From contig CAKKNE010000001.1 in the NCBI GenBank assembly GCA_918797485.1, positions 4,526,001 through 4,590,000 of the forward strand: DNA of 64,000 nucleotides. Direction: 5' to 3'. A program made the translations under genes and the position numbers. How positions within the stretch are numbered: the stretch's first letter is position 1; each line of letters begins with the position of its first letter. The notes under the pieces were generated by a model. That model made no database searches and was not told the DNA's origin. It saw only the letters and a list, made by a program, of their open reading frames with translations. Source of the DNA: Pelagomonas calceolata. Its lineage: Eukaryota. Positions 1 through 64,000 of this stretch are shown here, in pieces.

Positions 1-413
1 TCGTCGGCGTTCATCCTGCTGCCCGCCGGCCGCGACATCGTCTCCTACAAGACGTCGATCCTACCGGGTGAAGCGGAGACGCGGCCGCTCATGACGATGG
101 CGCACTCGTCGAGCCGGACGGGCATGTGGGGCATCTGGGGCCTCAACCACTGCTTCGTCGCGCTGCTCAAGGTCGCCGCGTTTGTCTCCGGCGTCCGTAC
201 TTCTTCCCCGCGACGCCGTCGACACATTTCACGCGCAGGATCCTCGCCAAGGACAAGGAGCAGCTCAAGAAGCTCTGGGTCCTCACGGCCGCGACCACGG
301 CGTACGTCGCCAAGTGGAATAGTGATGTGGCCGACTACGGCGGCGACCTCGGCGGCTTCGTCGTCGTCTGCGGCCTGCAGACGCTGTCGATCGGCTACCT
401 CGCCTTCGCCTAG
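1..413 (+). CDS. Partial (5'-truncated) hypothetical membrane protein; exons <1-179 and 239-413
   Basis: Frame 1 (SSAFILLPAG...GMWGIWGLNHCFVALLKVAA) joins frame 3 (ILAKDKEQLKKLW...IGYLAFA*) if a GT-AG intron at 180-238 is removed; hydrophobic segments present. Confidence 0.65.
180..238 (+). other. 59-nt spliceosomal intron, introner-like
   Basis: gt...cgcgcag; removal restores the frame; contains cgacgccgtcgac, a variant of the shared intron core. Confidence 0.65.
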
Positions 414-497
414 AGCGCTCCGCCACGCTAGGAGCACTAAGAACGAAGTAAAAGGACATTCCGTTACGCCCGCCAGCGCTCCAAGCTACGGCCCTCT

Positions 498-1106
498 CTA
501 CACGATCGAGAAGGAGAGGTTCTCGAACTGCTGCGCGAGCGTCTCGCCGGTCTGGCCCTCGGCGAACATGGCGCCGGCGATGCCGAGCATCGCGAGCCGG
601 CCGTTGGCGAGCTCGGCGTTGAGCTTCGTGGCCTTGGTCTCCGGGTCGTCGTTGTACGACGTGCCGAAGAAGCCGCAGCCGTAGTCGCCCGAGTAGTTGT
701 TCGCGGGCCACCACGCGAGCTCGACGAGCGCGCAGAAGGCGAGGATCTGGGCGATGCCCGCCGCGGGGATGGAGAAGAAGCCGCCGAGGCCGTCCGGCAC
801 GTCCGAGAACTTGAGGTCGGCCGACTTGGAGAGGTAGCCGGGGAACTCGATCTGCGCGTTGTGCACGAGCACGCCCGTGATCGCGACCATGGCGATGCGG
901 CCGTGCTTGCGCTCGACGGCGCGGCGGCGGACGAACGCCTCCGGGCCGTCCTTGGCGACGAAGCCGAGCGGGTCGAGGAAGCCCGCCGGCGCCTGCACGC
1001 CGAGCGTCGACTCGTCGACGGCGCGGAGCGCCGTCGAGGCCGGCGCCGCCGCGGGCGCCTGGAAGGCCGCCGCCGACGAGAGGCAGAGGGCGATCGCGAG
1101 CTTCAT
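498..1106 (-). CDS. Fucoxanthin-chlorophyll a/c light-harvesting complex protein
   Basis: Bipartite presequence (SSAAAF), FLDPLG, ERKHGRIAM and ELANGRLAM chlorophyll-binding helices. Confidence 0.95.
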   Translation of the reverse strand: MKLAIALCLSSAAAFQAPAAAPASTALRAVDESTLGVQAPAGFLDPLGFVAKDGPEAFVRRRAVERKHGRIAMVAITGVLVHNAQIEFPGYLSKSADLKFSDVPDGLGGFFSIPAAGIAQILAFCALVELAWWPANNYSGDYGCGFFGTSYNDDPETKATKLNAELANGRLAMLGIAGAMFAEGQTGETLAQQFENLSFSIV

Positions 1107-1650
1107 CTTTGAAATATTCTGCGAGGGGGGTTGGGTGGGCGCGCGCGCTCGTTGTGCAGCGGCGGCGGCGGTGTGTGTCGAGGTCTACCCGACGAGGTGG
1201 CCACCGGGCGCCTCGTCGGCACCGCCTTCCGCGGTAGCGGCTGAGCGACAGCAATGCGTGCTCGTGCCTTCGCTTTGTCCACGCCCAACAGCTGCCGCGT
1301 GCGAATGCTCGTGGGCACCCAGAACGGGTCAGCCGGACGCCGCGCCGCCGTATAAGGCCTTGCTACGCCAGCGATCCAACCTTGGCTTTACGAGCCGCAC
1401 GAGCGCCGCGGCGGCAAATCTTCTCGCGGTAGCTTCAGTAACCTCGCTCGTGAGTACAACGACCAGCGTGACGCTGCTTTTCACGTGAGTGTGGACGCGG
1501 TAGCTCGCAAATAGCACTATGAAGCCGAGGTATCAAGGCTTCGAGAGGCGAAGCAAAAAACCAATTTCACCTTCTCGAGCCCTCCAGGACGAGTCCGGTG
1601 GTCTGCAATATCGAGGAGGGCTCGAAAAGGGTTTTTGAAACCCGCACGTT

Positions 1651-1672
1651 GCTAGCGTCGTAAGATACTAGC
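1651..1672. promoter_or_regulatory. Conserved intergenic CTAG-pair motif
   Basis: gctagcgtcgtaagatactagc between divergent LHC and JAMM genes. Confidence 0.6.
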
Positions 1673-1819
1673 GCCAAGCAAGCAAACTCGGTCCAGCGCG
1701 GTGCTGAGGGCGAGAGCGTGAGGAGAAGCGGCCATTTGTCTCTGCCTGACGCGCACACTCGGCTGCAGCGGACAAGAGCTGAAAGGATCGTTGCGAGACG
1801 CCAGCCGACGCACCGCACC

Positions 1820-2680
1820 ATGTCCCTAGCCCACTGCACCCTAGCCAAGGAGTGCGCCTTTTGTGTGGTGGCCCACGCCCTCTCGACGGAGAAGCAGGAG
1901 GTCATGGGCCTGCTGTTTGGGCGGTGGGACGGCCCGCAGGCGTTCATCGAGGAGGCGCATCCTCTCGCCAGGACGGACAGGCGTGCTGACCGCGTCGAGG
2001 TGAAGCCCGAACAGCTCGCGAAGGCGGCCTCGATCGCGGAGAGCCGAGGGTTGAGGATTGTGGGCTGGTATCACTCTCACCCGCACATCACGGCGGCGCC
2101 GTCGCACGTCGACGTGAGGACGCAGCGCGCGTATCAAGTTCTCGATGATCGATTCGTGGGCATCATCGCGGCCTGCTTCCCGGGCGTCGACGGCGCGGCG
2201 GCCGCGCGCGGCGCGCCGGCCGTGACGCTTGCTGCCTTCCAGGCGCGCTCGACCTCGGAACCGGGCGCCTTCGCCGCGCCGCTGGCGCTGCCAGCCAGTC
2301 CGCCGCCGGCGTACGCGACCGTGGAAGCAACTTCGGTACCGGTGACCACGGAAGCGCACGCGGGCCGCGACGTGCCGCTGTCCATCGCGTCGGCGGAGAC
2401 TCCAGGCGCGCTCGCGGCAGCGCTCCGGGGCCTCGCGGCCTTGCAGGACGCTTTACTGGCCGAGGAGGTCGCGGCGCGGCGCGCGGCGGCGCCGGGCGAC
2501 GAGGACGCGGGCGCCTTTTGCGACGCGGTCTTCCGCAAGGCCGCTACGTTACTACGCGCCGACGCGCTCCATCCTCTTATTCACGTCGCCGGCGCGTGGC
2601 GCGGTCACGAGCAGCGGCGCCGCGACGCGGCGCTCGCGGAGCGGGACCGGCTGCTCGCGGAGACGTCGGCGTCGGCGTAA
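1820..2680 (+). CDS. MPN+/JAMM deubiquitinase, BRCC36-like
   Basis: HALSTEKQEVMGLL, DRVEV, VGWYHSHPHITAAPSHVD (JAMM HxH...S..D motif). Confidence 0.88.
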   Translation: MSLAHCTLAKECAFCVVAHALSTEKQEVMGLLFGRWDGPQAFIEEAHPLARTDRRADRVEVKPEQLAKAASIAESRGLRIVGWYHSHPHITAAPSHVDVRTQRAYQVLDDRFVGIIAACFPGVDGAAAARGAPAVTLAAFQARSTSEPGAFAAPLALPASPPPAYATVEATSVPVTTEAHAGRDVPLSIASAETPGALAAALRGLAALQDALLAEEVAARRAAAPGDEDAGAFCDAVFRKAATLLRADALHPLIHVAGAWRGHEQRRRDAALAERDRLLAETSASA

Positions 2681-2984
2681 TTTTTGTGGTTTGTAATTGA
2701 GCTATTCCCTCTAGCACGACCCGAGTGAGTGCGTCACGAGAGCGTACTGTAGAGACTAGACTACAGGAGCTCGAATCCCGCGCGAGTGCGAGGAGCTGCG
2801 AGCGGCGCAGCGTCGCACGTACAGCCAGCGCAGGCGATTATAGATTGCTGCGAGGCATGCGCTGATAGCGCATCGCTGCCGCGAAACCGAATTGCATCGC
2901 TTCGGTGCCATCGACCGCGTCTGGCTCTCTCAGACTGTGCACAGCAAAGACTGCAACAGGGGTGCGCGGCCGCAGCGATCGAAG

Positions 2985-4223
2985 ATGGCAGCCGCCGTCG
3001 CCGCCGCGAACGAGGTCATCTCGTTCTACAGCTACACGCCGATTGCGGACCCGCAAGCGCACGCAGCGTGGCAACGCGAAACTGGAGCGCAGCTCGCGCT
3101 GCACGGCCGCGTCATCGTCGCGACCGAGGGCGTGAGTGGTACGGCGAGCGGTGCTGCTGCCGCGACGCGTGAGTACGTGTCGAAGCTCGAAGCCGCGCTC
3201 GGAATTGCGCTCGATGTGAAGCGCGCGCCGCTCGACACGAACGCGGCACCGTTCCCCGACTTCTACGTCAAGGTCGCGGCCGAGATCGTGAGCACGGGCC
3301 TGCCGTGTACCGTCGACGGGTCGGCGCGCCATGCCTCGCCGGCTGCCTTCCGCGACGCGGCGGCGTCCGGCGACGCGCTCATCCTCGACGTACGAAATGG
3401 GTTTGAGCACGACGTCGGCCACTTTGCGGGCGCGGAACGCGCGCCGATCCGCACGATGCAGGAGTGGAAGGCGTACGTGGACGCGTCGGACGTGGTGGGG
3501 CGGAGCCGGGGACGGCCCGTACTGATGTACTGCACGGGCGGCGTGCGCTGCGAGAAAGCGAGCGCCTACCTGCGGTCGCGGGGCGTTGGCGACGTGCAGC
3601 AGCTCGACGGTGGGATTCACCGGTTTCTCGAGGCGTTCCCTGACGGTGTCGACGCGGCGTCCGTCTGACACCATCCGTTCGTCGTGAGTCCGTCGGACGC
3701 CGTCCACGCGTCGTGACGCGTTTCGGTCGCAGGTGGCGGCGTCTGGAGGGGTCGCAATTTCCTGTTCGATAACCGCGAAGCCGAGAACTACAAAGACGGG
3801 GCGTCGAACGTGGTAGGTAGTTGCGGCGATTGTGGAAGGCGTTGGGGCGCGCACGACGGCCGCAACGTGTGTTCGGTCTGCGAGACGCTGTGCCTCGTCT
3901 GCAGGGACTGCCGCGAGACGCGGCACGAGCACTACTGCCCGGAGCACGAGGACCTGCGCGGCGCCTACTGCTGGTTCCTCGACGCCTGCGATGCCGCGGC
4001 GATCGACAAGCAGGCCGACGCGCTCCGGGCGGCGCTGGACGCGCCACGCGCTCGAGGGTCCGTGAACCGGCGGCGCTCGCTCCGGAAGCAGCTCGACCGC
4101 GTCGCGACGCGGAAAGCGGCGCTCGAGGCGGGCGCTGATATCTACGTAGGCCCGCCGCGCTGTCGCTCGTGCGGATCCGTGGAGTGCGAGGGCCAGTGCT
4201 GGGGCTTCTGGAAAAAAGCCTAG
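2985..4223 (+). CDS. TrhO/UPF0176-family rhodanese-domain protein with C-terminal Cys-rich region; exons 2985-3645 and 3733-4223
   Basis: GRVIVATEGVSGT, LDVRNGFEHDVGHF, MYCTGGVRCEKAS, LDGGIHRF; splicing gives the continuation DGGGVWRGRNFLFDNR. Confidence 0.88.
3646..3732 (+). mobile_element. 87-nt GT-AG intron, introner-like
   Basis: Needed to bypass the stop at 3666-3668; its 5' end gtgtcgacgcggcgtcc is nearly identical to that of the 34236 intron (gtttcgacgcggcgtcc). Confidence 0.75.
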
Positions 4224-4233
4224 GTTGTTGTTG

Positions 4234-4911
4234 TTAGTTCTCACCCCTCCGCTTCGCAGTCGGTTGCTCGGACGCGCGGACGTACATCCTCCCCTGCGCG
4301 GCCCGGATGCACAGCTGCCACAGCACGAGTCCCGCGGCGATGCGGAGCGAATATTCATCAGCAATGTCTGGTCGCTCCTGGTAGAGCCAGTCGACAGCGA
4401 CGATTGTGCATGCGAACAAGACGTTGTTGATCTGTTTCCAGTAGCCGCGGTAGAACTTCGACGCCGATTCCGCGAAGGTCCGTGGCGGCGCCGCTTCGTA
4501 GTCTTCAGGCACCAGCTGTTCTCCGGCGGCCGCCAGGATCGTGGCGCATCCCCTGTCATCCGCAACGTCTGTCCACAGCGTGACCCCCGTGCCAGGACTC
4601 TTCACGGCCACGCCCGCACGTCTGGCGTCTATGTTGGGCCCCCGGCCGCAAGGTCCCATGCACGGCCGTGCGCGCAGCTTTACGTCTAAACCATGCTCGT
4701 CCTTCAGAGCTTTGAATCGGCGCAGCGTCTCGCGTGATCCGTCTTCGAGGCAGTCGCGGCCCGTGCATACGTATATTTCAACCGGTGGCGCTTCGCTCGT
4801 CGTCGATGGCGTCGATGGCTGCGGCTGCACAGGGAGCTGCTGCTGTAGCGCCGATACGGATGCAATAACGGGGCTGAGCGCCCACATCAATGCTCGCATG
4901 GCTGCAGGCAT
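4234..4911 (-). CDS. Thioredoxin-like [2Fe-2S] ferredoxin-domain membrane protein, probably plastid-targeted
   Basis: IYVCTGRDC...CMGPCGRGPN Cys pattern; N-terminal signal-like segment; two C-terminal hydrophobic helices. Confidence 0.75.
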   Translation of the reverse strand: MPAAMRALMWALSPVIASVSALQQQLPVQPQPSTPSTTSEAPPVEIYVCTGRDCLEDGSRETLRRFKALKDEHGLDVKLRARPCMGPCGRGPNIDARRAGVAVKSPGTGVTLWTDVADDRGCATILAAAGEQLVPEDYEAAPPRTFAESASKFYRGYWKQINNVLFACTIVAVDWLYQERPDIADEYSLRIAAGLVLWQLCIRAAQGRMYVRASEQPTAKRRGEN

Positions 4912-4981
4912 AAATCACGGCGGCCAGCGAGCACGATTGAGGTGCAAATCGTGCCGGTTTTCGAGCGCGCCGCCATCGCGC

Positions 4982-5006
4982 GCTAGCGGCCTGTAAGACA
5001 CTAGCA
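4982..5006. promoter_or_regulatory. Conserved intergenic CTAG-pair motif
   Basis: gctagcggcctgtaagacactagca, 70 nt upstream of the minus-strand ferredoxin-like gene. Confidence 0.65.
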
Positions 5007-5640
5007 AGCAAATTCGGAACACGTATGCAGCCGTTTGAGTATCCTTCCGTTCGCTAATGGTCCAAAGAGATCGATGGGACACGTACTGGGGGCCGAAAAA
5101 GGCAGTTTTTTAATTCGCGGCCGAGGGCGCCCTACGGGTCTATAACGGCCGCGCCGGTTTAATCCTGTCAATCCCTGCCAAACAGGTGTCCCTGGGGTCG
5201 CCTAGGGTCAGTACTATACACGGTTAGTCGCCTACACCGCATGCGCCGCCGCTTCAATCATTTTTAGTCGATTTCTCTCAGCAGTCCACGGAGGTTTAAC
5301 AACTTATAGCTATGGTTTGCTTCCAGGGCTCTCGGGGAGCACTAGACTGTCGCATCGATGGCGTATGCGGCGCGGGCGACAACCCACCACCAGACCTACC
5401 CCAGAGGGCGCCCGGGGGCCGACCTGCATCCGAAAAAAGTAAATGATTTGGACCCGATGGTGCCCCGTCCCCGTAAAAAACGTCAATTACCCGAGGCCCC
5501 CCAGTAGTCGCCGTAGCGGTCTCGTCGGACCCAATACTACCCCACCGATAGTCAACTACAAGTATATGCCATCTACACCACGAGAAGGGTACTTTGGGCC
5601 GACCACGCTCGGGACGTGAACATCTTGATCTGGACCTCGG

Positions 5641-6300
5641 GCAAGTCAGTCGGTCATGAAACAAATGATCGCATTATGGTCCATGGTAATGGTACACGCG
5701 CTGATGGTCGCAGGTCCAGTCATTTTGCCTATCTTCGTGGGATCGTGGGGCCGCAAGGCCAACGAGGCGCGGGAGCATTTGGCAATAAGAAATCAAATGT
5801 AGGACACGCTCAGGCCAATTAGCTGGCCCGTCCCACCAAAAAAGCGCCTGAAACGCAAATTTATTTTATAACTCACCGGTCTGGGGCCTTTCCGGTGCCC
5901 CGCGTACGTACCGTCGTCCGCGGAGAACGAGCAAGTCGGTCGATTGTGAATAGAACAACGGCTTTATGGTCCATCTGGATGGTGGCGTCGCTGATACTCG
6001 CAGGTTCAGGTTTGTGGATCATCTTTGGGTAAACGCGTGGGACCGAAGTCGCCGAATCCCGAGGCTCTAATGGGATATCTAACATAGCTCATCCCCGCCC
6101 AGGCGGCCTAGATGGACTCTACCACCAACAAACGGAAGGAAACGAACATAAACTCGGGAGTTGTCTAGTAGAACTCTTCTCCCGCCCTCCGAGCGCGGGC
6201 CGTCGGCTCCGGTTCCGTCGAACTTGTATGAAAACTGGGCTGGAGTTGATATATTGTCCCATCTGGACGGTAGATGGCGGCGTCAATCGCTGGTCTACTT
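5641..6300 (-). pseudogene. Decayed tandem coding repeat, unit ~288-290 bp, in a gene-free lower-GC island
   Basis: 5641-5719 and 5931-6009 align without gaps at about 55/79 nt; minus-strand translations PATISACTITMDHNAIICFMTD*LA vs PASISDATIQMDHKAVVLFTIDRLA; weaker third copy near 6230-6300. Confidence 0.55.
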
Positions 6301-7292
6301 TGGCAAGCCGTAAGACTCATCAGCGAATGTCGCGGGCGGTGCCTTCCGGGAGGCGCGAGTGTATGTTCCCGGGCCGCTACTCTTAAATATTTGGTCTCAG
6401 CGAACGACTAGGATGCAATCTGAATTTGGGTCATTCTTTTGACGCTATCGACGCGTATCTTTGAATTTGCTAGTGTGTCGACATACGCTAGATATTATTT
6501 GCCGCAAAGCACGTGAAGGCTTACAGATCTTGCACCTCACGACCGGAAATAAGCTGTGTTGCTCTTTCGCGATCTCCTCGATAGACACACACGTGGAGAA
6601 CAAGAAAAGAAGCAAAAACCCCTGCGAGAGGAGACAAAAAGCAAAGCAGGCCAGGAGTGGGTCACAGCTGGGTTTTCGCCTCCAAACAAAGCAAAAGGTG
6701 GGCGCACGCACTTAGCGCGCGCATCAAGGCGCCAAACGGCAAAGTGAGGTAGGCGACTTTGCCGTGCGCACCAAACGCCTCCACCGCCCGCCGGCCTTAG
6801 GGTCGGTGGGCTGACCGCCGCCCCGCCACTCGCAGGAGGTGACGGCGGCGCCACTGCTCTTCGGGGCAGCAAGATTGTCGCGCTCGTCGCGATGAGGACT
6901 TACACGTCCGCTCGGTGATCGCCGCCGCCGCGCCTCGTATGAGGGGACGATGGCGTCACCGCCGCGCAAGGAAACGCTGACGCTCGAGTCTCGGGCGCCG
7001 ACTGCTCTTCGACGCGGCAAAAGAAGATAAGCCGCTCTCTCGATGCGATGATCCATCCCCTTGCTATTTGCTCGTTACCCCCCCGACATCCCCAAAGACC
7101 CCCCGACGAAATTGAGCTCGCCTGGGACGCCTTGTCGAACACGTATGCCGCTCTTTGACGGCGCATGCCGTCTAGCACTTGAAGCCACCTCTCCCGCCGA
7201 ACGCGCGGTGCCCTGCTCACGACACATAAAGTGGAGTAAAGTGTGAATCTAAACTTCGGCGAGCTAGTCTAGAATAACATTATGCACACCTA

Positions 7293-8360
7293 CTACCCGT
7301 CGCTCACGCGAATCTGCACCTTCAAACACCCCCGCTCGCCCGCGCGCTTCACGGCCTCGGGCGCCTTCGCCAGCGGAAACGTCGAGTCGATGAGCGGCGT
7401 CAGGTCCAGCGTCTTCAGCAGCTCGAGCGCCGGCCCGAAGGGCCCGCACCGCGAGCCCTGGACGCGCAGCTCGTCGACGACGAAGGGGGCCGTGTTAAAG
7501 TCCGTGCCCGCGGCGCACGTCGACTTGAGCACCAACGTGCCCTCCGTCCGGCACAGCTGCCGGCTCAGGTCCAAACCCGCGGGCGAGCCCGTCGCGTCGA
7601 CGACCACGTCGTAGGCGTAGGCATTTTTCGGTAGTGCGGTGTCAGACAACGCGGTGTCGCATTGCGACTCCGACGAAAGGAGCTTCATTTTCGATACGTG
7701 GCGGCCGTAGAGGACGGGGCGAGGCGACCCGGTCCGCTGGGCGTGCCGGCCCAGGACTTCCCCAATGAGCAGCCCGAGCTTGCCGTCTCCCACAATTGCT
7801 ATTTTCGTCTTCGCGGGCACCAGATTCTGCTCGACGACGCGGAAGGCCGCGGCCAGCGGCTCGGCGAAGGCCGCGTTCTCCGTTTTTACACAATCGGGCA
7901 CGACGTGCAAGTTCCTTGCTGGTAACGTGAGTCGTTCTTGGTACGTGCCGTTCTTGTTCAGGATGCCCAGCACGGTCCGCTTCGGGCAGTGGTTCCGCGC
8001 CCGAGGGCCGCCTCGTTCGCACAACATACACGTGTTGCACGCTAAATTGATCTCGCCCACGACGCGTTTGCCGACCAAATGCTGGTGGCTGTGCGGCGCG
8101 CTCTCGCACAGCCCCACGAACTCGTGGCCCACGACGCCCTCGAAGCCCATGTAGCCCTTCATGATCTCCAGGTCCGTATTGCAGACGCCGGCAATGAGCA
8201 CTTTCACGTAGCACTCGTCGGGCCCGGGGATCGGCACCTTGATCCTCTCGACCTTCGCGTCGGCGCCCCGCACGACGAAGCCGTCCTGCTTCATGGGCGG
8301 CAACAATGCCTTCAAAGCCTCGAGGTCGAGCGTGTTTACATTGGTTTGAAACTCGGACAT
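7293..8360 (-). CDS. Zinc-dependent medium-chain alcohol dehydrogenase (MDR family)
   Basis: GVCNTD, GHEFVG, structural Zn CxxCxxC...C, GDGKLG nucleotide-binding loop. Confidence 0.93.
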   Translation of the reverse strand: MSEFQTNVNTLDLEALKALLPPMKQDGFVVRGADAKVERIKVPIPGPDECYVKVLIAGVCNTDLEIMKGYMGFEGVVGHEFVGLCESAPHSHQHLVGKRVVGEINLACNTCMLCERGGPRARNHCPKRTVLGILNKNGTYQERLTLPARNLHVVPDCVKTENAAFAEPLAAAFRVVEQNLVPAKTKIAIVGDGKLGLLIGEVLGRHAQRTGSPRPVLYGRHVSKMKLLSSESQCDTALSDTALPKNAYAYDVVVDATGSPAGLDLSRQLCRTEGTLVLKSTCAAGTDFNTAPFVVDELRVQGSRCGPFGPALELLKTLDLTPLIDSTFPLAKAPEAVKRAGERGCLKVQIRVSDG

Positions 8361-8604
8361 GGTGTCGTGTGGTTAAGACAGCACGTCGCAGCGATGGCGT
8401 GGAACGTAGACCCGCGCTCGAACGAATTGATGCTGGCGGTGCGTGCCGCGGCGATGGCTTGTGTCGGGTGGGGCTGTGGGGTGCCCTCTAGCGATGCGTT
8501 TCGACCTGCTCGCTGCAGCGCAGCTACAAGGCAACTTTAAACGATGTGCTTGCTGCGTATTTTGCCTTGTTTAGCTGCCGCTGCGATTTTCCCCGGGTCC
8601 GTCT

Positions 8605-8628
8605 TGCTAGTGTGTTACTGCCGCTAGC
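8605..8628. promoter_or_regulatory. Conserved intergenic CTAG-pair motif
   Basis: tgctagtgtgttactgccgctagc in a divergent gap. Confidence 0.65.
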
Positions 8629-8703
8629 CACGAGCTCAGTTTTGCCACGAGAACCGGCCAACCGACACGCCACGGCTCTAGTAAAGTCGCTCAGTTATCA
8701 AAC

Positions 8704-9441
8704 ATGATGCCTTGCGTCGCGCGTGGGCGAAGATTGCCATCGCTCATGCTAATTGCTGGCTGCCTGGGCTTCACAGAGCTGGCGCACGTGCTGGTGCAGA
8801 CGCCGCAGCGATCGCGCACCCATGCGTCAATACGACCACGGCTAGCCATTGCCTCCAAACCGCAGGGATCGCACACTGTAGTCCTAACAGGACCACGGCA
8901 CGCAGTCGTCCGCGCCGCCGCCGCCGGCGAGATGGGCTTCCAGCTCCAGGCGGCGCCGCTGCTGTCGACGGCGCTCGTCTTCCTGAGCTGGGGCTGGCTG
9001 CAGTGGAAGTCGAGCGCCTACAATTCGATCGGCGACGAGCTCGACGCGGAGCTGGAGACCCTACAGAAACTTACCGTCGAGACCCTGACGAGCGGAGATG
9101 CCGCGGCCGTCGAACGACGAGAAGCCGCGCAGCGCGCCGTCGACGCGACCCGTGCGCGGATGGAGGAGGCGCGAACGATCCGCGGCCCGGGAGGGCTCGT
9201 CGCGCGGATACGACTCCCACAGCGCGGCGCGGCTAAGTCGTTCGAGAAAGGCGCGGCGGCGCCGGCCAAGCGTCGCGAAGAACCCGAGGAAGAGGTCGCG
9301 TCGCGAGTCGAGACGCTCAAGATCTTTGCCCTCGGCGGCGTCGCCCTGCTGATGGTGCCAATTTTCTTTCTGTCAATCGCCGACCCTATGGCGCCGCCCT
9401 CTCCCGAGCTCGCTGCGCGGCTCGCGAGCGAACTTTCGTAA
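8704..9441 (+). CDS. Hypothetical two-TM membrane protein; start codon uncertain
   Basis: Long ORF with GC3-rich codon use from ~8900 and two hydrophobic segments; no family recognised. Confidence 0.6.
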   Translation: MMPCVARGRRLPSLMLIAGCLGFTELAHVLVQTPQRSRTHASIRPRLAIASKPQGSHTVVLTGPRHAVVRAAAAGEMGFQLQAAPLLSTALVFLSWGWLQWKSSAYNSIGDELDAELETLQKLTVETLTSGDAAAVERREAAQRAVDATRARMEEARTIRGPGGLVARIRLPQRGAAKSFEKGAAAPAKRREEPEEEVASRVETLKIFALGGVALLMVPIFFLSIADPMAPPSPELAARLASELS

Positions 9442-9468
9442 CTACTGTATTCTGTGATATACTACAAG

Positions 9469-9660
9469 CTACTTAGCGAAACCTTCCTTCTTTTCGGCTG
9501 CCAAGCGCTTGTCGCGCTTGGCCATCAAGAAATCGAAGTCGTCCCTCCCGATGACGCGCTTCTCGCCCTTGATGAGTTTGTGGATCAGCGGGATCGCCAT
9601 GCCGCTCACCGAGAAGGCCGCGACTATAATCACGACGCCGGGCGCCGTCTGCCAGGGCAT
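9469..9660 (-). CDS. NDUFA1: Mitochondrial complex I accessory subunit NDUFA1 (MWFE)
   Basis: 63 aa MPWQTAPGVVII...single TM...DFDFLMAKRDKRL, matching the MWFE-family pattern. Confidence 0.8.
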   Translation of the reverse strand: MPWQTAPGVVIIVAAFSVSGMAIPLIHKLIKGEKRVIGRDDFDFLMAKRDKRLAAEKKEGFAK

Positions 9661-9973
9661 GGTTCCTCGGTCAAATTGCGCCGCGGCGACTGCGTCTGAG
9701 CGCGGGGCGACTCGTCTGAGATCGGTTCGTGCCGCGCGGTTTCGCGGCGACAGCGAGGTCGGTCCGACGGCACGGGCGGCTGCGGGCGGTCTCGGGCGCC
9801 GACAGCGACGTGCGGCTGGTGCAAGGGACTGTGTGGAGGCCCTGGGAAGGCGCTCCGCACGGTTTTCGCAGCAACGCTGGATCAGGGTTATTGCCAAAAC
9901 ACTCTGTCGTCGCTGACGAAGCGTCTAGGCGCTCCGCGACGGCGTATTGGCCTTTTTTGTCCGGCTGCTTGGT

Positions 9974-9997
9974 TGCTAGTGCCTTACCGACGCTAGC
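9974..9997. promoter_or_regulatory. Conserved intergenic CTAG-pair motif
   Basis: tgctagtgccttaccgacgctagc between NDUFA1 and the SNM1-type gene. Confidence 0.65.
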
Positions 9998-10165
9998 CAG
10001 CGCCGCGCCTCCGGTCAAACAAGGCAAGGACAGGCGCTATTCGTGCGGCTAAACGGTGTCGCGGGTAGCTGAAAGGATCTGTCGCAACCGCTGAGAACGC
10101 TGAGGCCGAGTCGCAGGCCGGCGCTGACAAAACACTTCTGGCTGCCACAGAGGTGGAGCAAAAAC

Positions 10166-12954
10166 ATGGCCACCCAGCACGCCGACGTCAAGCGCTTGCG
10201 AGCGCCTTTTGATGGATTCGTCGTCGACGGCTTCAATTTCACGAAGACGTTCCCGGGCTGCCGCCACTGGCTCCTCACGCACGCGCACAGCGACCACACG
10301 TGCGGCTTGTCGGGAGGCTTCGACGCGGGTACCATCTATTGCTCGGAGATCACGAAACGGCTCGTGACGCGGGACGTCTCGGCGCGTCTAGGAGAACGTA
10401 TGGTCGTCATCAACGCGGGCGCCTCGCTACACATCGAGGAATTATCAACCACGTTAACAGCTCTGGACGCGGGCCACTGCCCGGGGTCGCTCCTCTTCCT
10501 GCTCGAGCACGGGCCCACGAAACTATGTGTCTTGCACACGGGCGACATGCGCGCGTCAGAACACATCCGGAACCAGCCCTTGTTGGCGCCGTTCCGCGAC
10601 AAGACGAAAAAATTGGACGCGCTGTACCTCGACACGACGTACGCCAACCCCAAGTACGACTTCCCGGCGCAAGTTGATGCTTGTGACGAGATCAAGCGCA
10701 TCGTCCGGGAGGAGCTGCGACGGGAGCCCAAAACGTTATTCCTGTGCAACACGTACAGCGTGGGCAAGGAGAACGCGTTCGATGCCGTGGTAGACGCGTC
10801 CGGAGGCACGCTGTTCGTGCCGCCGCGCCGGGCCGAAGCTTTACGGCTGTGCGACCGGTGGCGCGCTTGTTATACGAACGACGTCAATGACCCTCAAGTC
10901 AACGTCTGGGTGGGCGGCGCCACGTCAGGAGTAGATCAAGCCTTAGGTAGAGACCGGGACCAGAAGGGGCCCCACGGTGAACTCAAGAAGCTGCTCGACT
11001 CGCAGCCGCGCTACGAGGCGGTTGTTTCACTGAGATGTACGGGGTGGGAGTATCGGCCCGGGAAAGCGTCGTCCGCGGTCTGGGCGGAGAACGACGGTTG
11101 TACGAGAACTTATGGAGTGCCTTACAGCATCACGCCTGTGTCCTCCACGCCATCGACGCGACGCCTGCTCGATGGCTTGCACCCGACACACTGGTTGATT
11201 TCCCCACAGGCGAGCACTCGTCGTTTCTTGAACTGGACGCCTTCGTCAGAGCGTTGTGTCCACGCGAGGTCGTGCCTACGGTCAACGCTTCCACGAGGGA
11301 CAGGAGGGATAAATTACGAGACTTGTTTTCGCCCGGGACGGACCTGAAGCGAGACAAGGGCCGCATGGACGCCTACCTGAAGGGCGGCGCTCTCGAGGCG
11401 GTCGACGTCCAGCGCCAGAAGCGGTTACTAGCGTCGTTCTCTAAGGCTTCGGAGGTCGAGGTCGACCCCGCGCTCGTAGAACAGCTCCGTGCGATCATCG
11501 GCGAGGCGCCTCAGGACTACTGCGCGCGTTTACTGCGGGACGCTTCATTGAAGATCGACGGCGCGGTCGACGTGCACTTCGGCGCCAATCAAGGTGCCGT
11601 GCCGCGCGAGTACTACGTCACGGCCAAGGAGGGTCCGTCGGAAGACGACGACCGCGACTTGCTCGTCGGGGCCGTCTTCGCGGTGCGCGGTCGCGACGAG
11701 GACTTTAAGCTCTTCAAAGGGAGCTCGCGGGAGCCGCCACCTAAACGGGCGAGGGGCATGCCGCGGCCGAAGGCCCAGCAACCGGGCGGCGCCGCGGATC
11801 GAGTGCGGGCGCGGCTCAAGCAATTGGGGGCTTGCGTGGTCGAGCGGGATGCCAAGGGCGCCAAGAAGCTCGCGCCGACCCATGTTATTGTACCGGAAGG
11901 GACGGAAAAGGGCCAGCTGATCGGCCTCGACGTCTTAGTAAGGGTGCGGACGGAGTCGTGGCTCATCAAGCGATGTCGGGCGTTAGATGCCGGTGCCCTG
12001 GCGCCGCCTCCCAGAGAAGTTGTGGAACTCGCGGCGAAGAAGGCCCAAGGGCCGCCGAAGGAGAAAGCGCCGCCCGACAAGGGGCCCCGCGGCGAGACGC
12101 GCGCGGGCCCGCGGCGGCGGCGCACGCGCGAGACCGACGCGAACTCGCACCGCGCGCTCTCCGAGACCATGTATTTGGTGGAAAGGCGCGACGAGACGCG
12201 GCGCGTGCCGGGGGCCTGCCGCGCGCCGCCGCTTCGCCACGTGTTCGCAGTGTTAGGATCGACAGGCAACGTCTACGACGTCGCGATCCAGAAGGAGCCC
12301 TCGTGCAGCTGCCCCTACGCCGTGAGCCACCCGACGAAGGTGTGCAAGCACCGCTACTTCGTCTGGTACCGCGTTTTGAAAATTCCTCGGGATGATGATC
12401 AGCGATGCTCCGAGGCCGACGCGACGCTGAAGCACGTGCCGCACCAGCGCTACTTGCGCCGAGACGAGCTGCAGACGGTGCTCGTGGATCGGGTGGCGTC
12501 AGCCGCGCCGATGGCGTCGCGGGCGGCTAGAGATGCCTATCGGCGGGCCAGTGGAGACGTGATAGATGTGGACGCGTCGGACGAGGAACGCGAGGTCCCG
12601 CGGCGGCCGCTCGACGAGTGCACGGTCTGCTTCGAGGGCTTCCGCGACGACGCCACGCACGACTTCTGCGGGGCCTGCGGGCGGAACTACCACGAGGCGT
12701 GCCGCGACCGCTGGTTCACGTTCAAGAAAGCTCGCGTGTGTGCGGTGTGCGCGGCGCCCTGGCGGGCCGCGCCGGTGGCGCCCGACGCGGCGGTCGCGCG
12801 GGAAGAGGGCTACGTGAACCTGCGGGCCTTCCAGCCGGACGTCGCATCAGAGCGGGACGCGTCGTCGTACGCGCAGAACGACCGGGGCGAGCGGTGGGTC
12901 GACGTGCACGCGGACCGCGCGGCGGCGAAGGCTACGTCGCCTGGTGCGCCTTGA
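10166..12954 (+). CDS. SNM1/DCLRE1-type MBL/beta-CASP DNA repair nuclease with UBA-like, BRCT-like, SWIM and RING domains; exons 10166-11126 and 11210-12954
   Basis: LTHAHSDHTCGL, DAGHCPGS, LHTGDMR, YLDTTY; spliced VPYSEHSSFLEL; SWIM CSCP...CKH; RING CxxC...C..C...H..C...CxxC. Confidence 0.88.
11127..11209 (+). mobile_element. 83-nt GC-AG intron, introner-like
   Basis: Removal restores the conserved YSEHSS motif; carries the core ACGCCATCGACGCGAC (11147-11162) and the cactggttgattt tail shared with the 36236 intron. Confidence 0.8.
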
Positions 12955-13165
12955 TGTGTGTCTAAGTTTATTGTTGATTATGATTATGAAAGGAAACAGA
13001 GCGCTGAACGAGCGCGTGTGAGCCGTTGGCCGAAAAAACGGGTTTTCCACAATTTTTGCATTTAGCCTGAGCGATTTGTTACACGCGATCGTTGTAAATC
13101 AGACCTCCTGATCACCACACCACCACTGGTGGCTATCGACCTGCGAGACGCCCTGTAATTTACCT

Positions 13166-14584
13166 ATGAGGGTGCTCCCAGATGACTTAGTGGCCAAATG
13201 CCTGGCCATGCTACCGCAGTGCGACCTGCAAAAGTTATGCGTCTGCAAGCGATGGCGCGAGCTCAGGTTGTCTCTGGCGTTCCGCCGGTATCGCCGAGAC
13301 GGCGTCGAGCGCGTGCTTGTCGCGACGAGTTGGGATGATCCGGAGGGGGGGGGCACCCTGGTCGAGTGTTTCGCGCTCATCGACGGGCGGTGGCGAAAGA
13401 TGGCAAATAACAAGGTAGACGCTATCGGTTGTGCTGCCGCGGTCACCTTCAGCGGCGAACTCGTTATTGTTGGGTCGATGCAGAAATACGAGGCTGAGAT
13501 AGATGCGATGTTGTCCTTCGAGGAGCGGCGCGCGCGCGTCACCTACCCCGAGGACGAGTCTCAGAGGGAATGGCCCCCAGACGAGACAGGACGAAGCTAT
13601 AATGGCGTTGCCTTCGATCTCCAGAAGAATAGGTGGCGACGCTTGGATTGGCCTCTTCATGAGAACAAGCACGTCTTCGGGGCTGCATCAAACGATGACG
13701 TCATAGTCATACTCAATGGCAGTTGGGTTGATGGAGCTGCAGCCACTCGTCGCCTGCGATATCACGTGCGTGGCAGCGACGAGTGGCTCGAGCTACCGCT
13801 GCCGCCCCACGAACTTGGGATTCGCGACACTCCATACAACTCGCCGATGGGCATGAGCATCATCGGCGACGTTCTCTATCTCGCCGGCGGCATTGCCTCG
13901 AACGACGAACCGTGGCCGGCCTCGACGATGCTCCAGGCGCTGGATCTGAAGACGCTCGAGTGGACCGTGCTCCCGCCGATGCCGGAGCCGCGGGTCGAAT
14001 GTCTCGCCGTCGCCGTCGACGGGCGGCTCTTCGTATTGGGTGGCTGGTCTTCGTACAGGTATGAGAAGGCTGACTATGACTATGAGCAAAAAAAGTTTGT
14101 TGCGGTACACGACGCATTGAATTCCGTCTGCTCGTTCGATCCGCGTACGGGCACTTGGAGATCGGAGCCGGACATACCTAAATTGCATTCAGGCAGGCCA
14201 ATTGTCAACGGCAGTGAATTTGTTGCACCGTGGGGCGAGTACATGAGCGCAGTTGCGCACATGGGCTCGGTCTGCGTTTTTGGCATCGAGGGGTCCCCGC
14301 CCTTGGCACTCGCAAATGGTGTGTGGACTGCGCTGCCGCCGCTTCCGGAAATAGACTATATGATGCAGTGCGGTTGGCCGGGCCACTCCAATATTAATCT
14401 TCCCTCCGGATATGATCATCCGAGGCTCGCTTCCCTGCCTCTGGAGTTTTTCGCGGACGACGCGGCGGCGCCATGGCCGTTTCGTGTTGCGTCGACGCTC
14501 CGCGGCTGCGCGGCGCCTCGGCGACCCGCCGTCTTCAGGCGAGCGGAATCTCCAGACGATGACGCGATGCCTTCCGATCCCTAG
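13166..14584 (+). CDS. F-box/kelch-repeat protein
   Basis: N-terminal LPDDLVAKCL...VCKRW F-box; kelch-like LYLAGG...W..LPPMPEPR, LFVLGG...FDP..W. Confidence 0.82.
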   Translation: MRVLPDDLVAKCLAMLPQCDLQKLCVCKRWRELRLSLAFRRYRRDGVERVLVATSWDDPEGGGTLVECFALIDGRWRKMANNKVDAIGCAAAVTFSGELVIVGSMQKYEAEIDAMLSFEERRARVTYPEDESQREWPPDETGRSYNGVAFDLQKNRWRRLDWPLHENKHVFGAASNDDVIVILNGSWVDGAAATRRLRYHVRGSDEWLELPLPPHELGIRDTPYNSPMGMSIIGDVLYLAGGIASNDEPWPASTMLQALDLKTLEWTVLPPMPEPRVECLAVAVDGRLFVLGGWSSYRYEKADYDYEQKKFVAVHDALNSVCSFDPRTGTWRSEPDIPKLHSGRPIVNGSEFVAPWGEYMSAVAHMGSVCVFGIEGSPPLALANGVWTALPPLPEIDYMMQCGWPGHSNINLPSGYDHPRLASLPLEFFADDAAAPWPFRVASTLRGCAAPRRPAVFRRAESPDDDAMPSDP

Positions 14585-14713
14585 TTGTTGCATTAAACCC
14601 GTGTAAGTTGTCGAGCTCCTGAGAAAACCCGAACATTGGCGCTGAGCACAGCGCGCTTACTGCGCTGTTGCTCGGCCCACACGCTGCCCCAAGCCCCGAT
14701 ATAGCTCGAAGGG

Positions 14714-14843
14714 ATCCGTGGCAGCCTCGCCGCCGCCGCGTGGCGAGCCCTACTGGCGAAAAACAGCCCCTCACTACTGGGCAGCCTCACTCTGCTGGCA
14801 TCCGTGGCAGCAACGCCGCCGCTGCGTGGCGAGCCCTGCTGGC
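14714..14843. repeat. Imperfect 44-bp direct repeat, period 86 bp, just before an ATG
   Basis: atccgtggcagcctcgccgccgccgcgtggcgagccctactggc (14714-14757) vs atccgtggcagcaacgccgccgctgcgtggcgagccctgctggc (14800-14843). Confidence 0.8.
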
Positions 14844-14847
14844 CAGC

Positions 14848-15516
14848 ATGGCACCACGACACATCCTCTTCCTCCTATGGGTCGCGGAAGCCGCAAACAA
14901 CACGACACTCGCGCCGTCGACGTTCGCGCCGACGACGACACCCGCGCCCACGTCTTCGAGGCACCACCCGGAAGCCTGCCAGGAGCGCTGCTACCCGGAG
15001 GAAGGGCAAAACTACGACGAGGACTGCTGCGCGCTCCGGGACCGGATGTCCTGCCTCGGCAACTACACGCTGATACAGTTGGGCTACGTGTGCGCGTCGG
15101 GCGACGGCTGGAAGGCGCATGCTTACGAGTGCGTCCCCTGCGAGGGACCGGCCTGCGATAACGGTCCCGGCGACGACGCGGACGAGTGCGACGACCATGG
15201 GATGTGGTGGCTTTGGGTCATTTTCTTACCGATGTTCGTGATGATCATTTCGATCGTCTGCGGCATCTGTTGTTGCTTGCATTTCCAAGCTCGTAGGCAC
15301 GCGTGGGAGGACCAGTTCGCGGACAGGCCGATCATGCTGACCCACCGGCCGTGCGTGGAGATGCGCCACGTGCCCGTCGCCGAGGCATTCGTCGCGCAGG
15401 AAGGGGTGGTGCAGGGCGAGGCGCGGCCCGGGGACTCGGCATCCGTCCCGACCGCGGCCGCCGTCGAGTACCCCCTGCCGCCGCTGCCGCCCTCGTATCG
15501 GGCGCCACCACGATAA
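14848..15516 (+). CDS. Single-pass membrane protein with Thr/Pro stalk and Cys-rich ectodomain
   Basis: Signal peptide, TLAPSTFAPTTTPAPT, Cys-rich region, TM followed by a CCC cluster, cytosolic PPSY motif. Confidence 0.7.
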   Translation: MAPRHILFLLWVAEAANNTTLAPSTFAPTTTPAPTSSRHHPEACQERCYPEEGQNYDEDCCALRDRMSCLGNYTLIQLGYVCASGDGWKAHAYECVPCEGPACDNGPGDDADECDDHGMWWLWVIFLPMFVMIISIVCGICCCLHFQARRHAWEDQFADRPIMLTHRPCVEMRHVPVAEAFVAQEGVVQGEARPGDSASVPTAAAVEYPLPPLPPSYRAPPR

Positions 15517-16629
15517 CATATACTTAATTGTTTCTATCGACGAGTCCGCCCCGTCGTTGAGCGCCCCGCGCGCGGCGATGGCGCGGAGCCGCGCCACGAC
15601 GCCGTCCGCCGACACGCTAGCGACCTCATCGAGGCGCGTCTTTGCGTCGCGATTGAAGTGCAGGACGAGCGGCGCAAGGCCACTTGTAGCGTCGTACCAG
15701 AGGCCACTTGTAGCGTCGACGGTGAACGCGTCGCGCGGCACGCCGTCGAGCGGAGAAAACAAGCGGTTGTCGACGTCCAGCACGACGCGGACGGCGGAGG
15801 CGCGCCGCGCGACGTGCCGCGACAGCACGTACTGGTCCGACGCCGTCGTGGGCGGTTCGGTTGCCAGCGCGCCGTCGAGCAGTAGAGAGACGGCGGCCGC
15901 CTCGCCGAGATAACTTCCGCTGTTCAGGTAGCGCAGACCCTTTGGCGTTCGCGCCAGTGGTCCGGCGCAGACGTCGGGCGAGCAGACTCGGTCGGCGCCG
16001 AAGACGATTTTCCCTGGCGGTGGCACGTCGTTGGGTCCCAGCGGCCGCTGGAAGACCGTGTCGTAGGCGTCTACGAATAAAATGAGCGACGACGAGGGGA
16101 GCCGTGTGAGCCAGCTGCGGGTCCACACGATTTTTTGCACCGTCCCCACGAAGCCGAGGCCGAGGCCCAGCACCCAGAGCCGCGGCGCCAGGGCGTGGTC
16201 GTGCGCCGCGATTGAGGCCACGAGCCGTCCGAGCCCCTCGGGCGCCGTCGCGACGGTCGCGACCTCGACGCGCCGGCGCCCGTCATCATCACCAGCAAAG
16301 TCGACGATGGCCATCGACCGGTTCGAGAGCTCGAACCGCGGCGCGAGCGCGTCGTGTATGGCGCCGCGCACGAGGCCCGCGCACGCGTCCGCCGCCCACG
16401 CGCCGTCGATGCCCGGCGCGAGCGTTGTGATGTCATCACGGTGCTCGCTGCAGAAGGTCGTGGCCGTCTTCTCAATCTCCGCGGGCGTCGCCTTCAGCGC
16501 GACGGCCACGACGAAGCGCTGCGGCCCGAGGTCGAGCGCGGCGTAGACGGTGCTCGTCGAGGTGTAGCCGCGGTCCTCGACGACGACTCCTGCGGCTGCT
16601 ACGAGCCAGGCGAGCTGATGCAACAGCAT
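15226..16629 (-). CDS. PLOD-type (procollagen-lysine) glycosyltransferase-domain protein; true 3' end uncertain
   Basis: Signal peptide; LFVDAYD, FGAD..C.P, YLNSGSYLG, SDQ, LHFN motifs. The ORF runs 291 nt into the opposite gene. Confidence 0.75.
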   Translation of the reverse strand: MLLHQLAWLVAAAGVVVEDRGYTSTSTVYAALDLGPQRFVVAVALKATPAEIEKTATTFCSEHRDDITTLAPGIDGAWAADACAGLVRGAIHDALAPRFELSNRSMAIVDFAGDDDGRRRVEVATVATAPEGLGRLVASIAAHDHALAPRLWVLGLGLGFVGTVQKIVWTRSWLTRLPSSSLILFVDAYDTVFQRPLGPNDVPPPGKIVFGADRVCSPDVCAGPLARTPKGLRYLNSGSYLGEAAAVSLLLDGALATEPPTTASDQYVLSRHVARRASAVRVVLDVDNRLFSPLDGVPRDAFTVDATSGLWYDATSGLAPLVLHFNRDAKTRLDEVASVSADGVVARLRAIAARGALNDGADSSIETIKYMLSWWRPIRGRQRRQGVLDGGRGRDGCRVPGPRLALHHPFLRDECLGDGHVAHLHARPVGQHDRPVRELVLPRVPTSLEMQATTDAADDRNDHHEHR

Positions 16630-16796
16630 TCTTCCTTGCGTAGCTCAGCGGTGGTAGATAGCAATCTCATCGCATCGATGGCGTATGGGGTGCAGCGCTT
16701 GGCAGGCGATGCGTGGGGTTCATGGCGCCATCCGGGCAGCTTCGGGGCATTTTTGGGCTGCGCCGCGTGCCTCTTCTCGGAGAGCGGCCGAGAGCC

Positions 16797-16821
16797 TGCT
16801 AGTGTCTTACGGGACGCTAGC
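16797..16821. promoter_or_regulatory. Conserved intergenic CTAG-pair motif
   Basis: tgctagtgtcttacgggacgctagc in a divergent gap. Confidence 0.65.
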
Positions 16822-17140
16822 TGCCAAAGCCGGCGGGCCGCTAAAACAGCCGCGCTGCAGCTCTCCGCTGCACAGAGCGCGCGTAGCGAAAAGCCCAACA
16901 GAAGCCTGACAGCCATCGCTGCAGCTAGCGCCGTCGCCGCGCCCACTGCACGCCCCAGCGCACCGCAAAGCACGACGCCCCTTCACGCGACTGACGAACC
17001 GATAACATTAACCTTAGGACACCTTCGGAGGTCCTCGATCGATGAGACTAACTTGTTTTTCTACTGCCGACGCGTCGTCACAGCAAGAGAGATAGCAAAC
17101 CGACCGCCCGGCCGCCGTCACGCACGTCACACAGGCTCCG

Positions 17141-18280
17141 ATGGTCCGCAAGTACATCGGCAACGGCCAGTGGGCCGACGTGCCCGGCACCGCACCCACG
17201 AAAACCACGACGAACTTAGATCTGGACGCTGCACTAGAAGAAGTAGCTACCAGATTCCTAGTACACCTCCCAGATTCGGAACTCCAGAGCGGCGACCGCC
17301 TCTTCTTCCAGATCGAGCAGGCCCACTGGTTCTACGAGGACTTTCTCGCGGACGCTGATGGTTCCAGCTTACCCCACTTACACCTGAGGAAGTTCGCGTC
17401 CAAGCTTTTTAATAGTGTGGAACTACTCAAACCCTTAAAAGCGCACTACGAGGAGCTGTTCGACGAGTTCCGCGCTTACAAGGGGAAAATACCGGTCTGT
17501 GGATGTGTTCTACTCGATCCCTCCCTGACCAAAGTTGTGTTAGTCCAAAATTGGGCGAAGACGTCCTGGGGTCTGCCGAAAGGAAAACTGAACCAGAACG
17601 AGAAGAAGTCCGAATGCGCAAAGCGCGAGGTCGGCGAGGAGACGGGCTACGACGTCCTGATGGACTTGGACGAGCACGAGGCCCTGGAATTGGTGAACCA
17701 GGACCAGCACGCGGCCATGTTCTGCGTGCCCGACGTCGACCCTTCGTTTGACTTCCAGCCGCGCGTGCGGAAGGAGATTAGCAATGTGAAATTTTTTCCG
17801 TTGGACCAGCTCCCAGCAAAACAGTGGGGCGTCGGCCAGTTCGTGCCCAAAATAAAACGCTGGGTGAAACAATATAAGAAGAAGCGGAAAGGTTTGCCTA
17901 TTGTTGAAGATGATACGCCGCCGGCTTCGCCGTCAAGACCGGTGCCGCCTCCATTGTCACCTTCCCAGGTCGAGCGCTCCCTCGAGGCGTCTTCATCAAA
18001 TGATAGGATTATGAAGGCCTTTGACGACGCGCTGGCGCCGCATCTGGAGGCCGCGCGGCGCGAGCTCGAAGAGGCGCTCGTCGAGGCCGAGGCGTCGTAC
18101 AGCAACGGGCATTCACCAGAGACGGATCTGGAGCCGACGCCGCCGCCCCGGCCCGGTGGCGGCGGCTGGGCCGCGCCGGGCGCGTCTACTACGAAACGAA
18201 AAAAGAAGACGAAGAAGAAGGTGGCCGCGCCACCACCACCGCCTTCTCGACAGAACGACGACGAGGAGGGTTATGCGTAA
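17141..18280 (+). CDS. DCP2: mRNA-decapping enzyme subunit 2
   Basis: Box A (RF..LP...RLFFQIEQAHWFYEDF) and Nudix box WGLPKGK...CAKREVGEETG. Confidence 0.93.
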   Translation: MVRKYIGNGQWADVPGTAPTKTTTNLDLDAALEEVATRFLVHLPDSELQSGDRLFFQIEQAHWFYEDFLADADGSSLPHLHLRKFASKLFNSVELLKPLKAHYEELFDEFRAYKGKIPVCGCVLLDPSLTKVVLVQNWAKTSWGLPKGKLNQNEKKSECAKREVGEETGYDVLMDLDEHEALELVNQDQHAAMFCVPDVDPSFDFQPRVRKEISNVKFFPLDQLPAKQWGVGQFVPKIKRWVKQYKKKRKGLPIVEDDTPPASPSRPVPPPLSPSQVERSLEASSSNDRIMKAFDDALAPHLEAARRELEEALVEAEASYSNGHSPETDLEPTPPPRPGGGGWAAPGASTTKRKKKTKKKVAAPPPPPSRQNDDEEGYA

Positions 18281-18686
18281 CACGTTTATTAGGGATGTCT
18301 TTCTTTGCCGGCGGCGGCGTTGGGTTTTTCTGTACGCCTAGTGGGCAGAGCCCCTTGGGGGAACCCACCGCACGTCCCCGGCGCGCGACCGCGGTTCGTG
18401 GTGGCGGCTTTCGGCTGAGCAGCCGCAGTTCTGCTTCTATCAGTCGGACGACTGGACTATAGATCTGTGGGCCGGACTCGACCCCACTCGGCTTCGGCTT
18501 CGTGTTTTGGCCTCGTCATCGCATGCTGGTCTTTCAACAGCCGAGGATCGACCGAGTACGTAATTGCACAGCAAACGGACCCTGCGAAACCTCTTTACGC
18601 ATAGTTGTTGCAGCACCGAGCACGCAACTTGGATCGCTTCCAACACACGGCTATAATATCCACTGCCAAAAACAGCTTTGCATACC

Positions 18687-19592
18687 ATGAGATCAGCGAC
18701 GCTGCTCGTCGCGTTGCATTCGACGCAAGCGCTGCTGGCACCCAGCACCGTCACGAAAACGCCGGCGAGGGCCGCGCCGACGGCGAACGAGGAACGTGAA
18801 ATGTGCCGCGCATTACCGTGGCTCGAGCGGCCAGCGGGTCTGGACTCGCTGAAGGACGCGGACTACGCTTTGTATTTGCAGGCCGGCGATTTTGGGTTTG
18901 ACCCGCTCGGCTGGGCGGAAGTAGGATGGGGTCTGAACGAGGGCGAGAGCCAGGACGAGCGCGACGACCGCTTGTACGCCTACCGCGAGGCGGAGCTGAA
19001 ACACGGCCGCCTCGCCATGCTCGCGGCCGTGGGCTGGCCGCTGAGCGAGCTCTACGACGGCCGGCTCTCGATGCGGTTGGGGATGCGACCCGAGCTCGTG
19101 AACGTCGACGACAGCGGCGTCGGCCTCGCGCCGTCATTACTCAACGGCGGCCTCGGCCAGGTGGCGACGGGCTACTGGGGCGTCGCCTTGTTCCTCGGAG
19201 CGTATTGGGAGGGCATCGGCGTGCGGCGGCTCAAAGGCCGCGCGCGCGAGGGGCAGAAACGCGCGCCGGGCGACCTGGGCTTCGACCCCCTGGGGTTGTT
19301 GCCCGACAAGAGCGCACCAGAACGACGAAAGCGCATGCTCGAGCAAGAATTGACGCACGGAAGGACCGCCATGCTCGCCATCGTCGGGTTTGCGATCCAG
19401 GAGTTCCTCACGAAGGTGCCGGTCGTCGAGGAGACGCCGCAGTTCTTCGTGCCGCCCGAGGGCGTCGAGCAGGCCTTCTTCCCGCACGTCGGCGAGAACT
19501 TTTTCTTGCGCAAGGACGTCGAGGCCGAGTTCTACCTGTTCGAACTCGTCGGCGAGATCCTCAAGGGCTTCCTGCCCACGGTGCCCCACTAG
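18687..19592 (+). CDS. Light-harvesting complex protein (chlorophyll a/c family)
   Basis: GDFGFDPLG, EAELKHGRLAMLA, PGDLGFDPLG, ELTHGRTAMLA. Confidence 0.93.
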   Translation: MRSATLLVALHSTQALLAPSTVTKTPARAAPTANEEREMCRALPWLERPAGLDSLKDADYALYLQAGDFGFDPLGWAEVGWGLNEGESQDERDDRLYAYREAELKHGRLAMLAAVGWPLSELYDGRLSMRLGMRPELVNVDDSGVGLAPSLLNGGLGQVATGYWGVALFLGAYWEGIGVRRLKGRAREGQKRAPGDLGFDPLGLLPDKSAPERRKRMLEQELTHGRTAMLAIVGFAIQEFLTKVPVVEETPQFFVPPEGVEQAFFPHVGENFFLRKDVEAEFYLFELVGEILKGFLPTVPH

Positions 19593-20040
19593 TCGCGTCG
19601 AATTTCGAATCCCGAACATAAGCATGTGTATTTTTATAGTTTCGCGTCCGCAGCGGTCCGTCATGCTGCGCGTCCGCCTCTGACGCTGGGCCCGGTCCCA
19701 AGGTCGTATGTCAGTGCGCCGATATCTCTCCCGAGACCGGAGGCACCCTTCACCCGAGGCCGAGTGAGCTCGCGACCTTCGGCGTGCCACAACTTTGTGA
19801 CTGGACGACGAGACGGCCGGGCTGCATTACCACATTCGTGTGTGGTTGCGAATAAAGCGTCGGCAGCTGCAGCTGACGTCCAGATACTGCAGCGACACCA
19901 TTTTGTTGGAGCAGATTGCAAGCTCTCGCAGTGATTGCAACACAGTGGTTTTGCATAGCAAAAAAAGCTTTGCTTGCTGCCACAGCAGTGCAGATTGCCA
20001 CCAAAGTCGTGCAACACATCATTGAAAAATCCCTCGCTGC

Positions 20041-22323
20041 ATGAAGACAATGCGCACCACGTTAGTGCTATGCGCGTGCAGCGTCGCCACCGCGCTCGTG
20101 CCTGACGGCAGCGCCACACAACGAATGAAACCGCAAAAGGTCGCGACGCTCGAACCGCCGCGCGTGGCGGCGCTGCCCAAGCTCCAATCATTGCCGCGGC
20201 CGGGCCTCGCCGCCGTAGAGGCCCAGCTCGCGCGTTTGACTCGGGACCCGCAAGAGCTCCTCGAGGCCGTCGTCGGTCTGCCGGGCCCGGAGACCTCGTA
20301 CGACCGCGACACGTTGGTCGACTTTTGGGCGCGCAGACCGGAGAAGGTGGTCAAGCGGGTCTTTGATTTCCTGAACGCGTTCCGACGGACGCGGAAGGCG
20401 TGGTCCGACGCGGACGGCGACCGCGGGAGTATATTAAGGGCCGAGCTCGCGCATCTGGGGCCCGTGGCGGTCAAGCTCGGCCAGACGCTGTCGCAGCGCC
20501 CGGATATTCTGCCCGAGGACGTCTGCGAGGCGTTGAAGGGGCTCCAAACGCAGAACCTGCCCTTTCCCGACGACGAGGCCTTCCAGGTCATCGCTGAAGA
20601 TTATAACGCGCCCGGACCGCTCGCGCCGGGCCACCCCTTCGCCCACGGCGATCCGAATGCCAAACCGCTCTTCGCGGAGTTTGGCCACACGTCCGTCGCT
20701 GCGGCATCGCTCGGCCAGGTCTACAAGGCCCGCACGTGGGACGGCCGCGACATTGCGGTGAAGGTCCAGCGGCCCGACGCCATGCGCCGCTGTTTGTTGG
20801 ACGGCGCGGTCATTATTCTGGCTCTGAAAGCGCTTCAGGGCCGCTACTGGAACGGCGACCTTCTCGCGATCTTCGACGAGACGGCGGGCGGCGTCATCGA
20901 GGAATTAGATTTTAGAAGAGAGGCCCAGAACGCGAAGACGTTTGGTGAGTCCATCGCCTGGCTTGGATACGCGCGCGTACCGGAGACGCTGCCCGAGCTG
21001 ACGACGCGGCGCGCCCTGGCCATGGAGTGGATCGAGGGGCGACACCTGCAAGATTTGAAGCCCGAAGAAGCGGCGCGGATGACTTATATGGCCGTTGAGG
21101 CCGTGACGGCTGGACTGTGTCTGACTGGATTGGTTCATGCCGATCCTCACGAGGGGAACATCATGCTGGCGGACAACGGCGACCTGGTGTTCCTGGATTT
21201 CGGCCTGATGTCCCGCGTCGACGCGGATATCTGCGAAGCCTTTGCCGCCGGGATCCAGTGCGTCCTCGCCAAGGATTATGTGGGTTTGGTCCAGGCTTTT
21301 CAGGACACGGGCTTCGTCGGGAGCCCGATTAATTGGCGCGCCAAGGACGGAGACGCCTGGCAGGACTACCATCCTTCTGGTAAACCTCTGCCCGCGGTCA
21401 TGGCCGAGGAGGTCGAGCGGCGCATGAGTGCGGCGCCCGAGACGGGGTCGCGCTTCGGCGCCTTGGCCGCGGTGCTGGGCGACATGGGCTTTACCTGGTA
21501 CATGTTCACGCCGCCCTACATCATTTTACTGACGCGGACGTTCCTGACGCTGGAGGGGATCGCCAACCAAGTCGACCCGGCTTTTAACGTGTATGAGGTC
21601 GCGCTCCCGTGGGCGGTGCGCCGGGCCTTGGCGCCGTCTACCGTTAAAGGTGCCGCGACGCTGCGTTCGAGCATCTTGACAGACGACGGCACGTTCCAGT
21701 GGGGGCGCGTCGACGACCTCGTCGCGGAGGCGACCGCCGACAATTCGCCGGAACCGGCGCCGACGGCGGAGATGGACGCGCCTAGCTCGGGCCGCGGCCG
21801 CCTCATGGCGGCCGAAGCGGCCCAGGCGAAGCCCCAGTTCGAGGGAGCGGACGCCGCGGCCCAGGCCGTCCACGCGGCCAAGCCGGCCGACGCGCTGACG
21901 ACGGTCCTGGGCTCGCCGGCGGGCTCCACGTTGCGGCGCGTCGCGCGCGACCTCGACTCGACTGATCTGCTGATCGGTCTGGCGCGCCGGCGGAACCGGC
22001 CGGCGCGACGTCTCGCCGTCGCGCGGCTATCAGCCGCCATCGACGCGTGGTGGACGAAAGAACCAGTAGCAGAGACATCCGCGGTCGCGTGGCCGCGGAG
22101 CTCCGACGCGCTGCGCCGCGACGCGCGGCAACGAAAATACGCGGGGCGGGTCGCGCGACTCCTCCTGCGCGGCCACGCCGGCCGCCAGCTGTCGGCGGGC
22201 ACGCGCGGCCTGCGCGCGACGGCTGCCCTCGCGTGGGTGGCGGTGAGGGTATCGGTTGACGCGGCGGCGCGCTCGCTCTGGCGAGGGGTCCGGTCCCTCG
22301 GGAGATCTAATGTGCAAACATAA
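20041..22323 (+). CDS. ABC1/UbiB atypical kinase, probably plastid-targeted
   Basis: LGPVAVKLGQTLSQRPD, AAASLGQVYKA, VKVQRP, EELDFRRE, HADPHEGN, LDFG. Confidence 0.93.
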   Translation: MKTMRTTLVLCACSVATALVPDGSATQRMKPQKVATLEPPRVAALPKLQSLPRPGLAAVEAQLARLTRDPQELLEAVVGLPGPETSYDRDTLVDFWARRPEKVVKRVFDFLNAFRRTRKAWSDADGDRGSILRAELAHLGPVAVKLGQTLSQRPDILPEDVCEALKGLQTQNLPFPDDEAFQVIAEDYNAPGPLAPGHPFAHGDPNAKPLFAEFGHTSVAAASLGQVYKARTWDGRDIAVKVQRPDAMRRCLLDGAVIILALKALQGRYWNGDLLAIFDETAGGVIEELDFRREAQNAKTFGESIAWLGYARVPETLPELTTRRALAMEWIEGRHLQDLKPEEAARMTYMAVEAVTAGLCLTGLVHADPHEGNIMLADNGDLVFLDFGLMSRVDADICEAFAAGIQCVLAKDYVGLVQAFQDTGFVGSPINWRAKDGDAWQDYHPSGKPLPAVMAEEVERRMSAAPETGSRFGALAAVLGDMGFTWYMFTPPYIILLTRTFLTLEGIANQVDPAFNVYEVALPWAVRRALAPSTVKGAATLRSSILTDDGTFQWGRVDDLVAEATADNSPEPAPTAEMDAPSSGRGRLMAAEAAQAKPQFEGADAAAQAVHAAKPADALTTVLGSPAGSTLRRVARDLDSTDLLIGLARRRNRPARRLAVARLSAAIDAWWTKEPVAETSAVAWPRSSDALRRDARQRKYAGRVARLLLRGHAGRQLSAGTRGLRATAALAWVAVRVSVDAAARSLWRGVRSLGRSNVQT

Positions 22324-22327
22324 TTTA

Positions 22328-23290
22328 CTACGAGCAGTACTTATCCCGCCGCCCACGATTCCGGTATTTTTTGCTCTCCTTCGCGGAGTACAGGACAGTT
22401 TCCAGCTTCTCGGGAAAAAAACCGACGACGTCCGCGCGGCCGAGGTACGCGTAGATGCGGCGGAGCAGGGCTATCTCATGAGACAGCCCCACGCCCAATA
22501 CGCCATCGCGCGTTTTTGTTTCAACGCCAAGCATGCGCGCGGTGCGAAAAAAACAGGGCGGGAAGGACCACCTGTTCTGGGGCGTCAGCGCGGCCCCGTA
22601 TCTATCCAAGAACTTGCGGTCCCACCTTTTACCCCTGTCTACCCAGAGGCAGAAGAAGTCGCCGTCCGTGATGCGCCTGGTTTGCCTCTTGAGCTCCATT
22701 ATCAACACTCCTTGCGCCGTCAAGACTCTGTCATCCTGCATTCGTCGGAGCCCCTGGTCAAAGATCGCGAGTCCCAGAGCTGTCTGTTGATGGGGCAGCA
22801 TACCAAAGCGCGTCTTAAGCTCTTTCGTCGAGACCGCGTCGAAGGCGACGCCGCGAAGCTGCAGCATAGCGATAATGACCCCCCATCCGTGGCCCAAAGC
22901 AACGTGTCGCTCCCAAAGCGAAGTACCGCTTCTCACCACGCCGAGAAGCAGCGTGTCGACGTGGCCATGAAAAGTAGACCGCTTCTCCGGGTCTGCGCCG
23001 GCGTCGAGGAGCTTCCGGATCTGGTTATTATGCGACGGTGCTATTTCGGTGTTGATGCACATCCAATAGTAAATCGGCGTGACGATGCCTCCGTCGACGC
23101 GCAGGAGATCGTTGATATGCGCGACCGCGTCGGCGGCGTCCGGAGCGCGTAAATCGAAGCCGCCGCCGGTGTTGGCTACCAAGCTGCCGAGGACGGTTTG
23201 ACGCGAGCGGCAGTAAATGAGCGTCGGATGCGTCTCCACGGTCCACCGCACCTCAGCCGCGCGGCGGCAGGTCCGGCTGCTGCGCGACAT
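22328..23290 (-). CDS. Hypothetical protein
   Basis: 320-aa ORF with one ankyrin-like fragment (KLLDAGADP); upstream promoter motif at 23503; an antisense ORF of similar length also exists. Confidence 0.5.
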   Translation of the reverse strand: MSRSSRTCRRAAEVRWTVETHPTLIYCRSRQTVLGSLVANTGGGFDLRAPDAADAVAHINDLLRVDGGIVTPIYYWMCINTEIAPSHNNQIRKLLDAGADPEKRSTFHGHVDTLLLGVVRSGTSLWERHVALGHGWGVIIAMLQLRGVAFDAVSTKELKTRFGMLPHQQTALGLAIFDQGLRRMQDDRVLTAQGVLIMELKRQTRRITDGDFFCLWVDRGKRWDRKFLDRYGAALTPQNRWSFPPCFFRTARMLGVETKTRDGVLGVGLSHEIALLRRIYAYLGRADVVGFFPEKLETVLYSAKESKKYRNRGRRDKYCS

Positions 23291-23502
23291 TATTATTTCC
23301 AGCCGTTCGGGTCGCCGCGACGCGTTATGAGGAGTAACTCCCTGCAGAGCACTGCTGAGATATGCGCCGCTAGCGCGTGAGCAGTGAGATTGGCCTTCGG
23401 TTCAACGAGTGCTGCTACGGGGTACTATTCCAAACGCGTCGGCCTGCCTGTAAGCGGTTCTGTAGCTGTGAAAAAGCTGGTAAAAGACCAGCAGTGCTGC
23501 TC

Positions 23503-23524
23503 GCTAGTGTCTTACCGCGCTAGC
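23503..23524. promoter_or_regulatory. Conserved intergenic CTAG-pair motif
   Basis: gctagtgtcttaccgcgctagc upstream of RECQL4. Confidence 0.65.
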
Positions 23525-23716
23525 TTTCAAGCGGCAGCCGCGCCCAGCGTAAACTACGCCAAATAGGTGGCACTGAGACCTTGCAGGCCTGCAAGGCCTC
23601 CACAGCACTCCGCCGGCCAGCGCTGTAGGAGCAGACTGCACAAAAAACCGCCGCGCGGCTGGTTTTGGCGGCAAGAGCGCCTGAGCGCGCAAAAGCGCCC
23701 GCACGACTGGAAAGCG

Positions 23717-26700
23717 ATGGAACGAGGCGTCATCCCCGAGTCTCCGGAGGCTCAACGAGTCGTGCCTGAGAGTCCGCAGCGACGAGCGTTCCCGTCGATG
23801 CGGCCCGGCGGGCCGAGGCTGCCGTCGATGCGGCGGCCGGGCGCCAAGCCGGCGCGGCGGCCCGTCGCGCGACGCGCACGGGACGGCGGCTCGTCGTCGT
23901 CGTCGGAGAGCGAGCAGGAGGTCTCGGTCATCGCCGGGCCGCCGGGCCGGCGGCGCCGCGCGCCGGACGCGCCGCCGCCACCCCTGCCGCGGCCGGCGGC
24001 GGCGCCCACCGCCGTGAAGAAGGCGGCCAGCTGGACCGGCGCCGAGCGCGCCGCGGCCTGGGGCGCGGCGGCGGCGACCGAGGCGCCGCCGGCGCCACTA
24101 GCGGCCCCGCACATGGAGGAGGACGACGCGCCGACCGAGCGCGCGCGGCGCAACTTGCAAGCCGCGTTGAATCAGCCGTCCCAGCAGGATTTGAACGAGC
24201 CGGACGCGGACGCGGCGCCGCCGCAAGACGACCATGAAGTGGCGCCCTGGAAGCGCCTCGAGAATAAAAGTAGAGCCGCGACGGGCCGGAAGCGGGCCCA
24301 AGCACTAGGTCAAGTCTCGGACAATTTTGTCAGGCTAGACCTCACGCGAAAAGGCACCTACCGCAAGCGCCCCACGAAAAAGAATGATAGGCGCAAGTTC
24401 GAGCGGCAGTACGCTCGGGACGATGGTGATGTCGGTTCCAGAACGACGGCTCGCCGAGCCATTGATGGAGACTACCACCAGGGCGTTGATGTGATTGGAG
24501 AGGATGCATGTATCGAGGAGGCCAAGAAGGGTTTGGATGAACCGGAACTGACGGGCTACGACTCCGAACATTTATATACGATCCACGCTCCCAGGTGTTC
24601 GGTGCATGGCGTGCCCGCTCGCGTGCTGAAAGTGAAGAAGGCCAAGAACGGTAACAAGGGACGACGCTTCTACTGCTGCGCACGACCTCGAGAAGACCAG
24701 TGCGACCACTTCGGTTGGTGCGAGGACCACGCGCCGGCCGTTGCAGCTGTCTTGAAAGCTAGGTCATCATTACTAGATTGGCGCAGCCGCGCCGTGGACG
24801 AGAGGCATAAACAGCGCGAGGCGTGGTCCGTCGCCGAGATCAAGGCCGAGCTGAGGCGAAGGCGCGTGCCGTACACGTCGGGCCAGCGGAAGCGGGCGTT
24901 GCTGGGCTTATTGCGGACCGACGACGCGAAACGCTTGGGCCAGCCGCCGCGCACGGTGCCTCCTCCACCAGTAGTGGAGAAGAAGAAGAAGAGGAAGAAG
25001 CGCGTCGCGAGGAAGCGGGCGCGCGTCGACGATGAGGAGGCGGCCGACGACGACGAGCCCACGGAGGAGCCGCCGCCGCGCCGCCGGAGCGCCACGAAGC
25101 TCGCGGAGGACGAGGAAGCTGTGGAAGCGACGGCGCGGCCGCGGCGCGCCGCCTCGAAGCGCGCGATCGTCGAGAGCAGCAGCGACGACGAGGACGACGC
25201 GTCGTCATCGGACGAGGAGTCGGAGTCGTCGGAGTCCGAGTCGGAGGAAGAGGAAGCGATCGAAGCGGCGCCGAAGCGGCCGCGCGGCCCGCCGCCGACC
25301 GCGGCCGAGTTATTAGGGGCGCTGCCGCCGAACGAGCGGCCGGTCGTCGCGCCGCCGGCCGCCGCGCCAGTAGTGGCCAAGGCCGCGGACGACTCCGACT
25401 CGGACGCCGACCTCGAGATTGTCGGCGCGCCCCAGAAACAACCGCAACTGGCGCCGAGCGATGTCTTAAGGAGCGTCTTCGGCCACGAGCAGTACCGGAC
25501 GGGCCAGGAGTGGGCCGTCGATAGAGTGCTCGAGGGCAAGTCGGCTTTATGTGTCCTACCGACGGGCGCCGGCAAGTCGCTGTGCTACCAGCTCCCCGCT
25601 TGTTTGGTGAAGGGCGTCGTTGTTGTGGTCTCACCTCTAGTCGCATTAATAGACGAGCAGCTCTCGCGACTGCCGCCCGAGTTGCCCGCAGTAGCTTTGT
25701 CCGGCAGACACGGCGCTACATTAAGGCAGCGCGTCCAGGCTTTGGATGATGTGGAGAAGGGCCGCGCCAAGGTCGTCTTCGTCTCGCCGGAGCGACTAGG
25801 TACAAGAGCGTTACACAGATGCTTCGAGTCCGTCGAGTGTTCTCTCCTCGTAGTGGACGAGGCCCACTGCGTCAGCCAGTGGTCGCACAACTTCCGGCCG
25901 GCCTTTCTGAAGGTAGGAGACGTCGCAAGGACAAAAATAAAACCTCGATGCACGCTGGCGTTGACGGCGACGGCCTCGCAAGCGGTCATGAAAGATGTCT
26001 GCGACACGCTGGGGTTGAACAACACACCTCATGACGAGGGCGGCGACGTGTTTGCGCATTCCTGGAGACGGGACAATTTGAGACTGAGCGTCACGGACTG
26101 TTGCGACGAGCAAGCAAAACTAGATACCTTATGTCGATTACTAGGAGCGAAGGATGATGGTGGAGACGTGGCGACGCGCGGCGAGGCGACGAAGAAGCGG
26201 CGCCGGAGTGCTGAAGGGTCGTCCGTCGTTTACGTCAGGACGCAGTTCGATAGTGAACGCGTCGCGGAGCAGCTTAGGGACAGAGGCGTCGAAGCGAGAC
26301 CTTATCATGCGGGCCTATCCGCGGGTGATAGAAGAAACGTAGCTCGCGACTTCGCGAGGAACACGTGCAAATGTGTCGTCGCGACGGTGGCGTTCGGGAT
26401 GGGCGTAGACAAAGCAGATGTCCGGAGGGTCGTGCACTATTCTTTACCTACATCTCTGGAGAGGTACGTTCAAGAGGTTGGACGGGCTGGGAGAGATGGT
26501 GATGAGGCTCACTGTAATTTACTCTTAGATAAGGCTGACATACGGAGGTCGGCGGCTCTCGCGTATGGCGATGGCGTGGAAAGGATGCAGATCCTGGAGT
26601 TACTCCGTTCGCTAAAAGTGGGCTATGTGGCGTGGCCCATTGATGATTGTGCGGAACGATTGGATCTGCGGGTGGAGGCCCTCGAGACGATCGCGACCAT

Positions 26701-27604
26701 CGTAGAACGTCATAGCAGTGTGGACGCGTCGTGCTGCGGGCGGTCTCCCGATAGAGCTAGGATACGATTGCGAGCGAAAGATGCGATTAACCAGCCCGTG
26801 TTGAAGGCCTTACGCGAGGGTGGGCTGGTACCGGAGCCTAGGAGACGGGACGGGAAAGAGGAAGATGAGCAACGAGACAGAACGTTGCACGGCCCCTACT
26901 CGGTTAGTGAAGCGGCTCACTCATTACAAGCGGCGCCGTGGGTCTGTCGGAGGGATTTAGAACGGTTGAGGGACGGCAAGAAGATCGACCTGGAACTGTC
27001 AGGATGGTCGCTATTGCTGAAAGTAGATCGACTGGATATATCTGTTGATGCTTTAGCTTCACAAGTGTATGACGAATTACAGAGAATCGAGGCCGCCTCC
27101 TTGAAAAGACTAGATGTGGCCTGCGACGCCTTCGCCAAGGCCGTCGAGGACCCGTCAACACTACAACCGCGCGTCGACGCGTACTTTGAAGGTAATAGTG
27201 ATGCAGGTGACGGTGTGCGCTCCGCATTCAATGATATTGATTCCGAAGCGGTCGCTAGGACGGTCCAATCCTTAGCGCAGGACCCCAAGATCCGCGAAGA
27301 ATCGTCGCTGGCGCCTTCTCTGAGAAGAGACCGGCACTACCTCGCGCGATGTGTTTCTAGGCTACTCCACGGCGTGCCGTCGGCGGCCTTCGCGTCGCGG
27401 GACTGGCGCCAGTCCCAATTCTGGGGCCGCCACGCCGATGTCAGTTTTGCGGACGTGAGGAGGGCGGCGCTCGGCGCGCTCGCTTCCGTTGAGCAGTCCG
27501 AGGACGACGCTTTTTGGTCTGCTGCGGCCGACGCGGCGGATGCGGCGGCGGCGGCTGCTCAGGACGACTCCTCCTCGGACGACGAGCTCGAAATAGTTTA
27601 TTAA
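23717..27604 (+). CDS. RECQL4: RecQ4-like ATP-dependent DNA helicase with GRF zinc finger
   Basis: LPTGAGKSLCYQLP, VDEAHCVSQWSHNFRP, ATVAFGMGVDK, QEVGRAGRDG; RecQ4-type SDNFVRLDL and C-terminal RLLHGVPS...FWG; GRF finger C..H...NKGRRFYCC...C.HF.W. Confidence 0.88.
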   Translation: MERGVIPESPEAQRVVPESPQRRAFPSMRPGGPRLPSMRRPGAKPARRPVARRARDGGSSSSSESEQEVSVIAGPPGRRRRAPDAPPPPLPRPAAAPTAVKKAASWTGAERAAAWGAAAATEAPPAPLAAPHMEEDDAPTERARRNLQAALNQPSQQDLNEPDADAAPPQDDHEVAPWKRLENKSRAATGRKRAQALGQVSDNFVRLDLTRKGTYRKRPTKKNDRRKFERQYARDDGDVGSRTTARRAIDGDYHQGVDVIGEDACIEEAKKGLDEPELTGYDSEHLYTIHAPRCSVHGVPARVLKVKKAKNGNKGRRFYCCARPREDQCDHFGWCEDHAPAVAAVLKARSSLLDWRSRAVDERHKQREAWSVAEIKAELRRRRVPYTSGQRKRALLGLLRTDDAKRLGQPPRTVPPPPVVEKKKKRKKRVARKRARVDDEEAADDDEPTEEPPPRRRSATKLAEDEEAVEATARPRRAASKRAIVESSSDDEDDASSSDEESESSESESEEEEAIEAAPKRPRGPPPTAAELLGALPPNERPVVAPPAAAPVVAKAADDSDSDADLEIVGAPQKQPQLAPSDVLRSVFGHEQYRTGQEWAVDRVLEGKSALCVLPTGAGKSLCYQLPACLVKGVVVVVSPLVALIDEQLSRLPPELPAVALSGRHGATLRQRVQALDDVEKGRAKVVFVSPERLGTRALHRCFESVECSLLVVDEAHCVSQWSHNFRPAFLKVGDVARTKIKPRCTLALTATASQAVMKDVCDTLGLNNTPHDEGGDVFAHSWRRDNLRLSVTDCCDEQAKLDTLCRLLGAKDDGGDVATRGEATKKRRRSAEGSSVVYVRTQFDSERVAEQLRDRGVEARPYHAGLSAGDRRNVARDFARNTCKCVVATVAFGMGVDKADVRRVVHYSLPTSLERYVQEVGRAGRDGDEAHCNLLLDKADIRRSAALAYGDGVERMQILELLRSLKVGYVAWPIDDCAERLDLRVEALETIATIVERHSSVDASCCGRSPDRARIRLRAKDAINQPVLKALREGGLVPEPRRRDGKEEDEQRDRTLHGPYSVSEAAHSLQAAPWVCRRDLERLRDGKKIDLELSGWSLLLKVDRLDISVDALASQVYDELQRIEAASLKRLDVACDAFAKAVEDPSTLQPRVDAYFEGNSDAGDGVRSAFNDIDSEAVARTVQSLAQDPKIREESSLAPSLRRDRHYLARCVSRLLHGVPSAAFASRDWRQSQFWGRHADVSFADVRRAALGALASVEQSEDDAFWSAAADAADAAAAAAQDDSSSDDELEIVY

Positions 27605-27618
27605 CAGTCTGTGTCACA

Positions 27619-28251
27619 TTACTCACTTGGCCGCCAGGCCAGCGCCTTCCTACATAATTTCAGGAGGTACTTCGTGTGGTTCTGCAAAGCCCGCGTCATC
27701 TTGTCCGTGAAGCTCCCGAACTTCTCGGGGTAATTTGTTAGAGCGCCACTCCAAAACCGCGAGGCCTTGGTGACGAAGGTCTGGATGCCGTTGGCCATGT
27801 ATTGCAAGACCCCCGACGCCTTCTTCGAGAGCTCATCTTCATCTCTAGGAGAAATCCCCGCCGTCGTGCCGACCGTGTCCCTCCGTCGCGCGGCAGCTAA
27901 AGCTTTCTTCTTCCTCTGTTCATTCGTGTCCGCCGCGCGTAGCAACGCGAAGCGCACGCCGACGTCGCAGAGCGGCAATTTGCCCTCGCGCGTCATTTTT
28001 GCGGTGGCTTGGGCGTAGCCTAAACACGCGTAGGTAAAACCCTCGCTCGGCTTGTCGTCCTTCTGCTGGTCGTCGTTCTTCGCGATCTTTTCCAGGGCCT
28101 CGGCGCCCGCTTTTAGTTCGCCTCTCCGTCCGAAGCAGTAGGGCGGCCGGCCCGCCGACTTCATCTCGCTCGTGAACCAGAGCAGGCCGGCGCAGCTGCT
28201 GACCGGGGCCGGTGCTGGTGTTGGTGGGGGGGCGTCCTGCTCCTTGGCCAT
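27619..28251 (-). CDS. Hypothetical protein with spaced Cys motifs
   Basis: ORF with SCAGLLWF, PYCFG, FTYACLGY, PLCDVG; typical codon usage. Confidence 0.65.
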   Translation of the reverse strand: MAKEQDAPPPTPAPAPVSSCAGLLWFTSEMKSAGRPPYCFGRRGELKAGAEALEKIAKNDDQQKDDKPSEGFTYACLGYAQATAKMTREGKLPLCDVGVRFALLRAADTNEQRKKKALAAARRRDTVGTTAGISPRDEDELSKKASGVLQYMANGIQTFVTKASRFWSGALTNYPEKFGSFTDKMTRALQNHTKYLLKLCRKALAWRPSE

Positions 28252-28625
28252 TTTTTTGGGGTTCGCCCCGCTGGCGTGCTCTGCTGGCAACTGCTCTCCA
28301 CGGCTGTAGCGGGCGCAGACAGATGCCGCAACCGACTGAAGCGACTGTGGCCACGTGCAGGCGTCTCGCGTTCCCTACGAATAACCCCCTGCCGTCTGAA
28401 TGAGGCGTACGGCCCGCTGCGTCGATCGACTGCGCAATTATCTAGCGTAACAACATTACTAGGACCAATTAATTTTCAAAGCCGGCACCCGGCCAAGCCA
28501 GTCAAGCGCTGCCCGCAACGCCATACGAGCTTGCATACGTCCACACGGCACCGCCCGAAACGCGCGAGGACCGCACGCCGTCGCCGCGCCGCCAGAGAGG
28601 GCAGCCCCCTCGGACACAGCCAACC

Positions 28626-29120
28626 ATGCGCGCGGCTCTGCTCCTCCTCGGCTGCCTGAGCAGCACGCAAGCGGGCCTCTGGGGCAAGACCGAGAAGAAG
28701 AAGAAGCGGCGAAAGGCGCCGGACCCGCACCGCTTCGACGGCGAAATGCGCCGCGAGTGGTGCACGAAGGAGCGGCGCAATTCCGATTTGTGCCGGTCGC
28801 GGGACATGGAACTTTGGGTGGACACCCATGATTTCTGGCTCATGCACGAGAACTATTGTGAGGACGAGAAGCGCGCGGACCGGCCGCCCTGCATTCGATT
28901 GGAGCGGTCTCCCAAATCCCCGCGGAGCACCACACGCGAAAACCGCGACCGCCGGGAGCGGTGGTCCTACGGCCCGCGCGAGCCGCGCCTGCCGCACCAC
29001 CCGGAGGACGAGGGCTGGGACCGCGACAATGCGGGCCCCGGCCGGCGAAGACATTCCGGGCCGCGCGAGGGCGAAACGGAGCCGACGCGGGCGCATCCCT
29101 ACGTGAAGCCGGAGCTTTAA
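28626..29120 (+). CDS. Hypothetical secreted protein
   Basis: Signal peptide MRAALLLLGCLSSTQA; two short Cys-pair repeats (M..EWC...C, M.ENYC...C). Confidence 0.6.
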   Translation: MRAALLLLGCLSSTQAGLWGKTEKKKKRRKAPDPHRFDGEMRREWCTKERRNSDLCRSRDMELWVDTHDFWLMHENYCEDEKRADRPPCIRLERSPKSPRSTTRENRDRRERWSYGPREPRLPHHPEDEGWDRDNAGPGRRRHSGPREGETEPTRAHPYVKPEL

Positions 29121-29142
29121 ATTGACTTCTTACTCTGGTTTG

Positions 29143-29165
29143 GCTAGTGGTGTAAGACACTAGCA
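29143..29165. promoter_or_regulatory. Conserved intergenic CTAG-pair motif
   Basis: gctagtggtgtaagacactagca upstream of the FKBP gene. Confidence 0.62.
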
Positions 29166-29279
29166 AGAGTCTCACACCGGAGCTCGTGCCGCTGCACACG
29201 CCGCTACGCAGTTAGCGATCGATATACAATCCAAATCGAGACCAAAACGGGCACTTTTCGCAGCTGCAGGCCACAGATC

Positions 29280-29369
29280 GTAAGGCAGGCACTGCTCTGT
29301 GTTGCTTGGGACGTGTGCTCTCACACTCAACTACTTGCACACACCATCGACGCGACGTGAGAAGCGCAG
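29280..29369 (+). other. Candidate 5'-UTR intron carrying the introner core
   Basis: gtaagg donor at 29280, acaccatcgacgcgac at 29341-29356, gcgcag acceptor 18 nt before the FKBP ATG. Confidence 0.45.
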
Positions 29370-29387
29370 ACGCTGCGTAGACCATCC

Positions 29388-30023
29388 ATGGGCCACGTGC
29401 TCCTGGTTGCTGCAGCCTGGGTGCTTGCGCGTAGCGATGCGGTGCTGCATAGAACAATGAACAGACGTCACGCCCTCGCAGTAATTGCTCTCACGCCCGT
29501 GCCAGCGAATGCAGACGAGGCCGTCGAGCTGCCGAACGGATGCACCTACGCGAAAGTCTCCGACGGCTCCGGACCCGTGCCGAAAAGGGGAGACGTCGTC
29601 GCCGTGCGCCTTCGCGGATTGCTCGAGAGCGGCGCCGTGTTCCTCGATTCCTTTAACGAGGGCGGCCCGGTCCTCTTCGAGCTCGGCTCGATCGTTTCCG
29701 CGCCGCGCGTCGACGGCCGAGTCACACCCGGCGTCGACGCCGCGGTAGCGCAAATGCGCGCCGGCGAAGTCGGGCGTCTCATCGTGCCGTACGATGCGGG
29801 CTACGGCCCGGGGCTGAGCTTGTATGGAACGCGGAAAGCTGGGCTCAAGACGCGGTGGGTTCCCTCCGGCGAGACGCTCCGCTACGAGATCGAATTGTTG
29901 AGGTGCCGCGACGTCGGCGGGAAGTTTAGCGGGGACGGCGCGCGGGTCTGCTGCAGCGACAGGAAGTTTCCCTGTCCCGGGCCGGACACGGATGGCGGCG
30001 ACGCGGAGATGACTAGGTCCTAA
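29388..30023 (+). CDS. FKBP-type peptidyl-prolyl isomerase, likely thylakoid lumen
   Basis: Twin-arginine NRRHAL...ANA; G.L..G.VF.DS, PGVDAAVAQMRAGEVGRLIVP...GYG, L.YEIELL. Confidence 0.88.
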   Translation: MGHVLLVAAAWVLARSDAVLHRTMNRRHALAVIALTPVPANADEAVELPNGCTYAKVSDGSGPVPKRGDVVAVRLRGLLESGAVFLDSFNEGGPVLFELGSIVSAPRVDGRVTPGVDAAVAQMRAGEVGRLIVPYDAGYGPGLSLYGTRKAGLKTRWVPSGETLRYEIELLRCRDVGGKFSGDGARVCCSDRKFPCPGPDTDGGDAEMTRS

Positions 30024-30036
30024 ATGTTTGTGACTG

Positions 30037-31155
30037 TTAGCAGGGGAGTGCCTGGAAGAGCGCGGGCCGGATGTCGTCGGCACCGACCCCGCTGAGGTAG
30101 CACTTGGCTCGTGGGTCGGGGGGCCTGGGCAGCGTGGTCCGATTGGTAAAGCGGAGCAAGACGCCGAGCGTCGCGGCCTCGACCGTCTCTCGGCGGCCCA
30201 AGTTTTTGGTAGCCTCGCGGGTGAAGTGGCGCACGAAGCGGCCGCCGTAATTGAAGCGGTCGTAGTCGTCGTGCTTGAAGGTCTTCACGCCCGCGACGCG
30301 GCCGCGTCGGTTCGCGCGGCGTTCTAGCGCCCGGCGCATCATGACTTGATCGTTCACGATCTTCGCCTTGTTCCCGGACTCCCACTCGGCGTCCGCGTTC
30401 TGGTCGATTCCCGACTCATCGAGCTGGTCCAAGCAATCGGCCAGGATATCGTCGGCTTTCGTATTATTAAGATGGGCGAAGAACACCCCAAAATTGATGT
30501 GAAAATCGACGTCGCGGCCGCGCCGGTCGCTGCAGAACAGGAGCGCCCGGTCCGCGTATCTCGTCGCGAGGTCCTCGACCCAAAGGTTTTCATAGTCGAC
30601 AATTAAAGCATCGGCATCCAAAAACAACATCCACTGAAACGGCGTCGTGCGTCGCAGCGCGGCCCACAGCGCGAAGCGGTTGTAGACGGCCATCCAGGTC
30701 CGGTTCCCTCTGATAACCCCTTTGTAGCGCAGGTACGCGTGGCCGTACCGCCGCGCGTAGGCTTCATTGGCCACTTGGGTCAGATCCAGCAAGGCGTCGT
30801 TCGCGCCGCCAGCGCCGTCGCTGCACTGGACGATGATAATTTGCATGCGTTTCGGCGGAGGAGCTCCGAGGCACGCCCTTTCGCACGCCTCCCGCGTACT
30901 GAAGCGGTTCGCATTGCCGCCCAGGCCGCAGCCGCCGTAAATAAATTTCTCGCATCGTTTCGTAGCGGGGTTGTGGAACCAGCTTGGCATGTATGCCAAG
31001 CACTGACCCCCCTCCCAGGTGGGCATGTGCACGGAACAGACCGGCGCGGGGGGGCGACGCGCCGCGATCGGCCGCCTCCCCCAAAAGTAAAGTAAGGCAC
31101 CAGCCACCAACAACGCGACTCGCGACGACCGCTGCTTCGGCCAGCGAGACCGCAT
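30037..31155 (-). CDS. Type II membrane protein with Kunitz/BPTI domain and GT34 (GMA12/MNN10)-like glycosyltransferase domain
   Basis: Signal anchor; C...GQCLAYMPSWFHN...CEKFIYGGC...NANRFSTREACERAC; YARRYGH, WMLFLDADA, INFGVFF, NDQ. Confidence 0.8.
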   Translation of the reverse strand: MRSRWPKQRSSRVALLVAGALLYFWGRRPIAARRPPAPVCSVHMPTWEGGQCLAYMPSWFHNPATKRCEKFIYGGCGLGGNANRFSTREACERACLGAPPPKRMQIIIVQCSDGAGGANDALLDLTQVANEAYARRYGHAYLRYKGVIRGNRTWMAVYNRFALWAALRRTTPFQWMLFLDADALIVDYENLWVEDLATRYADRALLFCSDRRGRDVDFHINFGVFFAHLNNTKADDILADCLDQLDESGIDQNADAEWESGNKAKIVNDQVMMRRALERRANRRGRVAGVKTFKHDDYDRFNYGGRFVRHFTREATKNLGRRETVEAATLGVLLRFTNRTTLPRPPDPRAKCYLSGVGADDIRPALFQALPC

Positions 31156-31469
31156 CCTCAATACTCGGCCGTCGTGACCGCTTAAGTACTCTCCCTCGGG
31201 GTTTCGGTGGCGCAGAGGCAAGTAAAGCTGCCTCGACAATATTGAGCAATGCAGAGCAATGCCTGGCATGCTCGTGTCAAATCGGGTTTGCGATTTTAGC
31301 CGACGTAACGCGGATGAGCGCCTGCTGGTAATCTCAAAGACACCTCGGCGACGTATTGTAATCGGAGCGCACGACGTATAGTAGCCAAAAAAAGCTCCAA
31401 ACTCGGAGCTGTCTTGTTGACCAGCAGTTACGTCCGCAAGCATCAACGCAGCGCCGGCTCTCTCACGCA

Positions 31470-32033
31470 ATGACATCCCTCGACAACATAGTACAAGCAG
31501 AGATGGAGGCGGCCAAAACGGCGCCGCGCGCGGCGCCACCACCGCGACGACGATCAAACGGCGGCGCGGCGTGGGAGTCCACCGCCGACCGCATCGCGCG
31601 CGAAACCGCCGCGCGGGATCGCGGCGTCGGCGTCGACGCGCAGACCCTCGCGGCGCGACAAACCGAGACGTCGGACCTGCGAAAACAGGTCGCATCGGCG
31701 CTCGACGAGGAAAGAAAACGGGTCGCGAAGCGCGCCAAGGAGCTGGCAAGTGTGGAAGGTGAGTTAGCGAAATTAGCGACCAAAGAGCAGGCCGACGTCG
31801 CGACGCTCCGAGGCCGCCTCGAGGGCCTGTCGAAGCGCCTCGCCGCGGCGAACGCCGACGCGAAACGCAAGAAGGACGCCTACGAGGCCGCCGCTGCGAC
31901 GGCGTCAAGGCTCGAGCAAGAGAAAAAAGAACTACACGAGCACCTCGCGATGATGGTCTTGTCCTCCGAGCAACGGAAGGAGGACAAACTCAAGGAGCTC
32001 CTCGCCGCGATGGGGGCCACGGACGTAAGTTGA
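31470..32033 (+). CDS. Coiled-coil protein, RAB6-interacting golgin (GORAB)-like
   Basis: Heptad-rich; DVATLRGRLE and EKKELHEHL...SEQRKEDKLKEL resemble the GORAB family C-terminus. Confidence 0.65.
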   Translation: MTSLDNIVQAEMEAAKTAPRAAPPPRRRSNGGAAWESTADRIARETAARDRGVGVDAQTLAARQTETSDLRKQVASALDEERKRVAKRAKELASVEGELAKLATKEQADVATLRGRLEGLSKRLAAANADAKRKKDAYEAAAATASRLEQEKKELHEHLAMMVLSSEQRKEDKLKELLAAMGATDVS

Positions 32034-32045
32034 GACCTTTTCTAG

Positions 32046-33173
32046 TTACCCGTTTCCTCCACGCGCGCTGAGCGCCTCTCGCGACCCTCTCAGAGACCGC
32101 TCAAGTTCCACTACCATCGGATGCGCACGGCCGAAAACGCGCTGCGCGGTCCGTGCCGTGTCCTCGAGCTTCGTCACGGCCTCGCGGAGATCGTCGGGCG
32201 TGGCGCTGGTGTCCATGTAGAGCACATTCGCGTAAATCCACCTCATCCTGAGCGTGATCTCATGAGTCTCTCCCAAAATGCGTGGCGTCACGCGAATAAT
32301 TTTGCGCAGCAGTGACTTGGCTTCTTTGTAGCGTCGCAGAACAACAAGGGACGCTGCGTAGTTGTTGGCTGCCGTAAGGGTATAAGTATGCTCCACTCCA
32401 TGTGTCGTTAAACGCCCGAAGTACACGTCTTTCTGCATCTGCATGGCCTGTTCAAGCCGTCCAAGGTGTTGATACGTGAGTGCAAGATTGGTCTGCACGA
32501 CGAGTATGTTGCTTGTTGATGCGCCAAGGCGCCGCTTCATAGCCAACTCGGCCTCTCTCACGGACAGCGCGTCCTCGTGGTGTTTTGCAGCATCTAAACC
32601 GCTTCCAAGCACATTAATCGCACCTTGCCGAGGCCAATCCGTCTCCGACCGGCCCACGTACGTCTTCCAGCACGCCCACCCGACCGCGCACCCCACGTCA
32701 CCGTGGTAGCGTTGTTCGCACAAACTGCACCTGTCCCACCGCGCCCACCTCTCATCAAACACCTTATCGCTCAAATTGTTCTCCTCGGCCTCCGCGACCA
32801 AGATCTTCGCCTGCTCCGCCAAGCACGACACATGCGCGAAACCCGCCGTCCCGCGGCACGAGCACCCACGCACGAGGCCCTCCTTTGTTTTCCAATGGAG
32901 CGCCTGCGTGCAGATGTAGCACGTCTGGCCCTTGGTGTCCTCCGCGCACGCCTCCGCGGCGACCGTGACCGCCTCTGCGTACTTCTTATTTGCGTTGTAT
33001 TGCTCGGCGCCGCCTGCTTTTTTTATGGTCTTACAGAGCTTGTCGTGCCCGCCCTCTTCCCAGTGTTTTTTCTGGCATTCAGGCCCACAGTAGCGTGTGC
33101 TGCAGCGGCCGCATTTCTTGCCCAAGGTTAAGCCAAGCTCGGTAGCGCAGACGGCGCACTGCGTGAGGATCAT
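32046..33173 (-). CDS. MYND zinc finger + RING-variant + TPR (kinesin-light-chain-like) protein
   Basis: CAVC...CGRC..RYCGPECQKKHW...H..C; CYIC...CSCRG..GFAHVSCL...W..C.LC; TPR repeats with LG..H..TL. Confidence 0.88.
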   Translation of the reverse strand: MILTQCAVCATELGLTLGKKCGRCSTRYCGPECQKKHWEEGGHDKLCKTIKKAGGAEQYNANKKYAEAVTVAAEACAEDTKGQTCYICTQALHWKTKEGLVRGCSCRGTAGFAHVSCLAEQAKILVAEAEENNLSDKVFDERWARWDRCSLCEQRYHGDVGCAVGWACWKTYVGRSETDWPRQGAINVLGSGLDAAKHHEDALSVREAELAMKRRLGASTSNILVVQTNLALTYQHLGRLEQAMQMQKDVYFGRLTTHGVEHTYTLTAANNYAASLVVLRRYKEAKSLLRKIIRVTPRILGETHEITLRMRWIYANVLYMDTSATPDDLREAVTKLEDTARTAQRVFGRAHPMVVELERSLRGSREALSARGGNG

Positions 33174-33230
33174 CTTTATACGGTCAAGTCGCTCGGGGGG
33201 CAGCCCGCTCTTACTCCAAAAGGGGTCGGA

Positions 33231-33251
33231 GCTAGCGTATCGACACACTAG
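33231..33251. promoter_or_regulatory. Variant CTAG-pair motif
   Basis: gctagcgtatcgacacactag in a divergent gap; a similar variant lies at 6468-6491. Confidence 0.5.
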
Positions 33252-33380
33252 GATTTTACATCGGCAAACTGGCGCCGACAGCGCGTACGAGCGCCCAGGG
33301 CTGCCTCGCGCCACTATAAGCGTTCAAAAACGAACGAAGGGCTGCCCCCGACATCATCGACGCGCCTACGACAAATAACC

Positions 33381-35141
33381 ATGGTCAACCTCCACGCCCC
33401 CAAGCGGACCATCCCGCGCACGCGGCCGAAGAAGCAACCGAAAGCGGAGCCCAAGGACTCCATCCGGGCGCAGCTCGACCAGGCCCAGCAAGGGTTAGAT
33501 AGCATGCGGGAGCTCGTCGACGTTTTGGAGGCCGAGAACGTGTCCTTCGGTAGATATATTGAAAGTGCCAAAGGAAGTTCTAGTGACGAGGAACCGGAAC
33601 GCCAGCGGGGCGGCCTCGCGGACGACGGCGAGTCCTGCTTCCTGACGGGGCTGCACCACCCGGGCGTGTCGCCGATCGCGTCGCCCCGGCGCGTCGACGA
33701 GTCCGAGTCCGACACGGCGTCTTCCTCATCCTCGGAGTATGATGGAGAGGCGAAGCTCGAGGCGGCGATGTTGGATTGTGCCGTCGCCAAGCGAAAGGCC
33801 AAGCGGAACGCGCGGCGCGGCACTATCAAATTACGCGCGGACGACGAGCGCGAGGTCAAGTCGTATCAGGAATCGGTGGATAAGCTCAAAGCCGAAAGAA
33901 GGCGCAAGGAGGAGGACTTACAACCGAAGCCCATGGTGCGGACGGTGCACGACTGCCCCGAAGCGATTTCGAGGTTGGCCCGGCCCGAGCCGAGGCCCGA
34001 GCCACGAATCTACTCGGAACCCCAACCCACGTTCCAGGCGAAGCCCCTTCCAAAAACGTACGGCGCGCCCGCCGCGCGGAGCGGCACGATCGTCGAGCGC
34101 TCGCAAGCGTGGCTCGCGGAGAAGCGCGCGCTCCGCGACGCGGAGAGAGAAAGGAGGCGCAAGGAGAAGGAGGCGGAGGTGACGGCGAAGCCCCGGCTCG
34201 CGGACCCCGAGGCCTGGGCCAAGGCCAAGGACGAGGTTTCGACGCGGCGTCCTCGATGGCGTGGAGAGGTGCCCATACGCCATCGCCGCTGCCGAGCGAG
34301 TGCCGAGACGCCATCCAACCTTCGCGTCGATGGCGTGAATGGTGCCGAGACGCCATCGACGCGACACTACCTCACCGGTCGCACCGAGAGAACGCCATCG
34401 ACGCGACGCTACATCACACAGGCGCGGGCGGCGCGCGCCAAGGCGGAACTGGAAGAGCTCGAACGCGAACAGATGAAGGAACTGCGCGAAGCCAAGAAAG
34501 ATCAGCTCCGCCGGCAGAAGGCCGACGAGATCGCGGCCATGCGCGCGGCGCTGAAGGCCCAAGCGCAACAGCGCGCGGCGAAGCGGGGCAAGCGAAAGGA
34601 TGGACGCAGGGCCACGGACCCCACGAAGGCGTCGCGCTTGGCCGCGCACAAGCGCGCTTTGGTGCCGGAACAGGCGTCGACCGTGGCCGACGAGGAGGAG
34701 GAGCGGCCCGTGACGGCCGAGGACCCGTACCGCGGCCTCGAGCCCTTCCGCCTCAACTCCGCCGCGCTGCGCATCTTAGATGGAGAGCGGGGCTCGTCGG
34801 ACGACGAGGCGTCGATCGCGTCCGAGGCGCGGGAAGCCGCCGACCGGCTCGACGAGACGCTCGCGGCCTCGCCTGTGCGCGAGGAGGACGACGTGGGCTT
34901 CTTCGACCCGACGTCGTCGGAGGAGCGCGGCCGGAAGCGAGTCCGGGACGCGCGGTTGTTCGAGCCGTCAAGTATGCGGCGCGCCGTCGCCGAGGACGGC
35001 GTCGTGCTGCTGCTGGGCGAGCTGGCGGAGCACCCGCGCACGGAGCACGTCATCTGCGTGCTGTTTGATCGCTCCAAATTCTCGGAGCGGGCGGCGCTGC
35101 AGTGGTGGCGCGAGGGCGGGCGGGAGGTGTGTGAGCGGTAA
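33381..35141 (+). CDS. Hypothetical charged coiled-coil protein; exons 33381-34235 and 34422-35141
   Basis: Long ORF; a 62-codon repeat-rich insert bounded by GT...AG interrupts an EKR-rich helix. Confidence 0.7.
   Translation: MVNLHAPKRTIPRTRPKKQPKAEPKDSIRAQLDQAQQGLDSMRELVDVLEAENVSFGRYIESAKGSSSDEEPERQRGGLADDGESCFLTGLHHPGVSPIASPRRVDESESDTASSSSSEYDGEAKLEAAMLDCAVAKRKAKRNARRGTIKLRADDEREVKSYQESVDKLKAERRRKEEDLQPKPMVRTVHDCPEAISRLARPEPRPEPRIYSEPQPTFQAKPLPKTYGAPAARSGTIVERSQAWLAEKRALRDAERERRRKEKEAEVTAKPRLADPEAWAKAKDEVSTRRPRWRGEVPIRHRRCRASAETPSNLRVDGVNGAETPSTRHYLTGRTERTPSTRRYITQARAARAKAELEELEREQMKELREAKKDQLRRQKADEIAAMRAALKAQAQQRAAKRGKRKDGRRATDPTKASRLAAHKRALVPEQASTVADEEEERPVTAEDPYRGLEPFRLNSAALRILDGERGSSDDEASIASEAREAADRLDETLAASPVREEDDVGFFDPTSSEERGRKRVRDARLFEPSSMRRAVAEDGVVLLLGELAEHPRTEHVICVLFDRSKFSERAALQWWREGGREVCER
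34236..34421 (+). mobile_element. 186-nt in-frame intron with multiple copies of the introner core
   Basis: gag|gtttcg...cacacag|gcg; core at 34350-34365 and 34392-34407, inverted at 34322-34336. Confidence 0.78.
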
Positions 35142-35145
35142 CATT

Positions 35146-35487
35146 TTATGAATTAGTCTCCTCCGTTGAAGGTGCGAAGTGAACCCGCGTTGCTGTTGCG
35201 CGGTGTGCGGGCGATGGCGTCGGCATCGGCGCGACGGCGACGCGCTCGTCAACCACGGAACCGATGCTGGTGGGCGACGCGTTCACGTCGTCGTGCGGCG
35301 CGGCGCGCGGCGCGCGGAATTTGATCTCCCGCGACCTCAGCGCTCGCCGGTCGGACCGCGGCGACTGGGCATCCTCGCCCGACGTCGCAGAGTCACCCGT
35401 TACGCTCTCTGAGAGGGCTAGGAGGGATGGCTCTCCGGGGTGTTCATCACTGTAGCCACTGACGCGACAAGGAATTGAGTTCCCCAT
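35146..35487 (-). CDS. Small hypothetical protein with possible N-myristoylation start
   Basis: MGNSIPC start; stop abuts the stop of the convergent gene. Confidence 0.4.
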   Translation of the reverse strand: MGNSIPCRVSGYSDEHPGEPSLLALSESVTGDSATSGEDAQSPRSDRRALRSREIKFRAPRAAPHDDVNASPTSIGSVVDERVAVAPMPTPSPAHRATATRVHFAPSTEETNS

Positions 35488-35572
35488 CGTAGACAGGGTG
35501 AACGCCGTGCCGTAAAGGGCTCAAACGCGTTTACGTCGCTCGGCGGAATCGCGAGAAACTGCGGCGTGTGCT

Positions 35573-36762
35573 GTGAGCTTGCTGATGGGACAAAAAACGC
35601 ATTCGTCCTACGACGCGACGCACGCCAATACGTTAAATGCGTCGATGGCGTCGTTACGAAAATACATGAAACGCGTGAGTGAGACGGACGTGATAGTATG
35701 GCACGAGGGCGACCTCACGCGCGACGACGCGAACGCGCTCGACGGCGCGACGAACGTGCGGTTTTGTCTATTACGGAAAGAAACAGGATGGGGCCGCCCG
35801 CCCTGGCTCAAGAAGATGCCACCCTCGCAATTCTCGGCAGGCTACCGCTTCATGATCCGCTTTTATGCGGTCACGATCTGGCCCACTTTAGATAGATTGG
35901 GCTACGAGTGGGTCATGCGCATGGACGACGACTCCTTCTTCCTGTCGCCCGTGCCGTACAATATTTTTGAGGACATACGTCGTAGAGGAGCTCTCTATGC
36001 CTACCGTACTTTATCGAGGGAATGCCCCGTGATCTTCGGCGACTTTGTGGAAGATTTTGTCGAGTACGTCTCACAAACGCAGCGTCGATTGGCGTCGATG
36101 CGCCGGCTGCTGGGTCCGAGGCGGAAGCAGCCCGGCGTCTCCTATAAACCGTGGTACTGCCCGGGGCCCGGGCGGCTGGGCTTCTACAACAATTGGTTCG
36201 TGACGAAGATTTCCTGGTGGCTCGAGGATCATCGCGTCGCGGCCCGTGCTGAATCGTCGCGTCGATGGCGTATCACTGGTTGATTTATGCGCAGGTCGCG
36301 GCGCTCATCGGCGCCTTCGACCGCTCGAACCTGATCTTCACGCGGCGGAGCAACGATCTCATCTTCCAGACGGCGGCGATCAAGCTCTTCCTGCCGAAGG
36401 CGCGGCGGCGGCGCTACGCGGACTTCTCGTACCAGCATCATACCATAACGAACGGCGCCGTGCTCTACGGCGGCATCGAGAGCGGCTGGCGCGACCGCCG
36501 GGCGCGGCACACGCTCCGGGCCTACGCGCACAAGCACGTCGGCGCGCACCGGGATCGAGACCCGGCGACGGGTCTCCGGACGAATTGGACGACGCCGGAC
36601 CTGAGGGTGCGGAGCTGCCACGTCCAGGAGCATGTTGACGGCCCGTTCCGGCCGACGTACTACGTCGCGCCGCCGCACGACGCGACGCAGGCGCATCGCC
36701 AGCGGCCGCCCAATTTCATCGCGCCCTTCTGCGGGCCGGGGCGCCGGACGGCTCTCGAGTGA
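35573..36762 (+). CDS. GT15 (KRE2/KTR-like) alpha-mannosyltransferase; intron 36236-36294; 5' end uncertain
   Basis: GYRFMIRFY, YEWVMRMDDDSF, FYNNWFVTKISWW, IFTRRSND, Y.H motifs spread over two frames joined by the intron. Confidence 0.8.
36236..36294 (+). mobile_element. 59-nt introner element with 8-bp target-site duplication
   Basis: gtcgcggc at 36236-36243 and 36295-36302; phase-0 GT-AG; inverted core at 36256-36271. Confidence 0.85.
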
Positions 36763-36926
36763 TAAGTTGGTCAGAAATACCCACATAGTCACTGGTGGAA
36801 CGCGTGTCCATCAGTCTCCTGCACGCGATAAGCGTCACTCGCGAGGCCTCCCGTGGAGTAGGGGGTCGAGCGCCGCTCGAACTTGGAAGGGGACGTGCCG
36901 CCGTCGACGCGCAGCTGCCTCGCACG

Positions 36927-37736
36927 ATGGACGGCTTATCCGTGGGTGGCGCGACCATCCCGCAGCCCCTCGAGGGCATCCTCGCGGCTGTGCGCAACCC
37001 GAATGGCGCGACGGTGACGCGCAAAGAGAGTAAGACCTCGATGCGCCTGCGCAAGAACGGCGTGCTCCCGTACCAGGCCGCCGTCTGGTGCGCCGAGACG
37101 GTCGGCGACCGCGTCCGCGTGACGCGGCCGTGCGCGGGCTGGCTCGACAAGGCGGACATTATCGAAGGGCAGATCGTCGTCGTCTCCGCGGCGGGCGGCG
37201 CGACGTGCCGCAAGGACCTGGAGCTAGACAGCGACGTGGTGGCGGAGCTGGCGACGGACTCGCGGGTCTTCGTCACGGAGCAGGACGAGACGCGCGACGG
37301 CAAGCTGCGCGCCAAGGTCTTCTCGCCCGTCGAGGGCTGGGTCTCGGTCAAGTGCCTCGCGCCGATCTGCGACCGCTCCGGTAATTTATTAGCGGCGGGC
37401 AAGGCCATCCTCGAGCCGGCCGACGTGAACGACAAGCAGGTCCATTACTCGCACTACGTCGAGATCAACCACGAGGCCATGTACAAGGCGCTCTGGGACT
37501 CGGGGCTCCAGTACGGCCCGGGCTTCCGCCTCTGCAAGAAGGCCTACCGCACGGACACGGACGCCGTCGGCGTCGTCGGCCCGCTGCCGGGCGAGGCCGT
37601 CGGCTGGCTCGTGCACCCGGCGCTCGCGGACTCGATGCTCCACCTCACGGCCGTCGCGCCCAAGCCGCCGGAGGGCGGCTGGCCCTGGATGTCCGACGAC
37701 GAGAAGAACGGCGTCGTCCCGGGCGTCACGGACTAG
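36927..37736 (+). CDS. SH3-like repeat protein with C-terminal PKS dehydratase (hot-dog) half-domain
   Basis: RVRVTRPCAGW and RAKVFSPVEGWVS repeats; MYKALWDSGLQYGPGFR and HPALADSMLH. Confidence 0.68.
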   Translation: MDGLSVGGATIPQPLEGILAAVRNPNGATVTRKESKTSMRLRKNGVLPYQAAVWCAETVGDRVRVTRPCAGWLDKADIIEGQIVVVSAAGGATCRKDLELDSDVVAELATDSRVFVTEQDETRDGKLRAKVFSPVEGWVSVKCLAPICDRSGNLLAAGKAILEPADVNDKQVHYSHYVEINHEAMYKALWDSGLQYGPGFRLCKKAYRTDTDAVGVVGPLPGEAVGWLVHPALADSMLHLTAVAPKPPEGGWPWMSDDEKNGVVPGVTD

Positions 37737-37777
37737 ATTTTTCCTCCCCTCCCCCCCGCTGTAACGATCACAAAAAG

Positions 37778-38800
37778 TTAAGACACGAGCTCGCAGCCGG
37801 CGTCCTCGCCGGCGCCCGTGCACCGCGCGGTCCAGTCGCGGAGCGGCCCGCTCAGTAAGTCCGGGTCCCGCGGGCAGGCAACTTTGCAGCGCGGGTCATG
37901 GAGAGCCTTGAACAATAACTTCGCCTCGGGGCACGCGTCCAGCAGCCGCGTCCGGTTCGCGTGGGGCATCGTCCGCATCAAATGGTAGACGCCGACGGGC
38001 GTCTCTCCTATATCGTAGGTCTCCTCGACCGCGAATCGCCGAGACACGTCTTTGGGGGCGAGACGCGCGTTCGTCCCGCCAAGTGCGCGCACGAACAGCA
38101 TGTCCTCGTTGCCCTTAGTAGGGGGCACGAAGCCTCCGTCGAATAGCGCCACGAGCGCGGCCCGGTTGCGCAGCGACAGCGCGCCGTTGCCGCCTTTGGA
38201 GTGCGGCGTACCCGGCTTGGCCCACTTCCAGGGCGCACCGACCCAGTCGTACGGAGCGAAGGCCGGGGCATCCAGCGGCAAGGCCGCCGACGCGCATAGT
38301 ACCGTGGTGCCGGGTTCGAACCATAATACGCGGTCAAATCGGATATTGCGCCAGAAGTCCGCACTCAACAGGAGTGCCCGCTGCGAGAGGCCCGCGATGC
38401 TTGATGATAACGGCGCGGCGTCGACGCCGCGGAGGCCGTCGATGGCGTGCACTATGCGACCCACGGCGGTCGTGTGTTTTTCCTGCGGCCGATAGTAGAC
38501 GTCGACGCCGCCCCACGTGGATGGAAGTTTGCTCGCGACCAGGGCCAGTTGCGCTGCGACGACCGCCGCGTTATTGCGCGGTCCGATCACGGTCACGGCG
38601 CCAGCGTTCACTTGCGTAGGCGTCGAAGCGACCGCTGGCGCCGTTGCGTCGGTGGACCAATGCGGCAGCTCTTGTGCGGACCAATGCGCATTTAAATGCC
38701 AGTGGGCGGGCAGCCAGCCAATCACAATGCCTGCAATGAACACCAAGCTCGTCCGCACGCACGAGCAGCGCGATCGCTCGCCAGCGCGACGTCGGCGCAT
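37778..38800 (-). CDS. DUF5672-like glycosyltransferase-family protein
   Basis: Signal anchor; S.DFW, YDWVGAPW, GGNGALSLR, NEDMLF, FAVE, G.YH. Confidence 0.75.
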   Translation of the reverse strand: MRRRRAGERSRCSCVRTSLVFIAGIVIGWLPAHWHLNAHWSAQELPHWSTDATAPAVASTPTQVNAGAVTVIGPRNNAAVVAAQLALVASKLPSTWGGVDVYYRPQEKHTTAVGRIVHAIDGLRGVDAAPLSSSIAGLSQRALLLSADFWRNIRFDRVLWFEPGTTVLCASAALPLDAPAFAPYDWVGAPWKWAKPGTPHSKGGNGALSLRNRAALVALFDGGFVPPTKGNEDMLFVRALGGTNARLAPKDVSRRFAVEETYDIGETPVGVYHLMRTMPHANRTRLLDACPEAKLLFKALHDPRCKVACPRDPDLLSGPLRDWTARCTGAGEDAGCELVS

Positions 38801-38953
38801 CGCTGGTCGCTTATGAAGGTGTCATTTCCATCGATGCGAGCTATGGGCAGCCTTGCATGCCCTGTGCTCCGCCGGGTGCTTGCTAGTGTGTATCACCTAG
38901 GGAAACTCTATGATCTACAAAACCAGGGGAGGGGTCTTGGGGGACGAAGCGCC

Positions 38954-40234
38954 TCACGCCGAGCCGAGGACGGCGACGTGGAGGTCGCCGGCGCCGGCAT
39001 CGGCGTGCTTGCCGGCCGTCATTGATGCCGTGGGGACGACGGCGAGCCACTCGCGGACGACGAGGCCCGCGGCCGCGAAGAGGGGCTCGCGCATCGCGCG
39101 GCGGCCGAGGGTGACGACGAGAACGACGCCGGCGGGCCGGAGGCACGCCCGGGCGGCGGCGAGGTAGGCCAAGGCGTCGGGGGACGAGGCCGCCCACGTA
39201 TCGGTTACGTCCGCCCGCTCCCGCACGGGCTTGATGAGCATGGCGTCGAGGCAGCCCTTGTCGAGGACGAGGGCCGCACTCCCGTCCGCGCAGCCGAGCG
39301 GCGCGAAGGACGCCGTGAGGTCGCCCGTGACCCACGCCACCCGGGAGTCGGGGTGGCGCCTGCGCATCCGCGCGGTCGCGTTGTCCGCGTAGTCGGCCGC
39401 CACGATCCGCGCGCCGGCGTGCGCGCGTTCGAGCTCGACGGGGAGGTCGGACGTGCCGTTGCCCGAGACCAGGACGAGCCCGGTCCCGCCGCGCGGCAGC
39501 ACGCGGGCCACGACGCCGGCGATCGCCGCGAACGGGCAGTACCACTCGAAGACCTCCTCGGCGTCCATGCGCCGCGCCCAGTACCGTTGCCCGTCCTCGA
39601 GGAGCTCGAGCCCCATGAGCCGCGGCACGACCAGCTCCAGCCCCGCCGCGAGGGGGCCCGCGACCCACAGCAGCGATAGCGTCGCGTTCGTCTCCGCGTC
39701 GTAGACGGCGGCGCGGCCCGCGGTCGCGGCCCCGGCGTCGTCGACGCCCACCGTCCGTAACCGCGACCCGAGCTCGTCCTGGACGTAGTACGTCACGTCG
39801 CCGCCCCGCGCCGCCGCCGCCGCGTCCGCCACGAGGCGCATCGGGTGCGCGAGGGGCGCCAGCGTCTTCAGCAGGCCGAGCGTGGCCCCCGCGTCGCCGT
39901 ACGACCCCGGCGCGGTCCCGTGCGGCCGCACCAACGCATCCAGGCGGTCCCGCAACTCCTCGTGCGCGTCAAGCTGCGTGAACGCCGCGAATGCGTCTTT
40001 AACGAGCCACACGTGGTCCACCAGCCACACGTCCATTCCTTCGAGGTCCCGCGCCGCCACGACGGACCACCCGCCGTCCGCCTCGACCGCGTACGTCAGG
40101 GACGCCCCCCCGTCGAAGATCTGCGCCCGCACCTTGCGCGCCGCCTCGTTCCACAGCTCCCGGGGTAGCTGAATCGCCGCGAACTGCGCCGCGTGCGCCT
40201 CGAGCCACGCGCCGTCGTCCGCGTACGCCGCCAT
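38954..40234 (-). CDS. TTLL12-like N-terminal domain fused to a class I SAM methyltransferase (EEF1AKMT4/METTL13-like)
   Basis: VWLVDHVW, YVQDELGSR, SLLW; then YWARR...FEWY, SGNGTS, DKGCLDAM. Confidence 0.72.
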   Translation of the reverse strand: MAAYADDGAWLEAHAAQFAAIQLPRELWNEAARKVRAQIFDGGASLTYAVEADGGWSVVAARDLEGMDVWLVDHVWLVKDAFAAFTQLDAHEELRDRLDALVRPHGTAPGSYGDAGATLGLLKTLAPLAHPMRLVADAAAAARGGDVTYYVQDELGSRLRTVGVDDAGAATAGRAAVYDAETNATLSLLWVAGPLAAGLELVVPRLMGLELLEDGQRYWARRMDAEEVFEWYCPFAAIAGVVARVLPRGGTGLVLVSGNGTSDLPVELERAHAGARIVAADYADNATARMRRRHPDSRVAWVTGDLTASFAPLGCADGSAALVLDKGCLDAMLIKPVRERADVTDTWAASSPDALAYLAAARACLRPAGVVLVVTLGRRAMREPLFAAAGLVVREWLAVVPTASMTAGKHADAGAGDLHVAVLGSA

Positions 40235-40520
40235 GCCGTAGGCCTTGGTGAAAATCGACCGGTGACGCGGACGCTGCGAACGCGAGTCCACGCCATGGTT
40301 CAGAAGGCGCCCTGAAGGTTGAATTCCGCCTGGGTCGATGCGAGCGAACGATGCGAGCCGAGCGATTCGCAGCGGAGCAATATCAATGCGCAGCAATGTT
40401 AAAGCGGCAAAAGGAGAGCTTCAGCTGCGTCGTGCTTGCACTGATGCTCTATAGCTGAACCCTTAGCCAAGCCCACGAATGCCGCGTTCCGAGCGTCAAG
40501 TGCTTGCTTGCTTGGGGTGC

Positions 40521-40543
40521 CTAGTGTCTTACAGGACGCTAGC
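40521..40543. promoter_or_regulatory. Conserved intergenic CTAG-pair motif
   Basis: ctagtgtcttacaggacgctagc upstream of the methyltransferase gene. Confidence 0.65.
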
Positions 40544-40662
40544 AAGCGGGGGGGTTGCGAGGTGTTTGAATCGGGACGACGATGGGAAACTAGAGGTTAT
40601 ATACAAAAACCGGTGGGAGGGGATCTTGGGAGTGGTCTTGGGGTCTCGGGGACGGACGCGCC

Positions 40663-41271
40663 TCACGCCGTCGCCGAGCCGAGGTCCGCGCCCATGGCGC
40701 CGTGCGTCACCGTCGTCATCTCGTTGCATTCGAAGATGAGGTCCGTGCCGCACTTGAAGAGGCCGCAGACCTCGGCGGAGCCCTCCGCGCCGCTCGCGCG
40801 GTCCTTGTACGAAACGACGTGGTGGCTGAAGATGTGCGTCTCGCGCTTCCCGTCGTTGGCGAACGCGTAGGCGTGGAGCTCCTTCCAGCGGACGCTCACG
40901 TCTTTTATCTTGCCGTGCACGACCTTCATGTGCTCGACGAACTCGTCGTAGCCGATGGTCTTGCCGTCGACGTGCTGGACGTAGTCGCGGTCGAAGTACT
41001 TGGGGATCTTGGCCTCGAGCTGCTCCACCGACGAGGCGCAGACGACGTCGTTCATCACCTGCGTGGGATCACGACGACGTCGCGTCGATGGCGTGGGGGC
41101 TGACGCTGCGAGAACCGTCATAAAATAGTCCTTCCACCAAGTCTCCGAGACGTAGCCCTTGTTGGTGTAGAACTCGCTCAGGTCCATCGGACCCGTCGCG
41201 GTCGGCTGCAGTTTCAGGCTGCGGCTCCGGCCAGAGCCTGATCCAGACGTGTCGGACGACGAGTAGGCCAT
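40663..41271 (-). CDS. SnoaL/NTF2-like small protein; intron 41059-41115
   Basis: KYFDRDYVQHVDGKTIGYDEFVEHM resembles SnoaL-like fold proteins; alternative start at MDLSEFY. Confidence 0.68.
   Translation of the reverse strand: MAYSSSDTSGSGSGRSRSLKLQPTATGPMDLSEFYTNKGYVSETWWKDYFMTVLAASAPTPSTRRRRDPTQVMNDVVCASSVEQLEAKIPKYFDRDYVQHVDGKTIGYDEFVEHMKVVHGKIKDVSVRWKELHAYAFANDGKRETHIFSHHVVSYKDRASGAEGSAEVCGLFKCGTDLIFECNEMTTVTHGAMGADLGSATA
41059..41115 (-). mobile_element. 57-nt in-frame intron with introner core
   Basis: acg|gttctc...cccacgcag|gtg on the minus strand; exact core at 41079-41094. Confidence 0.78.
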
Positions 41272-41470
41272 GTCGTCCGTTTTTTAGACCAGGGAGGCGG
41301 GCGACTGGTGGCTGGCTCACAGGCAGAACTTGCCAAAAATGTGAATTAGGCCTCGGCGACCGGATTCTCGCACTTATGAGGATACACCGTGAGTGTGTGA
41401 AGTCTCGCGAAGCTCGCACACGGGCCCAGACTCCGGACGGTCCGGCGAGCACGCTGTGTGAAATAGGTGG

Positions 41471-41494
41471 GCTAGCGGCCTGTAAGACACTAGC
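41471..41494. promoter_or_regulatory. Conserved intergenic CTAG-pair motif
   Basis: gctagcggcctgtaagacactagc, identical over 24 nt to the copy at 4982. Confidence 0.65.
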
Positions 41495-41563
41495 GGCCTA
41501 TTCTCGCGCGACTCCTCGTGCGCCACCGAAAGTATTCCAATCTCACAAACACAAAAAAACTTA

Positions 41564-42790
41564 CTACGGACCAGGTGGCGGCGGCGGCTCCGGCAGGAAC
41601 CCGAACCGAGCGTCGTACGCGTCGACCACTCCACAAAGCGCCTCGCTACAAACGCCGAAGTCCGCGTCTTCGAGCCCGTACTTCGCGAAGTGCTGCTGGT
41701 ACGCGCCCATGGATCTAAGTTTGGCGAGCTTGTCCAAGTAATCGACGAGCAGCGCCGGCGCGAGATTCGTCTGCGCGACACAAGTCAACGAACGCTGCCC
41801 ATCGACCTTATGAGAGGACCGAGACAGGGCGTGGGGCTCGAAGAGCACGGCGCCGGGCGGCGCCCGTCGCGCATCGGGCGCTAGTCTCTTCCGCAACATT
41901 GATAGAGGCAACGGCGACGCGTCACCAACACCGCGAGCGACCGCCGTCGCCTGGCACGCAACCAAGGGCCGATCCAACACATCAGCCTTCGGGAAGGCCT
42001 CGGCCAACCGGGACGCGAGCTTCGGCCAGTCGTCGCTTTTTTTCACAGGTTTTGATAGTGTCGACCGCACGTCGCAGAAGGGTAATGAAGTACAGCACCT
42101 CAGGACCACATCCCGTTGACCGCAGAACTGCCTTTCGATATTATCTTGCAGGCGCGGCAATAATAGACCGGCGAGGTCCCGGGCGAAGGCCGCGTTCGGT
42201 TCTTCGGTGGGCGCGTCGCAGGCGTAGTCGCGCCAGATTGAAGCATCAGCGTACTCCGTCAATTGGTGCAGCGCGAGGCAGGCGTTGTACGCGGCCATCG
42301 GCGTCCCGAAGCCGCGCCTCGACAGAGCCACGCCGAGCAATGTAGATGTAGGGTAGTCGTCGCGCGCGCCCTGGAGCAGTGCGGAGGCCAAACCAGATGT
42401 GCCACCATCAATAGAGAAGAGGAAGGACAGCGTGCCGACCCTTGAACAGCGCTCGGCCTCGCGCCTTAATCGTTCCTCGGCCATTTCCCGCAGCTCCTCT
42501 CGCTTCGAAAAGCCCATGCCAAAGCACTTGCCGCAGCCGAAATTGCCCTTCGTCACGATGTCCCTCGCATCAAAGACCGGCCGCCTGCCTCCTAGCAATT
42601 GGCAGCCCTCGAGCGCGCGGTCGTCGCCATCTATAATAATGGCGCGCGCCGTCTGCCTTCGGACATCGAATAAGGCGCCCTTGCGCCGCTTCTTGTCGTC
42701 CTCATCAGCAGCCTCGCCCGCGGCTATCCTCCAGAAGTGGCTCGCGACGTCGGCGCCCGTCTGGCCGAGCGCGAGGTGGACGCTGGTCAT
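41564..42790 (-). CDS. Divergent tubulin, delta-like (zeta not excluded)
   Basis: LGQTG, ARAIIID, EAERC, GGTSG, YNACL.L..L, C-terminal GAYQQHFAKYGLEDADF. Confidence 0.75.
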   Translation of the reverse strand: MTSVHLALGQTGADVASHFWRIAAGEAADEDDKKRRKGALFDVRRQTARAIIIDGDDRALEGCQLLGGRRPVFDARDIVTKGNFGCGKCFGMGFSKREELREMAEERLRREAERCSRVGTLSFLFSIDGGTSGLASALLQGARDDYPTSTLLGVALSRRGFGTPMAAYNACLALHQLTEYADASIWRDYACDAPTEEPNAAFARDLAGLLLPRLQDNIERQFCGQRDVVLRCCTSLPFCDVRSTLSKPVKKSDDWPKLASRLAEAFPKADVLDRPLVACQATAVARGVGDASPLPLSMLRKRLAPDARRAPPGAVLFEPHALSRSSHKVDGQRSLTCVAQTNLAPALLVDYLDKLAKLRSMGAYQQHFAKYGLEDADFGVCSEALCGVVDAYDARFGFLPEPPPPPGP

Positions 42791-43032
42791 CGTTTTCTTC
42801 GGCGCGTTTTTGGCACTGTTTAAGTGCTTGCCGGAGGCCGAATTTGCGTCGCTGTTGCACGGCGCGCGCTGCGTAGGGCCCGGAGAGCACCTGGTGAGAT
42901 GCTCTCAGGCTCAGTAGACTGCGCACCCCCGGTCGCAGCTGTTGTGGCGCTGCAAAAGAGATACGAGTGCGTCTAATTGAGATGATCAGAAGCCAGGAGC
43001 GGCTCTATAACCGCGGCGGGCGCGAAGCTGTT

Positions 43033-43057
43033 TGCTAGTGTGTTACGGACCTTTAGC
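43033..43057. promoter_or_regulatory. Conserved intergenic CTAG-pair motif (second arm degenerate)
   Basis: tgctagtgtgttacggacctttagc between the tubulin and cyclin genes. Confidence 0.55.
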
Positions 43058-43261
43058 CTCAAAAATTAATTCAGCCACAGCAGCCTGTAACATGACATCC
43101 TCAGCCCGCTAGGCGCGGCTAGAAGCTATTGAAGCGGTACAGTCAAGCCACTGGACCGGCGCAACGCTGCTCCCCAAAAAGGAGCGGCCTCTGCGGGCTC
43201 CCCGCTGAGCACAGGCCAAGCGTAGCATCTCAGGCTGCGCAGGGCCAGCGACCGGGCAAAG

Positions 43262-44506
43262 ATGATCGAGCAGCCCCTGCCGCCCCCCAAAGAGCTCGAC
43301 CTCGGCGCCGCCGCCGCCCGCGACGAGCTTAAAGACCTAGACCCCCTCGGCGCCGCCGCGGGCAGGCGAGCGAAGGTCGTCGCGGCCGGCCACGCCGCCG
43401 CCGACCACAAGACGACCATTTTAGTGCCGCCACAAAGACCCAAGCGGGTGGGCTTCATCGAGGAGAAGATCCCGGAAGACGCGCCCGCTCCGGCCGAGGA
43501 GAAGCGGCCGCCGCGGGCATCTAGATTGTCATTATCCACCTCACCATCCGACGCCGGCTCGGTAAAGAATCGCCTGTCCATCTCCCAGTCGCCGGAGGGG
43601 CTGAGCCTGACGGACGAGAAGGCCCTCTTCACCCCGACGCACGTCGTCTCAACGCCGTCCGTACCTCGAAGAGTACCCTACGCCTCACCAGCCATCAGAA
43701 TACAAAGCAACCGCCACCAGCAGGTCGGGTCCGCGTCTGGCTCCGTTTCAAGGCCAGATTTTGACGACTGTCTTCGAAGGTCAGCAGCGGTATTACACAA
43801 GCACGTGACCGTTTGTGATTGGCGACGAAGACGAGCAGCGAGGGACCGGCCGGAGACACTAGATACGGGACAATTCAGAGACAGCGCAGCTCGACTCTTC
43901 GACGAGGCGCGGTACGCGGCGCCGCGAAAAGCGGCGACGATCTTCCGCCTACCGCTGGCGTATGGCGCTTTTCATGTGTCTACAAGAACACTAGCCCCGA
44001 AGTACACGACGCCGTCGATGCGGGACATCTATGATTTTATGTCCGCTTTGTTCTTGAAAGCTCACCTGTCCTCGGAGTGTTCTGTGGTTTGTCTGATCTA
44101 CGTCGAGCGGTTGATGGAGAAGGCGCACGTGCCGTTCGACGACCGGACCTGGCGACCAGTACTACTCTGCTCCATGCTTTTAGCGTCGAAGGTCTGGCAG
44201 GACTGCGCGTCGTGGAACGTGGAATTTAGCGCGGTCTTCCCCCAGTTCGGGCTGGCGGCGCTGAATCGCTTAGAAAGGGTCTTCGTGACGCAGATCGGCT
44301 GGGACATGTACATCTCCCAGTCTTTATATGCGAAATACTACTTCGCTTTACGGTCTTTGAATGAGAAGCAGGACTTTAGGCGGCGCTACAACCGCTTCGT
44401 GCTCGATGACCGGCGCGAGCCCGCTCCGAAAGACGCGCGCATCGTCGAGCAGCGGTCGACCAAGATCCGGAGCGAGTGGGTCAAGGCGCTGTCGAAGTCG
44501 ATCTAG
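43262..44506 (+). CDS. Cyclin Y-like protein
   Basis: IYDFMSALF..A.LSSECSVVCLIYVERL, W RP...MLLASKVWQD, N.LER, SLYAKYYFALR. Confidence 0.88.
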   Translation: MIEQPLPPPKELDLGAAAARDELKDLDPLGAAAGRRAKVVAAGHAAADHKTTILVPPQRPKRVGFIEEKIPEDAPAPAEEKRPPRASRLSLSTSPSDAGSVKNRLSISQSPEGLSLTDEKALFTPTHVVSTPSVPRRVPYASPAIRIQSNRHQQVGSASGSVSRPDFDDCLRRSAAVLHKHVTVCDWRRRRAARDRPETLDTGQFRDSAARLFDEARYAAPRKAATIFRLPLAYGAFHVSTRTLAPKYTTPSMRDIYDFMSALFLKAHLSSECSVVCLIYVERLMEKAHVPFDDRTWRPVLLCSMLLASKVWQDCASWNVEFSAVFPQFGLAALNRLERVFVTQIGWDMYISQSLYAKYYFALRSLNEKQDFRRRYNRFVLDDRREPAPKDARIVEQRSTKIRSEWVKALSKSI

Positions 44507-44573
44507 TCTTATGTGGTAATCGAATGATATTGTGAGTTTTAGACTACGCGTCGCGTCGATGGCGTTTCTTTTT

Positions 44574-44752
44574 TTACGCTCCCCCTGATGGCGTTTCTTC
44601 GCGGGCGCGGAGCGCGGCTCGGGCGTCTCGCAGATTGAGCTCAATTGCCATTGTGATCGGGTTCTCGCTTCCAAAAACGCGCCGCGCGATCCGTCCAGCG
44701 TCCTCGAGTGTTTTCAAGCCCTCGCGGAGATCGTCGAGCGTCGCACCGGGGT
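44574..44752 (-). pseudogene. 3' fragment of a MYND-RINGv-TPR family gene
   Basis: DPGATLDDLREGLKTLEDAGRIARRVFGSENP...* is homologous to the C-terminus of the 32046-33173 protein; no upstream coding region. Confidence 0.8.
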
Positions 44753-44934
44753 CTCTCGGCGCCACACTCGACGATTTTCGCGAGGCCGTGGCGACGCTCG
44801 AAGGCGCGACACTGATTGCGCGGCGCGTGCTTGGAAACACGCACCCGCTCACTTCGTCGATTGAGAACGTTCTGCAACAGTCGCGAGCTCTGCTCCGCGC
44901 CCGCGAAACGCCATCGCCGCCGGATACTGGGTAA
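44753..44934 (+). pseudogene. Second 3' fragment of the same family in inverted orientation
   Basis: GATLDDFREAVATLEGATLIARRVLGNTHPLT...ARETPS...*. Confidence 0.8.
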
Positions 44935-45005
44935 GCACTCGCGTACTAGGTATTAGATGGCAAATCGATGTTTAATAGACAATAGGGGAGAGAACGGGCG
45001 CAAGC

Positions 45006-46835
45006 TCACTCCGTCTGCGACGCCGACGACACCGACGCCGACGACGCCGTCGGGGCCGACGCGCCCGGGTAGTAGGCGCCCTGCGGCACGGTCATGGGCG
45101 CGTGCGGCGGCGCCCAGTAGCCGTGGGGCGGCGGCGGCGGCGCGTAGTAGTAGGGGTAGGGCGGCGGCGGCGGCATCTGGCCCTGCTGCGGCGGCTGCGC
45201 GTACGGCTGCTGCGGCGGCGCGTACTGGTACGGGTGCGGCGGGTAGCCGTAGCCGTAGGGCGCGTAGCCGGGGAAGTTGAACGAGAGCTGCGTCTTGCGG
45301 CGGACCGGCGCCTCGGCGTCGGTGGGAGACGCCGGCGAGGCCTCGGTCTTCGCCTCGACGGCCTCTTGTATTTGTTCCGTCACCCGGCGGACGAGCGCCG
45401 CGACGGGGCCCTCCTCCTCCACCACGACGGGCTCCGGCGCCGGCGCCGCTTCCACGACGACGACAACCTCCGGCGCCGCCTCGACCTCGATCTCCCGCGC
45501 GGCCTCCATCAATTCCGGCGCCGCCGCGTCCTCCTCGGAATTGACGATCGACGTGATCGTCCTTCTATTGAGAGTCGAGTGGCGCTTCAAAGGCACAGAC
45601 ACAACCTCGTCCTCCTCCTCCTTCATGGAATCCTCGATCGCCGTCAATCGACGAACAATCGCCGTGCGCACCGGAGTCACGACTTCCTCGGCCTCCTCGA
45701 GCGCCGCCTCGATCGTCGAGGATAAATCAGTCGTCTGCCGCTGCAACATATCTTCATCATCTTCACCCTCGACGGCCGTCGCCCTACGAACGAGCGCCCT
45801 CTGGTACAGGCCGCGCGCGGAGCCGCCCATCTTCTGCGACGGCCCGCCCTCCGTGACGCGGCGCTGCAACGGAGCCTCGACCATAGTTTTGGCACGTTTC
45901 AATTTGGCGGCCTGCAACTCGGCAACTAAACCCTCCAACCGCTGCACGGTACCTAACAACTCCTTCACTTCCTCCTCTTGCTCCGACGACCGCGCCTGTT
46001 GCAATGCAGCAAGCGTCGTATTTAATTTAGCCTGCACATCAACATCCAAGCCATCCAAGAACTGGCCCAGCAGATGCTTGGGGATGTTGTGGCGCTGCGC
46101 GACGAGGTCGTCCTCCTCGTCCTCGTCCTGAGCCAAAAATCTGGGAGAATTCACGTGCTGCTCCGTGGCCCAGATGACGTAGCGCGCGTGCATCTGGAAG
46201 ATCAGCCGGATGAAGAAGGGCCCCGACCACTTCTGCCCATAATGGTAGACCTCGATCTTGCCGTCGTCGCGCGTCGCGTACCCAAAGTTCTGGACCATCT
46301 CCCACAGAGTATTCCCAAATAAAGCGTCCGTGCACTTGAAGCGCTCCTTCTTGTTGAAGCAGACCGTGTTCGCCTCGCCGTCGGCATCTTCCTCTTCCCT
46401 TTCGTCGAACTGCATCGACACGACCATGTTGCTGATGATGGGCGGTAGGCCAAACGTGTGGACGTGGCCGTTGTCGTCGAAGTAGCCCGACCGCATCATG
46501 AAGTCGACCATGAACGGGAACACGCAGAAGATCTCCATGAAGTCCTCGTTCCCGTAAAATTCAGCTAAGGCATTCGGGTCCGCCTCGGTCACGAATCTAT
46601 GGTCGTAGAAGTGCTCCTCGCTGCCAAAGAAGGTCTGGCCCGCGACGCAGCCTACCGTTACTACTCCAGCACCAATAGCTAGTTTGGTTTGGAGCGGGCT
46701 GATCGGCTTCGACGCCGTGACGAGGCCTCTGCTTTTCATGACCCGCGCCTTGTAGGCGGCGCCGCCGGCTGTGAGGCCGTAGGCTCTTTTGCGTAAAGGC
46801 GCCGGCAGGCGGTTGAGGACGGAGCGCAGGGCCAT
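45006..46835 (-). CDS. Hypothetical protein, probably mitochondrial, with globular N-half, acidic coiled region and Pro/Tyr-rich tail
   Basis: 609-aa ORF; basic amphipathic N-terminus followed by a TM segment. Confidence 0.72.
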   Translation of the reverse strand: MALRSVLNRLPAPLRKRAYGLTAGGAAYKARVMKSRGLVTASKPISPLQTKLAIGAGVVTVGCVAGQTFFGSEEHFYDHRFVTEADPNALAEFYGNEDFMEIFCVFPFMVDFMMRSGYFDDNGHVHTFGLPPIISNMVVSMQFDEREEEDADGEANTVCFNKKERFKCTDALFGNTLWEMVQNFGYATRDDGKIEVYHYGQKWSGPFFIRLIFQMHARYVIWATEQHVNSPRFLAQDEDEEDDLVAQRHNIPKHLLGQFLDGLDVDVQAKLNTTLAALQQARSSEQEEEVKELLGTVQRLEGLVAELQAAKLKRAKTMVEAPLQRRVTEGGPSQKMGGSARGLYQRALVRRATAVEGEDDEDMLQRQTTDLSSTIEAALEEAEEVVTPVRTAIVRRLTAIEDSMKEEEDEVVSVPLKRHSTLNRRTITSIVNSEEDAAAPELMEAAREIEVEAAPEVVVVVEAAPAPEPVVVEEEGPVAALVRRVTEQIQEAVEAKTEASPASPTDAEAPVRRKTQLSFNFPGYAPYGYGYPPHPYQYAPPQQPYAQPPQQGQMPPPPPYPYYYAPPPPPHGYWAPPHAPMTVPQGAYYPGASAPTASSASVSSASQTE

Positions 46836-47226
46836 GGTGCTGCTACACTACTGAGTGTGGTGGCGATGGTGTGATGCGGCGCGCCGCTTTGCTATGAACG
46901 CAGCGCAGGAGCTGTGATATGGTACGTGTGGCCCGGCGATAGTGCGGGGGCTGCTTGAACGTGCAGGTGCTTCGAGGTAGGTCGTAAGCGGTCTCTTTCC
47001 TCTGTTTGGCAGGGCTGACGCGGCGGACACGCGGTCGAGACACGCCCATTTTGAAGATGCGTCCCGAGCGTACGTAACGACATTCCAAGCCGCCCAGGAG
47101 CACTCCTGGCCGAACGTCCAAAAACGCGCGGGGTACACCCCAAGGGCCAAGTAAATTACGGGAGATCGACGTCACCGTGAAGAGAGCGCCATACGCAGAC
47201 AGGACTCATACAACATTCCACCCGTC

Positions 47227-47592
47227 ATGTTCCGTGCGACGACGACCATCGCACGGGCAGCGCGCGCCACGGCGCCGCGCCGGACCATGGCCAGCAGCAG
47301 CGGGCTGCCTCTCCCCAGCGTGAGCACCGTCGTCCTGACAACGGGCGCCTTGGGCGCTGCCGGCTACTGGGCCTATTTAAGGCAACAAGAAAAACTCCAC
47401 CAGTCCGCCATCATCTGGCACGGCGCCGACCGCGGCGCGCGGCCGCCGACCGAGCAGGTCTTCTTTCCCCCGGAGGAGCGCGGCGAGATGCCCCAGTGGA
47501 AGCGCATCTGGCGCACGACGACGCCCTCCGGGTTTAACAGGGAGGGCGACACGGAGCTCGTGGCCGAGGAGGGCCAGCAGCCGACGGTGTGA
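47227..47592 (+). CDS. Small single-TM protein with mitochondrial-type presequence
   Basis: MFRATTTIARAARATAPRRTMAS presequence; one TM helix. Confidence 0.68.
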   Translation: MFRATTTIARAARATAPRRTMASSSGLPLPSVSTVVLTTGALGAAGYWAYLRQQEKLHQSAIIWHGADRGARPPTEQVFFPPEERGEMPQWKRIWRTTTPSGFNREGDTELVAEEGQQPTV

Positions 47593-47782
47593 GCGTCGCG
47601 CGTCTTCCAAAAAAAGTAACTTGTCTAGAATCGTAGTTAGCTATCCTTTGTCCTTCGTCGTTAACGGCGTGAATCGACTACCGTTGCGACGCGCGAATCG
47701 GCGCGAATCAGCCAGTGGTATGAGGACCTCCATGCTTTTGGAGGCCAACACATCAGCGTAAAAAAGCAAGGCAACAGGCACC

Positions 47783-48154
47783 ATGAGTGCCCCGCGCAAG
47801 TTCGCGACGCTCGCGGCCGACGCCCTGCGCCGCAGCGTCTCTCCCGAGATGGAGCGCGCCGTCGAGGTGCAGCTGCGGGAGGTGGTGAGGCGAGTGTGGT
47901 GGGTGCTGCAGCCCTACCGGTCCTTCGGCGAGAGCCGCGTCACTATTAGAAGGACGGAGGACACCATGAAATACATCCGCGGCCTGCCGGCCGACTCGGG
48001 GCAGCGGGCGGCGGCGACGGCGATGCGAGCGCGCGACGCCGCCCAGACCGCATGGCGCGTCTACGCGACGTACCCCTTGACGATCTGCGGGGGTATCCTG
48101 GGCGCGTACGGCGCGGTGGCGACGGTGACGGCGCCGAAGAAGCGCCAGTCGTAG
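47783..48154 (+). CDS. Small hypothetical protein with C-terminal TM
   Basis: 123-aa ORF with high GC3 codon use. Confidence 0.55.
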   Translation: MSAPRKFATLAADALRRSVSPEMERAVEVQLREVVRRVWWVLQPYRSFGESRVTIRRTEDTMKYIRGLPADSGQRAAATAMRARDAAQTAWRVYATYPLTICGGILGAYGAVATVTAPKKRQS

Positions 48155-48260
48155 TAGTATCTTGTGTAAATAAATTTCCCGCGACTTGCGTGGCAACGGG
48201 TCCACGTCCGCGAGGGAGGAAAGATCGCGCCATCGTCGAGCAGACTATACAAACTTAAAG

Positions 48261-50156
48261 TTAAGAGGCGTCGCCCTTGGCGGCCGCAACGAGGCGTCCC
48301 ATCCCCGCCTCAAGCGCCGCCTGGGCCTTCCGCCGATCATCCAGTTCCTTCGCGGCGCCCTTGCCCATCTGCGCCGAAAAGGCGCCGGCGACGCGCTTGG
48401 ACCGCATCTCCGTCTTGCCGCCCCGCGAAAATAGGGCCGTGTCCGCCGCGCCCTGGCCGTCCCAGTAGCGCGGCCCGAGTCTATCAGCTCTTGATATAAC
48501 CTGGCTATGTTTCAAAGAGAAGTCGTCGGTGCCCGCCGCCGCCGCGACGGCCGCTGCCAACCCGCGTAAGAAGTCGACGTCATTCCTGTAGGTCGCGTCG
48601 GCGTGCTCGTCCGGAGCTGGCGGTTCCATATGCGCCCGCAGCCCGACGGCCGCGGCGTCGGCCGCCGCCGCGGCATCTAAATCCCGATTCTTCGCGACCA
48701 CCACCACGCCCATGGGCACCCTTCGAAAGGCCCCAGTGCCGAGATCCGTCTTCTCCACGTAGATCGCCACGTCCACACTTTTGCTGGAGAAGACGTGCGC
48801 CTCGAGCGCGGCGTCGCATTTCCCCACAAAACCCACGTGCCAGCCTAACGTCGAGCGCATGTCCGCGGCGAGGGTCGGAGTTAACCCAGCTAAGACTTTT
48901 GCTGCTGATGATCCATCACCAGTAGCTAAAACGCGTCCCGCAGCATTCCCCGTGCCGACGGCGTGCGGCGTGCCCGTCTCCACCGCAATCACAGCGCCGC
49001 GCTGGCCGTGTGTTGTGGTGTTCACTAACGCTGATGTTGTGGTTTCCAGCCGGCAGGGCGTCGCCGCCGCGTCGCCGCACGCTAATACTGATGCTCCTGC
49101 AGACAGCTCCTCGTTGACAAAGATGGGCCGCCGTCGCGTCGCGTCGTCGAGTCTCGTCGCTTTCACGACTTCCAAAGCGGTGGAACCTCGAGGAGCGCTC
49201 CGCGCGTCGCGCGCCGACACTTGTACTTGTTGTACATGTTCACCACCGGCCACAACCACCAAGTCTGCTGAACATCTCGACGTCCTCATGGCGTCGTCGG
49301 CCCGCGCGAGATAGACGGCATGCGAGGCCTTGCGATTGTCTTCGTTCGGACCGACGTAGCGGATTTGGTGCAATGCAATGACCGTGACGCCCCTTTTTTC
49401 GAGACGTTTTCGGAGCTTCTTGCCCAGGTCCTTCGGTAACCGAGCGCCGATGGGCGTCGCCTCGGGAAATACGAGAGATGCGGACTCCCCGGCCGTCTCC
49501 GCCGGCGCCGCCCGCGCGACGGCCGCCGCGAGCGCGACGGCCTGCCAGGAACCGCCCACGACACATACTTTACCACCTCTTTTCGCAACCGAAAAGGCGT
49601 CCCGCACGGCCGCGGCGTCCGCCGCCTCGCCGTGGCCCAGACATCTCACGGATTCGACACATAGTTCATCTACAAAACCGGGCGGCGGGACCGCGGCGGC
49701 CGCGCCGGTGGCCACGAGGCATTTCTTCGCGTAGGAGTACTCGTCGCCGTGCGTCGTGCGCACTTGCCTCAGTAAAGGGTTCAGCGACTCCGCCCGCGCT
49801 CGCACGCAATCGATAATGTCCGACCCGACCTCCGCACTGAGCGCCTCGCACCGTCGCACCGCGAACGCGTCCGACTCGAGCACGAGACACCGGTGTCCTC
49901 TATCAGCGTGCTTCGCGACCGCCTCGACGGCCGCCGTGCCGCTCACGCCGCAGCCAATCACTATCGAGTCGTAGCGGTTCGGGTCCGCGAGCGTGTGGCG
50001 GCGCGGGCCCTCAAATTTATCGTCGTCATCTTCCTCTAGACCGTCGTCGCACTGCAGCGGTGCTTGTTGCGCCCTCGCTTGCGTATACGATGCGGTGAGG
50101 ACCGTGCACGCGGCGGCTGCCGGTGCGCGGCGTAATAGGTGCTGCAGGAGGAGCAT
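48261..50156 (-). CDS. FAD-dependent pyridine-nucleotide oxidoreductase, AIF-like, divergent
   Basis: IVIGCGVSG, Y.KCLVATG, VCVVGGSW, ACGDAA; presequence-like N-terminus. Confidence 0.72.
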   Translation of the reverse strand: MLLLQHLLRRAPAAAACTVLTASYTQARAQQAPLQCDDGLEEDDDDKFEGPRRHTLADPNRYDSIVIGCGVSGTAAVEAVAKHADRGHRCLVLESDAFAVRRCEALSAEVGSDIIDCVRARAESLNPLLRQVRTTHGDEYSYAKKCLVATGAAAAVPPPGFVDELCVESVRCLGHGEAADAAAVRDAFSVAKRGGKVCVVGGSWQAVALAAAVARAAPAETAGESASLVFPEATPIGARLPKDLGKKLRKRLEKRGVTVIALHQIRYVGPNEDNRKASHAVYLARADDAMRTSRCSADLVVVAGGEHVQQVQVSARDARSAPRGSTALEVVKATRLDDATRRRPIFVNEELSAGASVLACGDAAATPCRLETTTSALVNTTTHGQRGAVIAVETGTPHAVGTGNAAGRVLATGDGSSAAKVLAGLTPTLAADMRSTLGWHVGFVGKCDAALEAHVFSSKSVDVAIYVEKTDLGTGAFRRVPMGVVVVAKNRDLDAAAAADAAAVGLRAHMEPPAPDEHADATYRNDVDFLRGLAAAVAAAAGTDDFSLKHSQVISRADRLGPRYWDGQGAADTALFSRGGKTEMRSKRVAGAFSAQMGKGAAKELDDRRKAQAALEAGMGRLVAAAKGDAS

Positions 50157-50411
50157 GCTTGCTGCTCTCCCTTTTGTGGCACTGCTGGTGCACCAAACGT
50201 TGCGCAAATATCAGCACCGGCGCAGCTATGACCGATGTGGCTACTGATGAGCCCTGCGCTTGCTGCGCCGGTGTTGCGTCTGTTTTTTGCGGCACTGCTA
50301 CTGCATGCGTCGAGTCGGGCTGAGCGCAATGATCCGTCCAAGGATCGCCAGGGAGGAGGTTCAGGCCTCTGCGGGTGCCAAAGCACTCCTAAAAAGCGCT
50401 GCTTGCTTGTC

Positions 50412-50435
50412 TGCTAGTGTCTCACAGGCCGCTAG
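50412..50435. promoter_or_regulatory. Conserved intergenic CTAG-pair motif
   Basis: tgctagtgtctcacaggccgctag in a divergent gap. Confidence 0.62.
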
Positions 50436-50576
50436 GTCTAGCTTTGCTCCGAACGTAAAGCAAGCGCATTTATGCCTTAGGGACCCAGCAGACAATTATT
50501 TTGGACCACAGGCCAAGTCCCGCAGCCGCCGCGGCAAGTTTCGCAGCGATATCGGGTGCTGTGCACGGCACAAACA

Positions 50577-52004
50577 ATGATGCTGGCCGCACGGGCAGCA
50601 CAGCGCGGCGCACCGGTGATTTTTGCTGCGCGAGCAGCGTCTACAACGCGGAGCCTGCGATGCCCAACGGTGCAGCGGCTTGCGGTCATCGCCGTGCCGA
50701 CGCGTCGCGGCCTCGCGACGACCTCCGCGAACAACCTCGTGCCGGCGGCTCTGAGAGGGCTGGACTACGTCGGCACCGTGGCGTTCGCCGCGTCTGGAAC
50801 GATGGTCGCGGGACACGCGGGCATGGACATCCTCGGCTGCACGATGGTGGGCACGATCACGTCGTTGGGAGGTGGTACGATTCGGGACCTGCTGCTGGGT
50901 CGCACGCCGGTCTTTTGGTTTAAGGAGATCGAGTACCTCTTGCTCTGCGTCGGCACCGCTTTGATGGCATTCTACGCGCACGACAAACTCGAGGGACCAG
51001 TAGCCGAGGAGGCGCTGTGGTGGGGCGACACTTTAGGTATCGGCGCCTTTTCGGTAGTCGGAGCGCAAGCGGCCGCTAGCGTGGGCATGGGTCCGTTGGT
51101 GGTCCCTATTTGTGGCATGTTCACGGCGACGTGCGGCGGCCTGGTCCGAGACGTGCTCTGCCGCCGGCCACCGAAGTTACTCTACTCAGCGGCGCAAGAC
51201 TCGCCGGCGGCGGCGGGCACGCTCTACGCGCCCGCAGCGTTGAGCGGCGCGAGCGCCTACGCCTTCCTCCACTTTGTGGGCGCCGGTGCGCCGCTCGCCA
51301 TCGCGCTGGGCTGCGCGACGACCGTCGGCGTCCGGACCTACGGCTACGCGCGGAACGTCAAGCTCCCGACCTACAGCGACGTGCCCGCGGGGCCCGCGCC
51401 GCGCCTCGCCGCGAACGATGCGCATCTCGTCGTGACGGCCTGGGGCCCCGACGCGACGGGCCACGTCGCCACGCTCGCAAGGGTATTGGCTGACGCGCGG
51501 GCGAACATTTCCGCCTCGAAGATTGCGACGATTGGTGATGATATTGTCGTCATGCTCGTCGTAAGCGCGCCGCGCGGGGCAAGAGCTGGTCTGGTATCTG
51601 CGGCGACGACGGCGGGCCGAGAACGCGGCCTCAAGGTGGACTGTCGCGACGTCACGCCGTCCCACGGCACGCCCCCTGCGGCAAAGGTCGCGGGGCGGGT
51701 GGCACTCCAAGGACCGGACTCGCCGGGCCTCGTCTCAAATGTTGCCGCTCTGTTATCGAAGCATGGCCTCAACATCTCCTCGCTCGACACGCGCGTCGTC
51801 GGCGTGGCGCCCGAGGGTCTCCAGCGGCGTGTGACCGAGGCGGCGCGGTCCCTCGACGCAAGAGACGCCGCGACGGACCTCTTTTGTCTCGAGGCGATCG
51901 TCACGGCGCCCGAAAAGCCGGACGCAGCGGCGTTAAAACGAGACGTGGCGGCTCTACGAAAACGGTGTCGCCTCGACGTGCTCGACGTCGTCATGGAAGA
52001 ATAG
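50577..52004 (+). CDS. UPF0126/TRIC (glycine transporter family) membrane protein fused to a GcvR-like tandem ACT domain
   Basis: LDYVGTVAFAASG, MDILG...GGGTIRDLLLG..PVFW, DTLGIGAF, TATCGGLVRDVL; then HLVVTAWGPDATGHV...ANI..S and GPDSPGLVSNVAALL..HGLNISSL. Confidence 0.85.
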   Translation: MMLAARAAQRGAPVIFAARAASTTRSLRCPTVQRLAVIAVPTRRGLATTSANNLVPAALRGLDYVGTVAFAASGTMVAGHAGMDILGCTMVGTITSLGGGTIRDLLLGRTPVFWFKEIEYLLLCVGTALMAFYAHDKLEGPVAEEALWWGDTLGIGAFSVVGAQAAASVGMGPLVVPICGMFTATCGGLVRDVLCRRPPKLLYSAAQDSPAAAGTLYAPAALSGASAYAFLHFVGAGAPLAIALGCATTVGVRTYGYARNVKLPTYSDVPAGPAPRLAANDAHLVVTAWGPDATGHVATLARVLADARANISASKIATIGDDIVVMLVVSAPRGARAGLVSAATTAGRERGLKVDCRDVTPSHGTPPAAKVAGRVALQGPDSPGLVSNVAALLSKHGLNISSLDTRVVGVAPEGLQRRVTEAARSLDARDAATDLFCLEAIVTAPEKPDAAALKRDVAALRKRCRLDVLDVVMEE

Positions 52005-52024
52005 TAGTAAGTCTAACACATACG

Positions 52025-53233
52025 TTAATCTCCAAGAGCAGCAAAAGCCCCCCCTGAGCGCGACGCCTTGCCGCGCGACGCCGTCCGCGCGCCGCCGCGG
52101 CTTTTTGATTGCGACGAGACCGTCGCCCAGCCGCCCGTCGAGGCTTTCTTTTGAGGCGCCGCGGACTTGCGCCGCAGGTCGGACAGGTGCTTGCGGAGCG
52201 GCGCGAGGCGCGCCGCGAGCTCGGCGTCGGTCTCGTACCAGAGCCGCGACGCCTCCTCCAACGTTGAAATACGCTCCTCTAAATCAGGCGCTTCTCCCAG
52301 TTTGGACACTTCTGCAACGGATAGGAGCGCTCCACCGCGCTTCTCCAGCGCGGCGAGCGGCGCGAGTTTTGTTTGTAAAGCTTTGATCGCCGCCGTGTGC
52401 TCGATTTTGGGAGGCTTGTAATCCAGAACGGACCGCTTCGAGAGCGCCTCGCGGTTCTCCTCGATGCGCTTCTTGGCCTTGTCGTTCGGCGCGCTCTCGG
52501 CGCGCTCGTCCATCTGTTCTAAACAAAGCGTCTTTTCTGTTGTAGTGAGCTGGCCATTTTGCACCATCTCCATCAAGGACTTTTGCAGGAACTTGAGCTT
52601 GCCGTCAAGGTCATCGCCGCTTCCGAGCTCGTACAAAGCTTGCTCCGCGTCATCGAGCGCCTCCCGATTCATCAGCTTCGAGTCGATCTGAGTGAACTGC
52701 GCCCGGACCTCGCGCAGCTTCTCTTGGAGCCGCTTCTTGCAGGACCACGTCGGGCACCGCTTCGCGACCGTTCGCTCGAAGGTCTTCATCTCCGCCGCAA
52801 CCAACAAATGCTCCCGCGACAGCCGCGCCGGTTCGTCAACCGTCTCGTCTTCATTTGAGGCGTCTACAACCTTCTTCGCGCAGCGGGGGAAGACGTGCAC
52901 GAAAATGAGGTTGCGGCCCGTGTCGTGCTGCGTCTTGAAGGACCCCGCACTATCAAAATCGCAAGATGCCGACTTGTTGTCCTCGTAATCGATCGCCTTG
53001 AGCGCGGCCACGATCCATTTTTGTAAAGATGCGTCGTACTTCTGCCGGTTCGCCTTGCCGGCGCCGACCACGAACGTGACGCGGACCATCTCGTCCCGGT
53101 CCGAGAACGGCGTCGAGAAGGCGTCCGTGATCAATCTGCCGGCGTCGTATGCCGAGCTGATCGATCCTAGATCGAACTCGTCGGACTCCGTGATGCTCCG
53201 CACTTTGCCGGCGAGACCGCTGAAGGAGGCCAT
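52025..53233 (-). CDS. Hypothetical protein with globular N-domain and coiled-coil C-half
   Basis: 402-aa ORF with typical codon usage; no family recognised. Confidence 0.72.
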   Translation of the reverse strand: MASFSGLAGKVRSITESDEFDLGSISSAYDAGRLITDAFSTPFSDRDEMVRVTFVVGAGKANRQKYDASLQKWIVAALKAIDYEDNKSASCDFDSAGSFKTQHDTGRNLIFVHVFPRCAKKVVDASNEDETVDEPARLSREHLLVAAEMKTFERTVAKRCPTWSCKKRLQEKLREVRAQFTQIDSKLMNREALDDAEQALYELGSGDDLDGKLKFLQKSLMEMVQNGQLTTTEKTLCLEQMDERAESAPNDKAKKRIEENREALSKRSVLDYKPPKIEHTAAIKALQTKLAPLAALEKRGGALLSVAEVSKLGEAPDLEERISTLEEASRLWYETDAELAARLAPLRKHLSDLRRKSAAPQKKASTGGWATVSSQSKSRGGARTASRGKASRSGGAFAALGD

Positions 53234-53442
53234 GGCCTCTTAATGTGCGGCGGCGGCGTCTAGCGACTGGTGTGGCGTGGTGGGCCGCCAGCAGTGTTGC
53301 AGTGTGCAGGCCGGCAGCTAATGCAGCGCGATGGCAAGATTGGTGTTGCACAGCAAAGAGGAGACCACAGGTGTGTCTCGCACAACGCAGCTTCGGCGTA
53401 CGAGCAGACTGTGACCCACGACGGTTCGACGACTTTTTTGCT

Positions 53443-53467
53443 TGCTAGTGTTTTACCGAACGCTAGC
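53443..53467. promoter_or_regulatory. Conserved intergenic CTAG-pair motif
   Basis: tgctagtgttttaccgaacgctagc in a divergent gap. Confidence 0.65.
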
Positions 53468-53558
53468 CTCGCATAACACTCCGCACAGCCATACGCCATT
53501 TCCAGCAGGCAGAGAGACAAGCAGACTCTGCGCACAACTTAGAATCACGCCAGCGATC

Positions 53559-55184
53559 ATGTCCACGAGCGATGCGGACGCCGCTCGCTTGGCCCAGCTT
53601 CTAAACTCGGATTCGGACTCGGACACCGCAGGGGAAGGAAACACGGACGCAGACGTGCTGCGCACATCAGAGCTGCTGAATCGGCCGTCCGACGCCGCCG
53701 AGGACGACGACGAGGACGAATTGGACCACAAACCGGCGCCGCCAGCGCCGCAGCCGTCAGTACCGGAGCCGCCAGCGCCAGAATTGCCGGCTCCGACGCC
53801 GCCCGCGCCCGAGCCGGCCTCGACGCCAGCGCCGGCACCACCCGCACCGCCGCCAGCGCCGGAGCCGTCCTCGACGCCAGCCGCAGCGCCGTCACCGCCT
53901 GCAACGCAACAACCGCGCCGCGCGTCATCAAGGGTCCTCGACCAGATCAGCTCGAAGCTCGCCGAACTGAAGGGAGACGCGCCGCCCGTCGACGACGAGA
54001 CGACGGCGCGCCGGTTTTGTGAGAGGACGGCGAAGGCCTTCGACGAAGACCGGACGCCGGAGCTGGCCATCGAGTGCGTCTGGGAGAACCAGTCAAGGGA
54101 CGACCAATCCTTAACCAACCTCGCATCGGCGGCGCGCGCGACGCTGACGCGGCATGCCATTGAGAGGCGGCCGCCGGGACCCTGGGGCCGCGCCGAGGCG
54201 CCGCGGGCCGGTATTATAAGGAGGCTGCAGCCGTTGCGGAGGCGGCCCTTCGAGGGCCGCCTGGCGCCGCTCTTCGCGGAAAGCGGGCCGCCGGACGTTG
54301 ATGGATTGCCGGATCTGTCCTGGAGGTGGCTCTCGCCCTGGCAGGTCGACGGCCGCGTCCACGGCACCGATCGAGGCGTCTCTGATATCGAAGAGGTCGG
54401 CGCGCCGGATGCCTGGTTGTATGCGCCGAAGTGGCCCAGTGATGATATGACTGGGTATAGTTATGACGAGAATGATTCAAGAGTGCGATGTCGACGGTGG
54501 GTGCGGCCGCGCGAGCGGCAGACCTGCCAGAGTTTAGTAAAGCAGCTCCTAGCCAAAAGACCCGCGACGCGGGTCGCGGCGTTACTTCGCGAGGCGAAGA
54601 GCCCTGAGGTCGACCTCGCGATGTTGGCGGCGTCGCTGGTCGAAGTGCCCGTCGTGGCGGCGCCGAGGCCGCCGCCCGAACCGGAACAAAAGCACGCGCG
54701 CGGTGTTACGGTTGACTACGTCTGGGAGAACCAGCGCTGGATTAGAGGATGGGCGCCCTGCGTGGGCCTGCGGAAGGCGCCCTTCGACGGCGCGTCGCGA
54801 CCGGCGCTCGCGGCGCTGTTCAAGCGCCACGGCGGCCCGCCGCCGCTCGAAGCCGAGCTCGCGCCCGAGGAGTCGGGCCTACCCCTCGACGACTTAAATG
54901 GGAGGGCGTCGACGTGGCGCTGGCTCGGGCCCTGGGTGCTTGATAGCACGTCGTTCGGCGCCGAGCGCGTGTCGAGCGACGGGAGTGGCGAGGGCGGCTG
55001 GATTTATCGGTTTGACTGGTCGCGCGACGGCTTGGGGTATAGCAGCGCGATGACGAAGCGGACGTTCGTGAGGTGTCGCCGGTGGGTCCGGCCGCGCGAG
55101 CCCGCGGACGTCGCGAGCCCTAGCCCCCCTGTTGAGGAGGACGTGGTGCCGGCCGCCGGTGACAAGTTGAACTTCTTCTCCTAA
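53559..55184 (+). CDS. Protein with two dysferlin (DysF/Pex24p-like) domains
   Basis: Two copies of VWENQ...W.W..PW..D...W.Y...W...VRCRRWVRPRE; Pro-rich N-terminus. Confidence 0.82.
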   Translation: MSTSDADAARLAQLLNSDSDSDTAGEGNTDADVLRTSELLNRPSDAAEDDDEDELDHKPAPPAPQPSVPEPPAPELPAPTPPAPEPASTPAPAPPAPPPAPEPSSTPAAAPSPPATQQPRRASSRVLDQISSKLAELKGDAPPVDDETTARRFCERTAKAFDEDRTPELAIECVWENQSRDDQSLTNLASAARATLTRHAIERRPPGPWGRAEAPRAGIIRRLQPLRRRPFEGRLAPLFAESGPPDVDGLPDLSWRWLSPWQVDGRVHGTDRGVSDIEEVGAPDAWLYAPKWPSDDMTGYSYDENDSRVRCRRWVRPRERQTCQSLVKQLLAKRPATRVAALLREAKSPEVDLAMLAASLVEVPVVAAPRPPPEPEQKHARGVTVDYVWENQRWIRGWAPCVGLRKAPFDGASRPALAALFKRHGGPPPLEAELAPEESGLPLDDLNGRASTWRWLGPWVLDSTSFGAERVSSDGSGEGGWIYRFDWSRDGLGYSSAMTKRTFVRCRRWVRPREPADVASPSPPVEEDVVPAAGDKLNFFS

Positions 55185-55358
55185 GTTGTTGTCCTGTTTT
55201 ATCGTTCGCTCCCGGGGCCCGGAGAAGCGCCACAGGTTTTGCACAGTTGCTTTGCTTAGAGCTAGGCCACCTAGCCACCAAGCCGCCGCCGCGATGCCTG
55301 CTTGACCGAACGGCTGCCGCGCTCCCGGCCCACACAGTTAACACACACACAGATTACC

Positions 55359-55739
55359 TCACGAGGCCCCCCGCGACGACCACCACCGCCGCAGCGACCA
55401 CTCGGCCCTTGGTGGTCGCGGCGCCGTCGGCGTCGCCACGGTCTGCCCCGCGTCCGTCCACGCGGGCCGCTCCTTCAGCTCCCAGACGTGCGGCGCTTCT
55501 TTTTCGAGCGCCTCGCCCGCGGCCGCCGCCTCGGCCCGCCGCCGCGCCGCGCCGCCGCGCATGCAGGCCCACATGTCCGCGGCGCGCTGCTGGCAGTCGT
55601 CGAAGGTGCCGTCGCGGTAGACGACCTCGAACTGGTGCTTGGGCGTCGCGCAACTATACAACGCGTCGAGCTCGAGCCAGCAGCTCGTGCGCTCCTCTTG
55701 CGGTTTCGGTGGTGGTGTGGCGGCGGCGTCGTCGGACAT
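55359..55739 (-). CDS. DUF3128 / Emi1 / C22orf39-like protein
   Basis: SC...D....C...HQF..VYR.G..DDC.......W.CM...HVWELKE. Confidence 0.72.
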   Translation of the reverse strand: MSDDAAATPPPKPQEERTSCWLELDALYSCATPKHQFEVVYRDGTFDDCQQRAADMWACMRGGAARRRAEAAAAGEALEKEAPHVWELKERPAWTDAGQTVATPTAPRPPRAEWSLRRWWSSRGAS

Positions 55740-55931
55740 TTGTGATGCGTGCGCGCGCTCGCTTTTGTGAGCACAGTGTAGCAGTGGGGGCCCCTGCTGC
55801 TCCCCTGCGTCGGCTGGACGAGCTCCAGCGAAGCGTAGTGCCGTGTGCAATCTATGCGTCAAGGAAATCACTCGTACGAGCCCTTGTCAACTCGTACGGA
55901 CGCCGCCGCGCAAGCGCGGCTTACAAATCGT

Positions 55932-55955
55932 GCTAGCGCCTGTAAGACACTAGCA
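55932..55955. promoter_or_regulatory. Conserved intergenic CTAG-pair motif
   Basis: gctagcgcctgtaagacactagca in a divergent gap. Confidence 0.65.
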
Positions 55956-56091
55956 AACGCTAGCTGGAGCAAAAACAAGGGCGCAGAGCACAGCTCGCCA
56001 GAACACGCAGACTCGAAGATCTGGGCAGTGTGGCTTACCAGGGCTTATCAGGGCCTGCACAGGTTGCCAGCACAGCAGCTGATTGGCATCG

Positions 56092-56799
56092 ATGGCGGAC
56101 AGCAGCAGCGGCGACGGCGCAGAAGAATCTAGAGAAGAGCTAAATCAGCGGCTGCACGACGCCGCCGAGGCGGGCGACGTCGTAAAACTACGCTTAGCGA
56201 TCGCCGCGGGTGCCGACGTTGACGCCTTAACGAAAAGGGGCCATCTCAAGATGACGGCCCTTTGCTCCGTCGTCCGTGCCACTCGGGTGAAACATAATCG
56301 AGCCGTGAAAGGGAGGACGGCCTGCGTTCGGGCACTCCTCGATGCGGGGGCGTCGGCGTCCGCGGCCGTAGTATTCTTCGACTCTGGTGACAGTTCGGAC
56401 TCTGAGGAGGAACAGTTCGGATGGACGGCGATGCACGATGCCGTATGTTCAGGACTTAACACAATCTGTAGACTGCTATTGGACGCCGGTGCGGCTTTGA
56501 ACACGCGCGATTTTGATGATACAACGCCGCTTCAATATGCCGCAGGAAACGGGCACCACAGAACTGCCGTTCTGTTGCTCTCGCGAGGGGCCGTAGCAGA
56601 GGAGGGGAAGTACGATCAATTTCTCCAATTTTCTCCAGGGTACCTCTCGAGAATCGAGCGAGCGGGCAGCTTCGCAAACTACCAGAAGCAGCAGTGCAAA
56701 AAACTCACGGCGATGCTCGCGCCGAAGATGGACCACTTGCTGCCTCCGGAGCTCGTGTCCCACGTCATCACGTTCTGGGGCCATCTCGGGTGGAAGTGA
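56092..56799 (+). CDS. Ankyrin-repeat protein
   Basis: LHDAAEAG, GWTAMHDA...LLLDAGA, TPLQYAAGNGH...LLLSRGA. Confidence 0.85.
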   Translation: MADSSSGDGAEESREELNQRLHDAAEAGDVVKLRLAIAAGADVDALTKRGHLKMTALCSVVRATRVKHNRAVKGRTACVRALLDAGASASAAVVFFDSGDSSDSEEEQFGWTAMHDAVCSGLNTICRLLLDAGAALNTRDFDDTTPLQYAAGNGHHRTAVLLLSRGAVAEEGKYDQFLQFSPGYLSRIERAGSFANYQKQQCKKLTAMLAPKMDHLLPPELVSHVITFWGHLGWK

Positions 56800-56975
56800 C
56801 GCGGCCGCGGCGCGCGTAAGGTGACGCCGTCGCCGCGGCCGCGCGTTGTGCCCGCGCGAGACAGCATCGCGAGACATTGCCGCCCGCGCAGTGTGTAGAG
56901 TGTGTAAAAACTAAGCAATTTAAAATGCGGCGGGCAGGTCCGAAGGGGACCCACGCGCGTCCTCCACCAGGACCT

Positions 56976-57689
56976 CTAGCCCGAGTCCATGATCGTGCGC
57001 CCGAACTCGGCGACGACGATGCCGTTGTACTGCGGGAACTTCTCCACGAGCTTGGCGCCGCGCTTGTCCTTGACGCGCTCCGTGTACGTCTTCATGCCGA
57101 TGTTCTTCATCTGGTCCCGGGAATACTGGAGGCAGAGGAGGAAGAAGGAGGCCTGGCCGAGCGGCGGCTCCATCCAGTTCCAGCTCCACGAGCCGACCTC
57201 GAGCCACGTCTCGAGGTTCTTCGCGTCCTCGACGTCCATGGTCACGTACTGCTCGTTGAACCACAATACGGTATGTAGGTCGAAGCACATGGGGATCGAG
57301 CCGAAGCCCGCGACGAGCGCCGCGGCGATGCCCACGCGGTACGGTAAACGAGACATGGCCAATCCAGCCTTCGCGGCCTGCTCGATCTCGCCCACCTTTC
57401 CTTCTGCTTCCACATGATCGACACCGTCGACCTTCATCACGTCCCGGACCATGCGCTCCCGGATGGCCTGGTCGTCGCCGTGCGCGCTGAGCATGAGGAG
57501 CACGTGATTCGAGTAGTCGGCGTAGGTCGTGGGCATGCGCTCGTCGTCGATTTCGGTCTTGTGCGCGAGGGCGAAGTTGCGCGTCTGCGTCGCGACGACT
57601 GGCAGCTTCTGCGCCGCGAGGCGGCTCTGGGTGCCGCGGGCGGCCAGCGAGCGGGCGCCCAGCGCGCGAAGGGATCTTGCTGCCAGCAT
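56976..57689 (-). CDS. Hypothetical mitochondrial membrane protein
   Basis: Presequence MLAARSLRALGARSL; two hydrophobic segments; Trp-rich ETWLEVGSWSWNWMEP. Confidence 0.75.
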   Translation of the reverse strand: MLAARSLRALGARSLAARGTQSRLAAQKLPVVATQTRNFALAHKTEIDDERMPTTYADYSNHVLLMLSAHGDDQAIRERMVRDVMKVDGVDHVEAEGKVGEIEQAAKAGLAMSRLPYRVGIAAALVAGFGSIPMCFDLHTVLWFNEQYVTMDVEDAKNLETWLEVGSWSWNWMEPPLGQASFFLLCLQYSRDQMKNIGMKTYTERVKDKRGAKLVEKFPQYNGIVVAEFGRTIMDSG

Positions 57690-57967
57690 CGTGTGTTACG
57701 TCTTCGCTCCTTCTTCGAAGCAGCTAGGGGCTCGCGCGCAGGCTTTTAGCGGCAGCGCGATTCCGCTCTGTTAACGAGCTAGCCACACATTCACACTAGC
57801 TCTGCTCGCTCCCGGAACGCCGCTGTGAGACATGAATATAATGCACAGGAATTTAGTATTTTTTTTTGGTGTTTCCAGTCAGAGCCGGCTTTTTGTTGTG
57901 TTTCGGCGGCCGTCGATGACGACGGCGGCGGCGTTCTTCTTTGTACACAAGGCGTCACGGGCGCGGC

Positions 57968-58372
57968 TCACGGGTAGAGCTGGCGCATGCGCGACGCGTT
58001 CCGCGGCCGGCCGGCGAAGGGCTTGAGCTTGCGCTGGCGGCGCTTCTTCTTGGCCGAGCCCGGCGGGCTGACGACGCGGCCGTTCCGCTGCGCCGCAGTC
58101 CGCGGGCGGCCGCAAAGCGCCGCAAGCGCAGCCACGTCGGCCCGCAACCGCTCGGCGGCGGGCGGCTGCGCCGTGGCGGTTTCGTGGCGCGATTCGACGG
58201 CGTGCGGCTGCGAATCAGTTCCGGCGTCGTTGGCGCCAGTCTCCTCGACGAAGGCTGCCACCTTGCGGTCGCGGCGGCCCAAGAGGATCCACGGCTCGTG
58301 CGACGTGTTCTCGGTGCCGTCGGCGTTGATTTTTACCCACTCTTCTTCTTCACTGTTTTGCGTGCCAAGCAT
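57968..58372 (-). CDS. Small hypothetical protein
   Basis: 134-aa ORF with acidic N-terminus and basic C-terminus; weak support. Confidence 0.35.
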   Translation of the reverse strand: MLGTQNSEEEEWVKINADGTENTSHEPWILLGRRDRKVAAFVEETGANDAGTDSQPHAVESRHETATAQPPAAERLRADVAALAALCGRPRTAAQRNGRVVSPPGSAKKKRRQRKLKPFAGRPRNASRMRQLYP

Positions 58373-58663
58373 GGTGAAATGAGGAGCGCTGCCGCGGCAG
58401 CGGGGAGCAGTTATGTACAAGTTTCGGTACGAACGATCAGAACACGGTCAGAAACGGTAAAAGGCAGTGAATTTTGGCTCTGAATCCGCAACGTCGCGCT
58501 GGGTTTGCAAGTCCAAAAATGACACCGACGCACCGACCCCACAGAGGACTCCCGTCACTTTGCGCACCCGTGCAGTAAGAGCTCTGGAGACAGCTCACAA
58601 GAACCCACGCCCCAGAAACCGAATTCAAACGCCGACAGCGACGCGAAAGTCAACAGGAACAGT

Positions 58664-61600
58664 TTACACATCGTCAACCGTCAAAGGCGGCGCAGGAGCC
58701 GGCGCGAGAGACGACGGCGAAAACGGCGACGTGGGACTCAGCGCCTGCTCCAGCTGCCCGAGGACCTCGACGGTCAGCGGGTGGTCGGGGCCGAGGACGC
58801 GCCGCGACCGCTTGCCCTTTTCCACGAGAATGGAGACGGCCTCGAGGACGTCCAGGTCCTCCTCTTCCTCCGCCGGAGCGGGCGCATTCGCCGGCACCGG
58901 AGCCTCGGGCGCCGCGGGGGACGGCGAAAGAACCGGCGAGAACAGCGCCTGAGCCGGCGCCGGCGCCTCGACCTCCTCGGCCGTGGCGAGCAGCGCGCGG
59001 TACGCCGCGGCGTCGTCCGCGAGGCCGCGCACGTCGCGCAGGGCCACGTCGATCTCGACGAGCGCGCCCTGGCGCTCGACGCGCAGCGACACGACGCCGG
59101 GATCCCGGCGCTGGGCCGCGCGCGCGCCGTAGGCCTTGGCGGCGGCGCCCCGCAGCAAGGCGACGACCGCCGCGTCGGCCGCGTCGATGTTGCCCCCCGC
59201 GACGACGCGGCAGTAGACGTCGCCGAGCCGCTTGTAGGCGTGGCGCTTGCGCTGCCGCTGGCAGGCAAAGTTCGCCGCGCTTGCTAAGTCAGTCGCGATG
59301 CGTTCCGTAATGGCCCGTACTGCCGCCTCGGGCCGCGGGAGCAGCTCGACAGGGCCATCGGCGTCGACGTCGTAGTCCCCGACACTTAACAAACGCCACG
59401 ACCGCTTGCGCGCGCAGTGCGCGTCAAGCACGGCCTCGAGGCGCCCCCGAGTGGCGTCCAGCGCCCGTCGCGCGAGCCGCCGCGCCTCGCCGCGGTCGTA
59501 GGCCTCGAGTCGCTTCACCTGGTCCCGGTCGCGCCGCGCCTTCACTAACGCACGCAACGCCGGCCCGACTTTTGATGAGAGGCGCGCGCCCTCGTCGGCG
59601 TCGGCGGTCGCGCCGCCCTGGACTAAGGTAGCGAGCTGCTTCTCGACGATGCCCTCGCAGGCCTGCGCACACGCTTTCGAAGCCTTCCGTCGGTAAGTGC
59701 GCGTCGGCGACTCCTCGCGCGGACTCGGCCTCGTGGGAGCGGGAGTCGGCGCCAGCCGCGCGGCCCGTTCATCTTTCACGAGCTGCGTCACGCGCTCCTC
59801 GAGGGCGACCTCGTACTTCGCTAATACTTTAAGCCAGTTCCCGACCTTCCAGTCCTGGGCGGGCCGGCCGCGCGCCAGGGCCTCCTCGCCCCTCGGGAGT
59901 GCTTCCTTAACATCAACCTTGAAGCGCGGCCGCCGCAAGGCCTTGGCGTCCAGGCCGCCGGTCCAGCCCGCGGCGACCCGCAGATTCCGCAGCGCCACCT
60001 CGCAGGCCTTCTTCTTTGCGCGAATCGCGAGGCGCCTTTGAACCGACTCGTCGACGCTCGGTATCTTCTCCTGCACGTGGAAGGCGGCCTCGCGCCGCGA
60101 TATCTCCTCGTCGCCCTTCACGAGCAAGGCCTCGAACACATACTTGCCCGCAACGTCCGGTACGGCGACGCCGTAGAACTCCACCGCGCCGCGAAAGACG
60201 GGCCGCTCCCCACAGTCCACTTCAGAATCATCAGGCTTGAGTAACACCAACCGCACCGCATACGCGCCATCGACGCGCGCGCGCTCGTCGTTGCCGTCCA
60301 CCAAGGTCAACGAGACATTGGCGGAATGATTGACGACGTGGAACGGCTCGAATTTGAGGGACCGCGGCGGCCCGCTCAGGACGCAGAACGACGTCGAGAC
60401 GCCGCTCTCGAGCTCCTGGTCTCCGTGACTACCTTTGGTGGCGAAGGACCCCGTGGCGACCACACAAAAGACGCCAGATAAAGCCGGCCGGGCCTCGAAC
60501 TCGACCGTCCCTTGATCAACCTCGAGCTCGTCATGATCCCAATTCGTCTGGAGGTGGGCCATGACGTGTGTGTTGTCCTTGATGGGTTTTAAAGCGGCTA
60601 ACCGAAACTGCACCCTACTACAATATTTGGAGGATGTGCACGGGTTGCCTCTACTGTCGACCACGACGGCGCGGCACCTTAGTAAATCGTCGCCTTTTAT
60701 CGGCGAGTCCTCGTCCACGTCGACGCTCAGCACTATTTTCGAAGGTGCCCCGGGCATCACGAGTAGCGACCGCCGCTTCTCAACGATGGAACCTAGCTTT
60801 GTCTTGACGACGACGTCATATGAGCCCGCTCTCGACAGAGATGGGCCATCGAACGAAAACGCCTTCCGCGCGCCCCGTTTTACATCCTCGAACGCAAAGT
60901 CTTCCTCCTCTTCATCCTCAACGATCTTGCGGAGCTTGAGCTGGCCGTCGCGGCGCTTCTCGACAACCCTAAAACCGGTTCTTTGAAGGGGGGCACTGGT
61001 GTCCTCCTCCACGACCCTCGTTACAATTTTAGCCGCCTCGGACCCGTCCAACACATTCCCATAACTGTCGCAGGGCACGAGCTTGAGGGCCCACGCCTGA
61101 TCGACGTCGACGACGCGCGGCGCCACAGGCTTATAGGAGACGCACGGGCCATGTTTAACTTCGAAGACGTCGGATCTCGTGGTCACGTCCTTGACTTCGC
61201 ACTCCCAGGCATACGAACCCGCTTTTACGGCCATGGGCGGCTCTGCCATCAGGGCGATCCCGTCCGCGAATTCCAGGGAAGCGACCGGGTCCTCTAGTTT
61301 CTCACCGAGCCACTTTCCGGGGGAAATGCTCTTCAGTTTCACGAGGCAGGACCCCGCGTACTTCACGAGATTGTTTGAGGCGTCCTGCGCCTCGATTCTA
61401 ATTGATGGCAAAGCGTCGCCCGCCACAATATCGGTCTTGGTTTCCTCCAGGAACCCGAACTCGTCGTCGTCCTTTGGCGCCGTATCAAAGCTGACCTTCA
61501 GCTTCGAAATGACGCCGGAACATACGACGAGCGAGTGCTCGAACGACGTCGCGGCCCCGACAACACCAGTGACGGCATAGGTCCCGGCCCTTGGTAATTT

Positions 61601-64000
61601 GATGGACACTTTGGCAGTTCCCGCATCGTCAAAAGTAGCTTCCACTTCTTTGGCGGCCGGCCCGGCGCAGCGCACGACACAAGTCCCGCCACGGACGGCC
61701 CGGCCCCGCGCATCAGAGGCCACACAGACCACTTTGAACACATCGCCGGCGTCGACCTCGTCGGGAACCTCCAACGTCAACCGCCGACATGGAGGCGGCT
61801 CCGCCGAGATCAGGAAGGGTCGCGACGTCGCTCTCGCAAACTCCGCTTCTCGAGAAGGAGCGACCACAAAACGCGCCCGGCCTTGTAATCCTGAAGGTAG
61901 TGTGAGTCCTTCCGTCATAAAGGCCCGGCCTTGCTCCAAGGAACTCGTAGAGACCTCCTGGACGCTCCCGTTTATTTCGACGCACAGCGACAACACGAGG
62001 TCCGCGTCCTTCAACGGAAACGCGCCCCCTACGAGTCGCTGGTGCGTCCGCAGGAACGCGCTCAGACTAACATTTGACGAGGACGCCTCGCGCTTCAGTA
62101 AGCGCCGCACGAGGTCGATCGATACAGGTTCCTCGCCGCCCCACAGCTTTTTAGGCCCGTGCAGCGCCTCGTCCAGTAATGTCGAACTGGAGAGGGCGTC
62201 GGCCGCGTCGTCAATAGCTATCGTTGGAGCGTTGCCCCGGACGTCCTCAAAAAGTTTCCGCGCGGCTTCGTTTGATGACGACGGCATTGCAGCCTCGGGG
62301 TCCAAATCCAAGAACCGCACGTTGAGCTCCGCGCCAAGCAGCGTCGGCTCTTCCGGTTTGACTACTTCTTCCTCCTCTTCTACGGGTGTAGGCGGCGGCT
62401 TTTCAGGTGATACGCCAATGAGTAACGCGTCCTGGAGGATGGACGTGCACTCCAGCAGACTTTTCGCGTCCATGCCCCGCGACGGTCGCGGCGCCAACCC
62501 CGGCGCCTTTTCGCCGAAGGGCCGCGGGTTGCCCTTGGAGCGCCTTGCGACGAAGGGGAGGCGGTGCTTGACCGGTGAAGAAGGCTTCTTCTTCTTCCGC
62601 TTCTTGGGCACCGTGTTCTCCTTGTCTAATGTGGTCAAGGGATCCTCCACATGATGATGACGGTAGGTGCTGACGTCTCTCGTAGGAGCGTCCACACAAA
62701 GGCGTCTCGACGCTCTATCGAAAACGCGTTTTGTGGACGCGTGTTGCTGGCTCCAGGCTTTGCACGTCTTACCGGCGAATGGGGCATCCGTACAACTAGC
62801 CAACAACAACTCGCGCGCCGTCCGAGGCGCATGGTGCCGGACGGCTTCGTACAGTAAAGACGGTGATGACGAGTTGGACCTAATCAGAGACGGCGGGACG
62901 TCGTCTTCCCGATCGCCGTCGTCATATTCGATGGAGTAGGAACCGTCATGCACTGCCACAATTTTGCCACCATACCACTCGTCGCCGCCCTCGAAGCGCG
63001 CTTCGACTTGTTGATTCATTGATAAAGTTGACTGCACCGAATCCGGGTCCGCCCCGAGACCGATCGCGAGCGCGCACATTTCCGCCGAACCGGCGTCGTC
63101 GCCGCCGCACCTCTCCAAAGCTACTCGCAAGCAGCCCGCGGCCTCTCTACTACATTCGGCCGCGTCCTCTCTTAACAGACGCCTTCCAAGCACTTTTAGG
63201 GAGTCGACGGCGCCGCGCGTCGCGTGAAAGTGTAACGCACCGCTCACGACGGCCTTGACCGTCGAACCGCTCGCGAGCGCCACGTCCACGAGCGCGTCCA
63301 GCCGCTCGGGGTCGGCGCACTCGCGGATCAGTGAAGCGACCAGCGCCTTGTCATCAATGCGTCGTTTCCTGATGATGGCCGGGGCGTCCCGCATGTATCT
63401 CGCCGCGCCGAGGGCCGCCGCTTCGATCATCGCGGCGTCGTCCTCTATTGTTATATCCTCGCCAATCTCCATCATAACCCGTTTCTGGAGGTCCTCGCAC
63501 GGTTTTAGGGAAACCAGCAGATCCCGCGCGGTCCTTCGCCAGTTGTCCGGCCTACTGATAGCGTAGGCGTCGCCTTGTAAACACCCGAGGCGCGTCAACA
63601 CCTCCTCGGCGCAATTGACGTGAGAGCCCCGCAAGCAGATGAAGAGGGCGTCCTGGTAGCATTGAGTGGGCACAGAAACAGCGGGCGCGTCCCCGCACAC
63701 CGGTGAAGCGTTCCCCTTCTCGGGCGACAGGAGGTCCAAGGCGTCATTTGAAGGTGGCGCCGCTACTACTACAGAGGAGGACGTCGTCCAGGCGTCGGCT
63801 GGTAAGCGTGATACGGCCAACAGCGCGTCCCGGTTATCCGCGCAGCAACATAGGGCAGCGCAGGCGACGGCGCCGCGCTCCGAACGCCGCTTCAGGAGCG
63901 AAGCACCCCTATCGGTCGTGGCGAACGCCAACAAATCTACGGCCAACGCCACCGCCGCCGCGTCGTTCGCACGGCAGGCCCCGGCCAATGACGTTATCAT
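58664..64000 (-). CDS. Large multidomain protein (probably 5'-truncated by the window): ankyrin-like repeats, Tudor-like domain, Ig-like repeats, TPR-like tail
   Basis: Uninterrupted 1778-aa ORF; VEARFEGGDEWYGGKI...YSIEYDDGDRE; repeated D.xGN strands (QDASNN, CDSYGN, VDSRGN). Confidence 0.78.
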   Translation of the reverse strand: MITSLAGACRANDAAAVALAVDLLAFATTDRGASLLKRRSERGAVACAALCCCADNRDALLAVSRLPADAWTTSSSVVVAAPPSNDALDLLSPEKGNASPVCGDAPAVSVPTQCYQDALFICLRGSHVNCAEEVLTRLGCLQGDAYAISRPDNWRRTARDLLVSLKPCEDLQKRVMMEIGEDITIEDDAAMIEAAALGAARYMRDAPAIIRKRRIDDKALVASLIRECADPERLDALVDVALASGSTVKAVVSGALHFHATRGAVDSLKVLGRRLLREDAAECSREAAGCLRVALERCGGDDAGSAEMCALAIGLGADPDSVQSTLSMNQQVEARFEGGDEWYGGKIVAVHDGSYSIEYDDGDREDDVPPSLIRSNSSSPSLLYEAVRHHAPRTARELLLASCTDAPFAGKTCKAWSQQHASTKRVFDRASRRLCVDAPTRDVSTYRHHHVEDPLTTLDKENTVPKKRKKKKPSSPVKHRLPFVARRSKGNPRPFGEKAPGLAPRPSRGMDAKSLLECTSILQDALLIGVSPEKPPPTPVEEEEEVVKPEEPTLLGAELNVRFLDLDPEAAMPSSSNEAARKLFEDVRGNAPTIAIDDAADALSSSTLLDEALHGPKKLWGGEEPVSIDLVRRLLKREASSSNVSLSAFLRTHQRLVGGAFPLKDADLVLSLCVEINGSVQEVSTSSLEQGRAFMTEGLTLPSGLQGRARFVVAPSREAEFARATSRPFLISAEPPPCRRLTLEVPDEVDAGDVFKVVCVASDARGRAVRGGTCVVRCAGPAAKEVEATFDDAGTAKVSIKLPRAGTYAVTGVVGAATSFEHSLVVCSGVISKLKVSFDTAPKDDDEFGFLEETKTDIVAGDALPSIRIEAQDASNNLVKYAGSCLVKLKSISPGKWLGEKLEDPVASLEFADGIALMAEPPMAVKAGSYAWECEVKDVTTRSDVFEVKHGPCVSYKPVAPRVVDVDQAWALKLVPCDSYGNVLDGSEAAKIVTRVVEEDTSAPLQRTGFRVVEKRRDGQLKLRKIVEDEEEEDFAFEDVKRGARKAFSFDGPSLSRAGSYDVVVKTKLGSIVEKRRSLLVMPGAPSKIVLSVDVDEDSPIKGDDLLRCRAVVVDSRGNPCTSSKYCSRVQFRLAALKPIKDNTHVMAHLQTNWDHDELEVDQGTVEFEARPALSGVFCVVATGSFATKGSHGDQELESGVSTSFCVLSGPPRSLKFEPFHVVNHSANVSLTLVDGNDERARVDGAYAVRLVLLKPDDSEVDCGERPVFRGAVEFYGVAVPDVAGKYVFEALLVKGDEEISRREAAFHVQEKIPSVDESVQRRLAIRAKKKACEVALRNLRVAAGWTGGLDAKALRRPRFKVDVKEALPRGEEALARGRPAQDWKVGNWLKVLAKYEVALEERVTQLVKDERAARLAPTPAPTRPSPREESPTRTYRRKASKACAQACEGIVEKQLATLVQGGATADADEGARLSSKVGPALRALVKARRDRDQVKRLEAYDRGEARRLARRALDATRGRLEAVLDAHCARKRSWRLLSVGDYDVDADGPVELLPRPEAAVRAITERIATDLASAANFACQRQRKRHAYKRLGDVYCRVVAGGNIDAADAAVVALLRGAAAKAYGARAAQRRDPGVVSLRVERQGALVEIDVALRDVRGLADDAAAYRALLATAEEVEAPAPAQALFSPVLSPSPAAPEAPVPANAPAPAEEEEDLDVLEAVSILVEKGKRSRRVLGPDHPLTVEVLGQLEQALSPTSPFSPSSLAPAPAPPLTVDDV

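Follow-up and report, generated by a model that had tools for sequence, protein, structure and literature searches.

How did short introns in unrelated genes of one alga come to share pieces of sequence, above all a recurrent 16-nucleotide core? The question is raised by a 64,000-nucleotide stretch of a Pelagomonas calceolata contig (hereinafter the window), in which an initial annotation had proposed seven short introns as mosaic introners, i.e., introns created by non-autonomous DNA transposons. The window is gene-dense with algal genes and has ~63% G+C, as does the P. calceolata genome in the accessible text of PMC9481584 (63% GC). The closest named orthologue of its gene at 2985 comes from the pelagophyte Chrysophaeum taylorii (57%), environmental relatives reach 91–97%, and marine metatranscriptomes contain parts of the window. 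Our answer, which we hold with good confidence, is that these spliced introns probably began as non-autonomous introner DNA transposons that inserted into the genes and later shrank through deletions between internal repeats, the 16-mer among them.

The exact 16-mer does occur where it had been reported, on the forward strand at 11147, 34350 and 34392 and on the reverse strand at 36256, 41079 and 44550, giving six exact matches in the window as against none in 100 shuffles; at two or fewer mismatches, the window has 14 matches as against 0.24 expected. Likewise, a 5' end common to introns 3646 and 34236 and a 3' tail common to introns 11127 and 36236 are present as written. However, the accompanying statement that nearly all introns share sequence was too broad: the exact core is found in only four of the eight supported introns, and the best core matches in introns 180, 1119, 3646 and 16948 are within chance (e.g., five mismatches in intron 180, reached by 55 of 400 shuffles, and three in intron 3646, reached by 22 of 400). 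Near-copies of the core also lie upstream of genes, at 5349, 8385 and 16669. The features are given below, with families 1 and 2 denoting two introner families that we describe thereafter.

180..238, forward strand: intron, 59 nt, GT-AG, with spliced reads; core match not significant, slight resemblance to the ends of family 2
1119..1484, reverse strand: intron, 366 nt, GT-AG, without the core, preceding the ORF of a light-harvesting protein
3646..3732, forward strand: intron, 87 nt, GT-AG, in a UPF0176/rhodanese gene; three-mismatch core at 3697–3712
11127..11209, forward strand: intron, 83 nt, GC-AG, a relic of family 1 with only 4 nt of the left repeat (11136–11139) and the right inverted repeat at 11195–11209
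11147..11162, forward strand: core of intron 11127, with its hairpin partner
16948..17134, forward strand: intron, 187 nt, GC-AG, directly upstream of a Dcp2 ORF; no core
29280..29369, forward strand: candidate intron, 90 nt, upstream of an FKBP ORF; one-mismatch core at 29341–29356
34236..34421, forward strand: intron, 186 nt, GT-AG, in-frame, with repeated core modules; sense cores at 34350 and 34392, antisense core at 34321 (one mismatch), half-cores at 34254 and 34277
36236..36294, forward strand: intron, 59 nt, GT-AG, family-1 relic in a PF01793 glycosyltransferase gene; reverse core 36256–36271 at a deletion junction, right end at 36274–36294
36236..36243, forward strand: intronic copy of the 8-nt target duplication and source of the GT donor, identical to the exon start at 36295–36302 (8/8)
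41059..41115, reverse strand: intron, 57 nt, GT-AG, in-frame, likely family-2 relic; core 41079–41094, sense to the intron
44550..44565, reverse strand: non-intronic exact core, within the disrupted 3' tail of a gene fragment of the MYND-RINGv-TPR family

Splicing was observed in RNA for most of these introns. Raw RNA reads from three runs of one sample are spliced at introns 180–238 (6, 1 and 1 reads), 3646–3732 (5, 12 and 7) and the GC-AG intron 11127–11209 (9, 15 and 7). Intron 34236–34421 is spliced in 14 and 9 raw reads of this same single sample and in a contig of another, and the reverse-strand intron 41059–41115 in one contig only, from a sample other than that of the raw reads; an unspliced in-frame protein running through the latter is also on record. 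Both 36236–36294 and 29280–29369 are absent among the RNA joints listed. We count the former as supported because its removal extends the frame (372 aa when removed, 232 aa when left in) and gives a clean alignment with 13 homologues, 12 of which are gap-free in the junction window, the thirteenth having a one-residue gap four positions upstream; these homologues, continuous at the site at 42–65% identity, may themselves derive from RNA or from spliced gene models. Thus, five of the seven introns initially proposed are spliced in RNA and 36236 stands by virtue of the conserved protein, with 29280–29369 left as an unconfirmed candidate. Two RNA-supported introns had been missed, both without the core: 16948–17134 (28, 9 and 11 spliced reads) and, on the reverse strand, 1119–1484, whose joint has 2, 6 and 0 reads as well as a contig and carries the label 'between: not known'.

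The parent of some of these introns emerges from metagenomes, where a search for the core recovered at least 121 loci. Many of the metagenomic and viral matches to the 16-mer are chance occurrences in coding DNA, including that of bacterial genes; with the core masked, 25 of 161 metagenomic and viral loci constitute family 1 and nine a second family. The family 1 parent is ~200 nt long, bears 15-nt terminal inverted repeats and the end CAG, and is flanked by an 8-nt target duplication. Both repeats are present in 21 of the 121 metagenome loci listed, in copies of 72–210 nt (nine of the 21 being 197–210 nt); they are paired in the fold of one such locus, L055, and the full element folds strongly (z −6.7). 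For the duplication we used 23 copies, leaving out six of the 29 family-1 loci in which a repeat was missing or shifted: flank identity peaks at 8 nt (0.81 as against 0.18–0.30 at 6, 7, 9 and 10 nt), and the intronic duplicate starts with GT or GC in 22 of the 23. Relative to their host genes, 11 copies are in sense and 12 in antisense orientation, the host strand being taken from a codon model, save that one copy was called from its own donor and one call is ambiguous. The CAG end of family 1 serves as acceptor; the donor is the dinucleotide with which the upstream duplicate begins, and the spliced-out piece comprises the element and one of the duplicates. As the acceptor lies at the element's end and the donor comes from the duplicate, splicing restores the message in either orientation. 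Further, reads of the window's own organism leave intron 11127 between 11140 and 11176 into the missing arms of the element (1518, 732 and 2124 loose ends, one run); hence, the parent is present in this genome.

In viral contigs there were no matches to the element's right end and 40 matches to a 17-letter core word, none of which clusters with family 1 or 2; there is thus no sign of viral carriage. An assignment to hAT-type MITEs was considered and not adopted: the 8-nt duplication fits, but the ends CTGTG or CTGCG do not fit the hAT consensus (C/T)ARNG. Kinship to RAG-like ends was likewise dropped, as family 1 has a duplication of another length and other end sequences. At base 2 of the donor-side repeat, nine of 23 copies carry a change, as against 27 of 322 at the other positions (p 1.5e-4); this is not above the mismatch rate of the adjacent duplication (33/138, p 0.13), and inactivation of the donor end by this change may serve as a lead only.

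The second family comprises copies of 94–289 nt with ends related to those of family 1. It has the same core and an otherwise unlike interior; its long copies carry three cores in both orientations. One locus, L056, is a chimera with family-1 ends and a family-2 interior. In the parent the core would act as a putative subterminal transposase-binding module common to both families, by analogy with the subterminal repeats of other DNA transposons; no transposase came to light.

We scored the window's introns against both families using a null that holds the core fixed. Family 1 is matched by intron 11127 (z 19.8) and intron 36236 (z 6.1), which lie in unrelated host genes, and a 31-nt match to the parent end has an E of 3e-10 with the core masked. 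Alignment to the parent shows both to be colinear family-1 pieces of the same orientation in which the acceptor end survives and the donor-side repeat is gone, only the acceptor-side repeat being found in either. Intron 11127 corresponds to family 1 with two internal deletions; what has survived in intron 36236 is a perfect 8-nt duplication, a portion of the left arm and the right end. Family 2 is matched by intron 41059 (z 4.0), alike on both sides of the core, so its derivation from this second family with the same core is likely. The scores of introns 180 and 3646 (both 3.8) and 34236 (2.7) fall in a band that is unreliable because the core-less intron 16948 scores alike (3.5); candidate 29280–29369 reaches at most 1.2 and has no match to either family beyond the core. 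Perhaps family 2 also gave rise to 180, 3646 and 34236: the 5' end common to the last two is similar to the left ends of family 2 and complementary to the first part of the core, and 34236 has cores in both orientations, like long family-2 copies. A duplication match of at least six of eight positions is found in two of the eight supported introns (36236, 8/8, and 3646, where the match is duplication-like at 6/8), the other introns of the window having 1–4/8.

The 'inverted' cores, which had been taken as evidence for a unit working in either orientation, mostly have other explanations. In the parent, the right half of the core recurs inverted upstream of it and the left half inverted downstream. 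At 36236, a 31-nt deletion between these inverted halves joins 17 and 10 exact letters to spell the reverse core; the core at 36256 is hence a deletion junction rather than an inversion. The core at 41079 is in sense because intron 41059 lies on the minus strand. The one at 44550 is non-intronic: it lies downstream of the stop codon of a cyclin gene, and its first nine letters are spelled by the ETPS codons of the MYND-RINGv-TPR fragment. A 151-nt inverted repeat nearby (44598–44907) had been weighed as a possible transposon ending in core half-sites; it proved to be two head-to-head gene-family tails. Profile scans of the window recovered no element-length copy, and apart from the core at 44550 and the introns listed above no match exceeded the control with reversed sequence.

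Wild relatives offer a view of the same sites in other states, with the proviso that the alleles were read from environmental proteins translated through unspliced introns, i.e., as amino acids and not DNA. At the 3646 site, four relatives end at the same intronic stop. One allele (P0261) corresponds exactly to intron 3646 with the 29 nt separating two direct repeats of 7 nt taken out and, with two additional nucleotides at the 3' end, is 27 nt shorter; as the comparison is unrooted, this could be either a deletion there or a duplication here. Another, P0141, from an error-prone contig, seems to be without the degenerate core. At the 36236 site, four of the 15 members listed match the window (one being the window's own sequence). 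In P0298 the family-1 left arm seems to run directly into the right repeat, so that this wild allele likely lacks the core, and P0296, P0299, P0301 and P0305 differ at the 3' end. Taken together, these alleles suggest that a single insertion has shrunk along several paths. None of them shows an empty site; close wild relatives carry the same introns.

Briefly, we advance the following mechanism. The element would insert by cut-and-paste through a presumed transposase with an 8-nt duplication, and would then shrink in place via deletions between short internal repeats. The acceptor end would be retained because splicing needs it, and the core would persist because repeat–repeat deletions leave or rebuild one copy, and not out of any need on the intron's part. 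A broader reading, possible and on balance doubtful, would hold that: (i) the 16-mer is the putative binding module of a single transposase with 8-nt duplications; (ii) at least two introner families swap interiors there; (iii) a large part of this alga's short 'ordinary' introns are unrecognised relics; (iv) independent wild deletion alleles of single sites form a time series of introners becoming ordinary introns; and (v) the donor-side end is disabled first. Such early disabling would keep the element from excising with an 8-nt frameshift left behind.

Whatever the origin of the introns, the core might instead be under selection as a splicing enhancer, an RNA hairpin or a DNA-binding site. 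This would agree with the exact core of four of the eight supported introns although the assignable ones have lost 60–80% of the parent, with the near-copies upstream of genes at 5349, 8385 and 16669, and with a core common to two families with unlike interiors. Yet four supported introns do without it, as probably does a wild allele of 36236; deletion between repeats yields it passively; and intron folding is uneven (z from −4.1 to +1.7), with only three of seven introns folding better than shuffles, which leaves a conserved RNA hairpin no general role. We therefore regard selection on the core as improbable. The metagenome loci do not bear on its retention, as they were selected by the core itself.

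We give a similarly low probability to the original proposal, by which the short introns would be mobile mosaic introners that came in at today's length after being put together by recombination at the core. Some copies are indeed short and still have both repeats (72–102 nt; e.g., L009, 88 nt with an 8/8 duplication, and L113, 72 nt with 7/8), so that some short forms may be mobile; the chimera L056 combines family-1 ends with a family-2 interior; and the accessible part of PMC9860276 lists families of 62–85 nt from Aureococcus and Pelagomonas metagenome genomes. Against this, the assignable introns of the window are deletion relics without the donor-side repeat, no two of the window's introns are alike end to end, and wild relatives have different deletion alleles at one site. 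Finally, ordinary introns of long standing whose CG-rich motif would be due to chance or composition are a very improbable explanation, in keeping with the chance matches in coding DNA and the lack of a significant core in introns 180 and 3646 but at odds with the six exact cores where none is expected, the core-masked match to the parent end and the exact duplication at 36236; it is refuted for 11127 and 36236, and possible for 180, 16948 and 1119.

Shrinkage of inserted introners is our preferred account. The window presents a real feature of a known class: its introns work like pelagophyte introners, to which the initial annotation rightly tied them, and probably descend from them; the copies in the window are relics. 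The accessible text of PMC9481584 reports 956 putative introner elements in P. calceolata, with an intron length peak at about 210 nt, inverted repeats and GT/GC donors. Family 1 is alike in length (8 + about 200 nt in the parent), inverted repeats, GT/GC donors and AG acceptor, its sequence identity with the published element being presumed; the core, or overlaps that are partial, may be present already in the published logo and intron table. By the rule given there, an element is called only if a repeat overlaps >90% of the intron, so that relics of 57–90 nt likely fall outside that set. The window's introns span 57–186 nt as against ~200–210 nt in the parent, and the accessible part of PMC9860276 gives introner families of 62–211 nt in Pelagomonas and Aureococcus. 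In the available text of another study (10.1101/2024.10.30.620910), GC-AG introns amount to about 14% in P. calceolata; the term introner does not occur there.

In Aureococcus anophagefferens, as far as the accessible portions of the reports describe it (10.1101/2020.10.14.339549; the model also in PMC10228655 and PMC7789003), introners likewise carry one splice site and take the other, the donor, from the target duplication, yielding introns in either orientation; unlike these, the window has deleted relics only and no intact copy. Fungal introner-like elements degenerate in sequence and length into ordinary introns (PMC3609843, accessible text) and, per the part available of 10.1101/2022.06.06.494994, are without inverted repeats or target duplications. 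The decay until unrecognisable is the same; here, in contrast, its starting point is a DNA transposon, and alleles of a single site can be compared. The core and repeat sequences had no match in the searchable literature (subscription papers and bioRxiv supplements lay outside its reach), nor was a description of the relic anatomy, the shared core, or introner deletion and microhomology found there.

Pelagophyte introners and, in fungi, introner decay into ordinary introns were already known; what is added is the anatomy of the relics, by which counts needing near-full-length repeats likely understate the introner-derived introns. Ocean samples cover this alga at high sequencing depth, so that single-site alleles can be used to test how fast and by what path the decay proceeds; the core common to two families, the chimera L056 and the allele series merit a genome-wide look. 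On a practical note, the in-frame 57-nt intron 41059 stands on record as coding sequence.

Among the metagenome copies of the introner elements bearing the 16-nt core, one locus (L056) is a chimera of two families, with the ends of the ~200-nt family-1 element enclosing an interior of family 2, the second family with the same core; two family-2 copies, L080 and L103, have the same donor-side end, with the interior of one flipped relative to the other. At the donor-side inverted repeat, the second base is altered, to any other base, in 9 of 23 metagenome family-1 copies, and its acceptor-side equivalent is unchanged in all 23. Across these copies, the rate of change at this donor-side base does not significantly exceed the mismatch rate of the adjoining target duplication.

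Within the window, near-copies of the core with one or two mismatches lie upstream of minus-strand genes, in sense orientation to them, and the window scan found no element ends at any of the three:

5349-5364, core near-copy
8385-8400, core near-copy
16669-16684, core near-copy

In a viral contig (L161, 401-417), the core follows letters resembling the element context within an AT-rich non-coding stretch; this locus clusters with neither family 1 nor family 2. Half of the core is also spelled by the tail codons of a MYND-RINGv-TPR gene family, which has a full member at 32046-33173 and two broken gene tails at 44587-44930, arranged head-to-head and yielding a 151-nt fold-back.

The intron at 41059-41115 (-) lies inside a 202-aa unspliced frame (40663-41271, minus strand) recorded as a protein in several sources, and the spliced form is seen in one contig; the recorded protein reflects either in-frame retention or a missed intron.

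Besides the core, the window holds a dispersed 24-nt repeat, apparently intergenic in placement; it may represent a promoter motif, or else what is left of a small transposon. A shorter fragment lies near 29145-29165, and there are seven copies.

Copies of the 24-nt repeat (at most five mismatches; both orientations represented)
4982-5005, repeat copy
16798-16821, repeat copy
40520-40543, repeat copy
41471-41494, repeat copy
43034-43057, repeat copy
50413-50436, repeat copy
53444-53467, repeat copy

Follow-up and report, generated by a model that had tools for sequence, protein, structure and literature searches.

A bipartite motif of about 26 bp is real and widespread in Pelagomonas. It is likely (probability about 0.6) to be bound by a general regulatory factor, whose role would be to open a shared two-way promoter and to position nucleosomes. 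We found no published description of the motif, or of Pelagomonas promoters, in the literature that we searched.

Sequence of the motif and its copies in the window

In the window (the whole 64,000-nucleotide stretch of Pelagomonas calceolata DNA that was analysed) the motif has the consensus (GC)TT-GCTAGTGTCTTAC-N3-4-CGCTAG-CT. It is an imperfect palindrome with the half-site GCTAGYGKC and a spacer of 2-5 nt, which makes plausible the suggestion of an earlier note on this DNA that a dimeric factor reads it. The sequence described in that note was found at all 18 of the positions that it listed, with two CTAG words in 17 of them and a broken second arm (CTTTAG) in the copy at 43033. The fixed spacing of the two words stands, but its value needs correction. 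In particular, 17 of the 36 CTAG pairs in the window that lie no more than 60 nt apart are spaced 16-18 nt start to start, and thus the words are 12-14 nt apart (10 nt at 38881) rather than 13-15 nt. CTAG overall is not enriched in the window (117 seen versus 122 expected). The exact consensus occurs six times in the window and 0 times in 100 shuffles, and the long arm, with up to two mismatches, occurs 19 times versus 2.6 expected.

Metagenome copies of the motif served to train a gapped weight matrix, with which the window was scored; at least 13 bits counted as a match. The window holds 16 such matches versus 0.3 expected from 20 Markov simulations (note that the training is not fully independent of the window because the metagenome copies were fetched with the window consensus). 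These 16 matches comprise 13 strong copies and the looser copies at 6468, 33231 and 38881. The loose copies that had been proposed at 28442 (7.1 bits) and 57778 (8.7 bits) do not rise above chance, 10.4 window matches of at least 7 bits being expected. The matches and the weaker candidates are as follows.

1650..1677, minus strand, motif copy, 25.7 bits; divergent gap between a light-harvesting gene and a JAB-domain gene; 5' ends at 1709 (contig, +47) and 1516/1517 (reads, -146)
4981..5010, minus strand, motif copy of consensus form, 37.2 bits; start codon 83 nt away; edge of repeat island
6464..6493, plus strand, variant copy with the arm GTGTGTCGA, 22.7 bits; within a gene-free repeat island
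8601..8629, plus strand, motif copy, 29.6 bits; divergent gap
9970..9998, plus strand, motif copy, 28.5 bits; divergent gap between genes for an MWFE subunit and a DNA-repair metallo-beta-lactamase
16793..16822, plus strand, motif copy, 33.8 bits; divergent gap between glycosyltransferase and Dcp2 genes; Dcp2 5' end inferred at 16841 (contig, 107-nt first exon)
23498..23525, plus strand, motif copy, 34.3 bits; divergent gap
29142..29169, minus strand, motif copy, 29.2 bits; tandem gap upstream of an FKBP gene
33230..33257, minus strand, variant copy with the arm GTGTGTCGA, 21.9 bits; divergent gap
38877..38902, plus strand, short-spacer copy, 15.6 bits; tandem gap
40515..40544, plus strand, motif copy, 28.3 bits; tandem gap; RNA 5' ends at 40484 (reads) and 40493 (contig)
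41470..41499, minus strand, motif copy, 27.4 bits; tandem gap; an RNA contig passes through
43029..43058, plus strand, copy with broken second arm (CTTTAG), 26.6 bits; divergent gap; RNA contigs enter or cross
50408..50437, plus strand, motif copy, 31.5 bits; divergent gap; contig 5' ends at 50449/50456 and 50288/50296
53439..53468, plus strand, motif copy, 32.1 bits; divergent gap; 5' ends at 53409 (reads), 53431/53439 and 53474/53511 (contigs)
55931..55959, minus strand, motif copy, 32.8 bits; divergent gap; 5' ends at 55891 and 55986/55987 (reads) and 55984 (contig)
2737..2765, minus strand, possible decayed copy outside the earlier list, 9.4 bits (chance level); 57 nt from an RNA contig 5' end at 2808
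28440..28468, minus strand, loose copy of the earlier list with two CTAG words, 7.1 bits (chance level)
57777..57805, minus strand, loose copy of the earlier list with two CTAG words, 8.7 bits (chance level)

Copies beyond the window

A metagenome scan yielded 127 distinct copies with unrelated flanks, in which the information is limited to positions -5 to +2 around the core and is about zero beyond. The arms are nearly invariant and the spacer drifts; in four sets of homologous promoters with diverged spacers and flanks, all pairs of which were chosen for the motif, the motif is kept in register. No orthologs of the window genes were found among the metagenome loci, apart from paralogous MYND/TPR genes. 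Viral contigs gave no matches. Prokaryote genomes gave four, one per genome, which is about the level of chance or misbinning, and these were not counted as occurrences. (Two of the four have identical flanks and resemble eukaryotic or chimeric contigs.) Within the window, a tRNA scan returned nothing and an Rfam scan returned nothing at gathering score.

The inverted arms and the two CTAG words would fit a relic or end of a mobile element with a preference for open promoters, be it a MITE, a Helitron-like end or an insert of 14 bp flanked by duplicated CTAG targets. Moreover, one copy lies within a repeat island and another at its edge, and the species carries many Introner elements, according to the available text of PMC9481584. 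The copies, however, share no internal sequence beyond the terminal repeat, and neither the featureless flanks, the near-invariance of the arms against a drifting spacer, nor the retention of position in diverged promoters is what a mobile element would leave. No target-site duplication was found around 155 copies (336 boundary/length tests, best z 2.1). We regard a mobile origin, including the longer dispersed transposon with target-site duplications against which the earlier note had weighed its own proposal, as largely refuted and barely credible.

Placement relative to genes

The gene map used for the placement counts holds 44 genes with 51,272 bp of coding spans. None of the 16 window copies lies within these spans, as had been claimed. 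There is also none in the 15 convergent gaps, an absence that is not significant in the window alone because these gaps total only 1,203 bp. The motif occurs in 10 of 14 divergent and 5 of 14 tandem gaps and serves 25 of 42 gene starts; the assertion that it marks most promoter regions is to be corrected to 15 of 28 promoter-bearing gaps. The motif promoter is not the sole promoter kind in the window. The 13 promoter-bearing gaps that have no motif include those of strongly expressed genes (46995-47184; 18528), and among the motif-less promoters are that of a divergent pair whose 5' ends are mapped (46995-47184) and that of a second light-harvesting gene. In metagenome loci of at least 1 kb, none of the 82 exact copies falls in predicted coding sequence and 4 of the 25 weaker ones do, and the 56 metagenome copies with both sides classed fall between two gene starts in 35 cases, a start and an end in 19, and two ends in 2.

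Consistent with what had been proposed (about 60-350 nt), the nearest start codon is 69-297 nt away for 15 of the 16 window copies, the exception being the copy at 6468 in the island. Each of the 10 motif-bearing divergent gaps has, as also proposed, a single copy common to both genes. The two arms of the motif face gene starts equally often (62 versus 62, with median distances of 192 and 189.5 nt), arm use in one-sided contexts is 14 versus 8 (p=0.29), and no start codon lies less than 60 nt from the motif among 43 divergent cases. The flanking genes belong to diverse Pfam families and have no function in common, which agrees with the earlier view that the neighbours are unrelated.

One alternative is that an abundant transcription factor uses the motif as an ordinary upstream activator or regulon site, in the manner of a CCAAT box, and that the motif has no special part in opening chromatin or in fixing where transcription starts. 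The median of about 190 nt to the start codon equals that of the Phytophthora CCAAT box, which is found in either orientation some 192 nt upstream of the start codon (PMC3520976, in the text available), and the motif is missing from some promoters. Against this, the neighbouring genes share no function, divergent genes share a single copy, and the flanks have a symmetric architecture at fixed distances (see below). An activator site of this kind is improbable.

RNA 5' ends around the motif

RNA 5' ends were taken from the ends of RNA-Seq reads and contigs, which are not cap-mapped, and the three raw-read runs represent one sample. In 8 of the 13 directions with data, a 5' end lies 16-56 nt from the motif centre. 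The five that do not fit consist of two with 5' ends at 128-146 nt and three overrun by transcripts, the overrun copies being those at 41470 and 43029. Read 5' pile-ups stand at -47, -46, -52 and +43 nt from motif centres, and another at 146 nt. In four of the five divergent promoters with RNA data on both sides the motif lies within an untranscribed gap. (At another locus, 40-49 polyA reads contain the motif inside the RNA.) Together with the equal use of both sides, the unrelated neighbours and the want of a transposon signature, 5' ends at about 45 nt both ways argue for the general, orientation-independent promoter site put forward in the earlier note.

These distances could also arise if the motif were a core-promoter element to which a lineage-specific component of the pre-initiation machinery binds, so that starts about 45 nt to both sides are set directly and any effect on chromatin is secondary. 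The pile-ups at 43-52 nt on both sides and the sharp cut-off at 60 nt, short of which no start codon lies, speak for this, as does the finding that no other position-specific TATA-like or initiator-like word stood out in the flanks. Known core promoter elements are directional, however, whereas the Pelagomonas motif has no fixed orientation relative to the transcript. In addition, two 5' ends lie at 128-146 nt, about 46% of the promoter gaps have no motif, and CpG features at 155 and 300 nt (see below) point to an effect beyond the start site. We consider a core element rather unlikely.

Architecture of the flanks

The mirror symmetry, the A/T tracts and the sharp CpG trough of the motif flanks are new here. 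The detrended CpG profiles of the two arms correlate with r=0.76 (jitter null mean 0.16, maximum 0.53). At 18-45 nt from the motif, TTTT and AAAA occur in 55 and 46 of 307 flanks, versus 10 and 23 at 45-72 nt, and TTTG occurs 52 times at 8-22 nt from the motif edges versus 15.5 expected. On 143 gene-start sides there is a CpG trough at 135-175 nt with a reciprocal gain of CpA/TpG (p=3e-12, 8e-10). The trough is absent on 36 gene-end sides and is found in all three classes of start-codon distance; within coding sequence it is not significant (n=26, p=0.14). A further CpG feature lies at about 300 nt, and the profile has CpG peaks at fixed distances besides the trough. The CpG patterns lend indirect support, at the level of sequence, to the nucleosome-positioning role suggested earlier. 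No long-range nucleosome periodicity was found at synonymous CpG sites (232 of 300 nulls were as strong), and none beyond 320 nt, nor was a 10-bp rotational periodicity found in the flanks. A 94-nt CpG period (0 of 200 nulls) was dropped: its middle peak failed a direct contrast (z=-0.5), and there is no true oscillation. ApT appears to rise at 180-200 nt from the motif (o/e 1.16), and base skews flip at the motif.

The skew flip could be taken as the sign of a replication-origin mark or of a DNA or RNA hairpin; on paper the motif can be folded into a 7-bp stem that includes a T.G wobble. The window nevertheless holds one copy per 4 kb (16 per 64 kb; the genome-wide density estimate is based on the window and 122 metagenome loci), as against the tens of kilobases that separate origins, and the CpG trough occurs on gene-start sides only; the origin mentioned in the earlier note is thus disfavoured. 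As to a hairpin, 88 of 160 copies have a T.C mismatch at the stem position that varies freely, versus 46 with T-A, so that no selection for pairing is seen. Moreover, either strand faces the transcript and the motif is mostly outside the RNA. Both readings are very improbable.

Proposed action of a general regulatory factor

We infer that one abundant general protein, with two linked recognition modules or as a dimer, would read the imperfect palindrome. As unranked candidates for it, the partial annotation table of the species contains 42 Myb-domain and 17 AP2-domain entries. The bound factor and the A/T tracts may keep the site nucleosome-poor, and RNA polymerase II would then start on whichever side of the motif bears a gene. 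The fixed CpG pattern could have been left by mutation around positioned nucleosomes with methylated linkers. A bolder version, which we hold only tentatively and think rather doubtful, is that most Pelagomonas genes are transcribed from one kind of two-way promoter, at which a lineage-specific factor on the 26-bp element fixes the starts, about 45 nt away to either side, and also serves as anchor for the pattern of nucleosomes and DNA methylation. If this were true, the motif would supply the DNA anchor that is so far missing for the phased, linker-methylated chromatin of these picoalgae.

Pelagomonas is a widespread and abundant picoalga of the open ocean. So long and easily scored an element is a direct bait for fishing out its factor, helps to fix gene starts and to bin eukaryotic contigs in ocean metagenomes, offers a compact two-way promoter for algal transformation, and makes it possible to test what holds phased, linker-methylated nucleosomes in place in picoalgae.

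Comparison with known systems

The yeast Abf1 site is bipartite and gapped, and yeast Reb1 sites are flanked by A/T tracts. Like general regulatory factor sites, the Pelagomonas motif is flanked by A/T tracts. It differs from the yeast sites in being longer (about 26 bp) with a spacer varying over 2-5 nt, and to our knowledge it matches none of the Reb1, Abf1 and Rap1 sites. Yeast splits this promoter job among several factors with shorter sites, and so one dominant long site would be unusual; the single Pelagomonas motif covers 25 of 42 gene starts. In animals, large classes of promoters without a TATA box, many of them bidirectional, are each marked by a single sequence-specific factor, which also phases the nucleosomes (housekeeping and bidirectional promoter motifs such as DRE/DREF, M1BP Motif 1, NRF1, ZNF143 and BANP). 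Those motifs belong to a distant lineage and are not known to resemble the Pelagomonas one in sequence. According to the available text of PMC9481977, the sites of Reb1, Abf1 and Rap1 in nucleosome-depleted promoters of budding yeast likewise serve two-way transcription with one site per shared gap, and have unrelated target genes and either orientation.

The nearest stramenopile promoter survey that we found, that of Phytophthora, describes abundant general motifs, as in Pelagomonas. Besides the CCAAT box these include the Inr/FPR, which 37% of P. infestans genes carry and which lies at the start site, with 81 nt between it and the start codon (PMC3520976). They differ from the Pelagomonas motif in sequence, in that the accessible text of that survey contains no CTAG word and neither motif is presented there as a gapped imperfect palindrome.

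Linker methylation by Dnmt5 and linker-targeted Introners are described in Aureococcus and Micromonas, and the available portions of these reports name no DNA element as a phasing anchor (PMC9998398, PMC5728721, PMC9860276). Aureococcus, for which linker methylation is reported (PMC9998398), is a pelagophyte, of the same algal class as Pelagomonas, and CpG marks at fixed distances, such as those at 135-175 and about 300 nt in Pelagomonas, could result from well-positioned nucleosomes whose linkers are methylated. The published annotation of P. calceolata includes a C5-methyltransferase/SNF2 gene (Dnmt5-type architecture).

The motif in the window and its placement

The window DNA is eukaryotic, about 64% GC and densely packed with genes, 44 of which we mapped by hand from open reading frames. 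All five of its proteins that were looked up exactly in a protein collection were present there, and the nearest named matches of its Dcp2 protein come from pelagophytes (Aureococcus, 68%). The earlier note had listed 18 sites of a gapped, bipartite motif with two CTAG words, a long arm and a CGCTAG arm; all 18 are present in the sequence. A matrix of two blocks, built from the metagenome copies, gave 16 window sites a score of at least 13 bits (0.3 expected), but two of the copies noted as loose, 28442 and 57778, scored at chance level. The exact consensus occurs six times in the window and in none of 100 shuffles, the long arm occurs 19 times versus 2.6 expected, and 17 of 36 close CTAG pairs are spaced 16–18 nt. 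The observation of the motif is confirmed, and the interpretation placed on it is partly supported. (Note that the copies at 6464–6493 and 33230–33257 both carry a variant long arm, with GTGTGTCGA replacing GTGTCTTAC; they possibly represent a subclass or the site of a second factor.)

Consistent with the claim that the motif is absent from coding sequence, none of the 16 window copies lies within a coding span. The motif is found in 10/14 divergent, 5/14 tandem and 0/15 convergent gaps, a placement that covers 25 of 42 gene starts. The reported absence from convergent gaps stands as a count, but it carries no weight in the window alone because these gaps total just 1,203 bp. Adjacent genes are functionally unrelated, as had been noted: 24 of the 44 scanned ORFs gave Pfam matches, of unrelated kinds.

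The motif in metagenomes and other genomes

A metagenome scan returned at least 124 stretches, corresponding to 122 loci with 130 matches. Among the 127 distinct copies listed, information beyond the searched core is limited to five bases before it (GCTT-like) and two after it (CT); the spacer is 4 nt in 78 copies, 3 nt in 38, 2 nt in six and 5 nt in five, and its commonest sequence is AGGC. Viewed as an imperfect palindrome, the motif has the half-site GCTAGYGKC on either side of an asymmetric TTAC centre. That the motif is a hairpin or a replication origin is very improbable, and the hairpin fails because the free stem position is mismatched in most copies. Scarcely credible is the idea that the copies are mobile-element relics; the test named in the earlier note for a transposon end was run on the copies, and this reading fails because neither shared flanks nor target duplications were found.

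To loci of at least 1 kb we applied a codon-model gene finder, which recovers 41 of the 44 window genes but was trained on those same genes. Among the matches listed in these loci, predicted coding sequence contains none of 82 exact copies and four weak ones among 107 matches. Of the 56 listed copies classed on both sides, 35 lie between two gene starts, 19 between a start and an end, and two between two ends, both in one gap. Moreover, gene starts are equally frequent beyond the two arms (62 versus 62; medians 192 and 189.5 nt), which supports the proposed orientation independence. A classical core element has a fixed orientation, which the motif lacks, and that candidate was rejected. In 43 divergent cases a start codon is never closer than 60 nt to the motif (uniform placement p = 5e-7).

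In four sets of homologous promoters from motif-bearing loci (L011/L096, L012/L032, L044/L079 and L048/L073/L121) the motif stays in register despite altered spacers and flanks; this is weak support because all set members were chosen on the motif. Ten proteins adjoining metagenome copies were queried, and three of the nine 90% clusters found hold Pelagomonas calceolata entries. The viral sequences scanned contained no match. Prokaryote genomes gave four single matches (L123–L126), at contig ends or amid eukaryote-like genes; the contigs are probably misbinned or chimeric, and the matches look like chance or misbinning.

Transcript ends around the motif

The RNA evidence came from stranded polyA reads of a single sample (three runs) and from RNA-type contigs of two studies (three runs), both mapped to window positions 38001–58000 and 1–20000; the ends are RNA-seq ends, not capped starts. 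Among the ends listed, read 5′ pile-ups at 40484, 53409, 55891 and 55986/7 are respectively 47, 46, 52 and 43 nt away from the centre of a motif copy, and pile-ups occur on both sides of the motif and beyond both arms. Listed contig 5′ ends are at 40493, 50449/56, 53431/39, 53474/511, 55984 and 1709, with one at 16841 inferred via a spliced contig. For the ends listed, 8 of 13 directions have an end 16–56 nt from the motif centre. Off this usual distance are the light-harvesting gene, with a 5′ end at 146 nt (1516/7), and the gene left of the copy centred on 50424, with low-depth contig ends at 128–136 nt. Three directions are overrun by transcripts, at copy 41470 and at 43029, the copy with a broken arm, and 40–49 reads show the motif within a polyA RNA of another locus. 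Ends on both sides would also suit a direct two-way core element, a reading that we consider unlikely. In all four divergent promoters where transcripts leave a clear gap, that gap contains the motif; the joint chance of this is 0.0006 if the narrowest ends are taken and, calculated by hand, about 0.004 if the widest are.

Promoters without the motif include those of strong genes (5′ ends 46995/47001 and 47160–84; 18528/30). Of the five genes with the deepest coverage in the mapped stretches, four lack the motif (45006–48154 and 18687–19592), which may point to a second class of promoter.

Flank architecture

The flanks add to what the earlier note had observed. In 160 copies of at least 20 bits, the CpG profiles of the two flanks mirror one another (r = 0.89); after detrending and removal of 24 homologous-locus flanks, r is 0.76 (jitter null mean 0.16, maximum 0.53). 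Window and metagenome profiles correlate at r = 0.52. Outward from the motif centre there are A/T tracts at 18–45 nt, a slight CpG rise at 95–130 nt (z 4.0 relative to 55–90 nt), a sharp CpG trough at 135–175 nt accompanied by CpA/TpG gain, a step to a plateau at 180 nt and a peak at about 300 nt (z 3.7–4.6). Gene-start sides carry the trough (n = 143, p = 3e-12) and gene-end sides do not (n = 36, p = 0.51); in wholly coding flanks it was not significant (n = 26, p = 0.14). It keeps its position when flanks are divided into three groups by their distance to the start codon (o/e 0.90, 0.61 and 0.91), and it is therefore anchored on the motif, not on the start codon. The flanks showed neither periodicity beyond about 320 nt nor a 10-bp signal, and a 94-nt CpG period was dropped after failing further testing.

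Decay of methyl-cytosine usually leaves such a mark, in which CpG is lost and CpA/TpG gained. From this sequence pattern we infer a chromatin arrangement, although a downstream sequence element could cause the trough. In the available text, the species' published annotation includes a C5-methyltransferase/SNF2 gene (PMC9481584), and linker methylation is reported in Aureococcus (PMC9998398).

A putative general regulatory factor site

The motif is real. As a two-way promoter element it is dominant, and the architecture of its flanks is fixed. We suggest, with a probability of roughly 0.6, that it is the site of a general regulatory factor. A dimer or two-module protein would bind the motif, the bound site would remain open, polymerase would initiate about 45 nt off on whichever side carries a gene, and nucleosomes would be positioned outward. 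By analogy, the motif may work like the yeast Reb1/Abf1/Rap1 sites, as described in the accessible text of PMC9481977. A plain upstream activator site is improbable, and the mirrored flanks speak against it.

The motif is apparently undescribed. It was not found in the literature searched, which comprised the accessible text of papers free of subscription (including PMC12695648, PMC9860276, PMC5728721 and PMC9998398), where the literal string occurs in one unrelated yeast paper. The nearest stramenopile promoter survey, in Phytophthora, reports Inr/FPR and CCAAT in its accessible text, not this motif (PMC3520976). The words "motif" and "promoter" are absent from the available main text of the P. 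calceolata genome paper (PMC9481584) and from the pelagophyte pangenome preprint, supplements aside; in the readable text of the genome paper's supplements, picture pages excepted, they occur solely in the gene annotation table.

Repeats, introns and other features near the motif

Further features of the window are as follows.

5100–7200: gene-free island, a dispersed repeat with numerous reads from differing copies, matches in L116 (90%) and L005 (82%), a direct repeat of 22 nt (5017 and 7137), and the variant motif copy at 6468
16948–17134: GC-AG intron of 187 nt in the Dcp2 5′ untranslated region (RNA data)
41564–43262: tubulin-like gene; sense and antisense reads overlap, also across the broken-arm motif copy
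44580–44940: part of a MYND/RINGv/TPR-family gene, present as an inverted-repeat fragment and accompanied by strand-switch reads
55244–55280: short dispersed repeat close behind a stop codon; the repeat has CTAG words yet differs from the motif, and many polyA reads with loose ends there stem from other loci

A dispersed repeat of about 80 nt lies between gene ends and motif copies in L030, L055, L059, L071, L104 and L105, with a partial copy at window 18337. Six of the motif-bearing loci (L006, L012, L030, L031, L071 and L089) share a further short motif, GCGGGAGCCCT, which is a possible partner-factor site. It lies just past the CGCTAG arm in L012 and L089, as do looser versions of it in L062, L112 and L115. 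Introns with a palindromic core, CCATCGACGC, lie at 11140–11210, 34250–34420, 3645–3731 and 180–238, two of them seen spliced in RNA data, and are likely the species' Introner elements. The flanks of the motif contain 23 such cores, and five of these fall 175–195 nt from the motif centre.

Follow-up and report, generated by a model that had tools for sequence, protein, structure and literature searches.

A prokaryote-type TRIC pore fused to a tandem ACT pair in Pelagomonas calceolata: a possible gated glycine pore of mitochondria

Related proteins

The prokaryotic TRICs, among them RsTRIC (5h36), SaTRIC (5wuc-5wue), CpTRIC (5wuf), SsTRIC (5h35) and E. coli YadS, share two inverted triple-helix repeats followed by a seventh helix (TM7). 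In bacterial TRICs the N-terminus lies outside, and the C-terminus and a lock formed by D99-R139-D140-Y155 are cytoplasmic (PMC5477506). The in vivo cargo of prokaryote-type TRICs is disputed, with structures and currents indicating K+ whereas genetics indicates glycine. In mutant fitness data from five bacteria, UPF0126 genes were specifically important for glycine use, and no phenotype was recorded for E. coli yicG (10.1101/072470). The animal TRIC-A/B proteins (TMEM38), which are counter-ion channels of the ER/SR, have the fold in common with these proteins and lack the prokaryotic lock network (PMC5477506).

Tandem ACT domains with D-x-x-G and N-I motifs are found in the Galdieria protein ACTP, in GcvR and in SerB2. 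The two motifs make up the usual ACT amino-acid site, as exemplified by SerA1 and SerB2, and the SerB2 pair binds serine (PMC6630544). GcvR binds glycine, as stated in the title of Heil 2002 in the references of PMC4894688. Glycine entry to the mitochondrial matrix is reported to be served in animals and yeast by the carrier SLC25A38/Hem25.

The stretch of Pelagomonas calceolata DNA analyzed here (the window, 64,000 nucleotides) contains a gene, at 50577..52004 on the + strand, in which a TRIC pore and an ACT pair are encoded together behind an arginine-rich leader. The architecture is present in databases, where JGI auto-annotations already name both halves, and is apparently unstudied; in a literature search that took in few subscription papers, neither a TRIC-ACT fusion nor mitochondrial UPF0126 proteins were found described. 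The favored reading, which is held at a little short of even confidence, is that the protein may form an inner-membrane pore for glycine or other small amino acids, likely gated by an ACT pair on the matrix side. The original prediction had linked both halves to glycine, and this link is borne out through characterized relatives (10.1101/072470; PMC4894688); the glycine associations of UPF0126 and GcvR in turn support an ACT-gated glycine pore. Such a pore would have its proposed job, glycine entry to the matrix, in common with SLC25A38/Hem25, which belongs to the unrelated SLC25 family and, unlike the algal protein, has no ACT sensor; that this carrier already fills the role in animals and yeast counts against the glycine reading. 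With an amino-acid sensor predicted on the same polypeptide, the algal TRIC opens the cargo question to direct testing.

The pore domain

The pore domain comprises seven helices at residues 57-265 (50745..51371, +). The two-repeat UPF0126 membrane domain claimed earlier is recovered by Pfam as two stretches of PF03458 (Gly_transporter; E 4.6e-37, 126 bits, cut-off 23.5), and there is a match to the NCBIfam YadS-like family PRK10578 that falls below its cut-off. RsTRIC (5h36) is the best sequence match among solved structures (E 2.2e-32, 38% identity). An AlphaFold2 model from 131 rows, which replaced a fold from 24 rows with a pLDDT of 60, has a pLDDT of 91.7 and a pTM of 0.67, places seven membrane helices within residues 57-259, and matches 5wue with Z 31.8 and an rmsd of 1.7 over 203 residues.

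Across the prokaryotic TRICs compared, identity to the algal pore is 30-38%, with Z of 25-32 and rmsd of 1.7-2.4. The glycine kinks, phenylalanine constrictions and cytoplasmic lock are common to both, and in the algal protein they correspond to GGG98-100 (TM2) and CGG186-188 (TM5), to the pore pair F70 and F158, and to a gate network of D151, R191, D192, Y217 and R253. The C186 of the second kink is mostly G in prokaryotic TRIC rows. Unlike the prokaryotic TRICs, the algal protein is eukaryotic and has a predicted presequence, a longer TM5-TM6 loop and a C-terminal ACT pair. Membership in the animal TRIC-A/B group was considered and ruled out, as the shared fold (5egi, Z 15.2) comes with only 12-16% identity in fold alignments, the prokaryotic lock residues are present, and the animal proteins occupy another compartment.

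The TM5-TM6 loop (51159..51224, +), predicted to lie on the matrix side, is longer in the fused clade: it has 20-29 residues in 10/11 fused rows, 16 residues in 125/145 unfused eukaryotic rows and 14 in 30/31 prokaryotic rows. Its enlargement suggests a docking surface. Lysines and arginines number nine on the predicted matrix side and three on the other, a loose fit to this topology. Ahead of TM1, a [PT]R[YWF]P motif occurs in 79/145 unfused eukaryotic rows and in 0/11 fused rows; in the unfused rows this motif may have a regulatory role that was later taken by the ACT pair.

The closest solved relatives conduct K+, and for this reason the main rival to a glycine pore is an amino-acid-gated mitochondrial channel for K+ or other monovalent cations, in which the ACT pair would make matrix volume or membrane potential depend on the supply of amino acids. 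The evidence for K+ conduction comes from complementation, patch clamp and bilayer recording, and was not taken into account in the original prediction. RsTRIC and SsTRIC rescue K+-uptake-deficient E. coli and RsTRIC gives currents (PMC5143425, PMC5477506), SaTRIC is K+-selective in bilayers (PMC5477506, PMC5143425), and the pore and lock residues are all present in the algal protein. Leakage of K+ without regulation would be harmful to a mitochondrion and would thereby favor a gate on such a channel, and the SBP_bac_3 fusions described below are equally compatible with ligand gating of it. However, the sole in vivo phenotype found for the family is specific to glycine (10.1101/072470), and the cation site that SaTRIC has at its three-fold axis, N144, is R196 here, although this position is variable in eukaryotic and prokaryotic rows alike. 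A K+ channel is considered rather unlikely, though still a serious candidate.

The ACT pair and a proposed gating mechanism

The linker between TM7 and the first ACT domain (51372..51419, +) has 19-28 residues in 23/24 rows and 34 in one mis-modelled row, with P275 and L277 invariant across the 24-row alignment. It leads into ACT domain 1 (residues 282-359, 51420..51653, +, PF13740) and ACT domain 2 (residues 371-475, 51687..52001, +, PF01842), the latter with a variable insert at about residues 410-433 to which low pLDDT is confined in the AlphaFold2 model. Two ACT domains had been claimed from two motifs, and these are indeed in place, VVTAWGPDATGHV at residues 285-297 and LQGPDSPGLV at residues 377-386; Pfam finds two stretches each of ACT_6 (6.5e-16) and ACT (1.3e-9). 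In ACT1, D292-x-x-G295-x-V297 and N310 are invariant or nearly so, with D292, G295 and N310 preserved in 24/24 rows, and in ACT2 the same alignment shows conservation of D381-x-P383-G384 and N399-I400.

The likeness to GcvR in the original prediction is borne out by the fold but not by the family score. The tandem ACT fold matches GcvR (1u8s) with Z 14.8 over 170 aligned residues at an rmsd of 4.9, whereas the NCBIfam GcvR model PRK11589 (E 6.5e-11) gives the whole protein 42 bits, far below its cut-off of 267. The ACT part is similarly near to Galdieria ACTP (2nyi, Z 15.2) and to the SerB2 ACT-I/II domains (Z 13.2-14.2; 5jlp, 13.7). The algal pair shares the tandem arrangement and both motifs with ACTP, GcvR and SerB2. 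Its identity to GcvR and ACTP is 15-23%, its fold is about equally near to that of the SerB2 pair, and it differs from all three in being fused to a membrane domain and in its ACT2 insert. GcvA, the partner of GcvR, would not be expected in an algal mitochondrion.

If the pore carries glycine, a mechanism can be proposed. The leader would import the protein and would be cut near L46/A47. The seven helices would then insert with the N-terminus out and the C-terminus in, as in bacterial TRICs, which would call for Oxa1-type export of the N-terminus, and three protomers would assemble into a trimer with one pore each, as in the solved homologues. Were this topology kept, the matrix side would hold the D151-R191-D192-Y217-R253 lock together with the ACT pair and the enlarged TM5-TM6 loop, and an amino acid bound at the D-x-x-G and N-I sites of the ACT domains could shift the TM5-TM6 loop. 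ACT domains usually give feedback inhibition, and for that reason the most likely outcome would be closure of the pore at high matrix glycine or serine. Gating of this kind would match supply to glycine decarboxylase and SHMT and to one-carbon metabolism.

It is also conceivable, if improbable, that the ACT pair has no part in gating and is instead a membrane-tethered GcvR-like regulator, or a dock for matrix enzymes such as glycine decarboxylase and SHMT by which the solute would be channeled. GcvR itself acts through binding another protein (Heil 2002 title, PMC4894688), the pTM of 0.67 leaves the relative placement of the pore and the ACT pair uncertain, and a GcvR-like pair that may stand alone is encoded in the Aureococcus gene model P0018. 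Against this, the clade-specific enlargement of the loop by the gate and the narrow range of linker lengths suggest that the ACT pair contacts the pore directly.

The pair in P0018 (JL722_6330) is a further one, at about residues 460-649, 28% identical and located behind an Arg-rich stretch. It probably represents an adjacent, standalone gene that gene calling ran into this model, and is possibly a trace of the origin of the fusion. In the 64-kb window itself, a six-frame profile scan did not find a second ACT or TRIC gene.

The leader and subcellular location

A mitochondrial presequence is predicted at residues 1-46 (50577..50714, +) on the basis of composition. The first 35 residues contain six arginines and no D or E, in keeping with the Arg-rich leader claimed for this protein, and they have no hydrophobic signal stretch (maximum KD11 1.27). 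The RRGLA in which the leader was said to end occupies residues 43-47, and the first acidic residue is D63; the R-x-L/A-T end of the leader is taken to resemble an R-3 cleavage site. Leader make-up is alike in all of the fused homologues listed (22/22), with at most one D or E and a maximum KD11 of no more than 1.27. No alignment is possible among the leaders of the fused homologues, yet they are consistently Arg-rich, acid-free or nearly so, and non-hydrophobic. In 12 divergent fused homologues, the first 35 residues contain 71 R and 1 D/E in a total of 420 residues, whereas the ACT parts of the same 12 contain 263 D/E in 2274 residues; acid depletion on this scale (Fisher p 2e-19) indicates that the leader is not a product of chance. 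A crude presequence rule is passed by 86/128 unfused rows with a leader of 40-130 residues and also by 10/34 ORFs in the window, so the rule alone is non-specific and serves as a hint. From its composition, the leader is likely an organellar presequence.

A protein targeted to the plastid, or to both organelles, is decidedly improbable. Import into complex plastids requires a hydrophobic signal peptide, and this is absent from all 22 fused N-termini examined. The alternative does draw on the finding that genes shared among pelagophytes, dictyochophytes and haptophytes are mostly plastid-targeted, with dual targeting common (Dorrell et al. 2017, PMC5462543), and on the Euglena homologue considered next, which is also present in the chloroplast fraction (PMC7403612).

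The Euglena mitochondrial proteome of Hammond et al. 2020 (PMC7403612) includes an unfused homologue, EG_transcript_14694 (P0039), with a TargetP mitochondrial score (M) of 0.87. Across three sample sets its LFQ values are 0/0/0, 20-33 M and 44-54 M. Judging by the column heads and by how glycine cleavage H behaves in the published rows, the sets were taken to be whole cell, chloroplast and mitochondrion. By hand-calculated means of those rows, the mitochondrion-to-chloroplast ratio is about 1.8-fold for EG_transcript_14694, on three peptides, and about 4-fold for glycine cleavage H (GCS-H), which is enriched in the same direction. Leader composition and this mitochondrion-enriched relative together make the mitochondrial location of the original prediction likely, and the location is retained here at that grade.

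The gene and its transcript

The coding sequence (P0001, 475 residues) is intronless and runs from an ATG at 50577 to a TAG at 52004. A transcribed unit with approximate ends at 50449..52023 (+) is defined by contigs from runs X1, X7 and X2, which come from three studies and whose RNA origin is an automatic guess, given as likely. All three contigs start at 50449, end at 52023, 51999 and 52017 respectively, and contain both domains in one gap-free piece with no differences. The common 5' end, together with stops that fall within 51999-52023, amounts to transcript-like behavior. Stranded polyA reads at the locus are of low depth and have nearly all first mates on the - strand, which, as in most stranded libraries, corresponds to + strand RNA. 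In 4/4 runs no raw polyA reads cover about 51280-51400, where GC content is at its highest (73-77%), and the combination of this uncovered zone with low read depth explains why the pore/ACT junction is bridged by contigs only. The metatranscriptome run X14 yielded only short pieces, which say nothing on habitat.

Comparison with the related locus L081 gives 73 synonymous and 6 non-synonymous codon changes in the TM part and 73 and 13 in the ACT part; both the pore and the ACT pair are under purifying selection. The pore and the ACT pair belong to a single genuine gene, in one frame, as had been proposed with separate cDNAs named as the contrary outcome. The artefactual joining of two adjacent genes, to which the unbridged junction in raw reads and certain database entries broken near residue 261 might point, is extremely improbable and already largely refuted by the single open frame with its three spanning contigs, by a complete MMETSP transcript (P0004) of the fused form, and by loci L083 and L085, where the frame breaks are GT-AG introns (87 and 107 nt) and splicing them out restores a complete fusion, 93% and 88% identical. 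Close relatives (L085:1867-1973; P0013, P0014, P0131) have an intron near codon 261, shortly before the pore/ACT linker; its retention would yield a pore-only form.

Distribution and descent

Both Pfam families were present in 27/43 matches of a first homologue search. Among the best 150 of 8538 matches in a profile search, four rows cover the two domains in full and the remaining rows are fragments or pore-only, and 10/15 metagenome loci have an ACT match. The named fused members are from Aureococcus and Emiliania, and taxon labels are missing from most of the fused rows. Among named relatives the closest is from Aureococcus (56-59% identity), and an ACT fragment from Octactis speculum (P0358) is 80% identical to the fused P0022, with which it groups at 98/89. 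As found, then, the fused form is restricted to pelagophyte, dictyochophyte and haptophyte algae and their unlabelled relatives, judging from the sequences recovered.

In a 62-row tree, the 17 fused pore domains group together as a single clade (SH-aLRT 99), nested in a 49-row clade (99) from which all 13 prokaryotic rows are excluded; a careful 26-row tree supports the fused clade at 100/100. The fusion is conserved and, in the matches recovered, narrow in range. Haptophyte-like rows group with dictyochophyte-like rows in both trees (92 in the 62-row tree, 93/93 in the 26-row tree), but a forced grouping of pelagophyte and dictyochophyte-like rows is also acceptable (p-AU 0.43), so the trees are compatible with more than one direction of transfer between lineages. 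Ancient gene transfer among pelagophytes, dictyochophytes and haptophytes has been inferred before (Dorrell et al. 2017, PMC5462543), and the fusion is a non-plastid candidate marker of gene flow between pelagophytes/dictyochophytes and haptophytes.

The fusion sits within a wider eukaryotic family of unfused homologues that bear leader sequences. Among the best 120 of 1396 matches, unfused forms are found in Euglena, Tribonema, Vaucheria, Ectocarpus, Fibrocapsa, Mesostigma, Chromera and Guillardia, as well as in three red algae and the non-photosynthetic fungus Hyaloraphidium. Atlas clusters scored below 0.9 include pore homologues from Chlorophyta and Oomycota, which are leads only. No land-plant or animal names occur among the listed homologue rows, most of which are unnamed, and plant TRICs are not reported in the accessible text of Su et al. 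2017 (PMC5477506).

A broader reading is that prokaryote-type TRICs may constitute a widespread family for mitochondrial transport of glycine or small amino acids outside SLC25, covering euglenids, red and green algae, cryptophytes, ochrophytes, oomycetes and some fungi, and that one algal lineage added a GcvR-like sensor, producing a self-gating pore that moved between pelagophyte/dictyochophyte and haptophyte lineages. Taken as a whole this is on balance doubtful, though not implausible. The gene also points to a family of membrane proteins, likely mitochondrial and found undescribed in the literature searched, that is shared by many microbial eukaryotes and has members in abundant ocean algae.

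The original prediction had placed the protein in photorespiration, and this part of the argument has weakened: non-photosynthetic eukaryotes, a fungus and, as leads, oomycetes, have unfused homologues, and no land-plant member was found in the listed matches. The mitochondrial glycine carrier of plants was described as unidentified as of 2021 (PMC8146403). Given the lack of a plant member among the matches, the non-photosynthetic holders and the narrow range of the fused form, the protein is unlikely to represent that carrier. In algae, the protein may still take part in handling the glycine of photorespiration.

Prokaryotic relatives and genome context

Eighty prokaryotic UPF0126 loci were picked by two peptide patterns, and are a biased set that does not represent the closest bacterial relatives. 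No ACT fusion or neighboring ACT pair was detected in any of the 80. Among 148 neighbors from 40 of these loci there was no glycine-cleavage family; amino-acid hints among them consist of two DAO-family oxidases, one SNF transporter and one asparaginase beside SBP_bac_3. Within the limits of this sample, the missing ACT and glycine-cleavage associations count against the glycine reading. An Rfam search of 12 of the 80 loci detected two tRNAs and no riboswitch. In two of the 80 loci, both alphaproteobacterial (L069:5080-6690 and L077:147-1754), UPF0126 is fused to SBP_bac_3. These proteins resemble the algal fusion in joining the same pore to an amino-acid-type binding module, but the SBP_bac_3 module is N-terminal and outside, whereas the algal ACT pair is C-terminal and predicted to be on the matrix side. 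The SBP_bac_3 fusion is taken as independent of the algal ACT fusion and speaks for the favored reading.

In the Pelagomonas window, a 541-residue ORF downstream of the TRIC-ACT gene (53559-55181, +) has two weak Pex24p-type, dysferlin-like stretches (E 9.5e-6, below cut-off). Several nearby ORFs between 45009 and 57689 have presequence-like starts, namely those at 45009-46835 (-), 47227 (+), 48264-50156 (-) and 56979-57689 (-); given that 10/34 ORFs in the window pass the rule, this cluster may be due to chance. The ORF at 48264-50156 carries a Pyr_redox_2 domain and is arranged head-to-head with the TRIC-ACT gene, and the gene order around the TRIC-ACT gene is conserved in the related loci L081 and L082.
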